From: Bergeyella sp. | Lineage (GTDB): Bacteria > Bacteroidota > Bacteroidia > Flavobacteriales > Weeksellaceae | DNA length: 24,376 nucleotides | Direction: 5' to 3' | Assembly: GCA_032083825.1 (NCBI GenBank) | Contig: DAMDNI010000015.1 | Location: 1 to 24,376 of the forward strand | Shown here: in pieces, positions 1 to 24,376 of the stretch | How positions within the stretch are numbered: the first letter of the stretch is position 1 | How the letters are laid out: the number at the start of each line of letters is the position of its first letter | Made by a program: the position numbers and the translations under genes | Notes under the pieces: generated by a model | Databases searched by the model: none | Seen by the model: the letters and a program-made list of their open reading frames with translations, nothing else | Told to the model about the DNA's origin: nothing

Positions 1-46
1 GTTTGTGGCACCGAAGAACAGGGTTCGATTCCCGGAGAAACCCACA
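1..46 (+). tRNA. partial tRNA 3' end, identity not assignable; 5' part lies outside window
   Basis: T-loop-like gggttcgattccc at 21-33 flanked by a short stem, then an acceptor-3'-like run ending near 46. The gene starts upstream of position 1. Confidence 0.3.
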
Positions 47-49
47 TTT

Positions 50-122
50 GATTTCGTAGCTCAAGAGGTAGAGCATTGGTCTGTTAAGCCAAAAGTTGAA
101 AGTTCGAATCTTTCCGAAATCG
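50..122 (+). tRNA. tRNA-Asn (anticodon GTT)
   Basis: Cloverleaf by eye. Acceptor 50-56 gatttcg pairs perfectly with 115-121 cgaaatc. D stem gctc/gagc (59-62/71-74). Anticodon stem ttggt/gccaa, loop ctGTTaa (81-87). T arm gaaag-ttcgaat-ctttc (98-114). Discriminator g122. Confidence 0.75.
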
Positions 123-211
123 CACGACTATAAACTCAAAAATGAGAAAAAAGGTTCAGCAGATTTTTTGCTTCGGCTGTCTCCCGAAAACGAAATGAAA
201 CCGAACCAAAT

Positions 212-283
212 ATGGGAAGATAACGGTGGTTGTTTACCCGCCTTGGACGCGGGAGGTCGCAGGTTCGAATCCTGCTTCCCATA
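212..283 (+). tRNA. tRNA-Pro (anticodon TGG)-like with aberrant D arm; possibly a pseudogene
   Basis: Anticodon stem cccgc/gcggg with loop cTTGGac (237-253). Variable ggaggtc plus T arm gcagg-ttcgaat-cctgc match canonical Bacteroidota tRNA-Pro 3' halves. 7-bp acceptor atgggaa/ttcccat (212-218/276-282). The D arm has only a 3-bp stem and no U8. Confidence 0.45.
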
Positions 284-289
284 CATTTT

Positions 290-361
290 GCTCCATTAGC
301 ATATCGGCTAGTGCATTCGGCTTTCTACCGAAAGAAAAGGGTTCGATTCCCTTCCTCTCTG
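290..361 (+). tRNA. tRNA-Glu(TTC)-like 3' portion lacking a pairing 5' acceptor strand (pseudo-tRNA or att remnant)
   Basis: Anticodon arm ttcgg-cTTTCta-ccgaa (316-332) and T arm aaggg-ttcgatt-ccctt (337-353) are good. The 3' acceptor cctctct (354-360) has no complementary agagagg upstream (gctccat at 290-296 instead). Confidence 0.3.
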
Positions 362-395
362 CATTAAATGTTGATTTTCAACGCATTATCAATTT

Positions 396-423
396 AACAC
401 CCAAAAACACACCCAACTATTTT
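396..423. repeat. left copy of 'acacccaa' direct-repeat pair (candidate att/arm site of the integrated element)
   Basis: aacacccaaaaacacacccaactatttt. It resembles 17121-17148 gacacccaaatttacacccaattattg at the other end of the integrase-containing region: two acaccca(a) units ~13 nt apart followed by tatt. Confidence 0.4.
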
Positions 424-443
424 TTAGTTGGGTTATTCTTTTT
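411..443 (+). terminator. rho-independent terminator downstream of the tRNA cluster
   Basis: Perfect 9-bp stem acccaacta/tagttgggt with ttttt loop (411-433), followed by the T-rich tattctttttc. Confidence 0.5.
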
Positions 444-470
444 CAATTCTACGGTACCCATCTTTCTAAA

Positions 471-755
471 ATGGAGAACGGACATCTTCTGCCAAGTATT
501 GATATTGTACCACGCTTAATGAAAGTGTTTGCTATTAGTGCAGATCATCTTCTAAATGACAATGAAAGTTCTGTATTAGAGTTACAAAACCACAAACTCA
601 ACGAACAACTAATGCTCATTAATCAGTTGGACGAGAACGAGAAAAACGCTTTGATAAAGATTATAAACTCGATGCTAACGAAAAAAAGAACGAAATACCT
701 GCTGGAAGGAAAGATTTTTTTTAGAAAAATATTTTTTTATACTTTGGAATTATAA
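471..755 (+). pseudogene. 5'-truncated XRE-family HTH regulator remnant
   Basis: Translation starts ..ENGHLLPSIDIVPRLMKVFAISADHLL, which is only the second half of an HTH_XRE domain (the ...W-E-N-G-x-x-x-P-S-hh-x-L-hh-K-h-A-x-x-L-x-h-S-x-D-x-L-L pattern). The in-frame upstream sequence has a stop at 396-398 and no helix-2/3 (QxxLA) half in any frame I read. Confidence 0.5.
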
Positions 756-840
756 AAATATAAGTTTTGATTTATTTTTTTTTAATGATAAATACAAAAC
801 AAAAAGAGTGAAAACAAGCCTGCATTAATTTAATAAACAA

Positions 841-866
841 AAAACCTCGCATTTTGCGAGGTTTTT
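841..866. terminator. bidirectional rho-independent terminator between convergent genes
   Basis: aaaacctcgc-atttt-gcgaggtttt is a perfect 10-bp stem with T/A runs on both sides. It lies between the end of the plus gene (755) and the end of the minus gene (867). Confidence 0.6.
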
Positions 867-1238
867 TTACAAAACTGTATTATATTTCGATATAAGCAAA
901 TGATAAAGAAAGGAAGGTATTTGCTTATTGTAAACAACATCTTCTTTCCTTGTTCCATTATCATAATAGACGGTGTGTAATCCCATTACGTAGATATCCT
1001 TATGGATTTTGACAGTATAAAAACTTATACAATCTTCCGCCGTTGTTTCATTGATGAAGTATAAATCATCATTACTGAATAACAATAACCTGAAAGGCGA
1101 TTTGTTTTCAAGATATTTAAGCTTGTAACCACTGAATACTCTTATTAGTCTAATCTCTTTTATATCTCCCTGTTTAAACCCTTCGTTTATATTCTCTTTT
1201 ATAAAACGATTGGATATATAGTCAAATTCTCCTCTCAT
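867..1238 (-). CDS. hypothetical 123-aa protein; candidate cognate immunity protein of the upstream RHS C-terminal toxin
   Basis: Start is 2 nt after the stop of the RHS toxin gene on the same strand (classic toxin-immunity arrangement). No signal peptide or TM segment. No recognisable family by eye. Confidence 0.4.
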   Translation of the reverse strand: MRGEFDYISNRFIKENINEGFKQGDIKEIRLIRVFSGYKLKYLENKSPFRLLLFSNDDLYFINETTAEDCISFYTVKIHKDIYVMGLHTVYYDNGTRKEDVVYNKQIPSFLYHLLISKYNTVL

Positions 1239-1240
1239 AA

Positions 1241-4200
1241 TTATTCAGATAAGGTATTGTAAAGTTCCGTTCCTGTTTCTGAACCATAATAGTATCCTAC
1301 AGCTCCTCCAACAACGCCACCAATTACAGTTCCCCAAGGTCCGGCAAAAGAACCAATCATTGCACCATATTCTGCTCCTGCCCAAGCTCCTGCCCAACCT
1401 CCAATCTCACCTGATAACGCTTGTGCTTTATTATCCGCAGTTGCCACATTATAGACAGACATACCCGCAGAAACTACAACTACAGCTGTACCTGCTCCTC
1501 TTAATATCTGTGCAGTGCCTGCTCCTCCTCTAATCCTTCCGCTAGGCTTAATTCCCTTAGAAGCGTAATATTTTGCCGTAGCTAGTTGAGCTTCTTTTGT
1601 TTTAAGGATTTGAGACATTGCTTGTCCTTGTGTAGATAATTGAGCCCTAGTTGATTGTTGTAAATGATATCTATAAAAAGCATACTCTGCAGGACTTGTA
1701 TAATTATTATAAATTAATCGATTATTAGGATAATAATAGTTGAGCCTAATATGGGAGTCTTTTGCTACATTATAGCCAGAATACCAAAGCCAAGAAAAAT
1801 TATTAGAATTAGATTTTGAACCACCACCAACTACAACTTCTTCAATTGGTGTTACTTTTAAAGAAGCGGTGTTTGTCTCAGAATTATAAACATACACATT
1901 CTCTTTATCATCAATGTAAGGTTTAAATTCATCTGTTTTTGGACAGGTAGGACAATGTGCAAGAGCATTTCCACCTTCTTCAAACAATCCGGTAGGGTCA
2001 GAAAAATAAGTAGGATTATTAAATGCAAATCTGTAAGGTGTCCAACTAGGCATTATTTCAGAAAGTCCGTCTTGAACAATAAATCTTCCGATATCAGACA
2101 TATAGTGACGGAAATCCATTGCGTACATCCCTGTTTCTTGCAGTTCTTTTCCGTTGTACTTGTAATTATAAGGAATTGACATCGGGTCATAAAGAACAGG
2201 CAGCATATTATTTTTCAGGAAATTCATCCCAAAAGGGTAATAATCATTTCTGTCCATTATAGCGATTGTATTGTCAGGTTTCCGTACATAGCTCACTCTC
2301 ACATTTCCCAGATGATCTTTATACTGGTAAATATAGCGAAGATTTTCATAATCATAATAGCCTTCTGCTGTCGGAAAAAAAGAAAGGACCATATTTTCTA
2401 CTTCCGGATTTCCGGGGTCCACGACCATAGCGACCTGACGGTTCTCCATCGCTGCAAAGGCTTCTTCCTCACCGGCTGTTGTTGCGCTCACTGTCATTTC
2501 GTCTGGCTCTTCCAGTGCCTTGCGTAGCGGGTCCGTATTGGGCGTAGAATATTGAAAACCGTCCAGATATTCTGTATTGATAGTTTTTGTTCCCGAAGCA
2601 TTTGTTAAGACAAATTTCTTCTTGATCTTTACTCCATCTGCCCTGTAATAGTAATTGGTAACGTTAGCATTCTGGTTGATCTGCTTTGGAAGATTCAGAA
2701 AGTTATAAGCAATTGCAGCTATGCCTTTGTCAGGCATAGCTGTGGTATTCCCGTTTGCGTCATACGTCATGGTTTGCCCGCCTCCCTCATAGCCGCTGCT
2801 GTTTCCTGAAGCATCGATAATATTAGTTACTCTGTTTCCAGTGTACTGGTAACTGAGATTGTCTACCACAATAGGTGTATAATATTTGCCGTGTTTTCCG
2901 TTCCTGACGAGAGTTTTGATATTTCCGTTCAGATCGTAGGTCAGCACTTCATCATTGATATGGCTTTCCGGAACCGTATTATCAGGATCTTGATAAAGTC
3001 CTGCCAACAATCTGTTCAACTTATCATACTGGTACCCGTAGCGTTTCAAGGAGTTATCTTTCTCAATCCAGTCTACTTCTGCAATATTGCCGTTGTATTT
3101 AGCGGATGCTATTGTGGGATTTTCCGGGTTATTGTATTTAATTCTATATCCGAAAAGTTTCCCATTATTCAACACGTATGGAGCAGATGTCGGGATATCT
3201 CCGCTATTAATACCTTTCAGCCATCCCCTGATATTATATGCATAATCAACGGTTTGAATCGGGTTGCTTCCTGTTCCGCCTACTTTTTTCTGATCAAGCT
3301 GCCCAATCTCATTATAGTGATTGTCCGTTAACAGTTCTTTCGGAGTAATACCAACGACCTCATGATAATGCTTCAGCAGACGATTCTGATGGTCATATAC
3401 AAATTCTTCCTGTATCACCAATTCAGTATCGGTACTTCTCCTTTTGTGGTAAATATTGCTTTTCTGAGGTACTCCTACAAAATCCAACAGCTTTTCGGTT
3501 TTCGTATAGCCATTCATATGATTGGTACTATGTGTGCCGATGGTTCTTCCTTTTGAATCATACCAAAAATAATTTTTAGTCCAGCCATTGGTTTCCACAT
3601 TATTGATGTAAGAGGCAGTTAGCAAACCTTTAGTGCTGAGACTTCCTGTCTGTGGCAAAACGTCTTGTGCCAAGATTGCAGCCGGAATGGGCGGTGTTCC
3701 TGTAGGATAGGCATCATAATAGTTAACCGATAAAACCTTTGTAAAGGTATTCGGATAGTTATTGACAACAAGATTATCATAATAAACAATCAGGCCTGGC
3801 GTAGTGAAGCCGGAAGAAGAGGTTCTTTCTACATTATTAGAGCCTTTTCCATTAAGCGCGCTTTGCTCATTGTCTCTTCCTGCACCTCCATAAGTCTGGA
3901 CGCTTGCGTAAATTCCTGTATATGCCACTCTTCCGAACTTATCATACTTTGTAAAAACCCATTGTTGATCAGAACCTAAATTAGCATCCTGTGTCATCAC
4001 CAGCCTATCCTGATTATCATAAACAAGATATTCCCATCCCTTACCCGGGATTTTCTTTTCAACAAGGCGGTTTCTTCCATCATATCGGTACTGGTAGCAA
4101 AGATCATCAAGATCAGTTTGCGAAAGTGAGGCTTTGGCGGCAGCTTCCGGCGAAATCACATATGCCAGCTGATTGAATTCATTATACACATAATATGTAT

Positions 4201-4891
4201 CCGAATCTTTGATTCCGTCATTTTTGCGGACAAGTAAAATCTGACCTTCTCCGTTCTTGAATTCGATGCTTACATTGCCGTCCTCATCCGTTACTATATT
4301 TTTATAGAGCTGTGATGCTCCGTAGTTTCCGGATTGTGTAAGAGATGAACTGGTGGCATTGTTTGTCCAAGTGGTCGTAGTGACAAACTTTTTGACTTCT
4401 GTTGCAATATTGGTTCCATAAGCGAAATTAACAGGCTTATTGCTCCAGTCGTTTCCGACTTGTATCTGCTGCTGTATCCTGTCCAACGGAGAGTTTTCCA
4501 ATATTTTTTCTGAATATATTTTTTCAGTTCCGTAAGGAGAAGTAACATTTGATAAAGGATTGCCATAAATTGCTCCGTATGAGCTTCCTTGTTGCGGAAC
4601 GGGAAGATAATCCTTTACCTGCCTACCGAATTCGTCATATTCAATCTTGGTCACTATATCGTTTACCAAGGGAGATGCTTTTACATCCAGTATCTGCTTA
4701 GGTCTTGCTAAGCCATCGAAGTAAGTGATTAATTCAGCTTTATTAATACAATCGGCACCCAAACAGGTTTTAACATATATATAGTTTTCCGTAGAACTGG
4801 GAATTGTCTGTGCATTATATATGGATGATGTAATTAATAATACACCTAAAATATTTTTTTTCATGATCTTTTTAATCTTAATATACATCAT
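1241..4891 (-). CDS. RHS/YD-repeat polymorphic toxin: Sec signal peptide, YD repeats, RHS repeat-associated core ending in DPTGL, ~247-aa C-terminal toxin domain with glycine-zipper tail
   Basis: N-terminus MKKNILGVLLITSSIYNAQ is a signal peptide (likely true start at 4864). Multiple YD repeats (YRYDGRNRLVEKK, YDKFGRVAYTG, YDANGN, YDLNGN). RHS core YYPFGM...NYKYNGKELQETGMYAMDFRHY...GRFIVQDGL...SDPTGL. After DPTGL: AHCPTCPK..., ending GGWAGAWAGAEYGAMIGSFAGPWGTVIGGVVGGAVGYYYG. Confidence 0.85.
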   Translation of the reverse strand: MMYIKIKKIMKKNILGVLLITSSIYNAQTIPSSTENYIYVKTCLGADCINKAELITYFDGLARPKQILDVKASPLVNDIVTKIEYDEFGRQVKDYLPVPQQGSSYGAIYGNPLSNVTSPYGTEKIYSEKILENSPLDRIQQQIQVGNDWSNKPVNFAYGTNIATEVKKFVTTTTWTNNATSSSLTQSGNYGASQLYKNIVTDEDGNVSIEFKNGEGQILLVRKNDGIKDSDTYYVYNEFNQLAYVISPEAAAKASLSQTDLDDLCYQYRYDGRNRLVEKKIPGKGWEYLVYDNQDRLVMTQDANLGSDQQWVFTKYDKFGRVAYTGIYASVQTYGGAGRDNEQSALNGKGSNNVERTSSSGFTTPGLIVYYDNLVVNNYPNTFTKVLSVNYYDAYPTGTPPIPAAILAQDVLPQTGSLSTKGLLTASYINNVETNGWTKNYFWYDSKGRTIGTHSTNHMNGYTKTEKLLDFVGVPQKSNIYHKRRSTDTELVIQEEFVYDHQNRLLKHYHEVVGITPKELLTDNHYNEIGQLDQKKVGGTGSNPIQTVDYAYNIRGWLKGINSGDIPTSAPYVLNNGKLFGYRIKYNNPENPTIASAKYNGNIAEVDWIEKDNSLKRYGYQYDKLNRLLAGLYQDPDNTVPESHINDEVLTYDLNGNIKTLVRNGKHGKYYTPIVVDNLSYQYTGNRVTNIIDASGNSSGYEGGGQTMTYDANGNTTAMPDKGIAAIAYNFLNLPKQINQNANVTNYYYRADGVKIKKKFVLTNASGTKTINTEYLDGFQYSTPNTDPLRKALEEPDEMTVSATTAGEEEAFAAMENRQVAMVVDPGNPEVENMVLSFFPTAEGYYDYENLRYIYQYKDHLGNVRVSYVRKPDNTIAIMDRNDYYPFGMNFLKNNMLPVLYDPMSIPYNYKYNGKELQETGMYAMDFRHYMSDIGRFIVQDGLSEIMPSWTPYRFAFNNPTYFSDPTGLFEEGGNALAHCPTCPKTDEFKPYIDDKENVYVYNSETNTASLKVTPIEEVVVGGGSKSNSNNFSWLWYSGYNVAKDSHIRLNYYYPNNRLIYNNYTSPAEYAFYRYHLQQSTRAQLSTQGQAMSQILKTKEAQLATAKYYASKGIKPSGRIRGGAGTAQILRGAGTAVVVVSAGMSVYNVATADNKAQALSGEIGGWAGAWAGAEYGAMIGSFAGPWGTVIGGVVGGAVGYYYGSETGTELYNTLSE

Positions 4892-4909
4892 AAATTAATT
4901 TGCGAATAT

Positions 4910-7900
4910 TTAGTTTACAGGAAAAACCAGGGGATAATTAAAGGTTGTATTATTAGGCAAAGGTCCGTTATGAGATCTTAGAATAATATCTCCATTAGTT
5001 TTAATTGTATAATATATTTGTCCATTATAAGAATTATAATCCGATGAAGGTCTACAGGTTCCCTGTATGGTTGCAACCCGAACACCTGTTGTCCATGGTA
5101 AATTAGTGGAATTCGGTCCAGTTCCGAATGAGAGAGTGAGACTATAATAATTGTTATTTTGAACAGTAACACTTCCTCCCCCGGAAAAATAAAAAGAGAC
5201 AGGACAATAAAATGATGTGCATGAACCATTAATATTTGCAGCACTTTGTCCATTATTATTAATATCATTTTGTGCCATCTGATCTGCATCAGGCTGACTA
5301 GAATATGAAATATATTTCCCTTCTGGAACGTTATATATATAAGTTCCTCCTATAGCATTAGACCCACAATTGCTTCTTGTAAAAACTTGGCTTTTTTGAG
5401 CATTAAAAAAAATATTAGGAAGAGGTGCAGAGCTATAATTGTAATCCCATTCTTTAATAGTTCTATTATCTTTATCAGTAATTTTTTGCAGCCTGTTTCT
5501 ACTATCATAAGTGTAATTCACCCTTTGCCCAGAAGGGTTTGTTACAGTTTTAAGTCCTATTCCACCCCTATGATATGTATATGTTGTTGTTTGATAATCC
5601 TTTAGATTTGTGTTGGTGCGAAAATTGTCAAGCTTAGAAACTAAATCATCATTGCTATAATTGGAATTAGCCATCATTTGATTAGAACTACTAACAATAT
5701 CTGTAATATATGATTTGACTTGGCTGTATGTCGCACCCTCAACTTTAGCGATTATGCGTGTTTTATTATAACCCCAGACCAATGATACAGGTACACTATT
5801 TTCTGGAGTATATTGTAGAATATTCCCAACATCATCATAAAGATTATAATTTATTTTATCATACTCTTCATTTGTATTTAAATCGATAGCATTTTGAGAT
5901 GAGGGAGCGAGTAAAGTTGAAGACTGATCAACAACAGGCATAAACCCGTAGGATGATTGATTTTTTCCAATATTTTTTGAATCTAAATAAGTTTCTTTTT
6001 GAATAATTGGAAAATTATGTTTATCCAATAGTGATGTATTGACTTGATTGCTTATATGAAATGGATAAAATAATGATTCTTCGATTGTCTTATCAGGATT
6101 TGTGGTTGTTTTAGAAGTTAAGAAATTATCTCCAAAATTATTATTCTTTGTGTAACTATAGGTTTCGCTTTCTTCAATACTTTTACCACCGGAAAAATAA
6201 TTTGTTATTTTTTTGCCTACCAATTCAAAGTCGGAAAAATAAATATTATATGATGAGCCATTTACAATTGGTGCATTGGAAACTCCAGCACATGGAGAAA
6301 TAGAAGTATAACTAAAACCTTTGACACTTTGATTATATGTGTCTTGATATGAGAAATCCTCTTGTCTGACCTTACCTCCTGATTTATCAAAATATTGTCT
6401 TTGCTTGATTCTTCCTCGTTTATATATATACTCTGTATGGGGGTCAAACTTATTTTTATCATTTGCAATATACGTATCGTTCTTAAAGTCAGGATAATCA
6501 CTATAAGTAGAGTAATGATTGAAAATGGTTCCTTTGCCATTATCTTCTATAACGGTCGAGTATTCGATTGTGTTACCCATTAAATTTGAAAGATAGACGA
6601 TAGGCGAAATACTAAAATATGATTGATACATTGTTACACCACTAGCTGTAGTGGGTACTTTATAGTCAGGTAAAAAATAATTATTCTTTTGAAGCAGGAT
6701 ACCCGAAGATTGATTTGATTGCTGATCTGTCACATAGCTAAATTTTTTGATCTGTGGGATTCCAACTCCATCATAGTCAAACATAGACCTAATCCTAACA
6801 CCTCCAATGATTCCATTCTCCTGTTTTAGATCAAGGTCATTTCCAACATATCTCGAATATGTATGAGGTTCATAGAACAATCTAGTGTAACCTTTTGTTG
6901 GATAGGTTATTTTTGATAAGGTCCCATATACCACAGTATTGGGATCTGTAGCTCTAGAAGGCTCGTGCACAGATGGATTGTCATAGTTTAGTACGAAAGG
7001 TGCTGATTTATAATAACCAAAATGGTCAATATTCTTACTTGTAAATAAAGGTAAAGAATCAAAATTATTATATTCGAATGAATATGCTTGCGGTGTTTTG
7101 CTATCTATATTATTAATTGTAATTCTATCTAGTCGTAATCTTGAGTTTGGATTGTCGTTATAACTAAATGCAGCCGTAAGTAATGTATTTTGGTCGGAAC
7201 TCAAAACACTTAGACTTGTTAATTTTCTCCATTTCAATGCTTCGAGATATGGGTATATATGTTCATTCCCTCCCGTAACAGTGGGCAAAACATTCAGATT
7301 TTGATCTCTTCTGATATAATAAAAATAACTATCATCCATTTGACTCCAATTAGCTCCTGTAGCTTGTATATCCTGTCTAAATTTTACAAACGTATCAATA
7401 ATTGGAGAGTCATTTGAACCGTACTTTAATGAATTATTTACTGTAGAATTAAAAGAAATCTGTTTAGATGAGCCTGTAGTAATCTTTTTCAAATAAGAAG
7501 GAATTATTAAATTACCATTTGCATAGACCTTATTACCATCGTTATTACCATATGCGCACCCTCCACCTGCATAGTAACCTGTTGTCAGTTTGAGTGATTG
7601 AAATCCGTTCCTGTCATAAAAGGCAGCGATGTAATCTCCTCTTTCATAATCTAAATCGTAAACTAGTTTATCATATTTGTTATAAACTTTTGTTAGATAC
7701 CATGCACTGGATATAAGTGGTGTATCGATTTGATCAAAGAAATTTTGAAATGTAAATTCGATAGAATTTTGATTTGCCAAGTCTCCAAAAATAAATTTAT
7801 TCCCCTGATCGTCTATTATTGTAATCTTTCCTAGTACTTTCGGAAAAGTCCTATTATTCTGATTATTATATGCAATATAGTAGTAATTATTTGGCTGAAC

Positions 7901-8494
7901 CTTATCATTAATATCTATGACCACTTTTAAATTATTGGTGGAAGAGACCTTCCATTCTCCATCTGATCCCAGATAAAATTTTCCGCTGTATCCCATAAAG
8001 TTAAATGTAAAAACATCCGGCTCATAATCAGGAAAATGGAGGGCATTATTAGCTAAACTCGACAAATATTGCGGAGAATTCCAATTGCTTGTGTTTAAAA
8101 TATCCTTATAGTAAAAATATCCATTCCAATCGTACCAAAATCCAGATTCACTTATCTTATAGTTCAATTCATCCGCTGCCTTGCCTCTTACAGATCTAGT
8201 TACAACACCACCAGCTTGTAAAGTCCAATTTTGTCCTACCCATCCCGGGACATCGTTAACTCGAACTCCTCCAGTATCATATGACATAGAAATATCCATT
8301 GGAATCCCTCCTTCTTCTAATTGATATATAGGAACATCGACATTTGCTCTTCCTGTACTTAAGTCCATTGACAAATCTCCATATTTGCCTAATGATGCAG
8401 CATTTGGAGATTGTATGTTGATAGGCATTTCTCTGTTTTGTGCTATTATAAAATAGAAAATAGAAATAAACATTAATAAATATAGCTTTTTCAT
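4910..8494 (-). CDS. large secreted YD-repeat protein (RHS-shell partner without RHS core or toxin); beta-rich N-terminal domain of unknown function
   Basis: Signal peptide MKKLYLLMFISIFYFIIAQ. C-terminal half carries YD-type repeats (YNLYDDVGNILQY, YTYHRGG, YTYDSRNRLQKITDKDNRTIKEWDYNY). Ends in a Cys-containing N/S/T-rich domain. 18-nt gap to the downstream RHS gene. Confidence 0.7.
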   Translation of the reverse strand: MKKLYLLMFISIFYFIIAQNREMPINIQSPNAASLGKYGDLSMDLSTGRANVDVPIYQLEEGGIPMDISMSYDTGGVRVNDVPGWVGQNWTLQAGGVVTRSVRGKAADELNYKISESGFWYDWNGYFYYKDILNTSNWNSPQYLSSLANNALHFPDYEPDVFTFNFMGYSGKFYLGSDGEWKVSSTNNLKVVIDINDKVQPNNYYYIAYNNQNNRTFPKVLGKITIIDDQGNKFIFGDLANQNSIEFTFQNFFDQIDTPLISSAWYLTKVYNKYDKLVYDLDYERGDYIAAFYDRNGFQSLKLTTGYYAGGGCAYGNNDGNKVYANGNLIIPSYLKKITTGSSKQISFNSTVNNSLKYGSNDSPIIDTFVKFRQDIQATGANWSQMDDSYFYYIRRDQNLNVLPTVTGGNEHIYPYLEALKWRKLTSLSVLSSDQNTLLTAAFSYNDNPNSRLRLDRITINNIDSKTPQAYSFEYNNFDSLPLFTSKNIDHFGYYKSAPFVLNYDNPSVHEPSRATDPNTVVYGTLSKITYPTKGYTRLFYEPHTYSRYVGNDLDLKQENGIIGGVRIRSMFDYDGVGIPQIKKFSYVTDQQSNQSSGILLQKNNYFLPDYKVPTTASGVTMYQSYFSISPIVYLSNLMGNTIEYSTVIEDNGKGTIFNHYSTYSDYPDFKNDTYIANDKNKFDPHTEYIYKRGRIKQRQYFDKSGGKVRQEDFSYQDTYNQSVKGFSYTSISPCAGVSNAPIVNGSSYNIYFSDFELVGKKITNYFSGGKSIEESETYSYTKNNNFGDNFLTSKTTTNPDKTIEESLFYPFHISNQVNTSLLDKHNFPIIQKETYLDSKNIGKNQSSYGFMPVVDQSSTLLAPSSQNAIDLNTNEEYDKINYNLYDDVGNILQYTPENSVPVSLVWGYNKTRIIAKVEGATYSQVKSYITDIVSSSNQMMANSNYSNDDLVSKLDNFRTNTNLKDYQTTTYTYHRGGIGLKTVTNPSGQRVNYTYDSRNRLQKITDKDNRTIKEWDYNYSSAPLPNIFFNAQKSQVFTRSNCGSNAIGGTYIYNVPEGKYISYSSQPDADQMAQNDINNNGQSAANINGSCTSFYCPVSFYFSGGGSVTVQNNNYYSLTLSFGTGPNSTNLPWTTGVRVATIQGTCRPSSDYNSYNGQIYYTIKTNGDIILRSHNGPLPNNTTFNYPLVFPVN

Positions 8495-8498
8495 GTAT

Positions 8499-10241
8499 TT
8501 ATTTTTTCACGATTTTAGCGTTAACGGACTTAGTTTTAGTTTGGGCGGTAACAATGTAGATCCCCTGTGGAAGTGAGCCCGTATTGATCCTTGTCACCTG
8601 TTGTTTGGTTTTAAGGGACTGCACCTGTCTTCCGCTCATGTCATGAAGGAAGATCTCAGCTTCTTCGTTTCTATTGTCTTCATTCCATACTGAACTTCCG
8701 ATTTCCACATATGCATAATCCTCCACAGGATTAGGATAAATTCTGATATCTTGTTTTTCAATTAATTGGTCAAGGTCTTTATCACCAAGCTTGACGATCT
8801 TCCAATTCTCTTCTCCCAACTGTTCTGCACTTGTTCCTGCAAGAAGAAAAGTTCCATCGTTTTGTAGCTTTGCACTTACCAATCGTTCTTCCTTTTTCTT
8901 TGATGTTCCTTCCACATATTTTCGCCATTCTTCTTTTCCGTTTGGATCTATATACAGCATCCAGAATTTTTCATCATCCTTCTTCAATTTTTCTTCTGCC
9001 TGTGTGTAGCCGCCTAAAAGAAAACCTTTGTCTTCGCTCTGATTGTCTTTTCCTGTCTTCCTGATTACATTCATACTCATCAGAACATCCCGGTTTCCAA
9101 AACTGTAGCTTTTCTGCCACCATTCATCCCCTGCATTGTCCAGTAAAATCAGCCAAAGGTCTGTGCCTTCCTTAATACTTTCTCTTTTATTTCCCGAAGA
9201 GCTGCTTCTGCTTTCCCCTCCAATCAAATAACCGTTATCGGTATAAGCTATGATTTTCGGACGGTCGTCACCTTTTCCTCCGTAAGTTTTCTGCCATTCT
9301 ACATTTGCATTCTTATCCAGTTTTACAATCCAGTAATCTCCTTCTCCGAAGCTTTCTTCTGTTTTGCCGATAAGCTCAGCCTGTGATTCAGAATCTGATA
9401 TTAATGAAGATAATAAATCAGTAGCATCATTTTCTTTTGTTGTGGATGTATAGGATGAATTAGACTGTTCTGAAGTATTTACAATTTTGGTATTGAGATC
9501 TGATTCTAAAGGAAATATCTTATTTTCTGTTTTTCCAGAATTGGAATAGATCAGAAGCAAACTTCCTCCATCAGGAGTAGCAATCATTTCCTGAACTTCA
9601 TCCAGGGCATTTCCTCCGAGAATAGTGGTGTTGATCAGCTTTCCTTCTTTATCAACCTTTGAAACGAATACATCCTTTGATCCAAATAGATTTTTATTGG
9701 AATTGATATTACCTGCGACAAAGAACCCCTGATCTACCGTCTGAACTACTGACGAAACTTCATCGTTGCTTTTTGTTCCAAGTGTTTTTTGCCATAATTC
9801 ATCACCGTTTTCATTAAGCCTTACGATCCATACATCAGAACCTCCGAGGTTGTTTTCTTTCTTATCTCCGGATTGGTTGGAGAATGAAGTCCCTGCCAAT
9901 AAAAATCCTCCTTCCTGCGTAGGAACGGAAGACATGAGGTAATCATGCCTTGAGCCTCCAAAGTATTTATCCCAGAGGATGCTTCCATCCTGGGATAATT
10001 TTACAACATGATAATCATATCCGGAATTTGTGTTATTAGTTGTCGGATGAGAATTGAGGGTTTTGCTCTGTATGGAGCTTCCTGAAAGGAGTATTTGCCG
10101 GTCTAAAGTGAGGGACATCGTGGAGAGAAAATCCTGGGTGGAGGATTTTAGGTCTTTCTGCCATCGGACATCCTGAGCCGAAGTATTGAGCATTCCAAAG
10201 AGAAAGAAGACTCCAAGGGAAAGATGTTTCATATAGTGCAA
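8499..10241 (-). CDS. T9SS (Por) C-terminal sorting domain protein with tandem beta-propeller-type repeats
   Basis: Signal peptide. At least 6 repeats of ..GGS..D..SS..QT.DGG..LAG.S.S..SGDK.E...GGSDVWIVRL...G..LWQKT.GG. C-terminal ~80 aa match the T9SS type-A sorting domain (IRIYPNPVEDYAYVEI...EIFLHDMSGRQV...LPQGIYIVTAQTKTKSVNAKIVKK). 4-nt gap to the next gene. Confidence 0.75.
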   Translation of the reverse strand: MHYMKHLSLGVFFLFGMLNTSAQDVRWQKDLKSSTQDFLSTMSLTLDRQILLSGSSIQSKTLNSHPTTNNTNSGYDYHVVKLSQDGSILWDKYFGGSRHDYLMSSVPTQEGGFLLAGTSFSNQSGDKKENNLGGSDVWIVRLNENGDELWQKTLGTKSNDEVSSVVQTVDQGFFVAGNINSNKNLFGSKDVFVSKVDKEGKLINTTILGGNALDEVQEMIATPDGGSLLLIYSNSGKTENKIFPLESDLNTKIVNTSEQSNSSYTSTTKENDATDLLSSLISDSESQAELIGKTEESFGEGDYWIVKLDKNANVEWQKTYGGKGDDRPKIIAYTDNGYLIGGESRSSSSGNKRESIKEGTDLWLILLDNAGDEWWQKSYSFGNRDVLMSMNVIRKTGKDNQSEDKGFLLGGYTQAEEKLKKDDEKFWMLYIDPNGKEEWRKYVEGTSKKKEERLVSAKLQNDGTFLLAGTSAEQLGEENWKIVKLGDKDLDQLIEKQDIRIYPNPVEDYAYVEIGSSVWNEDNRNEEAEIFLHDMSGRQVQSLKTKQQVTRINTGSLPQGIYIVTAQTKTKSVNAKIVKK

Positions 10242-10417
10242 GTTTTTACCTTTTGAAGGTAGCAGTTTCCCATGATCTTCAAAAGGGTGAAAACACCCAT
10301 TTTTAAGTGACTTTTGTCAACTATTTTTTAAACAGCTTATCATATACTATCTTAAAAACCTGTAAATGAGTACAATATATATTAAACGTAGTTTTTAAGA
10401 AGGATTTTATTTTTGAT

Positions 10418-10459
10418 CATTTTTTATGAAAAACCGGACATTTTTTATGAAAAACCGGA
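10418..10459. repeat. perfect 21-bp tandem duplication cattttttatgaaaaaccgga x2
   Basis: Directly visible at 10418-10438 and 10439-10459, ~180-220 nt upstream of the cargo operon start (10241) in an AT-rich promoter region. Confidence 0.8.
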
Positions 10460-10730
10460 AGAAAAAAAGAAATTCGCTCATTATATCACTATAATGAATG
10501 AATTTTGTTCACTAAAATAACAAGCAAAATGAAATAAATGGATAAGTGATGATTAAGAATAGTAGTATAAAACATTATAATATTTCCTGTAGGGTATCAT
10601 AATTTGTTCTTTTTAGAGGATATCTCTTAATAAAAGCATTACAAAATATCTTAATTTTAGTTACTTTTAAGCATCGAAAGTGAAAAAGAGTAATTTAAAT
10701 TTGAATTATATGAATCAGGAAGTTCAAAGG

Positions 10731-11969
10731 TTATCTTCTTATTTTTTTATGATTATGCTCTTCATTTCTTGAATTACTAATCCTCAAACTATCCTTATAT
10801 TTCTCTTCCAGCCATTTTTGACTTTGTATGTTTTCAATTTTCAAAATTTTGCTTTTCTCCATTTTATCATATTCAATACTCAGTTTAAGACTTTCAACTC
10901 TGAAGCTTTTAAAGTGTTGTGAAGAATAAATTTCTCCGCTGATATGGATTTCTTGCTTTTCAAGGAATGTTTTGATAAGTTCCGGTGGTAATCCCATCTT
11001 TTCACATTCCGTAACAATAGGAAGAGAATCCTTTATTTCAGGGTGATATTGTAATACTTTGTCAAAAACCTTATTCTGCTTTTCTAATGTATTTTCAAGT
11101 TTTGAAACTGAATCCTGCATCTTTCCTTTTTCTCTGTCATTATCAATCCTAAGAATGTTCATTTCTTTTTTCATTTGTTCATTTTCCTTTTCCAATTTCT
11201 TAGTTTTAGAACCCGTTATAGCATTCGCAAAATTTTCAACAATTCTTTTCGAGGATATATTTTTCTCAATGGCTTTCAATTCAGATTGCTTCTGATTCTT
11301 TTCCTTTTCCAACTGTTGATTTTGTTCATGGAGGTTTCGGTAATATTCAGATGTGGAAATATGTTTGGCTTCCGAACCCTCTATCCCTCTTCTTAATCCG
11401 TATTTTGCCATTGTTACAGCATAGGTATTTTGATAATGCTTCAGCTTATTTCTTGCCATTATATCATCAGCACACAACCTATTAGCATTTAAATTCTTCT
11501 TTTTATAAGTCTGAGGATTATTGTCTTTTTTTGCTTTTCTTCTTTCTCCTGTGACTATTGGAACTATGGTAGCGTGGATATGGGGCGTTTTTTCATCCAT
11601 ATGAAGAACAGCAGAAACCAAATTCTCTTCTCCAAAAGTTTCTTTCAGCCAATGAAGATTATCTTTACACCAGTTGCTCAATTGTTTATTGTTCTCAATT
11701 TCTTTCATCGTTTCATGAGTTCCGGACAACATAATACGAATGGCTCTCACTTGATTGGTTCCAATTTTTCTTTTCAGATTGGCGTTATCTAACCTGCATT
11801 GTATTGACGAAGTCCTGTTTTTGATTCCTTCAGGATAGGCAATCATTTCTTTATTGAGATGAGTTCGTGAAGCATCTGCATTTTTCGGATGGATGGTTCT
11901 TTCAATATGGGCTGACATTCCGGAGTCATTGCCTTTGGCTTTTTCTAAATGTAAAACGGTGTATGACAT
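10731..11969 (-). CDS. mobilization relaxase, MobV/Pre (Mob_Pre, plasmid recombination enzyme) family
   Basis: N-terminal domain has the LHMDEKTPHIHATIVP His-hydrophobic-His motif and MSYTVLHLEKAK start typical of MobV/Pre relaxases. Long coiled-coil C-terminal half. Confidence 0.8.
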   Translation of the reverse strand: MSYTVLHLEKAKGNDSGMSAHIERTIHPKNADASRTHLNKEMIAYPEGIKNRTSSIQCRLDNANLKRKIGTNQVRAIRIMLSGTHETMKEIENNKQLSNWCKDNLHWLKETFGEENLVSAVLHMDEKTPHIHATIVPIVTGERRKAKKDNNPQTYKKKNLNANRLCADDIMARNKLKHYQNTYAVTMAKYGLRRGIEGSEAKHISTSEYYRNLHEQNQQLEKEKNQKQSELKAIEKNISSKRIVENFANAITGSKTKKLEKENEQMKKEMNILRIDNDREKGKMQDSVSKLENTLEKQNKVFDKVLQYHPEIKDSLPIVTECEKMGLPPELIKTFLEKQEIHISGEIYSSQHFKSFRVESLKLSIEYDKMEKSKILKIENIQSQKWLEEKYKDSLRISNSRNEEHNHKKIRR

Positions 11970-12029
11970 ACTTCTTAAATTTAGTTGTTAAATAATTCGG
12001 GGGTTTCCAAAGGGGGAGCATTCCCCTTG

Positions 12030-12088
12030 GCTTATTGGGGCTTTTTTAGTGAAGTGCAACGGAGCGTTAAGAAAAAGCCCTAATAAGC
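12030..12088. promoter_or_regulatory. candidate oriT: 17-bp inverted repeat with 25-nt loop, immediately upstream of the relaxase gene
   Basis: gcttattggggcttttt (12030-12046) pairs with aaaaagccctaataagc (12072-12088) with 1 mismatch. Adjacent imperfect IR ccaaagggggagcattccccttgg (12007-12030). MobV-family oriTs typically sit upstream of mob. Confidence 0.35.
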
Positions 12089-12124
12089 TATGGCTTTTCT
12101 TTTCAAAAGCCTGCCATGCAGCCG

Positions 12125-13082
12125 TCACCTTTTTCTTCTGTAGGTATTTGTCTGTTCAGGATTTCTGCTCTCGTCAACATTGCTGCCTAAACTATTCTTC
12201 AAATCACTTTTGCTTTTGAGATAATCGTTCAGGTCTTTATGGTCGGAATAGGTTACTGAAAAATCTTTTGCTTCCGGAAATTCTTCCATTAATTTTGAAG
12301 TGGCTTTTTTTCCGGCTGGATCATTGTCAAGTAGCAAACTTGGTCTTAGCTTGTTTTCTTTTATCCATTCGACAGCTTTATTGAGATTGGAAAGGGAATT
12401 CAGGATAACACAATCTACTTTAAACTCTTTTTCATTCTTTAAAGTAAGATGGGACAGGAAATCAAACATACCTTCGTAAACCATGCAGATTCTACTTTCC
12501 TGATTGGAGCCACTTCCCTCAACCACAGAAATATCCTGCGAAGTACAACCTTTGAAAAATTCGGAACGAAGATGATAGCCTCCATTGTTACTGAGCCGGC
12601 CCAAAGCAGTGTATTTCCTGTCACCGATGGAATAATGAATCTCCTGCAGATATTTCCCCGCAGTATCAATATTGATTTTACGCTCCTGTAAATAGTGCAA
12701 CAATTTTGAATCCTGAAGAGATTGTATTGTATCAATATTGACATTGGATTGTCTTGTGGTCATTTGATTTCCTATTTTCTCTTTCTCGTTATTGAAGATA
12801 GAATCTGTTTTCAGATTTAAGTCATTCAAGAAAGAAAGAAAGTGCTTCGGAAATGTTTCTTGCTTTTTGCATGGCAATAACTAGGTCAATAATGGTTCCA
12901 CCTTGAGCAGAGCCATGGTCGTACCATAGATTCAGTTTGTCATCAACTTTCATCGATGCCGTTCTTTCCGTTCTCAAGGGAGAGAGGTAAAAATGGTTGT
13001 ATCGAACAATTCTTTGCGGTTGATACCCTAAAGCACTTAGAAAATCGATAATCCTGATATTTTTTGCTGTCTTTGTATTCAT
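12125..13082 (-). pseudogene. toprim-domain DNA primase (Bacteroidota mobile-element type), interrupted by a frameshift inside an (AAAG)3-4 tract
   Basis: N-terminal ORF (13082->12822) gives the characteristic ..IIDFLSALGYQPQR..YLSPLRTERTASMKVDDKLNLWYDHGSAQGGTIIDLV..EALSFFLE then stops. The toprim body continues in another frame (..FLSFLNDLNLK.. to 12125). The frame change falls in aagaaagaaagaaag at 12829-12843. Confidence 0.65.
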
Positions 13083-13172
13083 TTATTTTGGATTTATTGT
13101 GTATTCTTTTTCTTTCAACAGCAATTTTGCTATTGAAAGAAAAATCAGTATTGGGTTATGGGGGTTCGATGA

Positions 13173-13220
13173 CTGGTTTAGTCTGGTTTACTAATATATA
13201 TTAGTAAACCAGACTAAACC
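13173..13220. repeat. 48-bp perfect palindrome tggtttagtctggtttacta-atatatat-tagtaaaccagactaaacca
   Basis: Exact reverse-complement symmetry verified base by base. Lies in the 163-nt spacer between the primase and ATPase genes. Preceded by a second IR ctttcaacagcaa/ttgctattgaaag (13116-13143). Confidence 0.8.
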
Positions 13221-13245
13221 AATAGACCATTGAATGATTTTGGAC

Positions 13246-14283
13246 TCAGTAGTAAAAGTTATGGTTGAATTTGTAAAATCTCCCTTCTTTAAAAATCATC
13301 GTTTTGTTTTGACAAAAGACCTTCAGTTTTTTAGCCTTATTGGTTCCAAAATCATATCCGAAATGAGTATAGGATTCTATGAGCTTTGAAATCAATTCTC
13401 CATAGGAAAGTGATTTTTGGTTTCTGAAAGCAAGCGATAGTGCTTCCCGATGAATTTGTTCCGAGATTTCGTGATAATCAAATCCCTTGGCTTGACCTGT
13501 CTGTATATGATAATCATCCACAGGCTCAGGCAGACCATCGTCATCAATCCTGAAAGCAAAAGGCTCAAACTCAACATCACGAATGCTCATCGGTTTTACA
13601 ATAGAGATATTCGGGTCTTTTTCATCCCTTACCACTTGTAGTATAGTTTCGGCTTTATTCAGCAGTTCAGTTCCCAAATGTCCCCGTGCATTATCATCCG
13701 TTTTATTGACATGTAAAACCGTGTGAATATGCAACTGATAGACTTCTGTCCAGATCATCAGTTTAGAAATAATCTCGGTAGATTCATTCGGGGAATTGAT
13801 ATCGAATACCAAATCTCTGATACCGTCAATAATAACCAATCCCAATGAAGTGGTGCTTTTGATTGCTTCTTCTATAATCTGAATACGGGTTGAAGGATTG
13901 AATCTTCTCAAACAAACAAATTCCAAATTTTTGGGTTGAAATTCCTTGCTCATTCCCGAAAGTTCAATTATCCTTGACAATACTTTCTGACTGTGATACG
14001 GACTTTGTTCGGTATCGAAGTAAATGATTTTCCTCTTATCATCCGGCATTGCTGCATTGTAATTGAGCATTAATCGACAGACTAGAGCAGCTGCGGTCAT
14101 CGCTGTAACACTAAAGGTCTTTCTGCTTTTGGCTTTTCCAACGGTAGCCGAAAAATTTCCAAGTGTTCCTACAACAGATTCATCAATACGGATGACCACA
14201 GGCGGATATTCAAATTTATCGGTAATCAAAAGCCTTGAGGAATGCCATAGACTCTTTATGTCTTTGTTGCTATCCATCATCAT
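13246..14283 (-). CDS. P-loop/RecA-like ATPase of the mobile-element replication module (helicase/primase-associated)
   Basis: Deviant Walker A TVGKAKSRKT and Walker B-like LGLVIIDGIRDL. Start ATG overlaps the stop of the upstream HTH gene (ATGA). Conserved position between excisionase-like and primase genes as in Bacteroidota CTn/IME backbones. Confidence 0.55.
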   Translation of the reverse strand: MMMDSNKDIKSLWHSSRLLITDKFEYPPVVIRIDESVVGTLGNFSATVGKAKSRKTFSVTAMTAAALVCRLMLNYNAAMPDDKRKIIYFDTEQSPYHSQKVLSRIIELSGMSKEFQPKNLEFVCLRRFNPSTRIQIIEEAIKSTTSLGLVIIDGIRDLVFDINSPNESTEIISKLMIWTEVYQLHIHTVLHVNKTDDNARGHLGTELLNKAETILQVVRDEKDPNISIVKPMSIRDVEFEPFAFRIDDDGLPEPVDDYHIQTGQAKGFDYHEISEQIHREALSLAFRNQKSLSYGELISKLIESYTHFGYDFGTNKAKKLKVFCQNKTMIFKEGRFYKFNHNFYY

Positions 14284-14582
14284 TTTCTTCCTCCTGCTTT
14301 ACGTCCTGCCAATTCTAATGCAAGGTTTACATCCACAATTATTTTACGTCCTATCTGTGTGATGGCTTTATCTATTTTTCCACTCTGCTTGATACGGTTG
14401 GCTGTGGGAATGCTGCAACCGAAAAGGCGTGCGATTCCGGCGATTCCGTAAACGTGTTTTTTTATGGAATTATTGAGGGGAACAGACTCAGCTTCTTTAT
14501 GCACATCGGTCTTCTGAAGATAGAGAAATTCTTCACCTGTCATCTGCCAAAGAGGCTTTTGCTTAAGTTCGGTTAGGTTCAT
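14280..14582 (-). CDS. excisionase-like HTH DNA-binding protein (Bacteroidota mobile-element family)
   Basis: KHVYGIAGIARLFGCSIPTANRIKQSGKIDKAITQIGRKIIVDVNLALEL is the HTH_17/MerR-like excisionase motif seen next to CTnDOT-type integrases. Confidence 0.65.
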   Translation of the reverse strand: MNLTELKQKPLWQMTGEEFLYLQKTDVHKEAESVPLNNSIKKHVYGIAGIARLFGCSIPTANRIKQSGKIDKAITQIGRKIIVDVNLALELAGRKAGGRK

Positions 14583-14697
14583 ATTCTTTTACAATGTTAT
14601 GGTTAAACAAGCCTTGTACTTCGGCGTTATTGTTCGAACACATTGCAAATCTATGACGGGAAAAAGGTGGTAAGGAGGTGGATTCCTGAAATTTATA

Positions 14698-14714
14698 TCA
14701 TTGATAATCAATGA
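14698..14714. promoter_or_regulatory. 7-bp inverted repeat tcattga-taa-tcaatga; candidate operator upstream of the xis-ATPase-primase genes
   Basis: Perfect IR ~115 nt upstream of the HTH gene start (14582), in a non-coding gap. Confidence 0.3.
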
Positions 14715-14759
14715 CTATTAAAAATATTTTAAGTGGTAAAAGTGGTTGCTTATGGAATA

Positions 14760-15803
14760 TCAAGAAATAGTATTGAATATTGACTCAATAACGCCTTTAA
14801 ATTCTTTATTTTTCTTATTGCCTTCTTCAGAACTTACGGATACCATTTTATATTTAGAATTGTAAGTGTCCCATTTAATTCCTAATTGATTGAGTAGAAC
14901 AGTTCTCCATTCTTTATTTTCATCAGATTGAAGAACATCATAAAGTTTTGAAATTAAATGATAAGTCCGCTCTTTTTCACCATAATTAATTTTCAGCTTA
15001 GCAATCGTTGGTCGCAAATTGAGAATGTTATAAAAATCTACAACACCCAAATTCTCGAATTGTATTCCATTACATTCTTTATGAATGGATGATATTAATT
15101 GCATATCAAAATACTCTCCCTGTTTTTGTTCGGAATTTTCCTCGGAAGTTGGTCTTATTTCATCAAAAAAATAATTATTTAAAACCAATAGAAAAGAACT
15201 TTCCATTTCGCAAATCTTTCCAAAAACATTATCGGCAAACTTTAGGGATTCTTGACGCAATTTTTCTTTTTCCTGATAAAGTGCATCAAGTTTTTGTTGT
15301 TCGATCTTATACAAGTTGGAAAATTTGTTTATTTTTTCTTCAAGCTCTCTAACTCTAACTTCATCACCTTTCCAACTTGCCGATTCCAAAGAATTTTTTG
15401 CATCCCTTAATTCTATATACTGATTATTGGTATGTTTTTCTTGGATTTTTATTTTGGAGTCAATGGAATTGGCTCTATCCCAGCAAATTTCAAATGTATC
15501 TATATCATCTAAAGAATTTCTATGGTCATTATACTTTTCGATATTCTTTTTTATCACTTTCCGCAATATCGAAAAAACCTGTACTTGTTTTTCCTTGTCT
15601 TTGGAAGTGATGAAATTTAAAACTGCTTTTTCAAAATTTTCAAGATTTCTGAATTGATTAAAAAAAGTAACAATTTGTTGTTGTTCCTCAAAATGCAATA
15701 TTTTGTCTTTCAGTATGTTTTGATATATTTCGTCTAATTTCGTGTATTTCGGCAATATATCCATAATTTGATATAGAGAACCTTGGGTTTTATTTTCTTC
15801 CAT
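14760..15803 (-). CDS. hypothetical 347-aa coiled-coil-rich protein (element accessory/cargo gene, unknown function)
   Basis: Long uninterrupted ORF with Lys/Glu-rich predicted coiled-coil segments, in the same orientation as int and xis. No motifs I recognise. Confidence 0.6.
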   Translation of the reverse strand: MEENKTQGSLYQIMDILPKYTKLDEIYQNILKDKILHFEEQQQIVTFFNQFRNLENFEKAVLNFITSKDKEKQVQVFSILRKVIKKNIEKYNDHRNSLDDIDTFEICWDRANSIDSKIKIQEKHTNNQYIELRDAKNSLESASWKGDEVRVRELEEKINKFSNLYKIEQQKLDALYQEKEKLRQESLKFADNVFGKICEMESSFLLVLNNYFFDEIRPTSEENSEQKQGEYFDMQLISSIHKECNGIQFENLGVVDFYNILNLRPTIAKLKINYGEKERTYHLISKLYDVLQSDENKEWRTVLLNQLGIKWDTYNSKYKMVSVSSEEGNKKNKEFKGVIESIFNTIS

Positions 15804-15811
15804 TTGTCAAA

Positions 15812-17101
15812 TTATAATTGATTAAATTTATCCATTGCACTGGCTTTGATTTCGTCAGCAATATCAATATAGGGTTTCATTGCCTTATAATCACTGTGTC
15901 CCGTCCATTTCATGACAACCTGCGCAGGAATACCCAATGAAAGGGCATTACAAATAAATGTCCGCCTTCCTGCATGAGTTCCCAAAAGAGCATACTTTGG
16001 TGTCACTTCATCGATTCGCTTATTTCCTTTATAGTAGACCTCCCGTACAGGCTCGTCAATTTCCGCCAATTCCGCCAGTTCTTTCAAATAATCGTTCATC
16101 TTCTGATTGGTGATGACCGGAAGAACTTTATCATACTCAAAATGAACTTCTTTATACTTGCCCAGTATTGCTTTGCTGTGGTTGTTTAACTCGATAATTA
16201 AACTGTCCGCAGTTTTTACAGTGGTAATTTCGATATGGTTGTCTTTTACATCACTGCGCCTCAAATTGAATACATCTGAATATCTAAGCCCTGTAAAACA
16301 CTGGAACAAAAAAACATCACGAACTCTCTCCAAGTATTTTTTTGTTTCCGGAATTTTGTATTCTCTCAATTTCGTCAATTCTGCCCAGGTCAAAAATATA
16401 ACCTTCTTTTGAGTGGTCTTTAATTTTGGTTTAAATAATTCAAAGGCAAAATTGGAGGTGTATCCTTTCTTTTTACTCCAGCGAAGAAACCATTTTAGAA
16501 ATCCTATCTGCTTACCGATGGTACTATTTCGAAAGCTCTTCTTGTCACGGAGATAGTTTACAAATTCAGTGAGTTTGTTCTCGTCCCATGATTCGAAAGT
16601 CAAATTTTTATCAAAATCTTCCAAATGCTTTTTCGTGGTGGCAAATTTTTCATAGGTTGCTTCTGTCCAATTGTTATGAACTCCGCAGTCTCGTACAAAT
16701 TCATCAAATTTACCCATGAACGAAAGTATTGAGGATTCTAATTCAAGACTATTAGGCAAATCCTTATTTTGCCGATTATTGAATGCTGCTTTAAGTTGTT
16801 CAGGAGTAGGAATGATTTCGTTTACTTCACATTCTTTGAAAATATCCTGTATATCCGAATAATATTTTAAAAGATCTGAATTGATTTCGGCTGCGGTCTG
16901 CTTAAGTTTATTGGTACAGCCATTTTTTACACGCTGCTTGTCTTTATCCCATTTGGAAAAATCGATACGGTAGCCTGTGGTAAATTCTATCCTTTTATTA
17001 TGGTAAATAACACGCATACGGATAGGTACATTTTCAATCACAGGAAGACCGTCTTTCTTTCTTTTTTCAAGCGCAAAAACTATATTTCGTTTGATATTCA
17101 C
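15812..17101 (-). CDS. tyrosine site-specific integrase (CTnDOT/NBU-like, with N-terminal arm-binding domain)
   Basis: N-terminus RNIVFALEKRKKDGLPVIENVPIRMRVIYHNKRIEFTTGYRIDFSKWD is typical of Bacteroidota integrases. C-terminal catalytic motifs are present (..LTWAEL.., HAGRRTF, HSDYKAMKPYIDI with Tyr). Likely GTG start at 17101. The longest ORF reaches 17158 via TTG. Confidence 0.85.
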   Translation of the reverse strand: MNIKRNIVFALEKRKKDGLPVIENVPIRMRVIYHNKRIEFTTGYRIDFSKWDKDKQRVKNGCTNKLKQTAAEINSDLLKYYSDIQDIFKECEVNEIIPTPEQLKAAFNNRQNKDLPNSLELESSILSFMGKFDEFVRDCGVHNNWTEATYEKFATTKKHLEDFDKNLTFESWDENKLTEFVNYLRDKKSFRNSTIGKQIGFLKWFLRWSKKKGYTSNFAFELFKPKLKTTQKKVIFLTWAELTKLREYKIPETKKYLERVRDVFLFQCFTGLRYSDVFNLRRSDVKDNHIEITTVKTADSLIIELNNHSKAILGKYKEVHFEYDKVLPVITNQKMNDYLKELAELAEIDEPVREVYYKGNKRIDEVTPKYALLGTHAGRRTFICNALSLGIPAQVVMKWTGHSDYKAMKPYIDIADEIKASAMDKFNQL

Positions 17102-17120
17102 GGGTGTATAACATATTAAT

Positions 17121-17148
17121 CGACACCCAAATTTACACCCAATTATTG
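17121..17148. repeat. right copy of 'acacccaa' direct-repeat pair (candidate att/arm site)
   Basis: gacacccaaatttacacccaattattg just upstream of the integrase start. See 396-423. An inverted gggtgt is also present at 17103-17108. Confidence 0.4.
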
Positions 17149-17361
17149 AGATATACAAAGATTTTTTATGATACTCAACTATAACAACAAATTCGTATTA
17201 TACCTGATTATCAATATTTTGATATTCTATAATCATCTAATAGGGTTCAGGAGAAAGAGCCTTATGGAGTACAAAACTGACATTCATTATATAAAAAATG
17301 TCCTGATTTTTCAGCGCAGACGTTCAAAAAAATCAAATGAAACTGAAGGACAATTTTTTCT

Positions 17362-17434
17362 TGCAGAAATGGCGAAACGGTAAACGCGCTTGATTTAGAA
17401 TCAAGATTTTGAGAGTTCGAATCTCTCTTTCTGT
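17362..17434 (+). tRNA. class-I (short variable arm) tRNA with anticodon TAG; Leu anticodon but non-Leu architecture
   Basis: Acceptor gcagaaa/tttctgt (G-U at 1-72). D stem gcga/acgc. Anticodon stem cttga/tcaag with loop ttTAGaa. 5-nt variable loop. T arm gagag-ttcgaat-ctctc. Discriminator a. Confidence 0.5.
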
Positions 17435-17441
17435 ACTACTT

Positions 17442-17514
17442 TGATTTGTAGTGTAATTGGATAGCACACAAGACTTTGACTCTTGTTGTTCAGGTTCGAA
17501 TCCTGACAAATCAA
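17442..17514 (+). tRNA. tRNA-Gln (anticodon TTG)
   Basis: Acceptor tgatttg/caaatca (U1-A72 as in bacterial tRNA-Gln). D stem gtgt/gcac. Anticodon stem caaga/tcttg with loop cTTTGac. T arm tcagg-ttcgaat-cctga. Confidence 0.75.
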
Positions 17515-17519
17515 CATTT

Positions 17520-17596
17520 GGATAAATGGTGTACAAGGTGTGGCACGTCAGACTGAAAATCTGAAGGTATTGGTTCGATTCCGATTTTATCCACCA
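17520..17596 (+). tRNA. tRNA-Phe (anticodon GAA), CCA encoded
   Basis: Acceptor ggataaa/tttatcc. Anticodon stem tcaga/tctga with loop ctGAAaa. T arm attgg-ttcgatt-ccgat. Discriminator a then cca. Confidence 0.8.
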
Positions 17597-17640
17597 AAAC
17601 AAAAAATGTAGAAATGACGTAGCATTTAAAATCAAAAAAA

Positions 17641-18126
17641 ATGGAAACACAACAAGAAATCTGGCAAAATTTAAAAGGAATATACTTCCGAAAACCTATT
17701 ACAGAATTGGTGGAAGAAGCCATCATCAGAGAACATGCTTTGGGAAATACACTTAAAGTGTGTATCGGTTCGGATTCTCATGTATATGGTGAAAGTATCC
17801 ATTATGCAACCGCTGTTGTGTTTATCCGAAAAGGAAAAGGTGCATTCACTTTTATCCGAAAACAAAAAGAAATTAAAACCATCAGCATCAAAGAACGAAT
17901 GTTGAACGAAGTCAATAAATCCGTAGAAATCGCATACACAATCTGCGAAATTCTAGAAAAATACAATATGGAGATGGAAGTTCATGCCGATATCAACACC
18001 GATCCTGATTTTAAATCCAATGCCGCGTTGAAAGATGCGATGGGATATATTTTAGGAATGGGATATACCTTCAAAGCAAAACCATATGCTTTTGCAAGCT
18101 CCAATTGTGCAGATTTGATTGTGTAA
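17641..18126 (+). CDS. YkuK-family (DUF458) RNase H-like fold protein
   Basis: 161 aa. KVCIGSDSHVYGESIHYATAVVF, MEVHADINTD and a C-terminal MGYTFKAKPYAFASSNCADLIV parallel the B. subtilis YkuK layout (GTDSQ...HIDVG...MGY..K.KP.SYAASS.AD) as I recall it. Confidence 0.65.
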   Translation: METQQEIWQNLKGIYFRKPITELVEEAIIREHALGNTLKVCIGSDSHVYGESIHYATAVVFIRKGKGAFTFIRKQKEIKTISIKERMLNEVNKSVEIAYTICEILEKYNMEMEVHADINTDPDFKSNAALKDAMGYILGMGYTFKAKPYAFASSNCADLIV

Positions 18127-18158
18127 TTAACAATTAAACAACTTAAAAATATAAAATT

Positions 18159-18479
18159 ATGAGACGAGAAGTATTACAAAGATTCCTTACCAATACAGAT
18201 GAAACCGGAAGATTCATTGTAAAATCTTCCGTCACAGGAATCACTTATTATATTGAACCACTTTACAGAGGAAAACCTTTGCAATGGGGAGATATTGATC
18301 CTGCTACAAAACAGCTTACCGGAAATTACGGAAGTAAAAATACTGGAGCTGTTATGGAAAAAGAATCTTTACTAACCAAAGAAAACGGTTTCGAAAATGT
18401 AGGATATTTCAAAGGAAGTCCTTTTGGAGAAATCGACAGACGAGATAAAGAACATGCAGAGAAAATGGGATTAGCATAA
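18159..18479 (+). CDS. hypothetical 106-aa protein
   Basis: ORF with plausible spacing (32 nt after YkuK stop). Its stop is 2 nt before the next gene's ATG. No recognisable motifs. Confidence 0.55.
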   Translation: MRREVLQRFLTNTDETGRFIVKSSVTGITYYIEPLYRGKPLQWGDIDPATKQLTGNYGSKNTGAVMEKESLLTKENGFENVGYFKGSPFGEIDRRDKEHAEKMGLA

Positions 18480-18481
18480 AA

Positions 18482-18784
18482 ATGAAAAAATTATTGTTCT
18501 TAGATGATATCAGGAATCCGATTGATGTTTTCGGATATACATTTAATCCATTGTTTCAAAATGATAATTGGATTATTGTAAGACGATTTCAAGATTTTAA
18601 AACTTGGATTACTGCAAACGGTTTACCTGATATCATTTCTTTCGACCATGATTTGGCGGATGGAAAAAATGAAAATGAAAAAACAGGTTACGATTGTGCA
18701 AAATGGTTGGTAGAATACTGCTTGAAACATAAAAAGTCTTGTCCTGATTTTATCTGCCATTCTATGAATCCTGTTGGAAAATAA
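18482..18784 (+). CDS. small receiver-like domain protein (resembles the family annotated as cyclic-phosphate processing receiver, CPR-like)
   Basis: 100 aa. MKKLLFLDDIR N-terminus, SFDHDLADG...GYDCAKWLVEY...HSMNPVGK pattern recalled from CPR/receiver-like small proteins. Assignment is from memory and needs HMM confirmation. Confidence 0.45.
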   Translation: MKKLLFLDDIRNPIDVFGYTFNPLFQNDNWIIVRRFQDFKTWITANGLPDIISFDHDLADGKNENEKTGYDCAKWLVEYCLKHKKSCPDFICHSMNPVGK

Positions 18785-18825
18785 AATATCGAAAAACTAT
18801 TAATACAATTTAAAAATTTAAAACA

Positions 18826-19377
18826 ATGAATACAACAGAAAATATATTAGTCCTCGATATTGAAGCAACTTGTTGGGAAAACAGCAAAGCAGCCCAAGGT
18901 CAGGAAAGTGAAATTATAGAAATAGGCGTTTGTCTACTCAACACAAAAACAGGAAAAATTTCTAAAAACGAAGGAATTTTAATAAAACCAATGTATTCAA
19001 AAGTCAGTCCGTTTTGTACGGAACTTACTTCCATAACTTCGGAAATGCTTCAAAAAGAAGGAATTTCTTTAGGAGATGCTTTTGATATTTTGAGGGACAA
19101 TTACGATTCTGAAAATTTAACTTGGGCAAGTTACGGAAATTATGACCTCACAATGCTGAAGAGACAAAGCGATCGATTTGGGGAAGATTATCCTTTTGCT
19201 TACGAGCATATTAATGTGAAAACGTTATTTGCAGAACTGCATCCAATCCGTAAAAGCGTTGGAATGGCAAGTGCATTGAAAGCATTAAATATTCCTTTAG
19301 AAGGAACGCATCACAGAGGTGTGGACGATGCTAAAAATATTGCAAAAATTCTTTTTTGGTGTTTAAATCAAAATTAA
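18826..19377 (+). CDS. DEDDh-family 3'-5' exonuclease (KapD/ERI-1/oligoribonuclease-like)
   Basis: Exo I LVLDIEATC (D-x-E), EIIEIG. Exo II YGNYD. Exo III HRGVDDAKN (H-x4-D). Confidence 0.8.
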   Translation: MNTTENILVLDIEATCWENSKAAQGQESEIIEIGVCLLNTKTGKISKNEGILIKPMYSKVSPFCTELTSITSEMLQKEGISLGDAFDILRDNYDSENLTWASYGNYDLTMLKRQSDRFGEDYPFAYEHINVKTLFAELHPIRKSVGMASALKALNIPLEGTHHRGVDDAKNIAKILFWCLNQN

Positions 19378-19383
19378 TTTTCA

Positions 19384-19416
19384 CTACGCAAAAAGATTGC
19401 GTAGATGTATTTTTAC
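19384..19416 (+). terminator. rho-independent terminator after the 4-gene cluster
   Basis: ctacgcaa-aaaga-ttgcgtag 8-bp stem followed by atgtattttt. Confidence 0.55.
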
Positions 19417-19638
19417 TTTGCATCAGAATTTGAAATCAACACTAAAATTAAGAAATAGTTTTAGTCAAAATATCAGACAAGTCTTGTTGAGTGTTTCTGT
19501 ACAACACCATTGCAGAACGTTTTGTTGAGAAACATCATTCGGTTTTGTTCAACTTGATTTGAAGGTTTGAGGATAACCAAAAATTCTCACTAAGTTCTAT
19601 GTATGGAGGTTCGAGTCCTCCCTGTGAAATCACAGTAG

Positions 19639-19707
19639 CTAAATTGGTATAGCAATGGAAATTTTAGGATGCGCAGGTTCGAATCCTGCTCTCAATTCGC
19701 TTGAGAT
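19639..19707 (+). tRNA. degenerate tRNA-like module: acceptor, canonical D arm and T arm but no proper anticodon arm
   Basis: atcacag-ta-gcta-aattggta-tagc D arm and gcagg-ttcgaat-cctgc T arm. The 3' acceptor tctcaat does not pair with the 5' strand. Middle region lacks a 5-bp anticodon stem. Confidence 0.25.
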
Positions 19708-19709
19708 AA

Positions 19710-19787
19710 CTCAGTTGGTTAGAGTACTACGCTTTTACCGTAGATCCGAAATAGACTCAAAATCTATTTCTCCGAGTTTCATATTTC
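19710..19787 (+). tRNA. tRNA-Lys(TTT)-like with aberrant T arm (probable pseudo-tRNA)
   Basis: cttgaga-ta-actc-agttggtta-gagt-a-ctacg-cTTTTac-cgtag is a textbook 5' two-thirds. The T arm is replaced by aatag-actcaaaat-ctatt (no TTCRA). 3' acceptor tctccgag matches only imperfectly. Confidence 0.3.
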
Positions 19788-20144
19788 TCTAAAAAATATG
19801 ACCATTAGGGAAAAACAATGCTTTTGTCAGTTGTTCAATCCACACTCTGAAAAAGCCTGAAAATGAAATTTTTCCGAAAAATGAATTTTAAATAACTAAT
19901 GAATAGAAAAAAGATAAAATTTTGAATGAAAATTGAAATTGATTGAATACGAAAAAAAACGCGAGCGAAGCGAGCGTCGATAAAACGTACTGATTTCATT
20001 TCCTTTTTAAGTTTAAAAAACATCCGATTTCTACATTATTTTTTAAAACTCAAAATTTCACAGAACATTTCATTTCCGCCAAATTCAGAAGATAAAAACA
20101 CTGTTTTTCCTTTTTTTTAATTGAATAAAAAAAATATAGAAATC

Positions 20145-21242
20145 ATGATCAATAACGTAAAAATTAAAACCTATCAAAAAGGTCTTGTCTTCAAAGATCG
20201 AAAATTAATCGACATTTTAAACGAAGGCCAATATTGGATTTTCGGAAACAAAAAAGTACACATCCACGAAATGATTTTACCATTAATCAACGGAGAAGAC
20301 AACAACCTTTTATTGAAAAATGAAAATCTTGCCGATGTATTGGAAATCGTTGAAGTTCAAGATAACGAAATCGTTCTTTTATACGAAAAAGGAATCTTCA
20401 AAGATGTTTTAAAAACCGGACAATACGCATATTGGAAAGGAATCATCGAACGAAACTTCGTAAAAATCGATTTGAATAAAGTGGAAATCACCGAAAACAT
20501 TTCGAATTCTATTTTAGAGAACAACAAACTTCATGCATATGTTCGGAAAATTGTTGTTGCGAATCAATACAGAGGTTTATTGTTTGTGGACGGAAAGTTA
20601 GAAAAGGTTTTAGAAGCCGGTTCTTATTATTTTTGGAATAACTCCATCGGAATTGAAATTCGTTCCGTTGATACCCGAATCCAACAAATGGAAATCGCCG
20701 GTCAGGAATTGTTAACCAAAGATAAAGCCAATTTGCGTTTGAATTTTCAAACTCGTTTCCAGATAACAGATGCGGTAAAAGCATTAACCGGAAACAAAGA
20801 ATACGACAAACAATTGTATACTTTGATGCAATTAGCACTTCGTGAATACGTTGGAAAATTAACTTTGGACGAATTGCTTGCCAACAAAGAAAGCGTGGGT
20901 TCAGAAGTTTTAAATTCCATTGGAAATAAAGCTGAAGAATTAGGTTTAAAAATCAGCGATGCCGGAATTCGAGACATTATTTTAACTGGAGAAATGAAAG
21001 ACATCATGAATCAGGTTTTGATTGCCGAAAAGAAAGCACAAGCCAATTCCATCATGCGTCGTGAAGAAACTGCTGCAACCCGAAGCATGTTGAACACCGC
21101 AAAAATGATGGAAGAAAACGAAGTTCTTTGGAAGTTAAAAGAAATGGAATACATGGAAAAAATCGCCGACAAAATTGGAGATATCACCGTTTCCGGAAAT
21201 TCTAATATCGTCACTCAATTGAAGGAAATCTTCACCAAATAA
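20145..21242 (+). CDS. SPFH/band-7 (stomatin/flotillin-like) domain protein with N-terminal triplicated beta-rich repeat
   Basis: C-terminal half RKIVVANQYRGLLFVDGKLEKVLEAGSYYFW...LRLNFQTRFQITDAVKALTGN...LALREYVGKLTLDELLANKESV...LGLKISDAGIRDIILTGEMKDIMNQVLIAEKKAQAN is SPFH-like. ATG at 20145 preferred over the upstream TTG. Confidence 0.8.
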   Translation: MINNVKIKTYQKGLVFKDRKLIDILNEGQYWIFGNKKVHIHEMILPLINGEDNNLLLKNENLADVLEIVEVQDNEIVLLYEKGIFKDVLKTGQYAYWKGIIERNFVKIDLNKVEITENISNSILENNKLHAYVRKIVVANQYRGLLFVDGKLEKVLEAGSYYFWNNSIGIEIRSVDTRIQQMEIAGQELLTKDKANLRLNFQTRFQITDAVKALTGNKEYDKQLYTLMQLALREYVGKLTLDELLANKESVGSEVLNSIGNKAEELGLKISDAGIRDIILTGEMKDIMNQVLIAEKKAQANSIMRREETAATRSMLNTAKMMEENEVLWKLKEMEYMEKIADKIGDITVSGNSNIVTQLKEIFTK

Positions 21243-21246
21243 AAGT

Positions 21247-21268
21247 TCCCGTCCTCATAAGAGGACGG
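21247..21268. terminator. bidirectional terminator between convergent genes
   Basis: cccgtcctc-ataa-gaggacggg is a perfect 9-bp GC-rich stem. Confidence 0.55.
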
Positions 21269-21294
21269 GAATTGGTTTAGATATATTTTATTAT

Positions 21295-21822
21295 TTACAA
21301 TTTCGTGATTTTAGAATCATTAATGTTGTAATATTTGATAACGCTATTGTAATCTTCATAGTTTACACTAGAATTTTTACCAAAAGAAGCTGGAATCAAA
21401 ACCACTCTGAATGTCTGATTATTCAAATATTGATTTTTGAAAGCACTATCCTGAGCAGTTAAATTAAAATCAGCATCCGCATAAATTTGCACATCGTTTA
21501 CCGTAAAATCAAAATGATAATCCATCGTACCTGTTGATCCGAAATAGTATGTTTTTGGCAAAAGTTTCCAGACTGCAGTCCCGCTGGAAGAATCCTGTCT
21601 GTAAATCAAAACTACATCACTGTTGTATAACGGGCTTGTAAATTCTTTGTAAATTCCGTAAACATAATCCACGTTATTAGGATTTGTGCTATTGACAAAA
21701 TTTTCACGGATATCTAAAACAACAGGATAAGTATCATTGTCAGTTCTGTTATCATCGTCATCGCAGCTTACAACAAACATAGCAAGCAATCCGAGAATCA
21801 TTAGGGAGAAAAACTTTTTCAT
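21295..21822 (-). CDS. hypothetical lipoprotein
   Basis: MKKFFSLMILGLLAMFVVSCDDDD has a lipobox VVSC followed by an acidic linker. Start at internal Met (21822) rather than the longest ORF. Confidence 0.65.
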   Translation of the reverse strand: MKKFFSLMILGLLAMFVVSCDDDDNRTDNDTYPVVLDIRENFVNSTNPNNVDYVYGIYKEFTSPLYNSDVVLIYRQDSSSGTAVWKLLPKTYYFGSTGTMDYHFDFTVNDVQIYADADFNLTAQDSAFKNQYLNNQTFRVVLIPASFGKNSSVNYEDYNSVIKYYNINDSKITKL

Positions 21823-21956
21823 AATTTTAATTTTATTTAGTTTATATTGGGTTATCGATAATTTTAGGGTATTCAAATCACATACCAATTTTTAGATAGC
21901 ATCTTGCTGCAAAGGTTAAATTTGTATTTTTGCGGAAACAACCTTAAATAAGTAAA

Positions 21957-23690
21957 ATGAAATTTTTCTTCTCATTTCTGATTACATTATCGGTCGCAAA
22001 TATATTAAAAGCCCAGTACCAACCCAAAAACATTTCTGATGCAGAAGTAAAAAAAGCAAAAGATTGGGTAAACAAAACGTATAATACTCTTTCTCAGGAC
22101 GAAAAATTAGGACAGCTGTTTATCGTTGCCTTATATACGAATAAAGGGGAAGAGTTTATTAATCAGATTAGGAATATTGTGGTAAACGATAAAATTGGCG
22201 GACTCATCCTCATGCAGGACGATGCAGCTCAGGAAATCGATCTGGTGAACGAATTCCAGAACAAATCGAAAGTCCCCTTAATGATTGGAATGGATGCTGA
22301 ATGGGGAGTTTTCCAGCGCATCGCTACTGCCCACAAATTTCCCTGGGCAATTACTCTGGGAGCTATTCAGGATAAAAAATTAATTTACGAAATGGCTCAG
22401 AAAATTGCGGAAGACTGCAAAAGAATGGGTATCAATTGGAATTTTGCACCTGTTGTAGATGTAAATACGAATCCGAATAATCCGATTATCGGAAACAGAA
22501 GTTTTGGTTCTGATGTTCAGAACGTCATTCATTCTGCTTTATCATATTCAAATGGTTTGCAGGACTCAAACGTTTTGGCTGCTATTAAGCATTTTCCCGG
22601 GCATGGCGATACCGATACCGATTCGCATCTTGATTTACCAATGATTTCTCATAATCCGGAAAGATTAAACTCCATAGAAATTGCACCTTTCAAAGCTTTA
22701 ATGGATAAAGGAATTGGCGGTGTAATGGTTGCGCATTTATACGTTCCCGCTTTGGAAAATGAAAAAGGAATTCCGGCTTCCGTTTCCAAAAAAATCATTA
22801 CCGGGCTTTTAAAAGAAAAACTGGGGTATAAAGGCCTAATTATTACAGATGCTTTAAATATGGGAGCTGTTGCCAATAAATACAAACCTGGAGAGTTGGA
22901 CGCTTTAGCTTTTAAAGCCGGAAATGATATTATGCTTTTTTCGCAAGGAGTTGCAGAAGGCAAAAAATTTATTCAGAAAGCGATTGATAATAGAGAAATC
23001 TCACAGGACAGAGTGGAAGAAAGCGTAAAAAAAATTCTTCTTACAAAATATTATTTAGGACTTACGAAATATGAAAACCGAAATCCGGAAAACATCAATT
23101 CGGATCTCAATAATGATTCTCATAAAAAATTGGTACAAAACCTTTATTCCAATGCATTGACTTTACTGAAAGATGAAAAAAAACTTCTTCCGCTCAACTG
23201 CAAAGAGATCTATTATTACGTCCCGCTAGAAGAAGCTTCTTATGAAACTTTTCTACAACAGCTAAATTTAGGAACAACGGTGATTATTAAAAAAGCTTCC
23301 GAAATTTCAGAAATCCCTGCAAATTCCAAAGTAATTGTAGGCTTTCATAAAGACAATTCCACAGCTTACAAACCTTATAAAATTTCGGACGGAAGCAAGA
23401 AAGTTTTATCTGATCTAAGCAAAAAACAAAACGTGATTCTGGATGTTTTCGGATCACCGTATGCTTTGAAAGATCTGGATATTTCCACAATCTCTACAGT
23501 TTTAGTTTCTTATGAAAATAATGATGGTGCGATGATTGCAACAGCAAATGCTCTGAATGGGAAGACTAAGATTTCAGGAAGGCTTCCTGTTTTAGTAAAC
23601 GAGAATTTAACATTCGGAATGGGAATAGATTTAAACTCAACACAAAAAATCTCATCCGAATCATATTCGTCTAAAACAAAGATTGAATAA
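21957..23690 (+). CDS. glycoside hydrolase family 3 N-terminal domain protein (beta-N-acetylhexosaminidase, NagZ-like) with C-terminal extension
   Basis: Signal peptide. GH3 motifs IGGLIL, KHFPGHGDTDTDSH, GVMVAH, KGLIITDALNMGAV. Confidence 0.85.
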   Translation: MKFFFSFLITLSVANILKAQYQPKNISDAEVKKAKDWVNKTYNTLSQDEKLGQLFIVALYTNKGEEFINQIRNIVVNDKIGGLILMQDDAAQEIDLVNEFQNKSKVPLMIGMDAEWGVFQRIATAHKFPWAITLGAIQDKKLIYEMAQKIAEDCKRMGINWNFAPVVDVNTNPNNPIIGNRSFGSDVQNVIHSALSYSNGLQDSNVLAAIKHFPGHGDTDTDSHLDLPMISHNPERLNSIEIAPFKALMDKGIGGVMVAHLYVPALENEKGIPASVSKKIITGLLKEKLGYKGLIITDALNMGAVANKYKPGELDALAFKAGNDIMLFSQGVAEGKKFIQKAIDNREISQDRVEESVKKILLTKYYLGLTKYENRNPENINSDLNNDSHKKLVQNLYSNALTLLKDEKKLLPLNCKEIYYYVPLEEASYETFLQQLNLGTTVIIKKASEISEIPANSKVIVGFHKDNSTAYKPYKISDGSKKVLSDLSKKQNVILDVFGSPYALKDLDISTISTVLVSYENNDGAMIATANALNGKTKISGRLPVLVNENLTFGMGIDLNSTQKISSESYSSKTKIE

Positions 23691-23775
23691 TTCTAAAACA
23701 AATTCAAACAAACCAATATAGTTTTTGCTACATTTAAGCAATCAAAAATTGAACTGAACCTCTCATAAACCTACA

Positions 23776-24376
23776 AATGAAAATCGGAATTCTCTGTTAT
23801 CCAACATACGGCGGAAGCGGCATCGTCGCAACCGAATTAGGAATGTCGCTGGCCGAAAAGGGCTACGAAGTACATTTCATCTCCAACAATCTTCCGGCGA
23901 GATTAGACATTACAAACCCCAATATTTTCTTCCATAAAGTAAATGTTCAGACCTATCCTTTGTTTCAGTATCAGCCTTATGATATTGCACTTTCTTCGAT
24001 GATTTATCGGGTGGTGAATCTGTATAAGCTGGATCTTCTTCATGCACATTATGCAATTCCTTATGCTTATGCAGCATTTACTGCAAAACAGATGCTCAAA
24101 GAAGAAGGCAAAGATATTCCGTTGGTAACTACACTTCACGGAACTGATATCACTTTGGTCGGGCAGCATCCAAGCTACAAACATGCCGTAGAATTTTCTA
24201 TTAATCAATCAGATACAATTACTTCAGTTTCTGAAAGTCTTAAGAAAGATACCTTGCAATTTTTCCATATCAAAAAACCAATTGAAGTCATTACTAATTT
24301 TATTGATAATTCTGAGTTTGCGGAATGCCGCGAATGCAACCGTACCCAGTTTGCACAGCCTGATGAGAAAATACTA
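23776..24376 (+). CDS. bshA: N-acetyl-alpha-D-glucosaminyl L-malate synthase BshA (GT4 glycosyltransferase), 3' end beyond window
   Basis: MKIGILCYPTYGGSGIVATELGMSLAEKGYEVHFIS... matches BshA N-terminus (MKIGITCYP..GGSGVV.TELG..LA..GHE.HFI). ORF open to the window end. Confidence 0.75.

What the first reader, a model, noticed from the sequence alone, without database searches (positions are those of the whole stretch)
396..17150. ~16.7 kb integrative mobilizable element inserted between two tRNA clusters, with candidate 'acacccaa' att/arm repeats at both ends
Everything from the truncated XRE remnant (471) to the integrase (to 17101) is a single minus-strand module. The order int - hypothetical - xis-like HTH - P-loop ATPase - toprim primase - oriT-like IRs - MobV relaxase - cargo operon is the backbone of Bacteroidota mobilizable elements (NBU/CTn-like). 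Left of it are tRNA-Asn, tRNA-Pro-like and a tRNA 3' fragment. Right of it are tRNA(TAG), tRNA-Gln and tRNA-Phe. The only sequence shared by the two boundaries is a doublet of acaccca(a) units (396-423 vs 17121-17148), plus an inverted gggtgt at 17103-17108 and a cccaact/agttggg hairpin on the left. These could be core or arm-type integrase sites. The element has a relaxase and oriT but no conjugative transfer genes, so it would be mobilizable in trans.
Basis: partly seen in the sequence, partly recalled or inferred. Interest (0 to 1): 0.6.

Follow-up and report, generated by a model that had tools for sequence, protein, structure and literature searches.

The report
NBU2-type mobilizable element splitting a tRNA-Glu
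This is a 16.9-kb NBU2-family mobilizable element of Bacteroidota carrying an Rhs toxin cassette; it sits inside, and has broken, a spare tRNA-Glu gene instead of its family's usual tRNA-Ser site, which makes it an ordinary kind of element in an unusual landing place.

Summary
It spans 354-17263 (16,910 bp), not 396-17150.

**Right end.** DNA homology to 19 independent relatives stops at 17261/17262.

**Insertion site.** The element splits a tRNA-Glu(ttc) gene of one continuous accessory tRNA array. The 5' 64 nt lie at 290-353 and the missing 3' acceptor strand ATGGAGT at 17264-17270. Only CCTT is shared at the two junctions. Forty-five metagenome contigs carry the intact homologous tRNA-Glu with the predicted junction.

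**Family.** The integrase is 73% identical over its full length to IntN2 of Bacteroides NBU2. The rebuilt attP aligns collinearly with the attN2 site used in pNBU2 vectors. Relatives sit in the 3' end of tRNA-Ser, so this copy is at a secondary site and does not restore the tRNA.

**The ACACCCAA repeats.** The ACACCCAA-N4-ACACCCAA doublets are real, with 0 expected by chance. They are the invariant block of the arms in relatives and are present in attN2. They are internal, probably arm-type integrase sites, not the ends.

**Other modules.** The relaxase is MobV, not the NBU type. The cargo is an Rhs toxin cassette. The primase carries a 4-nt frameshift.

This is a new member of a known kind, of low to moderate interest.

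The parts
290..353 (+). Host side of attL: the 5' 64 nt of tRNA-Glu(ttc), from the acceptor 5' strand GCTCCAT through the T-arm to CCCTT. The 3' acceptor strand is missing.
   Evidence: Rfam tRNA gives only 37.6 bits over model positions 8-63, and ARAGORN does not call it. Intact homologues score 62.8-64.4 bits over positions 1-71. The alignment to 45 intact homologues is.
350..353 (.). CCTT, the only sequence shared by the two junctions (second copy at 17260-17263). This is the crossover region.
   Evidence: Read from the sequence and compared with the intact tRNA-Glu and with the P arms of relatives.
354..363 (+). Left end of the element (P' arm): CCTCTCTGCA, a tRNA-Ser-type 3' acceptor end carried by the element. 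It cannot pair with the tRNA-Glu 5' strand.
   Evidence: It occupies the same position as CTCTCTCCGCA in attL of 12 relatives and in NBU2 attN2.
370..382 (.). Conserved small hairpin GTTGATTTTCAAC just inside the left end.
   Evidence: It occupies the same position as GCTGAAAATCAGC in NBU2 attN2 and relatives.
397..416 (+). Distal doublet ACACCCAA-N4-ACACCCAA, a candidate arm-type integrase site on the P' arm.
   Evidence: Exact match with 0 expected by chance. It lies the same 44 nt from GCA as in relatives with both ends and is present in attN2.
412..432 (.). Hairpin CCCAACT-N7-AGTTGGG that overlaps the second repeat unit. It is specific to this window.
   Evidence: Read from the sequence. 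It is absent from relatives.
447..755 (+). N-terminally truncated RstR/XRE-type repressor remnant.
   Evidence: NCBIfam NF041951 matches residues 2-75 of the ORF to profile positions 36-106 of 108, so about 35 residues are missing at the start.
867..1238 (-). 123-aa ORF directly downstream of the Rhs toxin gene, taken as a presumptive immunity protein from its position only.
   Evidence: ORF list. No family hit.
1241..4891 (-). 1216-aa Rhs-family polymorphic toxin: signal peptide, DUF6443, YD repeats, Rhs core at residues 884-969, and a variable C-terminal domain with a glycine zipper.
   Evidence: Pfam DUF6443 at 104 bits. TIGR03696 Rhs_assc_core at 49.7 bits against a cut-off of 32.5. Gly-zipper hit at E=1e-4.
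4910..8494 (-). 1194-aa secreted protein with an RHS/YD repeat and DUF5977.
   Evidence: Pfam DUF5977 at 83.6 bits and RHS_repeat at 25.6 bits.
8499..10241 (-). 580-aa beta-propeller protein with a T9SS C-terminal sorting domain. The JGI gene calls split it into 362 and 195 aa in the same frame.
   Evidence: Por_Secre_tail at 45 bits, TIGR04183, JGI gene calls.
10731..11969 (-). MobV-family relaxase, 412 aa.
   Evidence: NF041497 MobV at 216 bits against a cut-off of 100. Pfam Mob_Pre at 96 bits.
11998..12111 (.). Candidate oriT: a conserved non-coding block upstream of mob, with a 22-nt inverted repeat at 12025-12046 / 12072-12093.
   Evidence: It is 82-89% identical to distant loci whose flanking genes are about 65% identical. 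The nick site was not identified.
12125..13082 (-). Zn-ribbon/Toprim primase gene interrupted by a 4-nt CTTT insertion at about 12839-12842, giving ORFs 12822-13082 and 12125-12877.
   Evidence: Alignment to the single 317-aa ORF of L047. Pfam hits.
13174..13221 (.). Perfect 48-nt palindrome between the ATPase and primase genes.
   Evidence: It is conserved in L047-L050.
13246..14283 (-). AAA_25 P-loop ATPase, 345 aa.
   Evidence: Pfam. It is 49-97% identical across relatives.
14280..14582 (-). DUF3853 small protein, 100 aa. An excisionase-like role is inferred only.
   Evidence: Pfam DUF3853 at 128 bits. It is 65-91% identical across the family.
14760..15803 (-). 347-aa conserved backbone protein of unknown function.
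   Evidence: No family hit. Homologues at 27-90% identity occupy the same position in relatives.
15812..17101 (-). IntN2-family tyrosine integrase, 429 aa, GTG start at 17101.
   Evidence: 73.2% identity over 429 aa to IntN2 from pBH001/pNBU2, against 30% to IntN1. Pfam arm-binding, SAM-like and catalytic domains. It is 98-99% identical to the copy in Cruoricaptor ignavus.
17102..17107 (.). Inverted partial copy (GGGTGT) of the repeat unit, abutting the int start codon.
   Evidence: Read from the sequence. The equivalent AATTGGGTGCG is at the same place in attN2 and in many relatives.
17123..17142 (+). Int-proximal doublet ACACCCAA-N4-ACACCCAA, a candidate arm-type site on the P arm.
   Evidence: The two 8-mers are the invariant block in an alignment of 22 diverse arms whose mean column identity is 69%. 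The doublet is present in 69 of 80 integrase loci.
17243..17263 (+). Right end of the element (core side of the P arm): GGGTTCAGGAGAAAGAGCCTT, a T-arm-like sequence conserved in relatives.
   Evidence: Homology to 19 loci ends at 17261/17262 and none goes further. Alignments.
17264..17273 (+). Host side of attR: the displaced 3' end of tRNA-Glu (ATGGAGT, discriminator A, then CA).
   Evidence: It is one of only 4 positions on the window's + strand that pair 7/7 with GCTCCAT, and ATGGAGTACA is unique in the window. It is identical to the 3' end of many of the intact homologues.

Best explanation
The segment 354-17263 (16,910 bp) is an integrative mobilizable element of the NBU2 family.

**Integration.** Its IntN2-type tyrosine integrase recombined the element's attP with a secondary target. 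That attP is collinear with NBU2 attN2. It has internal ACACCCAA doublets on both arms as probable arm-type sites. Its core is ...GGTTC..GAGCCT(T)|CCTCTCTGCA, which mimics the 3' end of tRNA-Ser. The target was the T-stem/acceptor junction of a tRNA-Glu(ttc) gene in an accessory tRNA array. The T-arm of that gene (GGGTTCGATTCCCTT) resembles the T-arm of the normal tRNA-Ser target (GGGTTCGAATCCCTC).

**Consequence.** Only CCTT is common to the two partners. The element's Ser-type 3' end therefore cannot rebuild the tRNA-Glu, which is split and inactivated.

**Excision and transfer.** Recombination between attL and attR would release a circle and restore the tRNA-Glu. The MobV relaxase would then nick the conserved oriT-like block upstream of its gene. 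A co-resident conjugative element would supply the transfer machinery.

**Cargo.** It is an Rhs polymorphic-toxin cassette with a T9SS-sorted partner and a presumptive immunity gene.

**Shown versus inferred.** Shown: the boundaries, the split tRNA, the family membership of the integration module and the conservation of the repeats. Inferred: the arm-site function, the oriT, present-day mobility and the role of the cargo.
For: **Boundaries**
- BLAST homology to 19 independent integrase loci stops at 17261/17262, and no locus matches beyond that or within 354-10700.
- The left end has the same layout as the distal ends of 12 relatives and of attN2: acceptor-like 3' end, hairpin, then the doublet 44 nt after GCA.

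**Split tRNA**
- 290-353 is a tRNA lacking its 3' strand (37.6 bits, model positions 8-63).
- The complementary ATGGAGT follows CCTT at 17264, one of 4 such positions among about 24,000.
- The predicted junction GGGTTCGATTCCCTT|ATGGAG occurs in 45 metagenome contigs, most with a syntenic array, and the next bases TACAAA are also shared in many of them.
- Intact homologues score 62.8-64.4 bits.

**Family**
- The integrase is 73.2% identical to IntN2 over its full length and 30% to IntN1 (sequences from the supplement of PMC9259675).
- attP aligns with attN2 with only two single-base gaps.
- Backbone proteins are shared with NBU2-like loci, in the same order as in MTnBf8, whose excision was shown experimentally (PMC13597742).

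**Canonical target**
- About 60 of 80 relatives are followed by [C/G]TCTCTCCGC. Eleven of the 12 relatives with both ends in view have an intact tRNA-Ser(tga) at the far end.
- NBU2 is reported to target the 3' end of tRNA-Ser (PMC8816746, PMC6692515).

**Repeats**
- 0 expected by chance, invariant in 22 diverse arms, and the integrase has an arm-DNA-binding domain.

**Tolerance of mismatch**
- IntN2 integrates at sites with base differences and outside tRNA-Ser (PMC6692515).
- IntDOT needs identity only on one side of its 7-bp overlap (PMC2817482).
Against: - No same-species contig with an empty site was found. The closest arrays are 87-92% identical in the tRNA region.
- No circular form could be looked for.
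- The ARAGORN 'reconstitution' test proved non-specific: 107 of 463 arbitrary joins also gave a tRNA-Glu call.
- The primase has a 4-nt frameshift and the neighbouring repressor gene is truncated, so the copy may no longer be fully mobile.
- The relaxase is MobV rather than the NBU-type Mob, so the mobilization half is not NBU2-like.
- Binding of the integrase to the ACACCCAA units is not demonstrated for any member, as far as I could find.
Confidence: 0.88

Rival explanations
1. One reading: the element is bounded by the ACACCCAA doublets (396-423 and 17121-17148), which act as att or core repeats, and it sits in an intergenic gap between two tRNA clusters.
For: The doublets are the longest exact sequence shared by the two end regions and are far beyond chance.
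Against: - Homology to relatives continues 120 bp beyond the right doublet, to 17262.
- In attN2 and in relatives with both ends, the doublets lie inside the element on either side of a tRNA-derived core.
- The sequences outside the doublets (354-396 and 17143-17263) are conserved element sequence.
- A tRNA-Glu is split exactly at 353/17264.
Confidence: 0.03
2. Assembly artefact: the metagenome assembler wrongly joined an element from one organism to a tRNA array from another through shared tRNA-like sequence.
For: The window is a single metagenome contig seen in one sample. tRNA T-arms are repeated sequences (family D1).
Against: - The two junctions are reciprocal and exact: 290-353 plus 17264-17273 rebuild a 73-nt tRNA-Glu with no base lost or gained.
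- Two independent misjoins would not produce that.
- The sequence shared at the junctions is only 4 bp, far below any assembler word length.
Confidence: 0.03
3. The element is a decayed, immobile relic that can no longer excise or transfer, rather than a working mobilizable element.
For: - The primase is frameshifted by a 4-nt insertion relative to the single ORF in L047.
- The repressor gene next to the left arm is truncated.
- The Ser-type 3' end carries a T where relatives have C.
- From my own knowledge of NBU1 (Shoemaker et al. 2000, cited in PMC5704250), excision of that element needs several backbone genes.
Against: - The integrase is full length and 98-99% identical to that of a cultured strain.
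- It keeps the LRYSD, HAGRR and GHSDYKAMKPY catalytic motifs seen in functional IntN2.
- Both arms, all repeat units, the relaxase and the oriT-like block are intact.
- The backbone is 93% identical in DNA to L047, so the insertion looks recent.
Confidence: 0.3
4. This lineage has been retargeted, so that tRNA-Glu genes of accessory tRNA arrays are its regular site and the insertion is not an off-target event.
For: The T-arm of the array tRNA-Glu matches the tRNA-Ser T-arm at 13 of 15 positions. Such arrays are widespread.
Against: - None of the 45 arrays examined carries an insertion at this tRNA.
- None of about 65 relatives with a readable flank has the tRNA-Glu flank.
- The closest relative (98-99% integrase identity) is flanked by a Ser-type end.
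- The element's own left end still carries a Ser-type acceptor strand.
Confidence: 0.05

Closest known systems
NBU2 (Bacteroides mobilizable transposon; IntN2/attN2, the basis of pNBU2 vectors)
   Same: - The integrase is 73.2% identical over its full length.
- attP is collinear with attN2. Both have an inverted half-site at the int start, a proximal ACACCCAA doublet, a spacer of about 115 nt, a GGTTC...GAGCCT core next to a tRNA-Ser-type 3' end, a small hairpin and a distal doublet.
- Relatives integrate in the 3' end of tRNA-Ser, as reported for NBU2 (PMC8816746).
- The int, hypothetical, DUF3853, AAA and primase genes are shared with NBU2-like loci.
   Different: - This copy sits in a tRNA-Glu with only 4 bp of identity and does not restore the gene.
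- The relaxase is MobV with its own oriT-like block, whereas NBU1 and NBU2 are listed as MobP (PMC5704250) and NBU2-like loci show no match to this Mob.
- The cargo is an Rhs toxin cassette rather than resistance genes.
- The size is 16.9 kb against about 11 kb.
MTnBf8 of Bacteroides fragilis (PMC13597742, 2026)
   Same: - The backbone order and sizes match. MTnBf8 has int 428 aa, hypothetical 347 aa, DUF3853 103 aa, AAA 359 aa and Toprim primase 319 aa, followed by mob, then cargo, then a tRNA gene.
- The corresponding proteins here are 429, 347, 100 and 345 aa, and 317 aa for the primase once the frameshift is repaired.
- The size is similar (16.3 kb).
- Excision to a circle was shown experimentally for MTnBf8.
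   Different: - MTnBf8 has 25-bp direct repeats at a tRNA-Ser, an extra DUF1016 gene, an NBU-type mob, a second integrase and nimB cargo.
- I had no MTnBf8 sequence, so the comparison rests on its published table only.
NBU1 (IntN1/attN1, 3' end of tRNA-Leu)
   Same: - The logic is the same: a heterobivalent tyrosine integrase at one end, a primase homologue, oriT and mob, and a tRNA 3' end as target.
- attN1 in pBH002 also shows doublets of a short repeat (TTTTCCCCA, 11-12 nt start to start) on both sides of its core.
   Different: The integrase is only 30% identical, and only in the catalytic domain. The repeat sequence and the target tRNA differ.
Tn5520 and other MobV-relaxase mobilizable elements of Bacteroidota
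   Same: The relaxase class is MobV (NF041497 at 216 bits). Tn5520 is listed as MobV in PMC5704250.
   Different: Tn5520 is a minimal two-gene element that inserts in AT-rich DNA (PMC5704250).
CTnDOT IntDOT recombination (mechanistic analogue)
   Same: It has an arm-binding tyrosine integrase. Recombination needs identity only at one side of a 7-bp overlap and tolerates mismatch in the rest (PMC2817482). That would explain insertion with only CCTT shared.
   Different: It is a different, conjugative element and no close integrase relationship was tested. The cleavage positions of IntN2-type enzymes are not known to me.

Membership tests
NBU2-type integrative mobilizable element | Integrase homologous to IntN2 | tested here: met
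   73.2% identity over 429/427 aa, 652 bits, to IntN2 translated from pBH001. Identity to IntN1 is only 30%.
NBU2-type integrative mobilizable element | Attachment site organised like attN2, with the integrase gene next to it | tested here: met
   The rebuilt attP (17099-17263 + 354-433) aligns with attN2 with only two single-base gaps. The doublets, core and hairpin fall at the same positions.
NBU2-type integrative mobilizable element | Integration in the 3' end of a tRNA-Ser gene, with a common core of about 13 bp that leaves the tRNA intact | tested here: not met
   This copy lies in tRNA-Glu(ttc), shares only CCTT and leaves the tRNA truncated. Relatives do meet the feature.
NBU2-type integrative mobilizable element | NBU-type Mob/oriT module (shared with NBU1; classed MobP in PMC5704250) | tested here: not met
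   The relaxase is MobV. tblastn of it finds nothing in the NBU2-like loci L070-L126, except for L086 and L112. This test is by proxy, because no NBU2 mob sequence was available.
NBU2-type integrative mobilizable element | Excision to a circle and mobilization in trans by a conjugative transposon | not testable with these tools
   This needs reads from the sample or an experiment. No transfer genes lie inside 354-17263.
MTnBf8-like backbone | Gene order int, 347-aa protein, DUF3853, AAA ATPase, Toprim primase, mob, cargo, tRNA | tested here: met
   Pfam results were compared with Table 1 of PMC13597742. The DUF1016 gene is absent here, and no sequence-level comparison was made.
Heterobivalent (arm-binding) tyrosine recombinase | N-terminal arm-DNA-binding domain plus a catalytic domain with the conserved residues | tested here: met
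   Arm-DNA-bind_5 at 44.2 bits (cut-off 22.6), SAM_5 at 34.5 and Phage_integrase at 34.4. The LRYSD, HAGRR and GHSDYKAMKPY motifs are identical to those of IntN2.
Heterobivalent (arm-binding) tyrosine recombinase | Arm-type sites bound by the N-terminal domain | tested here: inconclusive
   The ACACCCAA doublets sit on both arms, are non-random and are invariant across 22 diverse arms. Binding itself was not tested.
MobV relaxase | Match above the curated cut-off to the MobV / Mob_Pre models | tested here: met
   NF041497 at 216.3 bits against 100. PF01076 at 96 bits against 25.5.
MobV relaxase | Cognate oriT with a defined nick site | tested here: inconclusive
   A conserved block at 11998-12111 with a 22-nt inverted repeat was found. 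No nick site was identified.
Rhs polymorphic toxin cassette | YD/Rhs repeats, an Rhs-associated core ending in DPxGL, a variable C-terminal toxin and a downstream immunity gene | tested here: met
   TIGR03696 at residues 884-969, 49.7 bits against 32.5. The DPTGL motif is visible in the translation. The C-terminal 247 aa match only glycine-zipper models. Immunity is inferred from gene position.

The most novel reading that the evidence does not exclude
The junctions are a natural record that IntN2-family integrases can complete recombination when only about 4 bp (CCTT) at one edge of the crossover region match. Site choice would then be driven mainly by the tRNA T-arm. NBU2-type elements could therefore land in, and inactivate, any tRNA with a GGTTCGAxTCCCT T-arm, including the redundant genes of accessory tRNA arrays. 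This would matter for off-target use of pNBU2 vectors and for how such arrays pick up mobile DNA.
Probability: 0.35. Interest if true: 0.4.

Novelty: new member of a known kind. Interest (0 to 1): 0.27.

Why it matters
- It corrects the element's borders by using the experimentally used attN2 site as a ruler.
- It shows that NBU2-type integration modules extend, at 73-99% integrase identity, from gut Bacteroides to Flavobacteriales, and are combined with different relaxase modules (MobV here) and different cargo (an Rhs toxin here).
- It documents a natural secondary-site insertion that destroys a tRNA gene. IntN2 is a standard tool for integrating DNA into Bacteroidota, so a natural example of T-arm-guided off-target integration with almost no core identity is useful background.
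- None of this changes what is known about how such elements work.

Tried and rejected
- **Mis-indexed joins.** My first ARAGORN 'reconstitution' used joins 3 nt off and still called a tRNA-Glu.
- **Non-specific control.** 107 of 463 arbitrary joins also give a tRNA-Glu call. I dropped ARAGORN as evidence. I relied instead on exact acceptor-stem pairing, the homologous intact tRNAs and the homology end-points.
- **No long junction repeat.** I looked for a long direct repeat between the two junctions. There is none beyond CCTT, and the shared ATTATCAAT (386-394 and 17206-17214) is internal to the arms.
- **Papers not held.** The original NBU2 paper (PMC101958) and the IntN1 arm-site paper (PMC3889623) were not available. 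IntN2, attN2, IntN1 and attN1 sequences were recovered instead from plasmid sequences in the supplement of PMC9259675.
- **Unrelated island.** The Riemerella anatipestifer 10K island (PMC6764341) has a different integrase N-terminus and a tRNA-Arg target.
- **Viral origin of the array.** The tRNA-Glu junction has no match in viral contigs.
- **Cargo and 347-aa protein.** Relaxed Pfam searches of the toxin C-terminus, the presumptive immunity protein and the 347-aa backbone protein gave nothing informative.

Full report
**What the window is.** The window is the whole of one JGI metagenome contig (sample 3300014648, Ga0121400_100190).

ARAGORN and Rfam find tRNA-Asn (50-123), a weak tRNA-Pro (212-284), and tRNA-Leu(tag), Gln and Phe (17363-17596). 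Rfam also finds a partial tRNA at 297-353 that covers only model positions 8-63, at 37.6 bits.

**Gene content of the block.**
- a tyrosine integrase with an arm-DNA-binding domain (15812-17101, GTG start);
- a 347-aa protein without family;
- a DUF3853 protein;
- an AAA_25 ATPase;
- a Zn-ribbon/Toprim primase;
- a MobV relaxase (NF041497, 216 bits against a cut-off of 100);
- a cargo of three large secreted proteins: a T9SS-sorted beta-propeller, an RHS/DUF5977 protein, and a DUF6443-YD-Rhs-core protein with a glycine-zipper C-terminus;
- a small ORF downstream of the toxin gene.

No conjugation genes are present. The 'XRE remnant' (ORF 471-755) is an RstR-type repressor lacking about 35 N-terminal residues. 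It lies on the + strand, not the minus strand.

**The repeats.** ACACCCAA-N4-ACACCCAA occurs exactly twice, at 397-416 and 17123-17142. The two copies are in direct orientation with identical spacing, and none is expected by chance. The question is what the repeats mark.

**The right end.** A scan of one genome per species with the integrase found more than 560 relatives. The best is 98-99% identical, in Cruoricaptor ignavus DSM 25479. Others are 90-92% identical in Flavobacteriales MAGs and a Chryseobacterium, and 73-75% identical in many Bacteroides, Phocaeicola and Prevotella.

BLAST of the window against the 80 loci kept shows that homology ends at 17261 or 17262 in 19 loci. No locus matches beyond that point, and none matches the cargo region 354-10700. 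The backbone 10723-17262 is 93% identical to the Cruoricaptor locus.

**What lies outside the ends in relatives.** In about 60 of the 80 loci the conserved terminal sequence ...GGTTC..GAGCCT is followed by [C/G]TCTCTCCGC and then a terminator-like hairpin. A few loci have CCAACTCCAC or GCCAGCTCCAC instead.

Twelve loci also contain the far end. Eleven of them have an intact tRNA-Ser(tga) whose 3' end runs into the element. It is followed by a small hairpin and, 44 nt after GCA, a second ACACCCAA doublet. The family therefore integrates into the 3' end of tRNA-Ser and keeps that gene whole. The doublets are internal features of both arms. They are present in 69 of the 80 loci and form the invariant block in an alignment of 22 diverse arms whose mean column identity is 69%.

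**The window's own junctions.** The left flank 290-353 reads as a tRNA-Glu(ttc) from its 5' acceptor strand GCTCCAT through the T-arm to CCCTT. It is followed by CCTCTCTGCA, which cannot pair with GCTCCAT.

The complementary strand ATGGAGT, plus discriminator A, lies at 17264-17271, directly after the CCTT where homology to relatives stops. Only four positions on the window's + strand pair 7/7 with GCTCCAT, and ATGGAGTACA is unique in the window.

I searched the metagenome collection for the predicted uninterrupted junction GGGTTCGATTCCCTTATGGAG. It occurs in 45 contigs. Most of these carry a syntenic array: tRNA-Pro upstream, Leu/Phe/Gln downstream, then the same RNaseH-like gene as at 17641-18126. 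In many of them the tRNA continues ATGGAGTACAAA, as at 17264-17275. These intact homologues score 62.8-64.4 bits over the full tRNA model.

The element therefore spans 354-17263, which is 16,910 bp. It splits a tRNA-Glu gene inside one continuous array. The only sequence common to the two junctions is CCTT.

A caution on method. My early ARAGORN reconstitution test is worthless on its own, because 107 of 463 arbitrary joins also give a tRNA-Glu call.

The two junctions are exactly reciprocal and share only 4 bp. A double assembly error is therefore very unlikely.

**Which family.** Plasmid sequences in the supplement of PMC9259675 gave me the pNBU2 backbone (intN2 plus attN2) and the pNBU1 backbone.

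The window's integrase is 73.2% identical to IntN2 over all 429 residues, including the catalytic motifs. It is only 30% identical to IntN1, in the catalytic domain.

The attP rebuilt from the window (17099-17263 joined to 354-433) aligns with attN2 with only two single-base gaps. Both sequences have, in order:
- an inverted partial repeat abutting the int start codon;
- the proximal doublet;
- a spacer of about 115 nt;
- GGTTC..GAGCCT next to a tRNA-Ser-type 3' end (CCTGTCTCTCCGC in NBU2, CCTTCCTCTCTGC here);
- the small hairpin;
- the distal doublet.

The backbone order and protein sizes also match MTnBf8 of B. fragilis, a tRNA-Ser element whose circular excision product was shown by inverse PCR (PMC13597742).

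tblastn shows that the integrase, the 347-aa protein, DUF3853, the ATPase and the primase are shared with the NBU2-like Bacteroides loci. The MobV relaxase is shared with only a subset: L047-L050, L055, L059, L062, L086 and L112. NBU1 and NBU2 are classed as MobP in the review PMC5704250. The element is therefore an NBU2-type integration and maintenance module joined to a different mobilization module.

**How it most likely works.**

*Shown:* the integrase family, the att architecture, the conservation of the doublets, the canonical tRNA-Ser target of relatives, and the split tRNA-Glu here.

*Inferred:*
- The doublets, and the inverted copy at the int start, are arm-type sites bound by the integrase's N-terminal domain. 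attN1 of NBU1 shows analogous doublets of TTTTCCCCA on both arms.
- The tRNA-Glu was used as a secondary site because its T-arm (GGGTTCGATTCCCTT) matches the tRNA-Ser T-arm (GGGTTCGAATCCCTC) at 13 of 15 positions.
- To the right of CCTT the partners are unrelated (ATGGAGT against CCTCTCT), so the exchange tolerated a mismatched crossover region. There is precedent for this. IntN2 integrates at sites with base differences and sometimes outside tRNA-Ser (PMC6692515). IntDOT needs identity only at one edge of its 7-bp overlap (PMC2817482).
- One relative (L103) keeps the host base two positions right of CCT in attL and the element base in attR. This is the opposite of the window. It fits a crossover region extending a few bases to the right of CCT. 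This is an inference only.
- Because the element brings a Ser-type acceptor strand, the tRNA-Glu is not rebuilt. The related arrays hold 6-16 tRNA genes and often two tRNA-Glu(ttc) copies, so the loss is probably harmless.
- The block 11998-12111 upstream of mob is 82-89% identical to loci whose neighbouring genes are about 65% identical, and it contains a 22-nt inverted repeat. It is the best oriT candidate, but no nick site was identified.

**State of the copy.** The integrase, both arms, the relaxase and the oriT-like block are intact. The primase has a 4-nt CTTT insertion at about 12839-12842 that splits the 317-aa ORF seen in the Cruoricaptor element. The repressor gene next to the left arm is truncated. 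Whether the copy can still excise is open.

The finding is a new member of the well-known NBU2 family. It has three points of modest interest: a MobV module in place of the NBU-type one, an Rhs toxin cargo, and a natural secondary-site insertion that destroys a tRNA gene of an accessory array.

Noticed in passing
window 1-353 and 17264-19377; loci L002-L046: The host locus is an accessory tRNA array: a tRNA 3' fragment at 1-44, then Asn, Pro, Glu, Leu, Gln and Phe. It is followed by genes for an RNaseH_like protein (PF04308), a 106-aa ORF, a cREC_REC 'cyclic-phosphate processing receiver' domain protein and an RNase_T exonuclease. Most of the 45 metagenome contigs with the junction, some over 1 Mb, carry syntenic arrays of 6-16 tRNAs followed by the same RNaseH_like gene. 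This link between a tRNA array and RNA-processing genes may deserve its own study.
   Followed up: partly
window 19604-19768: Three more degenerate tRNA-like pieces lie downstream of the exonuclease gene. One has a T-arm (19672-19690) identical to that of tRNA-Pro (258-276). There is also a sub-threshold match to the YrlA/Y-RNA-like family at 19643-19758 (36.6 bits against a gathering score of 69).
   Followed up: no
window 290-353 and homologues in L005, L007, L015 and others: The anticodon loop of this tRNA-Glu(ttc) family reads CTTTCTA, that is T at position 37, where a purine is usual. A second variant in other arrays reads CTTTCGA.
   Followed up: no
window 12839-12842: A 4-nt CTTT tandem expansion frameshifts the primase gene relative to the single 317-aa ORF in the Cruoricaptor ignavus element (L047 14021-14974).
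   Followed up: yes
window 13174-13221: A perfect 48-nt palindrome lies between the ATPase and primase genes and is conserved in L047-L050. Its function is unknown; it could be an operator or an origin-like site.
   Followed up: partly
window 8499-10241: One uninterrupted 580-codon ORF (beta-propeller plus T9SS sorting domain) is annotated by JGI as two genes of 362 and 195 aa in the same frame. This is probably a gene-calling artefact.
   Followed up: partly
L077, L078, L089, L102, L107: Near-identical NBU2-like elements (integrase 74% identical to the window's) appear on contigs binned as Agathobacter, Acutalibacteraceae, Lachnospiraceae or Bacilli MAGs. Mis-binning of a Bacteroidota mobile element is the likely cause. 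Real cross-phylum presence was not examined.
   Followed up: no
L079 9840-19510 (also L080, L083, L088): A roughly 9.5-kb relative in tRNA-Ser(tga) carries a class A beta-lactamase gene (CfxA-like by Pfam). Its terminal sequences are identical in contigs assigned to Phocaeicola, Bacteroides and Capnocytophaga.
   Followed up: partly
L047 16484-20107: The closest relative (Cruoricaptor ignavus) has the same backbone but a different cargo, including a 753-aa N6-methylase/HSDR_N restriction-modification type protein. This shows cargo exchange downstream of mob.
   Followed up: partly
L096 2825-2843 and 9960-9978: This Bacteroides ndongoniae locus has a second ACACCCAA doublet in inverted orientation 7 kb upstream of the integrase. 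That suggests a second, oppositely oriented element or a remnant nearby.
   Followed up: no

Follow-up and report, generated by a model that had tools for sequence, protein, structure and literature searches.

A four-gene block beside a tRNA array in a Chryseobacterium-like genome is one filling of a wider Flavobacteriales locus possibly dedicated to damaged tRNAs

Rtc-type loci that include a Y RNA, such as Salmonella rsr-yrlBA-rtcBA and the RtcB-PrfH operons, bring together RNA-repair enzymes and a tRNA-mimicking noncoding RNA (ncRNA). An SPFH gene has also been located within the rtc locus of P. aeruginosa (PMC13086221). Phage T4-type tRNA repair uses a polynucleotide kinase-phosphatase (PNKP) and an RNA ligase against PrrC, following a heal-then-seal logic. 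The cyclic-phosphate-processing receiver domain (cREC) is predicted to resolve cyclic phosphates, has been linked to RNA ligases (PMC7824862, PMC9503650), and is found mostly in phages and prophages (PMC9503650). In the cRec systems of jumbo phages (Iyer et al. 2021, PMC7824862; 2022, PMC9503650), members of this same PF20274 family are standalone small proteins that are never accompanied by a histidine kinase and that occur in RNA-repair contexts. Finally, the searched text of a 2021 study of cyanobacterial tRNA arrays (PMC8421152) describes dense, co-oriented arrays that adjoin RNA-processing genes and respond to translational stress, whose neighbors are enriched in RNA-processing and translation genes including rtcB, and it lists Bacteroidetes among the phyla with tRNA arrays. 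Tran et al. (2016, PMC4758250) define a tRNA array unit by a minimum of 20 tRNA genes and a density of no fewer than 2 per kb.

Here we describe a locus that shares components with each of these systems. The window (the whole stretch of 24,376 nt that was analyzed) derives from a Chryseobacterium-like genome and carries four plus-strand open reading frames (ORFs) at positions 17641-19377, preceded by genes for tRNA-Leu, tRNA-Gln, and tRNA-Phe and followed by a terminator-like hairpin (Table 1). A first-pass annotation had proposed that these ORFs form a candidate undescribed module for RNA-end processing, perhaps a tRNA/RNA repair or quality-control cassette or a counter-measure against tRNA-cleaving toxins. 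We find instead that the four genes are optional fillings of a wider Flavobacteriales locus that is itself widespread but undescribed. Its order is (RtcB/PrfH/RlaP/Rnl2), tRNA array, YkuK, p106, (cREC, DEDDh, sometimes a calcineurin-like phosphoesterase), tRNA-like ncRNA, and a putatively soluble SPFH protein. The most widely conserved parts are the tRNA array, p106, the tRNA-like RNA, and the SPFH gene, which lie partly outside positions 17641-19377.

Table 1. Features of the window and the evidence for each
Feature	Coordinates	Strand	Basis
Left array part: 3' end of a tRNA cut by the window edge, tRNA-Asn (50-123), tRNA-Pro (212-284), remnant (297-353)	1-353	+	ARAGORN, Rfam
Mobilizable integrative element of ~17 kb (approximate ends)	360-17300	-	Pfam and PHROG matches; flanks
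Right array part: tRNA-Leu(UAG) (17363-17436), tRNA-Gln(UUG) (17442-17515), tRNA-Phe(GAA) (17520-17596)	17363-17596	+	ARAGORN; Rfam
ORF1, 161 aa: YkuK/DUF458-family RNase H-like protein, predicted metal-dependent nuclease	17641-18126	+	PF04308, phrog_11311
ORF2, 106 aa: p106, small protein without an assigned fold	18159-18479	+	Anchor of locus survey
cREC, cyclic-phosphate-processing receiver (ORF3 as it stands: 18482-18784, 100 aa)	18482-18829	+	PF20274, phrog_1479
ORF4, 183 aa: ERI-1/KapD-like DEDDh 3'-5' exonuclease	18826-19377	+	PF00929, alignment to ERI-1/3'hExo
Terminator-like hairpin (19384-19404), then T-rich tail	19384-19414	+	Consensus scan
Conserved structured tRNA-like ncRNA (core 19633-19770)	19590-19775 (about)	+	Rfam, covariation
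SPFH/Band 7 protein, downstream partner of the ncRNA	20121-21242	+	PF01145, 95.6 bits

The block itself is real. The coordinates agree with the earlier description of four same-strand genes separated by 32, 2, and 41 nt, and a tRNA-Phe gene does lie upstream, although it ends 44 nt before ORF1 rather than 45 nt. Where a terminator had been placed (19384-19416), the scan finds a terminator-like hairpin with a T-rich tail. We consider all four ORFs to be genes rather than chance ORFs because their homologues keep both length and residues. HMM searches, which the first-pass annotation had suggested as a check, place all three of its family calls above curated thresholds, and its prediction of two nucleases with different folds is supported by matches to YkuK and DEDDh families with catalytic residues intact in both.

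The YkuK/DUF458 call for ORF1 is supported by a match of residues 34-158 to PF04308 (RNaseH_like; 1.8e-33, 115.9 bits, cutoff 25). In an alignment of 19 rows, in which one Vibrio phage homologue was entered twice, D45, E90, D117, and D158 are among the 40 columns identical in at least 18 rows. These residues probably correspond to RNase H-like catalytic positions, in line with the grouping of YkuK with the RNase H1 clade (PMC3985635). A sequence search of solved structures with YkuK returned no match, and the literature searched describes no biochemistry for the family. YkuK adjoins tRNA arrays in 17 loci that carry p106 and in three further loci (L169-L171), whereas in the single Vibrio phage locus examined the ~5 kb flanking the YkuK homologue on each side are free of tRNA genes.

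ORF4 matches PF00929 (RNase_T; 2.3e-18, 67.7 bits, cutoff 24). Its closest solved structure is ERI-1/3'hExo (1w0h, 2.9e-12), and residues D11, E13, D107, H162, and D167 align with the 3'hExo catalytic residues, in agreement with the earlier description of a KapD/ERI-1-like enzyme with intact DEDDh motifs. The best NCBIfam model is KapD, and the score of 68.3 bits against a cutoff of 169 indicates a relative rather than an orthologue.

The receiver-like protein encoded by ORF3, previously compared to CPR-like domains, matches PF20274 (cREC_REC; 9.6e-23, 81.1 bits, cutoff 27). Its receiver active-site residues are present, and the aspartates at positions 8-9 (DD) and D55/D57 are invariant among four homologues. 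However, the domain is not complete in the window copy: an in-frame TAA (18782-18784) closes the ORF, and ~13-15 C-terminal residues that are conserved in homologues are lost. The homologous frame runs on to a TGA (18827-18829) that overlaps the exonuclease ATG. Given this stop and the splitting of the array by a mobile element (see below), the window copy of the locus may be partly decayed. Among the window ORFs scanned, the neighbors of cREC are nucleases and tRNAs and none is a histidine kinase; no NAD/ADP-ribose enzyme was seen near it. The label "undescribed" does not fit the whole block, since the cREC domain was described in 2021, computationally only.

The remaining gene had been called unassignable, and p106 indeed has no match in Pfam, PHROG, NCBIfam, or PADLOC. 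We identified 194 homologues of p106, and its clusters at 50% identity number 197, nearly all of them standalone proteins. Two apparent domain fusions were rejected as leads, since a 923-aa match is a SpaA-repeat false positive and a 255-aa match is a PNKP-p106 chimera or a deletion. The AF2 model of p106 has a pLDDT of 88.9 and gave no fold match when compared with solved structures. The median pI of the family is 9.3, and that of the window copy is 7.9.

A survey anchored on p106 yielded 87 loci, whose counts do not represent independent events because the synteny is largely inherited within one order; a viral set comprised 78 loci, and RNA-repair genes were tallied in 83 related loci. All four genes occur together in only 3/87 loci, from a few Chryseobacterium-type genomes, and other Chryseobacterium relatives have YkuK and cREC only or YkuK and the DEDDh exonuclease only. 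The four genes are therefore not a fixed module, and slot content varies. The families are nevertheless confirmed, and the genes recur beside tRNA arrays elsewhere, which speaks against the random adjacency that the first-pass annotation had considered; it is as a constant unit that the four are not conserved. The DEDDh exonuclease is present in 34 of the 87 loci at varying relative positions, and the differing positions of this gene and of YkuK among genera argue for functional linkage rather than inherited order. Where YkuK led to loci with no p106, the framework of tRNAs, YkuK, cREC or DEDDh, ncRNA, and SPFH was unchanged.

Neighboring genes in Flavobacteriales include RtcB (28 loci), an Rnl2-type ligase (14), RlaP (11 and 7, in two clusters), a PrfH-like protein (9), and a metallophosphoesterase (8). 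RtcB is thus found in 28/83 related loci but in 0/8 Chryseobacterium-type loci; within 8 kb, the latter have no RtcB and a single Rnl2, which implies healing without a linked sealing enzyme in the window's own lineage. Within the window, no RtcB and no kinase, phosphatase, ligase, or regulator was seen. When YkuK, p106, and the exonuclease were scanned with PADLOC, no system was called; YkuK and p106 had no match, and the exonuclease matched only two generic models (CRISPR-associated DEDDh and "Effector" exonuclease). This result agrees with the previous statement that the block is not a known defense system.

The association of p106 with tRNAs is extensive. Same-strand tRNAs lie within 5 kb upstream of p106 in 69/87 loci (three or more in 61), and 55 loci have a tRNA within 700 nt. 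If tRNA genes occur about once every 80 kb, we estimate that such proximity would arise by chance at a few per cent. The last tRNA before p106 is tRNA-Phe in 34/66 related loci. In addition, p106 is carried by 138 viral contigs. Ralstonia phage RsoM2USA, Stenotrophomonas phage DLP_6, and IMG/VR contigs of 230-435 kb have p106 embedded in their tRNA arrays, and in phages it is often only 4-44 nt from a neighboring tRNA. Among the 78 viral loci, p106 lies directly downstream of PNKP (kinase plus HAD phosphatase) in 48, near a PolyA_pol-family (CCA-adding-like) gene in 44, and near an incomplete ligase ORF that runs off the end of the locus in 29. Proteins from Flavobacteriales and from phages of other hosts share 42-58% identity.

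The window array is divided by an integrative element, which is context inserted in the array and not part of the cassette. The element carries a tyrosine integrase (15812-17158), a Mob_Pre relaxase (10731-11969), DUF3853, AAA_25, and Toprim proteins, as well as DUF6443/RHS-repeat proteins and a T9SS-sorted protein. A search for att direct repeats of at least 12 nt around it found none, and the left and right array parts align to the same contiguous arrays in two related loci (L001 and L015). In the left part, Rfam tRNA matches cover 50-122, 214-281, and 297-353, the last spanning only model positions 8-63; this acceptor-less, tRNA-like remnant has, by eye, a UUC anticodon loop (Glu-like). The right-part tRNAs score 61.6-69.6 bits with the Rfam tRNA model and are separated by 5 and 4 nt. 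With 3 + 2 intact tRNAs plus remnants, the window array is smaller than an array unit as defined above; related loci have up to 25 tRNAs. The window tRNA-Leu(UAG) is 74 nt long with a short variable arm, and all 42 array tRNA-Leu(UAG) genes measure 73-76 nt. A tie between short tRNA-Leu and p106 was considered and rejected, because phage arrays with p106 mostly have tRNA-Leu with a long variable arm. The array repertoire is biased toward Asp, His, Tyr, Asn, Glu, Gln, Lys, and Arg(ACG), which are the classical targets of anticodon nucleases; Gly, Ala, Val, and Thr species hardly occur.

Downstream of the block, tRNA-like modules had been interpreted as degenerate. The modules are real, but covariation of their base pairs led us to reject decaying tRNA pseudogenes and to conclude that they form a conserved RNA. 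Its helices comprise, in order, a T-arm-like hairpin, a D-like arm, a T-arm, a closed acceptor-like hairpin, a D-arm, an anticodon-like arm, and a T-like arm. Alignment with two other loci (L012 and L014) reveals compensatory changes at 7/37 pairs. Across 46 matches, 30/32 pairs covary, and 96.2% of cells pair compared to 33-49% in slid controls. Searches with our model of this ncRNA (R1) recover it from no fewer than 55 of the 87 loci and from none of 80 viral loci. Rfam reports partial tRNA matches (19636-19689 and 19706-19768) and a sub-threshold match to YrlA (RF02553) at 19643-19758, with 36.6 bits against a gathering score of 69; the ncRNA from four other genera scores 31.7-47.7 bits. 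The consensus structure and covariation nonetheless give an order of T-arm, closed acceptor-like hairpin, and D-arm that is the order described for YrlA (PMC4201824). The outer helix of the Rfam YrlA alignment is poorly paired, and no Ro-binding helix is evident. At the level of the locus, no TROVE match to Ro60 (Rsr) was found among the window ORFs scanned, and such a gene may lie elsewhere in the genome; the surveyed loci also have no recurrent protein family of Ro60 size.

With one exception among the scored loci, the SPFH gene follows the ncRNA at a distance of 241-652 nt. The SPFH family is homologous and on the same strand in 58/87 loci, and the ncRNA-SPFH pair is absent from viral loci. 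On reading its sequence, we saw no N-terminal hydrophobic stretch in the SPFH protein. One Aquimarina locus has Flavo-1 RNA (RF01705) between its ncRNA and SPFH gene, but neither the window nor seven other loci contain it; hence it is not a constant part of the locus.

Based on these observations, the four genes could well represent the variable enzyme slot of a conserved Flavobacteriales accessory locus for damaged tRNAs, although we hold this reading only tentatively. The earlier interpretation of an RNA repair module is partly supported. Judged by its gene context alone, the locus would be an island that responds to tRNA damage by replacing tRNAs and healing RNA ends. The analysis shows what the genes are, that the catalytic residues are intact, which genes and RNAs occur together, and that the RNA covaries; from these observations we infer every biochemical step. 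Anticodon nucleases and other metal-independent RNases would cut tRNAs to leave 2',3'-cyclic phosphate ends, and the array would supply replacements for the most often targeted species. The cyclic phosphate would be opened by cREC. ERI-1 trims the 3' ends of structured RNAs, and DEDDh enzymes are expected to need a 3'-OH; the ERI-1-like exonuclease might thus act after dephosphorylation to trim either the 3' end or the 4-8 nt trailers of array transcripts. The YkuK-like RNase H-fold enzyme may cut or clear broken or duplexed fragments, and the RNA would be resealed by ligases whose genes are neighbors in other genomes or may sit at another site in the window's genome. The generally basic p106, which extends from Flavobacteriales to proteobacterial phages, could be a cofactor that binds either tRNA or an enzyme of tRNA processing, and the tRNA-like RNA may serve as a tRNA mimic, in the role of scaffold or of decoy.

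A different role, in maturation of the array itself rather than repair, seems rather unlikely to us. The DEDDh enzyme would trim short 3' trailers after RNase P, YkuK would cut the polycistronic precursor, and p106 would aid the processing or charging of unusual array tRNAs such as the short-variable-arm tRNA-Leu. This role would suit the tight array spacing in related loci (median 8 nt, with 286/463 spacers no longer than 15 nt), the encoding of CCA, as read from the sequence, by tRNA-Phe alone among window tRNAs, the uniform length of array tRNA-Leu(UAG), the embedding of phage p106 among tRNAs, and the CCA-adding/poly(A) polymerase-family genes at viral p106 loci. It leaves unexplained the nearby cREC, RtcB, PrfH, RlaP, Rnl2, and PNKP genes, and 60/78 viral p106 loci have no same-strand tRNA (~6 kb on each side). 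Moreover, host RNases P and Z together with exonucleases are normally enough for tRNA maturation.

The phage affinities of these families raise the question of whether we are dealing with a tRNA island of phage or mobile origin, whose accessory genes serve the phage or element, for example by countering host tRNA-cleaving defenses, and which persists in the bacterium as a domesticated remnant. Both cREC and YkuK match PHROG families, cREC is mostly a phage and prophage protein (PMC9503650), p106 is widespread on viral contigs, window tRNAs are 77-88% identical to phage tRNAs, and locus flanks vary between Chryseobacterium genomes. We judge this origin improbable because no phage structural or replication genes adjoin any surveyed Flavobacteriales locus, the window integrase belongs to the separate element, and the locus is vertically widespread in three Flavobacteriales groups with a constant ncRNA-SPFH partner that viral loci lack. 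Least probable is that the genes are unrelated cargo, without shared function, in a variable hot spot beside tRNA genes, at which elements often integrate. The window array has indeed received an integrative element, and the slot variously holds YkuK and cREC, YkuK and DEDDh, or all four genes. Yet only a few families recur across many genera in differing orders, all being RNA-end or nuclease enzymes. Spacing is also tight (2 nt, plus a former ATGA overlap), and p106 keeps its association with tRNAs and RNA repair in unrelated phages.

Beyond the damaged-tRNA reading, we can envision a bolder and rather doubtful extension, in which p106 is a new portable tRNA-handling cofactor that serves repair or maturation of any bacterial tRNA. 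Together with a Ro60-independent, Y-RNA-like mimic and a soluble SPFH protein, it would constitute an unrecognized tRNA damage-response system that unites spare tRNAs, end-healing nucleases, and a decoy or scaffold as one unit. Action on any bacterial tRNA would account for the identity between Flavobacteriales and phage p106 proteins. In any case, the locus offers a handle on the purpose of tRNA arrays in bacteria and large phages and on the role of small ORFs within them; p106 itself is an orphan with high conservation that accompanies tRNA arrays and PNKP in unrelated hosts. The predicted enzymes cREC and YkuK appear here in a context that suggests their substrates. A YrlA-like mimic that is paired with SPFH and has no Ro60 nearby could widen the concept of bacterial Y RNAs, and this pairing could explain SPFH genes in rtc loci. 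If the repair or replacement reading is true, the locus would be a defense against tRNA-cleaving toxins and phage-triggered anticodon nucleases.

In comparison with described systems, the cyanobacterial arrays differ in their neighbors, which the searched text of PMC8421152 gives as an HNH endonuclease, rtcB, and dpsA, with no mention of exonucleases in that text. ERI-1/3'hExo and KapD are the nearest sequence relatives of the window exonuclease and have aligning catalytic residues, whereas the window protein scores below the KapD equivalog cutoff and has no SAP or other extra domain. The Nudix, sirtuin, 2H, Macro, T4-like ligase, and WYL partners of jumbo-phage cRec are absent here; the window cREC, itself truncated, is instead partnered with a YkuK nuclease, p106, and a DEDDh exonuclease beside tRNAs. 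T4-type repair resembles the viral p106 loci, in which p106 follows PNKP near PolyA_pol-family and partial ligase genes. The described T4 pathway does not include p106, and in the window, which has no kinase, phosphatase, or ligase, healing would fall to cREC and the DEDDh exonuclease. Likeness to Rtc-type loci lies in the RtcB and PrfH-like genes of related loci (28 and 9, respectively), the YrlA-like arm order of the ncRNA, and the SPFH gene of the P. aeruginosa rtc locus (PMC13086221). Differences are that the surveyed loci have no recurrent Ro60-sized family, RtcA, or RtcR, that the ncRNA falls short of the gathering score for YrlA and has no evident Ro-binding helix, and that RtcB is absent from the window. 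What this locus has beyond the Rtc-type loci is a real tRNA array, p106, and a conserved SPFH partner.

The first-pass annotation's placement of the four cassette ORFs was recovered, coordinates and strand alike, with gaps of 32, 2, and 41 nt between successive ORFs. Its guesses of a YkuK protein and a receiver-like (CPR-like) protein were borne out by HMM scans, which matched PF04308 (RNaseH_like/YkuK, 1.8e-33) and PF20274 (cREC_REC, 9.6e-23), and its DEDDh exonuclease matches PF00929 (RNase_T, 2.3e-18), with D11, E13, D107, H162, and D167 lining up with the DEDDh residues. The nearest solved structures to the exonuclease are ERI-1/3'hExo, and KapD is its top NCBIfam model at a score under the KapD cutoff. 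Residues D45, E90, D117, and D158 of the YkuK-like protein are kept in at least 18 of 19 rows of an alignment that takes in a Vibrio phage homologue, and the aspartate motifs of cREC are retained. The 106-aa protein (p106), considered unassignable at first, indeed had no match in Pfam, PHROGs, NCBIfam, or PADLOC. Among relatives with a named source, Chryseobacterium proteins are nearest (85-88% identity), so the window comes from a Chryseobacterium-like member of Flavobacteriales.

Features of the tRNA array, the inserted element, and the cassette (window coordinates)
Feature	Coordinates	Strand	Remark
Left array part: tRNA-Asn, tRNA-Pro, acceptor-less tRNA remnant	1-353
Mobilizable integrative element, ~17 kb	~360-17300		Inside tRNA array
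tRNA-Leu(UAG), tRNA-Gln, tRNA-Phe	17363-17596		Upstream of the four ORFs
YkuK-like ORF	17641-18126	+	ORF coordinates
p106 ORF, 106 aa	18159-18479	+	ORF coordinates
cREC ORF, up to TAA	18482-18784	+	ORF coordinates
Exonuclease ORF	18826-19377	+	ORF coordinates
Terminator-like hairpin	19384-19404		3' of the four ORFs

The last of these gaps has the reported length of 41 nt but is not a true spacer. An in-frame TAA at codon 101 ends the cREC ORF (18782-18829 region), and the 15 codons that follow in the same frame still resemble the C-terminus of homologues (NI..LL..FK.L), indicating a recently truncated gene end. The stop could have arisen by nonsense mutation or sequencing error, or the truncation could be a tolerated one. 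Beyond the TAA, the frame closes at a TGA that shares bases with the start codon of the exonuclease (ATGA), a former overlap suggesting that the two genes were once translationally coupled.

Both the left array part and the sequence from 17442 onward align to a single contiguous array in two surveyed loci (L001 and L015), and thus the window's array has been split by the mobilizable element. The element encodes an integrase, which lies outside the cassette, along with DUF3853, AAA_25, Toprim, a Mob_Pre relaxase, DUF6443/RHS-repeat proteins, and a T9SS-sorted protein; a search for its att repeats of at least 12 nt was negative. At its left junction, the acceptor-less remnant (297-353; Rfam tRNA, 37.6 bits, model positions 8-63) may be a tRNA used as the integration target. 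By eye, its anticodon loop reads UUC (Glu-like). Across 66 Flavobacteriales loci, the repertoire upstream of p106 is strongly biased: it often includes tRNAs for Asp, Phe, His, Leu(UAG), Arg(ACG), Pro, Glu, Gln, Tyr, Lys, Asn, and Cys and scarcely any for Gly, Ala, Val, or Thr. In 34 of these loci, tRNA-Phe is the final tRNA before p106. All 42 tRNA-Leu(UAG) genes in the arrays (window 17363-17436 and the arrays of loci L001-L088) are 73-76 nt, too short for the extended variable arm that bacterial tRNA-Leu usually has; the tRNA-Tyr and tRNA-Ser genes retain it.

We surveyed such loci using p106 as the anchor. This protein had 194 homologues in a set of 5.8 billion proteins, and every homologue with a named source belongs to Flavobacteriales. 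Only 197 clusters at 50% identity were found among 1.84 billion representatives, nearly all of them standalone proteins of 85-115 aa. Eighty genome loci were fetched, added to those retrieved before, and scanned by script for tRNAs and relatives of window proteins; the counts rest on the 87 loci containing p106. Same-strand tRNAs occur within 5 kb upstream in 69 of these loci (at least three in 61), and a tRNA lies within 700 nt of p106 in 55, often at 20-40 nt. The exonuclease is present in 34 loci, YkuK in 17, and cREC in 6. Loci reached via YkuK rather than p106 are mixed as well, with the order tRNAs-YkuK-cREC-ncRNA-SPFH in C. nematophagum and tRNAs-YkuK-DEDDh-ncRNA-SPFH in Chryseobacterium sp. 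CT-SW4. Gene neighbourhoods therefore uphold the recurrence of these families beside tRNAs but not the fixed four-gene module first proposed, which is complete in only 3 of the 87 loci (L001, L014, and L015); the block is one content of a variable slot.

Downstream of the slot, what had been taken for degenerate tRNA-like modules is a conserved structured RNA. Rfam searches place it in no family at gathering threshold, yielding a sub-threshold YrlA (Y RNA-like) match at 19643-19758 (36.6 bits, E 1e-5) and two partial tRNA matches in the same region. Alignment with two Chryseobacterium-type loci revealed compensatory changes in 7 of 37 pairs, and a covariance model built from this alignment found the RNA in at least 55 of the 87 loci, downstream of p106 every time. 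Where an SPFH ORF was called, the RNA lies 241-652 nt ahead of its start, except in one locus whose called ORF overlaps it. Among the best 46 matches, 96.2% of cells are paired, with double changes in 30 of 32 pairs, in a model-fitted alignment that favours the structure; in slid controls, 33-49% are paired. Given this covariation, tRNA debris is rejected as an explanation. Sub-threshold YrlA matches recur at the equivalent site in Aquimarina, Flavobacterium, Tenacibaculum, and Kordia, and the RNA was absent from viral loci searched with the model.

Other RNA matches occur nearby. A Flavo-1 motif (RF01705, 48.8 bits, above the gathering score) lies between the ncRNA and SPFH in an Aquimarina locus (L064 9709-9839) and was not found in the window and seven other loci. 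Two intergenic tmRNA matches (L002 6493-6614 and L057 8702-8776), downstream of p106 and near the ncRNA, are confined to the tRNA-like ends of the model. Where SPFH would otherwise lie, L002 encodes a 746-aa protein that Pfam assigns to no family.

We then clustered all neighbouring ORFs and scanned cluster representatives against Pfam. A soluble SPFH/Band 7 protein homologous to that at 20121-21242 is present in 58 loci, RtcB in 28 (~3.7 kb upstream, same strand), an Rnl2-type RNA ligase in 14, RlaP nucleotidyltransferases in 11 and 7 (two clusters), a PrfH-like release factor in 9, and a calcineurin-like phosphoesterase in 8. These recurrent partners are established or proposed RNA-repair genes, as described for RtcB-PrfH (PMC9304027) and RlaP (PMC12776372). 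None of the eight Chryseobacterium-type loci has RtcB within 8 kb, so the window's lineage shows healing and nuclease genes with no linked ligase of this kind.

Further neighbours were observed. A 234-aa family without a Pfam match is encoded at L003 7690-8394 and in 13 other loci (3 of the 14 Chryseobacterium-type, 10 marine), directly 3' of the exonuclease gene in Nonlabens. In two Chryseobacterium genomes (L001 1-2302 and L170 1-5048), the tRNA array is immediately preceded by bpX0/bpX1/bpX3 and SNAP-like genes, which look like conflict-system families. The window's SPFH protein, judged by eye, has no N-terminal hydrophobic stretch and carries two similar short strand-like motifs (KGLVFKD..L.EGQYW and RGLLFVD..L.AGSYYFW), one in an N-terminal extension and the other where the Band 7 domain begins.

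p106 also occurs in phages. The GenBank phage collection contained three matches (42-52% identity): between tRNA-Lys and tRNA-Arg in a 15-tRNA array of Ralstonia phage RsoM2USA, within a 24-tRNA array of Stenotrophomonas phage DLP_6, and, in a gut phage, after a PolyA_pol-family (CCA-adding-like) enzyme and a polynucleotide kinase-phosphatase (PNKP). The protein is also encoded on 138 IMG/VR contigs; of 78 viral loci analysed, PNKP is directly upstream in 48 and a PolyA_pol-family gene is present in 44. Fifteen have at least three same-strand tRNAs around p106 (maximum 37 within the locus), flanking it on both sides in most, and several of these tRNA-rich loci come from contigs 230-435 kb in length. 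Three independent contexts thus implicate p106 in tRNA metabolism or repair. Members of the family tend to be basic (median pI 9.3), and searches of the PDB and of viral models with a confident AlphaFold2 model (pLDDT 88.9) turned up no fold resembling it.

Gene identities, intact active sites, gene associations, and RNA structure are directly established, and from this gene context we tentatively propose that the locus responds to tRNA damage. The array is enriched for tRNAs that anticodon nucleases classically target, namely, those for Asp, His, Tyr, Asn, Glu, Gln, Lys, and Arg(ACG). Because DEDDh enzymes are expected to require a 3'-OH, cREC (with a phosphatase in some loci) acting before the exonuclease would make a coherent healing or clearing chain. 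In keeping with its predicted activity on 2',3'-cyclic phosphates (PMC7824862), cREC would open such ends, joined in some loci by the phosphatase, and the exonuclease would act afterward. YkuK would cut or clear broken tRNAs, and ligases, where present, would seal RNA. p106 may be an RNA- or enzyme-binding cofactor, and the ncRNA a tRNA mimic working as scaffold or decoy.

Alternatively, the cassette genes could serve maturation of a tightly packed array, whose median spacer is 8 nt; we consider this unlikely. p106 is shared with phages, and the locus could be a phage-derived island, an origin that we regard as improbable. The positions of the exonuclease and YkuK relative to p106 differ among Chryseobacterium, Flavobacterium, Kordia, Tenacibaculum, and Nonlabens, which argues for a functional link beyond inherited gene order alone; that the cassette genes are unrelated cargo in a hot spot seems very doubtful.

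Returning to the tRNA-damage proposal, the locus is a real variant of an RNA-repair/tRNA-array locus, with its function inferred from context. As far as we searched profile libraries and literature, the new elements are the p106 family and its tie to tRNA arrays and PNKP, the tRNA-like RNA paired with an SPFH gene without Ro60, and YkuK and an ERI-1-like exonuclease as recruits to this setting. The 2016 survey by Burroughs and Aravind may cover part of these elements. The closest known counterparts include Rtc/Y RNA repair loci, T4-type PNKP-ligase repair, and the cRec systems of jumbo phages (PMC7824862, PMC9503650); cyanobacterial L-arrays likewise have RNA-processing neighbours (PMC8421152). 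The ncRNA shares the order T-arm, closed hairpin, and D-arm with the tRNA-like domain of YrlA (PMC4201824); however, its outer helix pairs poorly, and no Ro60-sized family recurs around it among the clustered ORFs of the surveyed loci. The P. aeruginosa rtc locus contains an SPFH gene (PMC13086221), echoing the SPFH partner here.

What the first reader, a model, noticed from the sequence alone, without database searches (positions are those of the whole stretch)
19611..19787. Chain of tRNA-like modules with head-to-tail palindromic acceptor junctions
Three elements follow one another. (i) 19611-19638 is a lone T arm (ggagg-ttcgagt-cctcc) plus 3' acceptor ctgtgaa. (ii) 19639-19707 starts with the exact complement atcacag (so ctgtgaa-a-tcacag forms a hairpin) and has a perfect D arm and T arm but no anticodon stem. 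Its 3' strand tctcaa then forms a 6-bp stem with the next module's 5' strand ttgaga. (iii) 19710-19787 is a near-perfect tRNA-Lys(TTT) 5' two-thirds whose T arm is replaced by aatag-actcaaaat-ctatt. None scores as a normal tRNA. Options are decayed tRNA genes, stacked att-site scars from repeated integrations at a tRNA target, or a structured tRNA-mimic RNA. Its position at the end of the nuclease cluster makes a substrate or decoy role conceivable.
Basis: seen in the sequence. Interest (0 to 1): 0.55.

Follow-up and report, generated by a model that had tools for sequence, protein, structure and literature searches.

The report
Double tRNA-mimic RNA beside Band-7 gene
The odd "chain of tRNA pieces" is one conserved, folded non-coding RNA carrying two tRNA-shaped modules whose acceptor ends are capped by hairpins. 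It sits just upstream of a cytosolic Band-7 (SPFH) gene in RNA-repair gene islands across the phylum Bacteroidota, and is a little-known relative of bacterial Y RNAs.

Summary
The region is neither decayed tRNA genes nor integration scars.

It is the core (19595-19768) of a larger structured RNA of roughly 390 nt (about 19463-19855, + strand). Each of its two tRNA-like modules runs T arm, capped acceptor hairpin, D arm. This is the circularly permuted layout known from the bacterial Y RNA YrlA.

- **Covariation:** across 37 Bacteroidota relatives, 96.6% of cells in my 8-helix model pair, against 37-49% in slid controls. Compensatory changes occur in 34 of 41 pairs.
- **Tertiary pair:** the nt15:nt48 pair covaries (G:C 18, A:U 16).
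- **Conventional acceptor stem:** it pairs only at background level (48.8%).
- **Linkage to Band-7:** the two-module RNA was seen upstream of the Band-7 gene in 76 of 80 protein-seeded loci, and a model built on it scored 77 loci at 68-168 bits. In an RNA-first metagenome search, 29 of 30 evaluable loci have Band-7 downstream.
- **Neighbours:** they vary among RtcB, Rnl2, Rsr, phosphoesterases and exonucleases.

The RNA fails YrlA membership: 36.6 bits against a gathering score of 69, no Rsr gene in the window, and no Ro-binding motif. It best fits the computationally predicted, never validated "Band-7-associated tRNA-like RNA" (Burroughs and Aravind 2016).

Its function is inferred: a scaffold or tRNA mimic on a Band-7 platform for RNA repair. 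I rate it a new variant of a known kind, of moderate to high interest.

The parts
19384..19404 (+). Conserved palindrome CTACGCAAAAAGATTGCGTAG. It is a candidate operator just upstream of the RNA's promoter, and it also scores as terminator-like for the upstream gene.
   Evidence: The sequence itself, not only its pairing, is conserved in Chryseobacterium, Flavobacterium, Proteiniphilum/Petrimonas and Arcicella. This holds even where the upstream gene differs or is divergent. It scored as terminator-like. The function is inferred.
19413..19420 (+). TTACTTTG box, a near match to the Bacteroidota -7 promoter consensus TAnnTTTG. The transcription start would then lie near 19426.
   Evidence: The TTTG core is conserved in the alignment; Proteiniphilum has TATCTTTG. 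The consensus is taken from my own knowledge of Bacteroides and Flavobacterium promoters. The start site is inferred, not shown.
19463..19591 (+). Conserved 5' domain.
- P1: 19473-19482 with 19552-19562.
- P2 hairpin: 19488-19495 with 19503-19509.
- P3: 19512-19517 with 19543-19548.
- P4 hairpin: 19523-19526 with 19531-19534.
- P5 hairpin: 19569-19574 with 19583-19588.
   Evidence: RNAalifold was run on 30 Flavobacteriia and Bacteroidia sequences. Pair counts give 95.9% paired against 41-50% in slid controls, and 22 of 36 pairs carry compensatory changes. Cytophagia and Chitinophagia carry a different 5' region.
19595..19660 (+). tRNA-like module 1, permuted at the anticodon loop.
- Open 'anticodon stem': TTCTAT 19595-19600 pairs with ATGGAA 19655-19660.
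- Variable loop: GTAT 19601-19604.
- T arm: 19605-19621.
- Capped acceptor hairpin: 19622-19635.
- U8-A9: 19636-19637.
- D arm: 19638-19653.
- A26: 19654.
   Evidence: Helices 1-4 pair at 83-100%, and all 7 pairs of the capping hairpin show compensatory changes. The nt15:nt48 (Levitt) pair covaries: G:C 18, A:U 16, other 3. U8-A14 is invariant.
19661..19743 (+). tRNA-like module 2, permuted in the variable loop.
- Linker / variable region: 19661-19672.
- T arm: 19673-19689.
- Capped acceptor hairpin: TCTCAA/TTCGC/TTGAGA, 19690-19706.
- U8-A9: 19707-19708.
- D arm: 19709-19725.
- A26: 19726.
- Intact anticodon-like arm: 19727-19743, loop CUUUUAC.
   Evidence: Helices 5-8 pair at 95-100%. The anticodon-like loop is 7 nt in 77 of 78 sequences, with C32/U33 conserved and the triplet unconstrained. 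The Rfam YrlA model aligns here at 36.6 bits.
19750..19768 (+). Its loop sequence is highly conserved.
   Evidence: It is conserved in Chryseobacterium and Flavobacterium (GACTCAAAATC). It is kept even in single-module variants (L033).
19774..19800 (+). Probable H-type pseudoknot. Stem A is GAG 19774-19776 with CTC 19787-19789. Stem B is CATATTT 19780-19786 with AAATATG 19794-19800. An A-rich third loop joins them.
   Evidence: The same topology occurs with different stem sequences in other clades, for example GCATCA/TGATGC, CGGGTATT/AATATCCG and AGAAG/CTTCT with CACCA/TGGTG. My search was not specific, since 31% of shuffles gave some such knot, so I mark this as probable only.
19821..19855 (+). 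Conserved 3' hairpin region (CTTTTGTCAG ... CTGAAAAAG). Whether it belongs to the mature RNA is uncertain.
   Evidence: Conservation continues to here in the alignment, and the minimum-energy fold pairs it. No terminator-like site lies between here and the Band-7 start.
20145..21242 (+). Band-7/SPFH ('slipin family') protein of 365 aa with no transmembrane segment evident by eye. It is the RNA's constant genomic partner.
   Evidence: Pfam Band_7 matches at 4.7e-27. The closest solved relatives are stomatins. It lies downstream on the same strand in 76 of 80 protein-seeded loci with the two-module RNA and in 29 of 30 evaluable RNA-seeded loci.
17641..19377 (+). Variable upstream cassette: RNase H-like PF04308 (17641-18126), a 106-aa protein of unknown family (18159-18479), a cREC domain PF20274 (18482-18784), and a DEDDh 3'-5' exonuclease (18826-19377).
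   Evidence: Pfam assignments are. The genes are present in differing subsets of related loci.

Best explanation
The finding is the core of a conserved structured non-coding RNA, about 390 nt if it runs from 19463 to 19855 on the + strand.

**Architecture (shown).** The RNA contains two circularly permuted tRNA-shaped modules. In each, the T arm runs straight into an acceptor-like stem that is closed by a small loop, followed by U8-A9 and the D arm. The module can therefore form the tRNA elbow and L-shape, but it has no free 5' end and no CCA 3' end. Module 1 is opened at the anticodon loop, and its 'anticodon stem' is formed by the flanking strands. Module 2 is opened in the variable loop and keeps an intact 7-nt anticodon-like loop. 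A structured 5' domain precedes the two modules. A conserved hairpin and a probable pseudoknot follow them.

**Expression (inferred).** The RNA is probably transcribed from its own promoter, which lies next to a conserved palindrome. It is possibly co-transcribed with the Band-7 gene that always follows it.

**Mechanism (inferred, not shown).** By analogy with Ro60-Y RNA, the RNA forms a ribonucleoprotein with the oligomeric cytosolic Band-7 protein. Its tRNA-shaped modules would then present a tRNA-like surface to the tRNA-handling repair enzymes encoded in these islands. Those enzymes are RtcB or Rnl2 ligase, phosphoesterases, cREC and a DEDDh exonuclease. In this way the RNA would organise or regulate repair or turnover of damaged tRNA.
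For: **Shown**
- The eight helices hold in 37 diverse sequences aligned by MAFFT without reference to structure: 96.6% of cells are paired against 37-49% in slid controls. Compensatory changes occur in 34 of 41 pairs, and 0 of 500 shuffles reach the observed values.
- tRNA tertiary signatures are present. The nt15:nt48 pair covaries in module 1, and U8-A14, G18-G19, the T-loop and A26 are conserved.
- Model R1 finds the RNA at 68-168 bits in 77 loci. True tandem tRNA genes score 16-74 bits.
- The RNA-then-Band-7 order on one strand is constant: 76 of 80 protein-seeded loci carry the two-module RNA. Of the other four, two carry single-module variants and two contigs end before the site.
- The RNA-first search gives the same answer. 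39 of 44 motif hits carry the two T arms, and 29 of 30 loci with enough downstream sequence carry Band-7. The one exception is a chimeric contig.
- The 5' domain is supported by covariation.
- Neighbouring genes in relatives are RNA-repair genes: RtcB, Rnl2, RlaP, TROVE/Rsr, a metallophosphoesterase, cREC and DEDDh.

**From the literature**
- YrlA has the same T - acceptor-like stem - D layout and binds Rsr (PMC4201824).
- Burroughs and Aravind predicted a Band-7-associated tRNA-like RNA next to RtcB, and YrlA-like RNAs next to Band-7. None has been validated (bioRxiv 10.1101/312249).
Against: - No expression, processing or binding data are available.
- Physical association with Band-7 is inferred from gene order only.
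- The window's island has no RNA ligase, so 'repair' here may really be degradation or surveillance.
- The distance to the Band-7 start codon is long and variable, and no terminator was found. The RNA could therefore be a leader of the Band-7 mRNA rather than a separate molecule.
- The Band-7 structure prediction was too poor to test for an RNA-binding surface (pLDDT 47).
- The pseudoknot evidence is weak.
Confidence: 0.6

Rival explanations
1. The RNA is a bait or sensor for anticodon nucleases. Module 2 mimics a complete tRNA, including the anticodon loop, but cannot be charged. Invading ribotoxins would cut it. The cut RNA would then be held on Band-7 and either religated or used as the damage signal that switches on the island.
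For: - The anticodon-like loop is intact: 7 nt in 77 of 78 sequences, with C32/U33 and a purine at position 37 conserved.
- The triplet varies even between close relatives with identical stems: UUU, GUA, GUU, GUC, ACG, GUG, UUG.
- Capped acceptors exclude aminoacylation.
- Real tRNA arrays and repair enzymes lie adjacent.
- In Salmonella, the rsr-yrlBA-rtcBA operon is reported to be induced by damaged tRNAs (abstract of PMC7790460).
Against: - Some triplets are not natural anticodons (AUU, UCA), and one loop lacks U33. This looks more like lack of constraint than targeted mimicry.
- Module 1 usually has no anticodon loop at all.
- No nuclease or toxin partner was identified.
- No PADLOC defence-system hit was found, apart from a generic DEDDh match.
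Confidence: 0.2
2. The RNA is a cis-acting 5' leader of the Band-7 mRNA. The tRNA mimic is bound or cut by a tRNA-handling factor, and this controls expression of the downstream gene.
For: - It is always on the same strand upstream of Band-7, with no terminator-like site between them in the window.
- A conserved promoter-like box and palindrome lie upstream of the RNA, not of Band-7.
Against: - The spacer to the start codon is long (about 290-380 nt in the window, depending on where the RNA ends), variable (T2 lies 356-763 nt from the start) and poorly conserved between genera.
- There is no expression platform next to the ribosome-binding site.
- The related YrlA and YrlB are described as trans-acting RNAs bound by Rsr, and in many bacteria they are encoded next to rtcB.
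Confidence: 0.12
3. It is a true YrlA-type Y RNA that works with Rsr (Ro60), and its position beside Band-7 is incidental.
For: - The best Rfam match is YrlA (36.6 bits, E=2.9e-6).
- The module layout is the same.
- Rsr lies a few genes downstream in 15 of 80 related loci.
Against: - The score is below the gathering score of 69.
- No TROVE gene lies in the 24-kb window.
- The GNCGAAN0-1G motif is absent from the window and from 74 of 77 relatives.
- In the one rsr-containing locus I scanned beyond rsr (L011), a separate single-module YrlA-like RNA lies right after rsr. Model R1 gives weaker hits at the same place in five others.
- The constant partner is Band-7.
Confidence: 0.08
4. The modules are circularly permuted tRNA genes. 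An excised segment would be circularised by an RNA ligase such as RtcB and reopened in the acceptor loop to give a working spare tRNA.
For: - The layout equals that of the permuted tRNA genes of red algae (my own knowledge).
- RtcB or Rnl2 is present in many islands.
- M. smegmatis YrlA can be cut by RNase P and receive CCA in vitro (section heading in PMC4201824).
Against: - Capping loops are only 4-5 nt in the window, and acceptor stems there are 5-6 bp.
- There is no ligase in this window.
- Anticodon triplets drift within an otherwise identical body and include non-natural ones.
- There are no identity-element changes, and module 1 lacks an anticodon loop.
Confidence: 0.03
5. The region is made of decayed tRNA genes, or of stacked att-site scars left by repeated integrations at a tRNA target.
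For: - The locus lies downstream of a tRNA array, and a mobile element has integrated into a tRNA nearby.
- The T2 arm is 19/19 identical to the T arm of tRNA-Pro at 258-276.
- Tandem tRNA genes give weak hits to the RNA model, so the RNA may descend from a tRNA array.
Against: - The RNA is conserved across a phylum, with compensatory changes in every helix including the capping hairpins.
- The conventional acceptor pairing is at background.
- The architecture is the same in loci without any mobile element.
- The T2 identity is not shared by relatives.
Confidence: 0.01

Closest known systems
YrlA (bacterial Y RNA-like, Rfam RF02553; Chen et al. 2014, PMC4201824; Wang et al. 2018, bioRxiv 10.1101/312249)
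   Same: - The tRNA-like domain is built in the order T arm, acceptor-like hairpin, D arm, closed by flanking strands.
- The tRNA tertiary nucleotides are conserved, and the nt15:nt48 pair covaries.
- It is encoded in RNA-repair gene neighbourhoods.
- It is the best Rfam hit.
   Different: - This RNA has two modules in tandem rather than one.
- The second module keeps a full anticodon-like arm.
- It has an extra 5' domain and a 3' hairpin/pseudoknot.
- It lacks the GNCGAAN0-1G motif and the terminal Ro-binding stem.
- It scores 36.6 against a gathering score of 69.
- It is linked to Band-7, not Rsr.
- In L011, a locus with rsr, a separate YrlA-like RNA follows rsr.
b7a-tRNA, the 'Band-7-associated tRNA' predicted by Burroughs and Aravind 2016 (NAR 44:8525). 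I know it only through its citation in bioRxiv 10.1101/312249 and my memory of the abstract.
   Same: It is a tRNA-like non-coding RNA encoded next to a Band-7/SPFH gene in RNA-repair islands, often with RtcB. It is proposed to be a cofactor of a Band-7 scaffold and has never been validated experimentally.
   Different: - It is described as 'strongly resembling an authentic tRNA'. Here the acceptor stems are capped hairpins, the modules are permuted and doubled, and the RNA is about 390 nt.
- This window has no RtcB.
- I could not read the paper. I therefore cannot say whether this RNA is their b7a-tRNA, their 'YrlA adjacent to Band-7', or neither.
Vault particle: major vault protein with an SPFH-like shoulder domain, the TROVE protein TEP1, and vault RNA (from my own knowledge and bioRxiv 10.1101/872010)
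   Same: An SPFH-type oligomeric protein is paired with a small structured RNA, and TROVE proteins occur in the same functional neighbourhood.
   Different: There is no sequence or structural relation between this RNA and vault RNAs. The Band-7 protein here is stomatin-like, not MVP. No cage has been shown.
Circularly permuted tRNA genes of red algae, and viral or plant tRNA-like structures (from my own knowledge)
   Same: The 3' half of a tRNA is encoded before the 5' half, and the RNA mimics the tRNA shape.
   Different: Permuted genes mature into real tRNAs, and viral tRNA-like structures have a free, chargeable 3' end. Here the acceptor is closed by a loop of 4-5 nt in the window, and the anticodon triplet is unconstrained.

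Membership tests
YrlA / bacterial Y RNA (RF02553) | tRNA-like domain in the order T arm, acceptor-like hairpin, D arm, with tRNA tertiary nucleotides | tested here: met
   It is present twice. The helices covary. The nt15:nt48 pair is G:C in 18 sequences and A:U in 16, and U8-A14 is invariant.
YrlA / bacterial Y RNA (RF02553) | Reaches the Rfam gathering score | tested here: not met
   It scores 36.6 bits against a gathering score of 69, at 19643-19758. It is not listed at the gathering threshold.
YrlA / bacterial Y RNA (RF02553) | Encoded within about 4 kb of rsr (TROVE/Ro60) on the same strand | tested here: not met
   No TROVE domain was found in any sizeable ORF of the 24-kb window. Rsr lies downstream in 15 of 80 relatives. 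In L011, the one scanned beyond rsr, a separate YrlA-like RNA follows it.
YrlA / bacterial Y RNA (RF02553) | 5' GNCGAAN0-1G motif (likely Ro60 contact) | tested here: not met
   The motif is absent from 19426-19870. It is present in only 3 of 77 relatives within 180 nt 5' of the first T arm.
YrlA / bacterial Y RNA (RF02553) | Binds Rsr/Ro60 | not testable with these tools
   This needs immunoprecipitation or a gel-shift assay.
b7a-tRNA (Band-7-associated tRNA-like RNA) | Encoded next to a Band-7/SPFH gene within an RNA-repair neighbourhood | tested here: met
   The RNA precedes Band-7 on the same strand in 76 of 80 protein-seeded loci and in 29 of 30 evaluable RNA-seeded loci. Repair genes are in the islands.
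b7a-tRNA (Band-7-associated tRNA-like RNA) | 'Strongly resembles an authentic tRNA' (wording of bioRxiv 10.1101/312249) | tested here: inconclusive
   D arms, T arms and one anticodon arm are tRNA-like, and Rfam tRNA gives a partial 32-bit hit. In some Flavobacterium loci ARAGORN calls a tRNA inside the RNA. However, the conventional acceptor stem does not exist (48.8% paired). The original definition could not be read.
b7a-tRNA (Band-7-associated tRNA-like RNA) | Adjacent RtcB ligase | tested here: not met
   There is no RtcB in the window. RtcB follows Band-7 in 12 of 80 relatives, mostly Cytophagia and Chitinophagia.
Canonical tRNA gene or pseudogene | Acceptor stem formed by the 5' and 3' ends of one unit; cloverleaf found by tRNA finders | tested here: not met
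   ARAGORN finds nothing at 19600-19790. The conventional acceptor pairing is at background, while both capping hairpins pair at 95-97%.
Integration (att) scar at a tRNA gene | Partial tRNA 3' end repeated at the two ends of a mobile element; not conserved in genomes lacking the element | tested here: not met
   The architecture is conserved in loci without any integrase. The real scar in this window is the tRNA-Glu gene split at 353/17264.

The most novel reading that the evidence does not exclude
The RNA is a non-chargeable tRNA double. Mounted on a cytosolic Band-7 cage, it serves as bait and damage sensor for anticodon-cutting toxins. Its anticodon-like loop would be cut in place of, or together with, cellular tRNAs. 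The cut RNA would be held together by the particle, and it would either be resealed by the island's ligase or trigger expression of the island and use of the neighbouring spare tRNA array. This would be a bacterial, vault-like ribonucleoprotein dedicated to guarding tRNA integrity.
Probability: 0.15. Interest if true: 0.85.

Novelty: new variant of a known kind. Interest (0 to 1): 0.6.

Why it matters
Bacterial Y RNAs and their tRNA-like domains are known, but what the tRNA mimicry is for remains open. The role of soluble SPFH/Band-7 proteins in RNA repair is only a computational proposal.

This locus offers a well-defined, phylum-wide RNA in culturable Chryseobacterium and Flavobacterium species. 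It has a strongly supported secondary structure, two distinct kinds of tRNA permutation, and a single constant protein partner.

That makes three ideas directly testable:
- **Scaffold:** the Band-7 plus tRNA-like RNA scaffold can be tested by pull-down, cryo-EM and deletion under ribotoxin or antibiotic stress.
- **Decoy or sensor:** the alternative that the RNA is a bait for anticodon nucleases can be tested in the same systems.
- **Spare tRNAs:** so can the question of whether the adjacent tRNA arrays act as spare parts.

The RNA matched no Rfam 15 family at its gathering score, apart from the partial tRNA hit. A family model could therefore be contributed from the alignments made here.

Tried and rejected
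- **Burroughs and Aravind 2016.** I tried to read it by DOI and by PMC id, but it is not held. Searches for 'b7a-tRNA' and related terms found only the Wang et al. preprint.
- **Known Bacteroidota RNA motifs.** Pedo-repair (RF01715) and others gave no Rfam hit in 19350-20150, even at E up to 10. Flavo-1 appears only near rsr in relatives.
- **Phage origin.** One scan of viral contigs with the 5'-domain motif gave a single chance match inside an ORF, with no hit to the RNA model.
- **Band-7 structure prediction.** Using a 13-sequence alignment, the mean pLDDT was 47, so I did not run a fold search.
- **Pseudoknot search.** A first regular-expression search was too strict. A looser search found the pseudoknot in most clades, but also in 31% of shuffles, so the pseudoknot is reported as probable only.
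- **T2 arm repeat.** The 19-nt identity between the T2 arm and tRNA-Pro was considered as an att repeat. I dropped it because relatives have other T2 stems.
- **Defence systems.** The PADLOC scan of the five neighbouring proteins gave nothing specific.
Full report
**1. What is in the sequence**

On the + strand between 19595 and 19768 the window holds, in order:
- TTCTAT (19595-19600)
- a 4-nt variable-loop-like GTAT
- a T arm GGAGG-TTCGAGT-CCTCC (19605-19621)
- a hairpin CTGTG-AAAT-CACAG (19622-19635)
- TA, then a D arm GCTA-AATTGGTA-TAGC (19638-19653)
- A, then ATGGAA (19655-19660), which pairs with the TTCTAT upstream
- a 12-nt linker
- a second T arm GCAGG-TTCGAAT-CCTGC (19673-19689)
- a hairpin TCTCAA-TTCGC-TTGAGA (19690-19706)
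- TA, then a D arm ACTC-AGTTGGTTA-GAGT (19709-19725)
- A, then an anticodon-like arm CTACG-CUUUUAC-CGTAG (19727-19743)
- the hairpin AATAG-ACTCAAAAT-CTATT (19750-19768)

ARAGORN calls nothing here. Rfam's tRNA model gives a partial 32-bit hit at 19706-19768. With relaxed thresholds the best Rfam match is YrlA, the bacterial Y RNA-like family, at 36.6 bits (gathering score 69, E=2.9e-6) over 19643-19758.

**2. The natural units are permuted tRNA-like modules**

T arm' units with odd junctions. The order T arm, hairpin, TA, D arm is exactly the tRNA-like domain described for YrlA. There, the hairpin stands for the acceptor stem, closed by a loop instead of ending in free 5' and 3' ends (PMC4201824). 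The window has two such modules.
- Module 1 is closed by pairing of its flanks, an 'anticodon stem' opened at the loop.
- Module 2 is entered through the variable region and keeps a complete anticodon-like hairpin.

**3. Relatives**

The downstream gene (20145-21242) is a Band-7/SPFH 'slipin family' protein. Its nearest homologues are from Chryseobacterium. An alignment of it was used to fetch 80 loci from one-genome-per-species contigs. They span Chryseobacterium, Epilithonimonas, Flavobacterium, Proteiniphilum/Petrimonas, Chitinophagales and Cytophagales.
- In 76 of them, two T arms 57-90 nt apart lie 356-763 nt upstream of Band-7 on the same strand.
- Of the other four, two contigs end too early and two carry a one-module version (L033, L076).

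*RNA-first test.* The reverse test began from the RNA. A 23-nt degenerate motif from the 5' domain was scanned against metagenome contigs and gave 44 hits. Of these, 39 carried the two T arms at the expected distance. Of the 30 with enough downstream sequence, 29 had Band-7 on the same strand. The exception is a chimeric contig. One scan of viral contigs gave only a chance match.

**4. Structure is under selection**

I tested my 8-helix model on a MAFFT alignment of 37 diverse sequences that was not fitted to any structure.
- 96.6% of cells are paired, against 37-49% when the 3' partners are slid by 1-3 columns.
- 34 of 41 pairs have compensatory changes, amounting to 300 cells.
- No shuffle out of 500 reaches the observed values.
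- In both capping hairpins every pair shows compensatory change, and they pair at 96.9% and 95.5%.
- The pairing an ordinary tRNA would need, the 3' strand of hairpin 1 with the 5' strand of hairpin 2, is at 48.8%, which is background.

tRNA tertiary features are kept.
- U8 and A14 are invariant in both modules.
- G18-G19, the T-loop and nt 26 are conserved.
- In module 1, nt 15 of the D loop covaries with the last variable-loop base before T arm 1: G:C 18, A:U 16, other 3. This ties D arm 1 to T arm 1 rather than to T arm 2.

A covariance model (R1) scores the window at 142.9 bits and the relatives at 68-168 bits. Runs of genuine tRNA genes reach only 16-74 bits. That cross-match hints that the RNA descends from a tRNA array.

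**5. The RNA is larger than the finding**

- *Upstream.* Conservation starts about 140 nt before the first T arm. RNAalifold folds 19473-19588 into a long-range helix enclosing two sub-helices and hairpins, plus a further hairpin. 22 of 36 pairs are compensatory, and 95.9% of cells pair against 41-50% in slid controls. The structure came from the same alignment, so this figure is somewhat generous. Cytophagia and Chitinophagia have a different 5' part.
- *Downstream.* The AATAG hairpin is highly conserved in sequence. It is followed by a probable H-type pseudoknot (19774-19800) whose two stems change sequence between clades while keeping the topology (weak specificity). A further conserved hairpin runs to about 19855.
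- *Promoter region.* Upstream of everything lies a sequence-conserved palindrome (19384-19404) and a TTACTTTG box resembling the Bacteroidota -7 promoter element. The palindrome also scores as terminator-like.
- *3' end.* No terminator-like site lies between the RNA and Band-7, so co-transcription is possible.

**6. Gene context**

The window has these + strand genes upstream of the RNA, with Band-7 downstream:
- RNase H-like PF04308
- a 106-aa protein of unknown family
- a cREC 'cyclic-phosphate processing receiver' domain
- a DEDDh exonuclease

No ligase and no TROVE protein occur in the window.

In relatives the RNA-Band-7 pair is constant while the rest is shuffled. Counts are of 80 loci with 3.5-kb flanks:

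| Gene | Loci |
|---|---|
| DEDDh exonuclease | 38 |
| Metallophosphoesterase | 27 |
| RNase H-like | 17 |
| Rsr/TROVE | 15 |
| RtcB | 12 |
| cREC | 9 |
| Rnl2-type ligase | 8 |
| WYL-WCX-PhyH regulator, divergent | 8 |
| RlaP nucleotidyltransferase | 7 |

This is the 'RNA repair island' syntax described by Burroughs and Aravind. In L011, a locus with rsr, a separate one-module YrlA-like RNA lies right after rsr (L011 7919-8024). Model R1 gives weaker hits at the same place in five other rsr loci. The Band-7-linked RNA is therefore a distinct entity.

**7. The anticodon-like loop**

In module 2 the loop is 7 nt in 77 of 78 sequences. C32 and U33 are conserved and position 37 is mostly a purine. 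The triplet carries almost no information. It changes between close relatives that share identical stems: UUU in about 22, then GUA, GUU, GUC, UCA, ACG and others, including non-natural AUU. This is what a shape mimic would show. It is neither a decoding tRNA nor a mimic of one particular tRNA.

**8. What it most likely does**

*Shown:* it is a conserved, folded RNA with two non-chargeable tRNA-shaped modules, genetically coupled to a soluble stomatin-like Band-7 protein (closest solved relatives are stomatins) within RNA-repair islands.

*Inferred:* it works like a Y RNA. A protein-binding part (the 5' domain, the 3' hairpin and the pseudoknot) would anchor it to the Band-7 oligomer. The tRNA-shaped modules would engage tRNA-recognising repair or turnover enzymes. 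This is the scaffold-plus-cognate-RNA idea of Burroughs and Aravind 2016, as cited in bioRxiv 10.1101/312249.

*Rivals:* a bait or sensor for anticodon nucleases, a cis leader of the Band-7 mRNA, a true Rsr-binding YrlA, and a permuted tRNA precursor. Decayed tRNA genes and att scars are excluded.

**9. Comparison and novelty**

It works like YrlA but fails three of four testable YrlA membership features: score, rsr linkage and the Ro-binding motif. It fits the genomic definition of the predicted 'b7a-tRNA'. However, it does not look like an authentic tRNA, and I could not read the defining paper.

Apart from the partial tRNA hit, no Rfam 15 family reaches its gathering score on it. Only one paper in the searchable library mentions b7a-tRNA, and it says the RNA is unvalidated.

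I therefore rate it a new variant of a known kind. The new features are the doubled and differently permuted modules, the extra domains, and the phylum-wide distribution.

**10. Limits**

- There are no expression or binding data.
- The Band-7 structure model was unusable (pLDDT 47).
- The transcript ends are inferred.
- The pseudoknot is only probable.

Noticed in passing
window 290-353 and 17264-17275 (element about 354-17263): A mobile element of about 16.9 kb is inserted into the 3' end of a tRNA-Glu(TTC) gene. It carries an integrase (15812-17158), DUF3853, AAA_25, Toprim, a Mob_Pre relaxase, and large RHS/DUF6443 proteins. Joining the two flanks restores a tRNA that ARAGORN calls.
   Followed up: yes
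window 17363-17596 and 1-353; L015, L059, L072, L074, L075, L080 and others: Arrays of genuine tRNA genes lie just upstream of these Band-7/RNA-repair islands in about half of the 36 loci scanned, with up to 18 tRNAs in one locus. This is far more often than tRNA density would predict. They may be spare tRNAs.
   Followed up: partly
window 19384-19420: The palindrome CTACGCAAAAAGATTGCGTAG and a TTACTTTG box are conserved upstream of the RNA across classes of Bacteroidota. Together they are a candidate operator plus promoter. The palindrome also matches a terminator pattern.
   Followed up: partly
L002 7260-7348, L006 7153-7241, L028 7028-7116, L039 7469-7558, L046 7500-7589 (minus strand): The orphan Flavo-1 RNA (RF01705) lies immediately after the rsr (Ro60) gene, on the opposite strand, in five related Chryseobacterium loci.
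   Followed up: no
L011 7919-8024: A separate single-module YrlA-like RNA follows rsr (36.6 bits, below the Rfam gathering score). This suggests that Bacteroidota Y RNAs are missed by the current Rfam model. Model R1 gives weaker hits at the same place in five other rsr loci.
   Followed up: partly
window 18159-18479: A 106-aa protein has no Pfam, NCBIfam or PADLOC match, yet it recurs in these islands in Chryseobacterium and Flavobacterium and in metagenome loci.
   Followed up: no
L040, L045, L055, L057, L058 (Flavobacterium); L033, L076: Architectural variants exist. In some Flavobacterium, module 1 has its own anticodon hairpin and a long variable arm, so ARAGORN calls a tRNA inside the RNA. 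L033 and L076 keep only one module, and L033 retains the 5' domain and the 3' pseudoknot.
   Followed up: partly
window 258-276 and 19672-19690: The T2 arm of the RNA is 19/19 identical to the T arm of the weakly scoring tRNA-Pro at 212-284. Relatives have other T2 stems, so I took this as coincidence.
   Followed up: partly
L035, L036, L039, L046-L056 (Chryseobacterium): A second form of the Band-7 protein, about 503 aa with an N-terminal extension, occurs in a subset of species. It is often followed by DUF6493/DUF7824/DUF7825 proteins.
   Followed up: no
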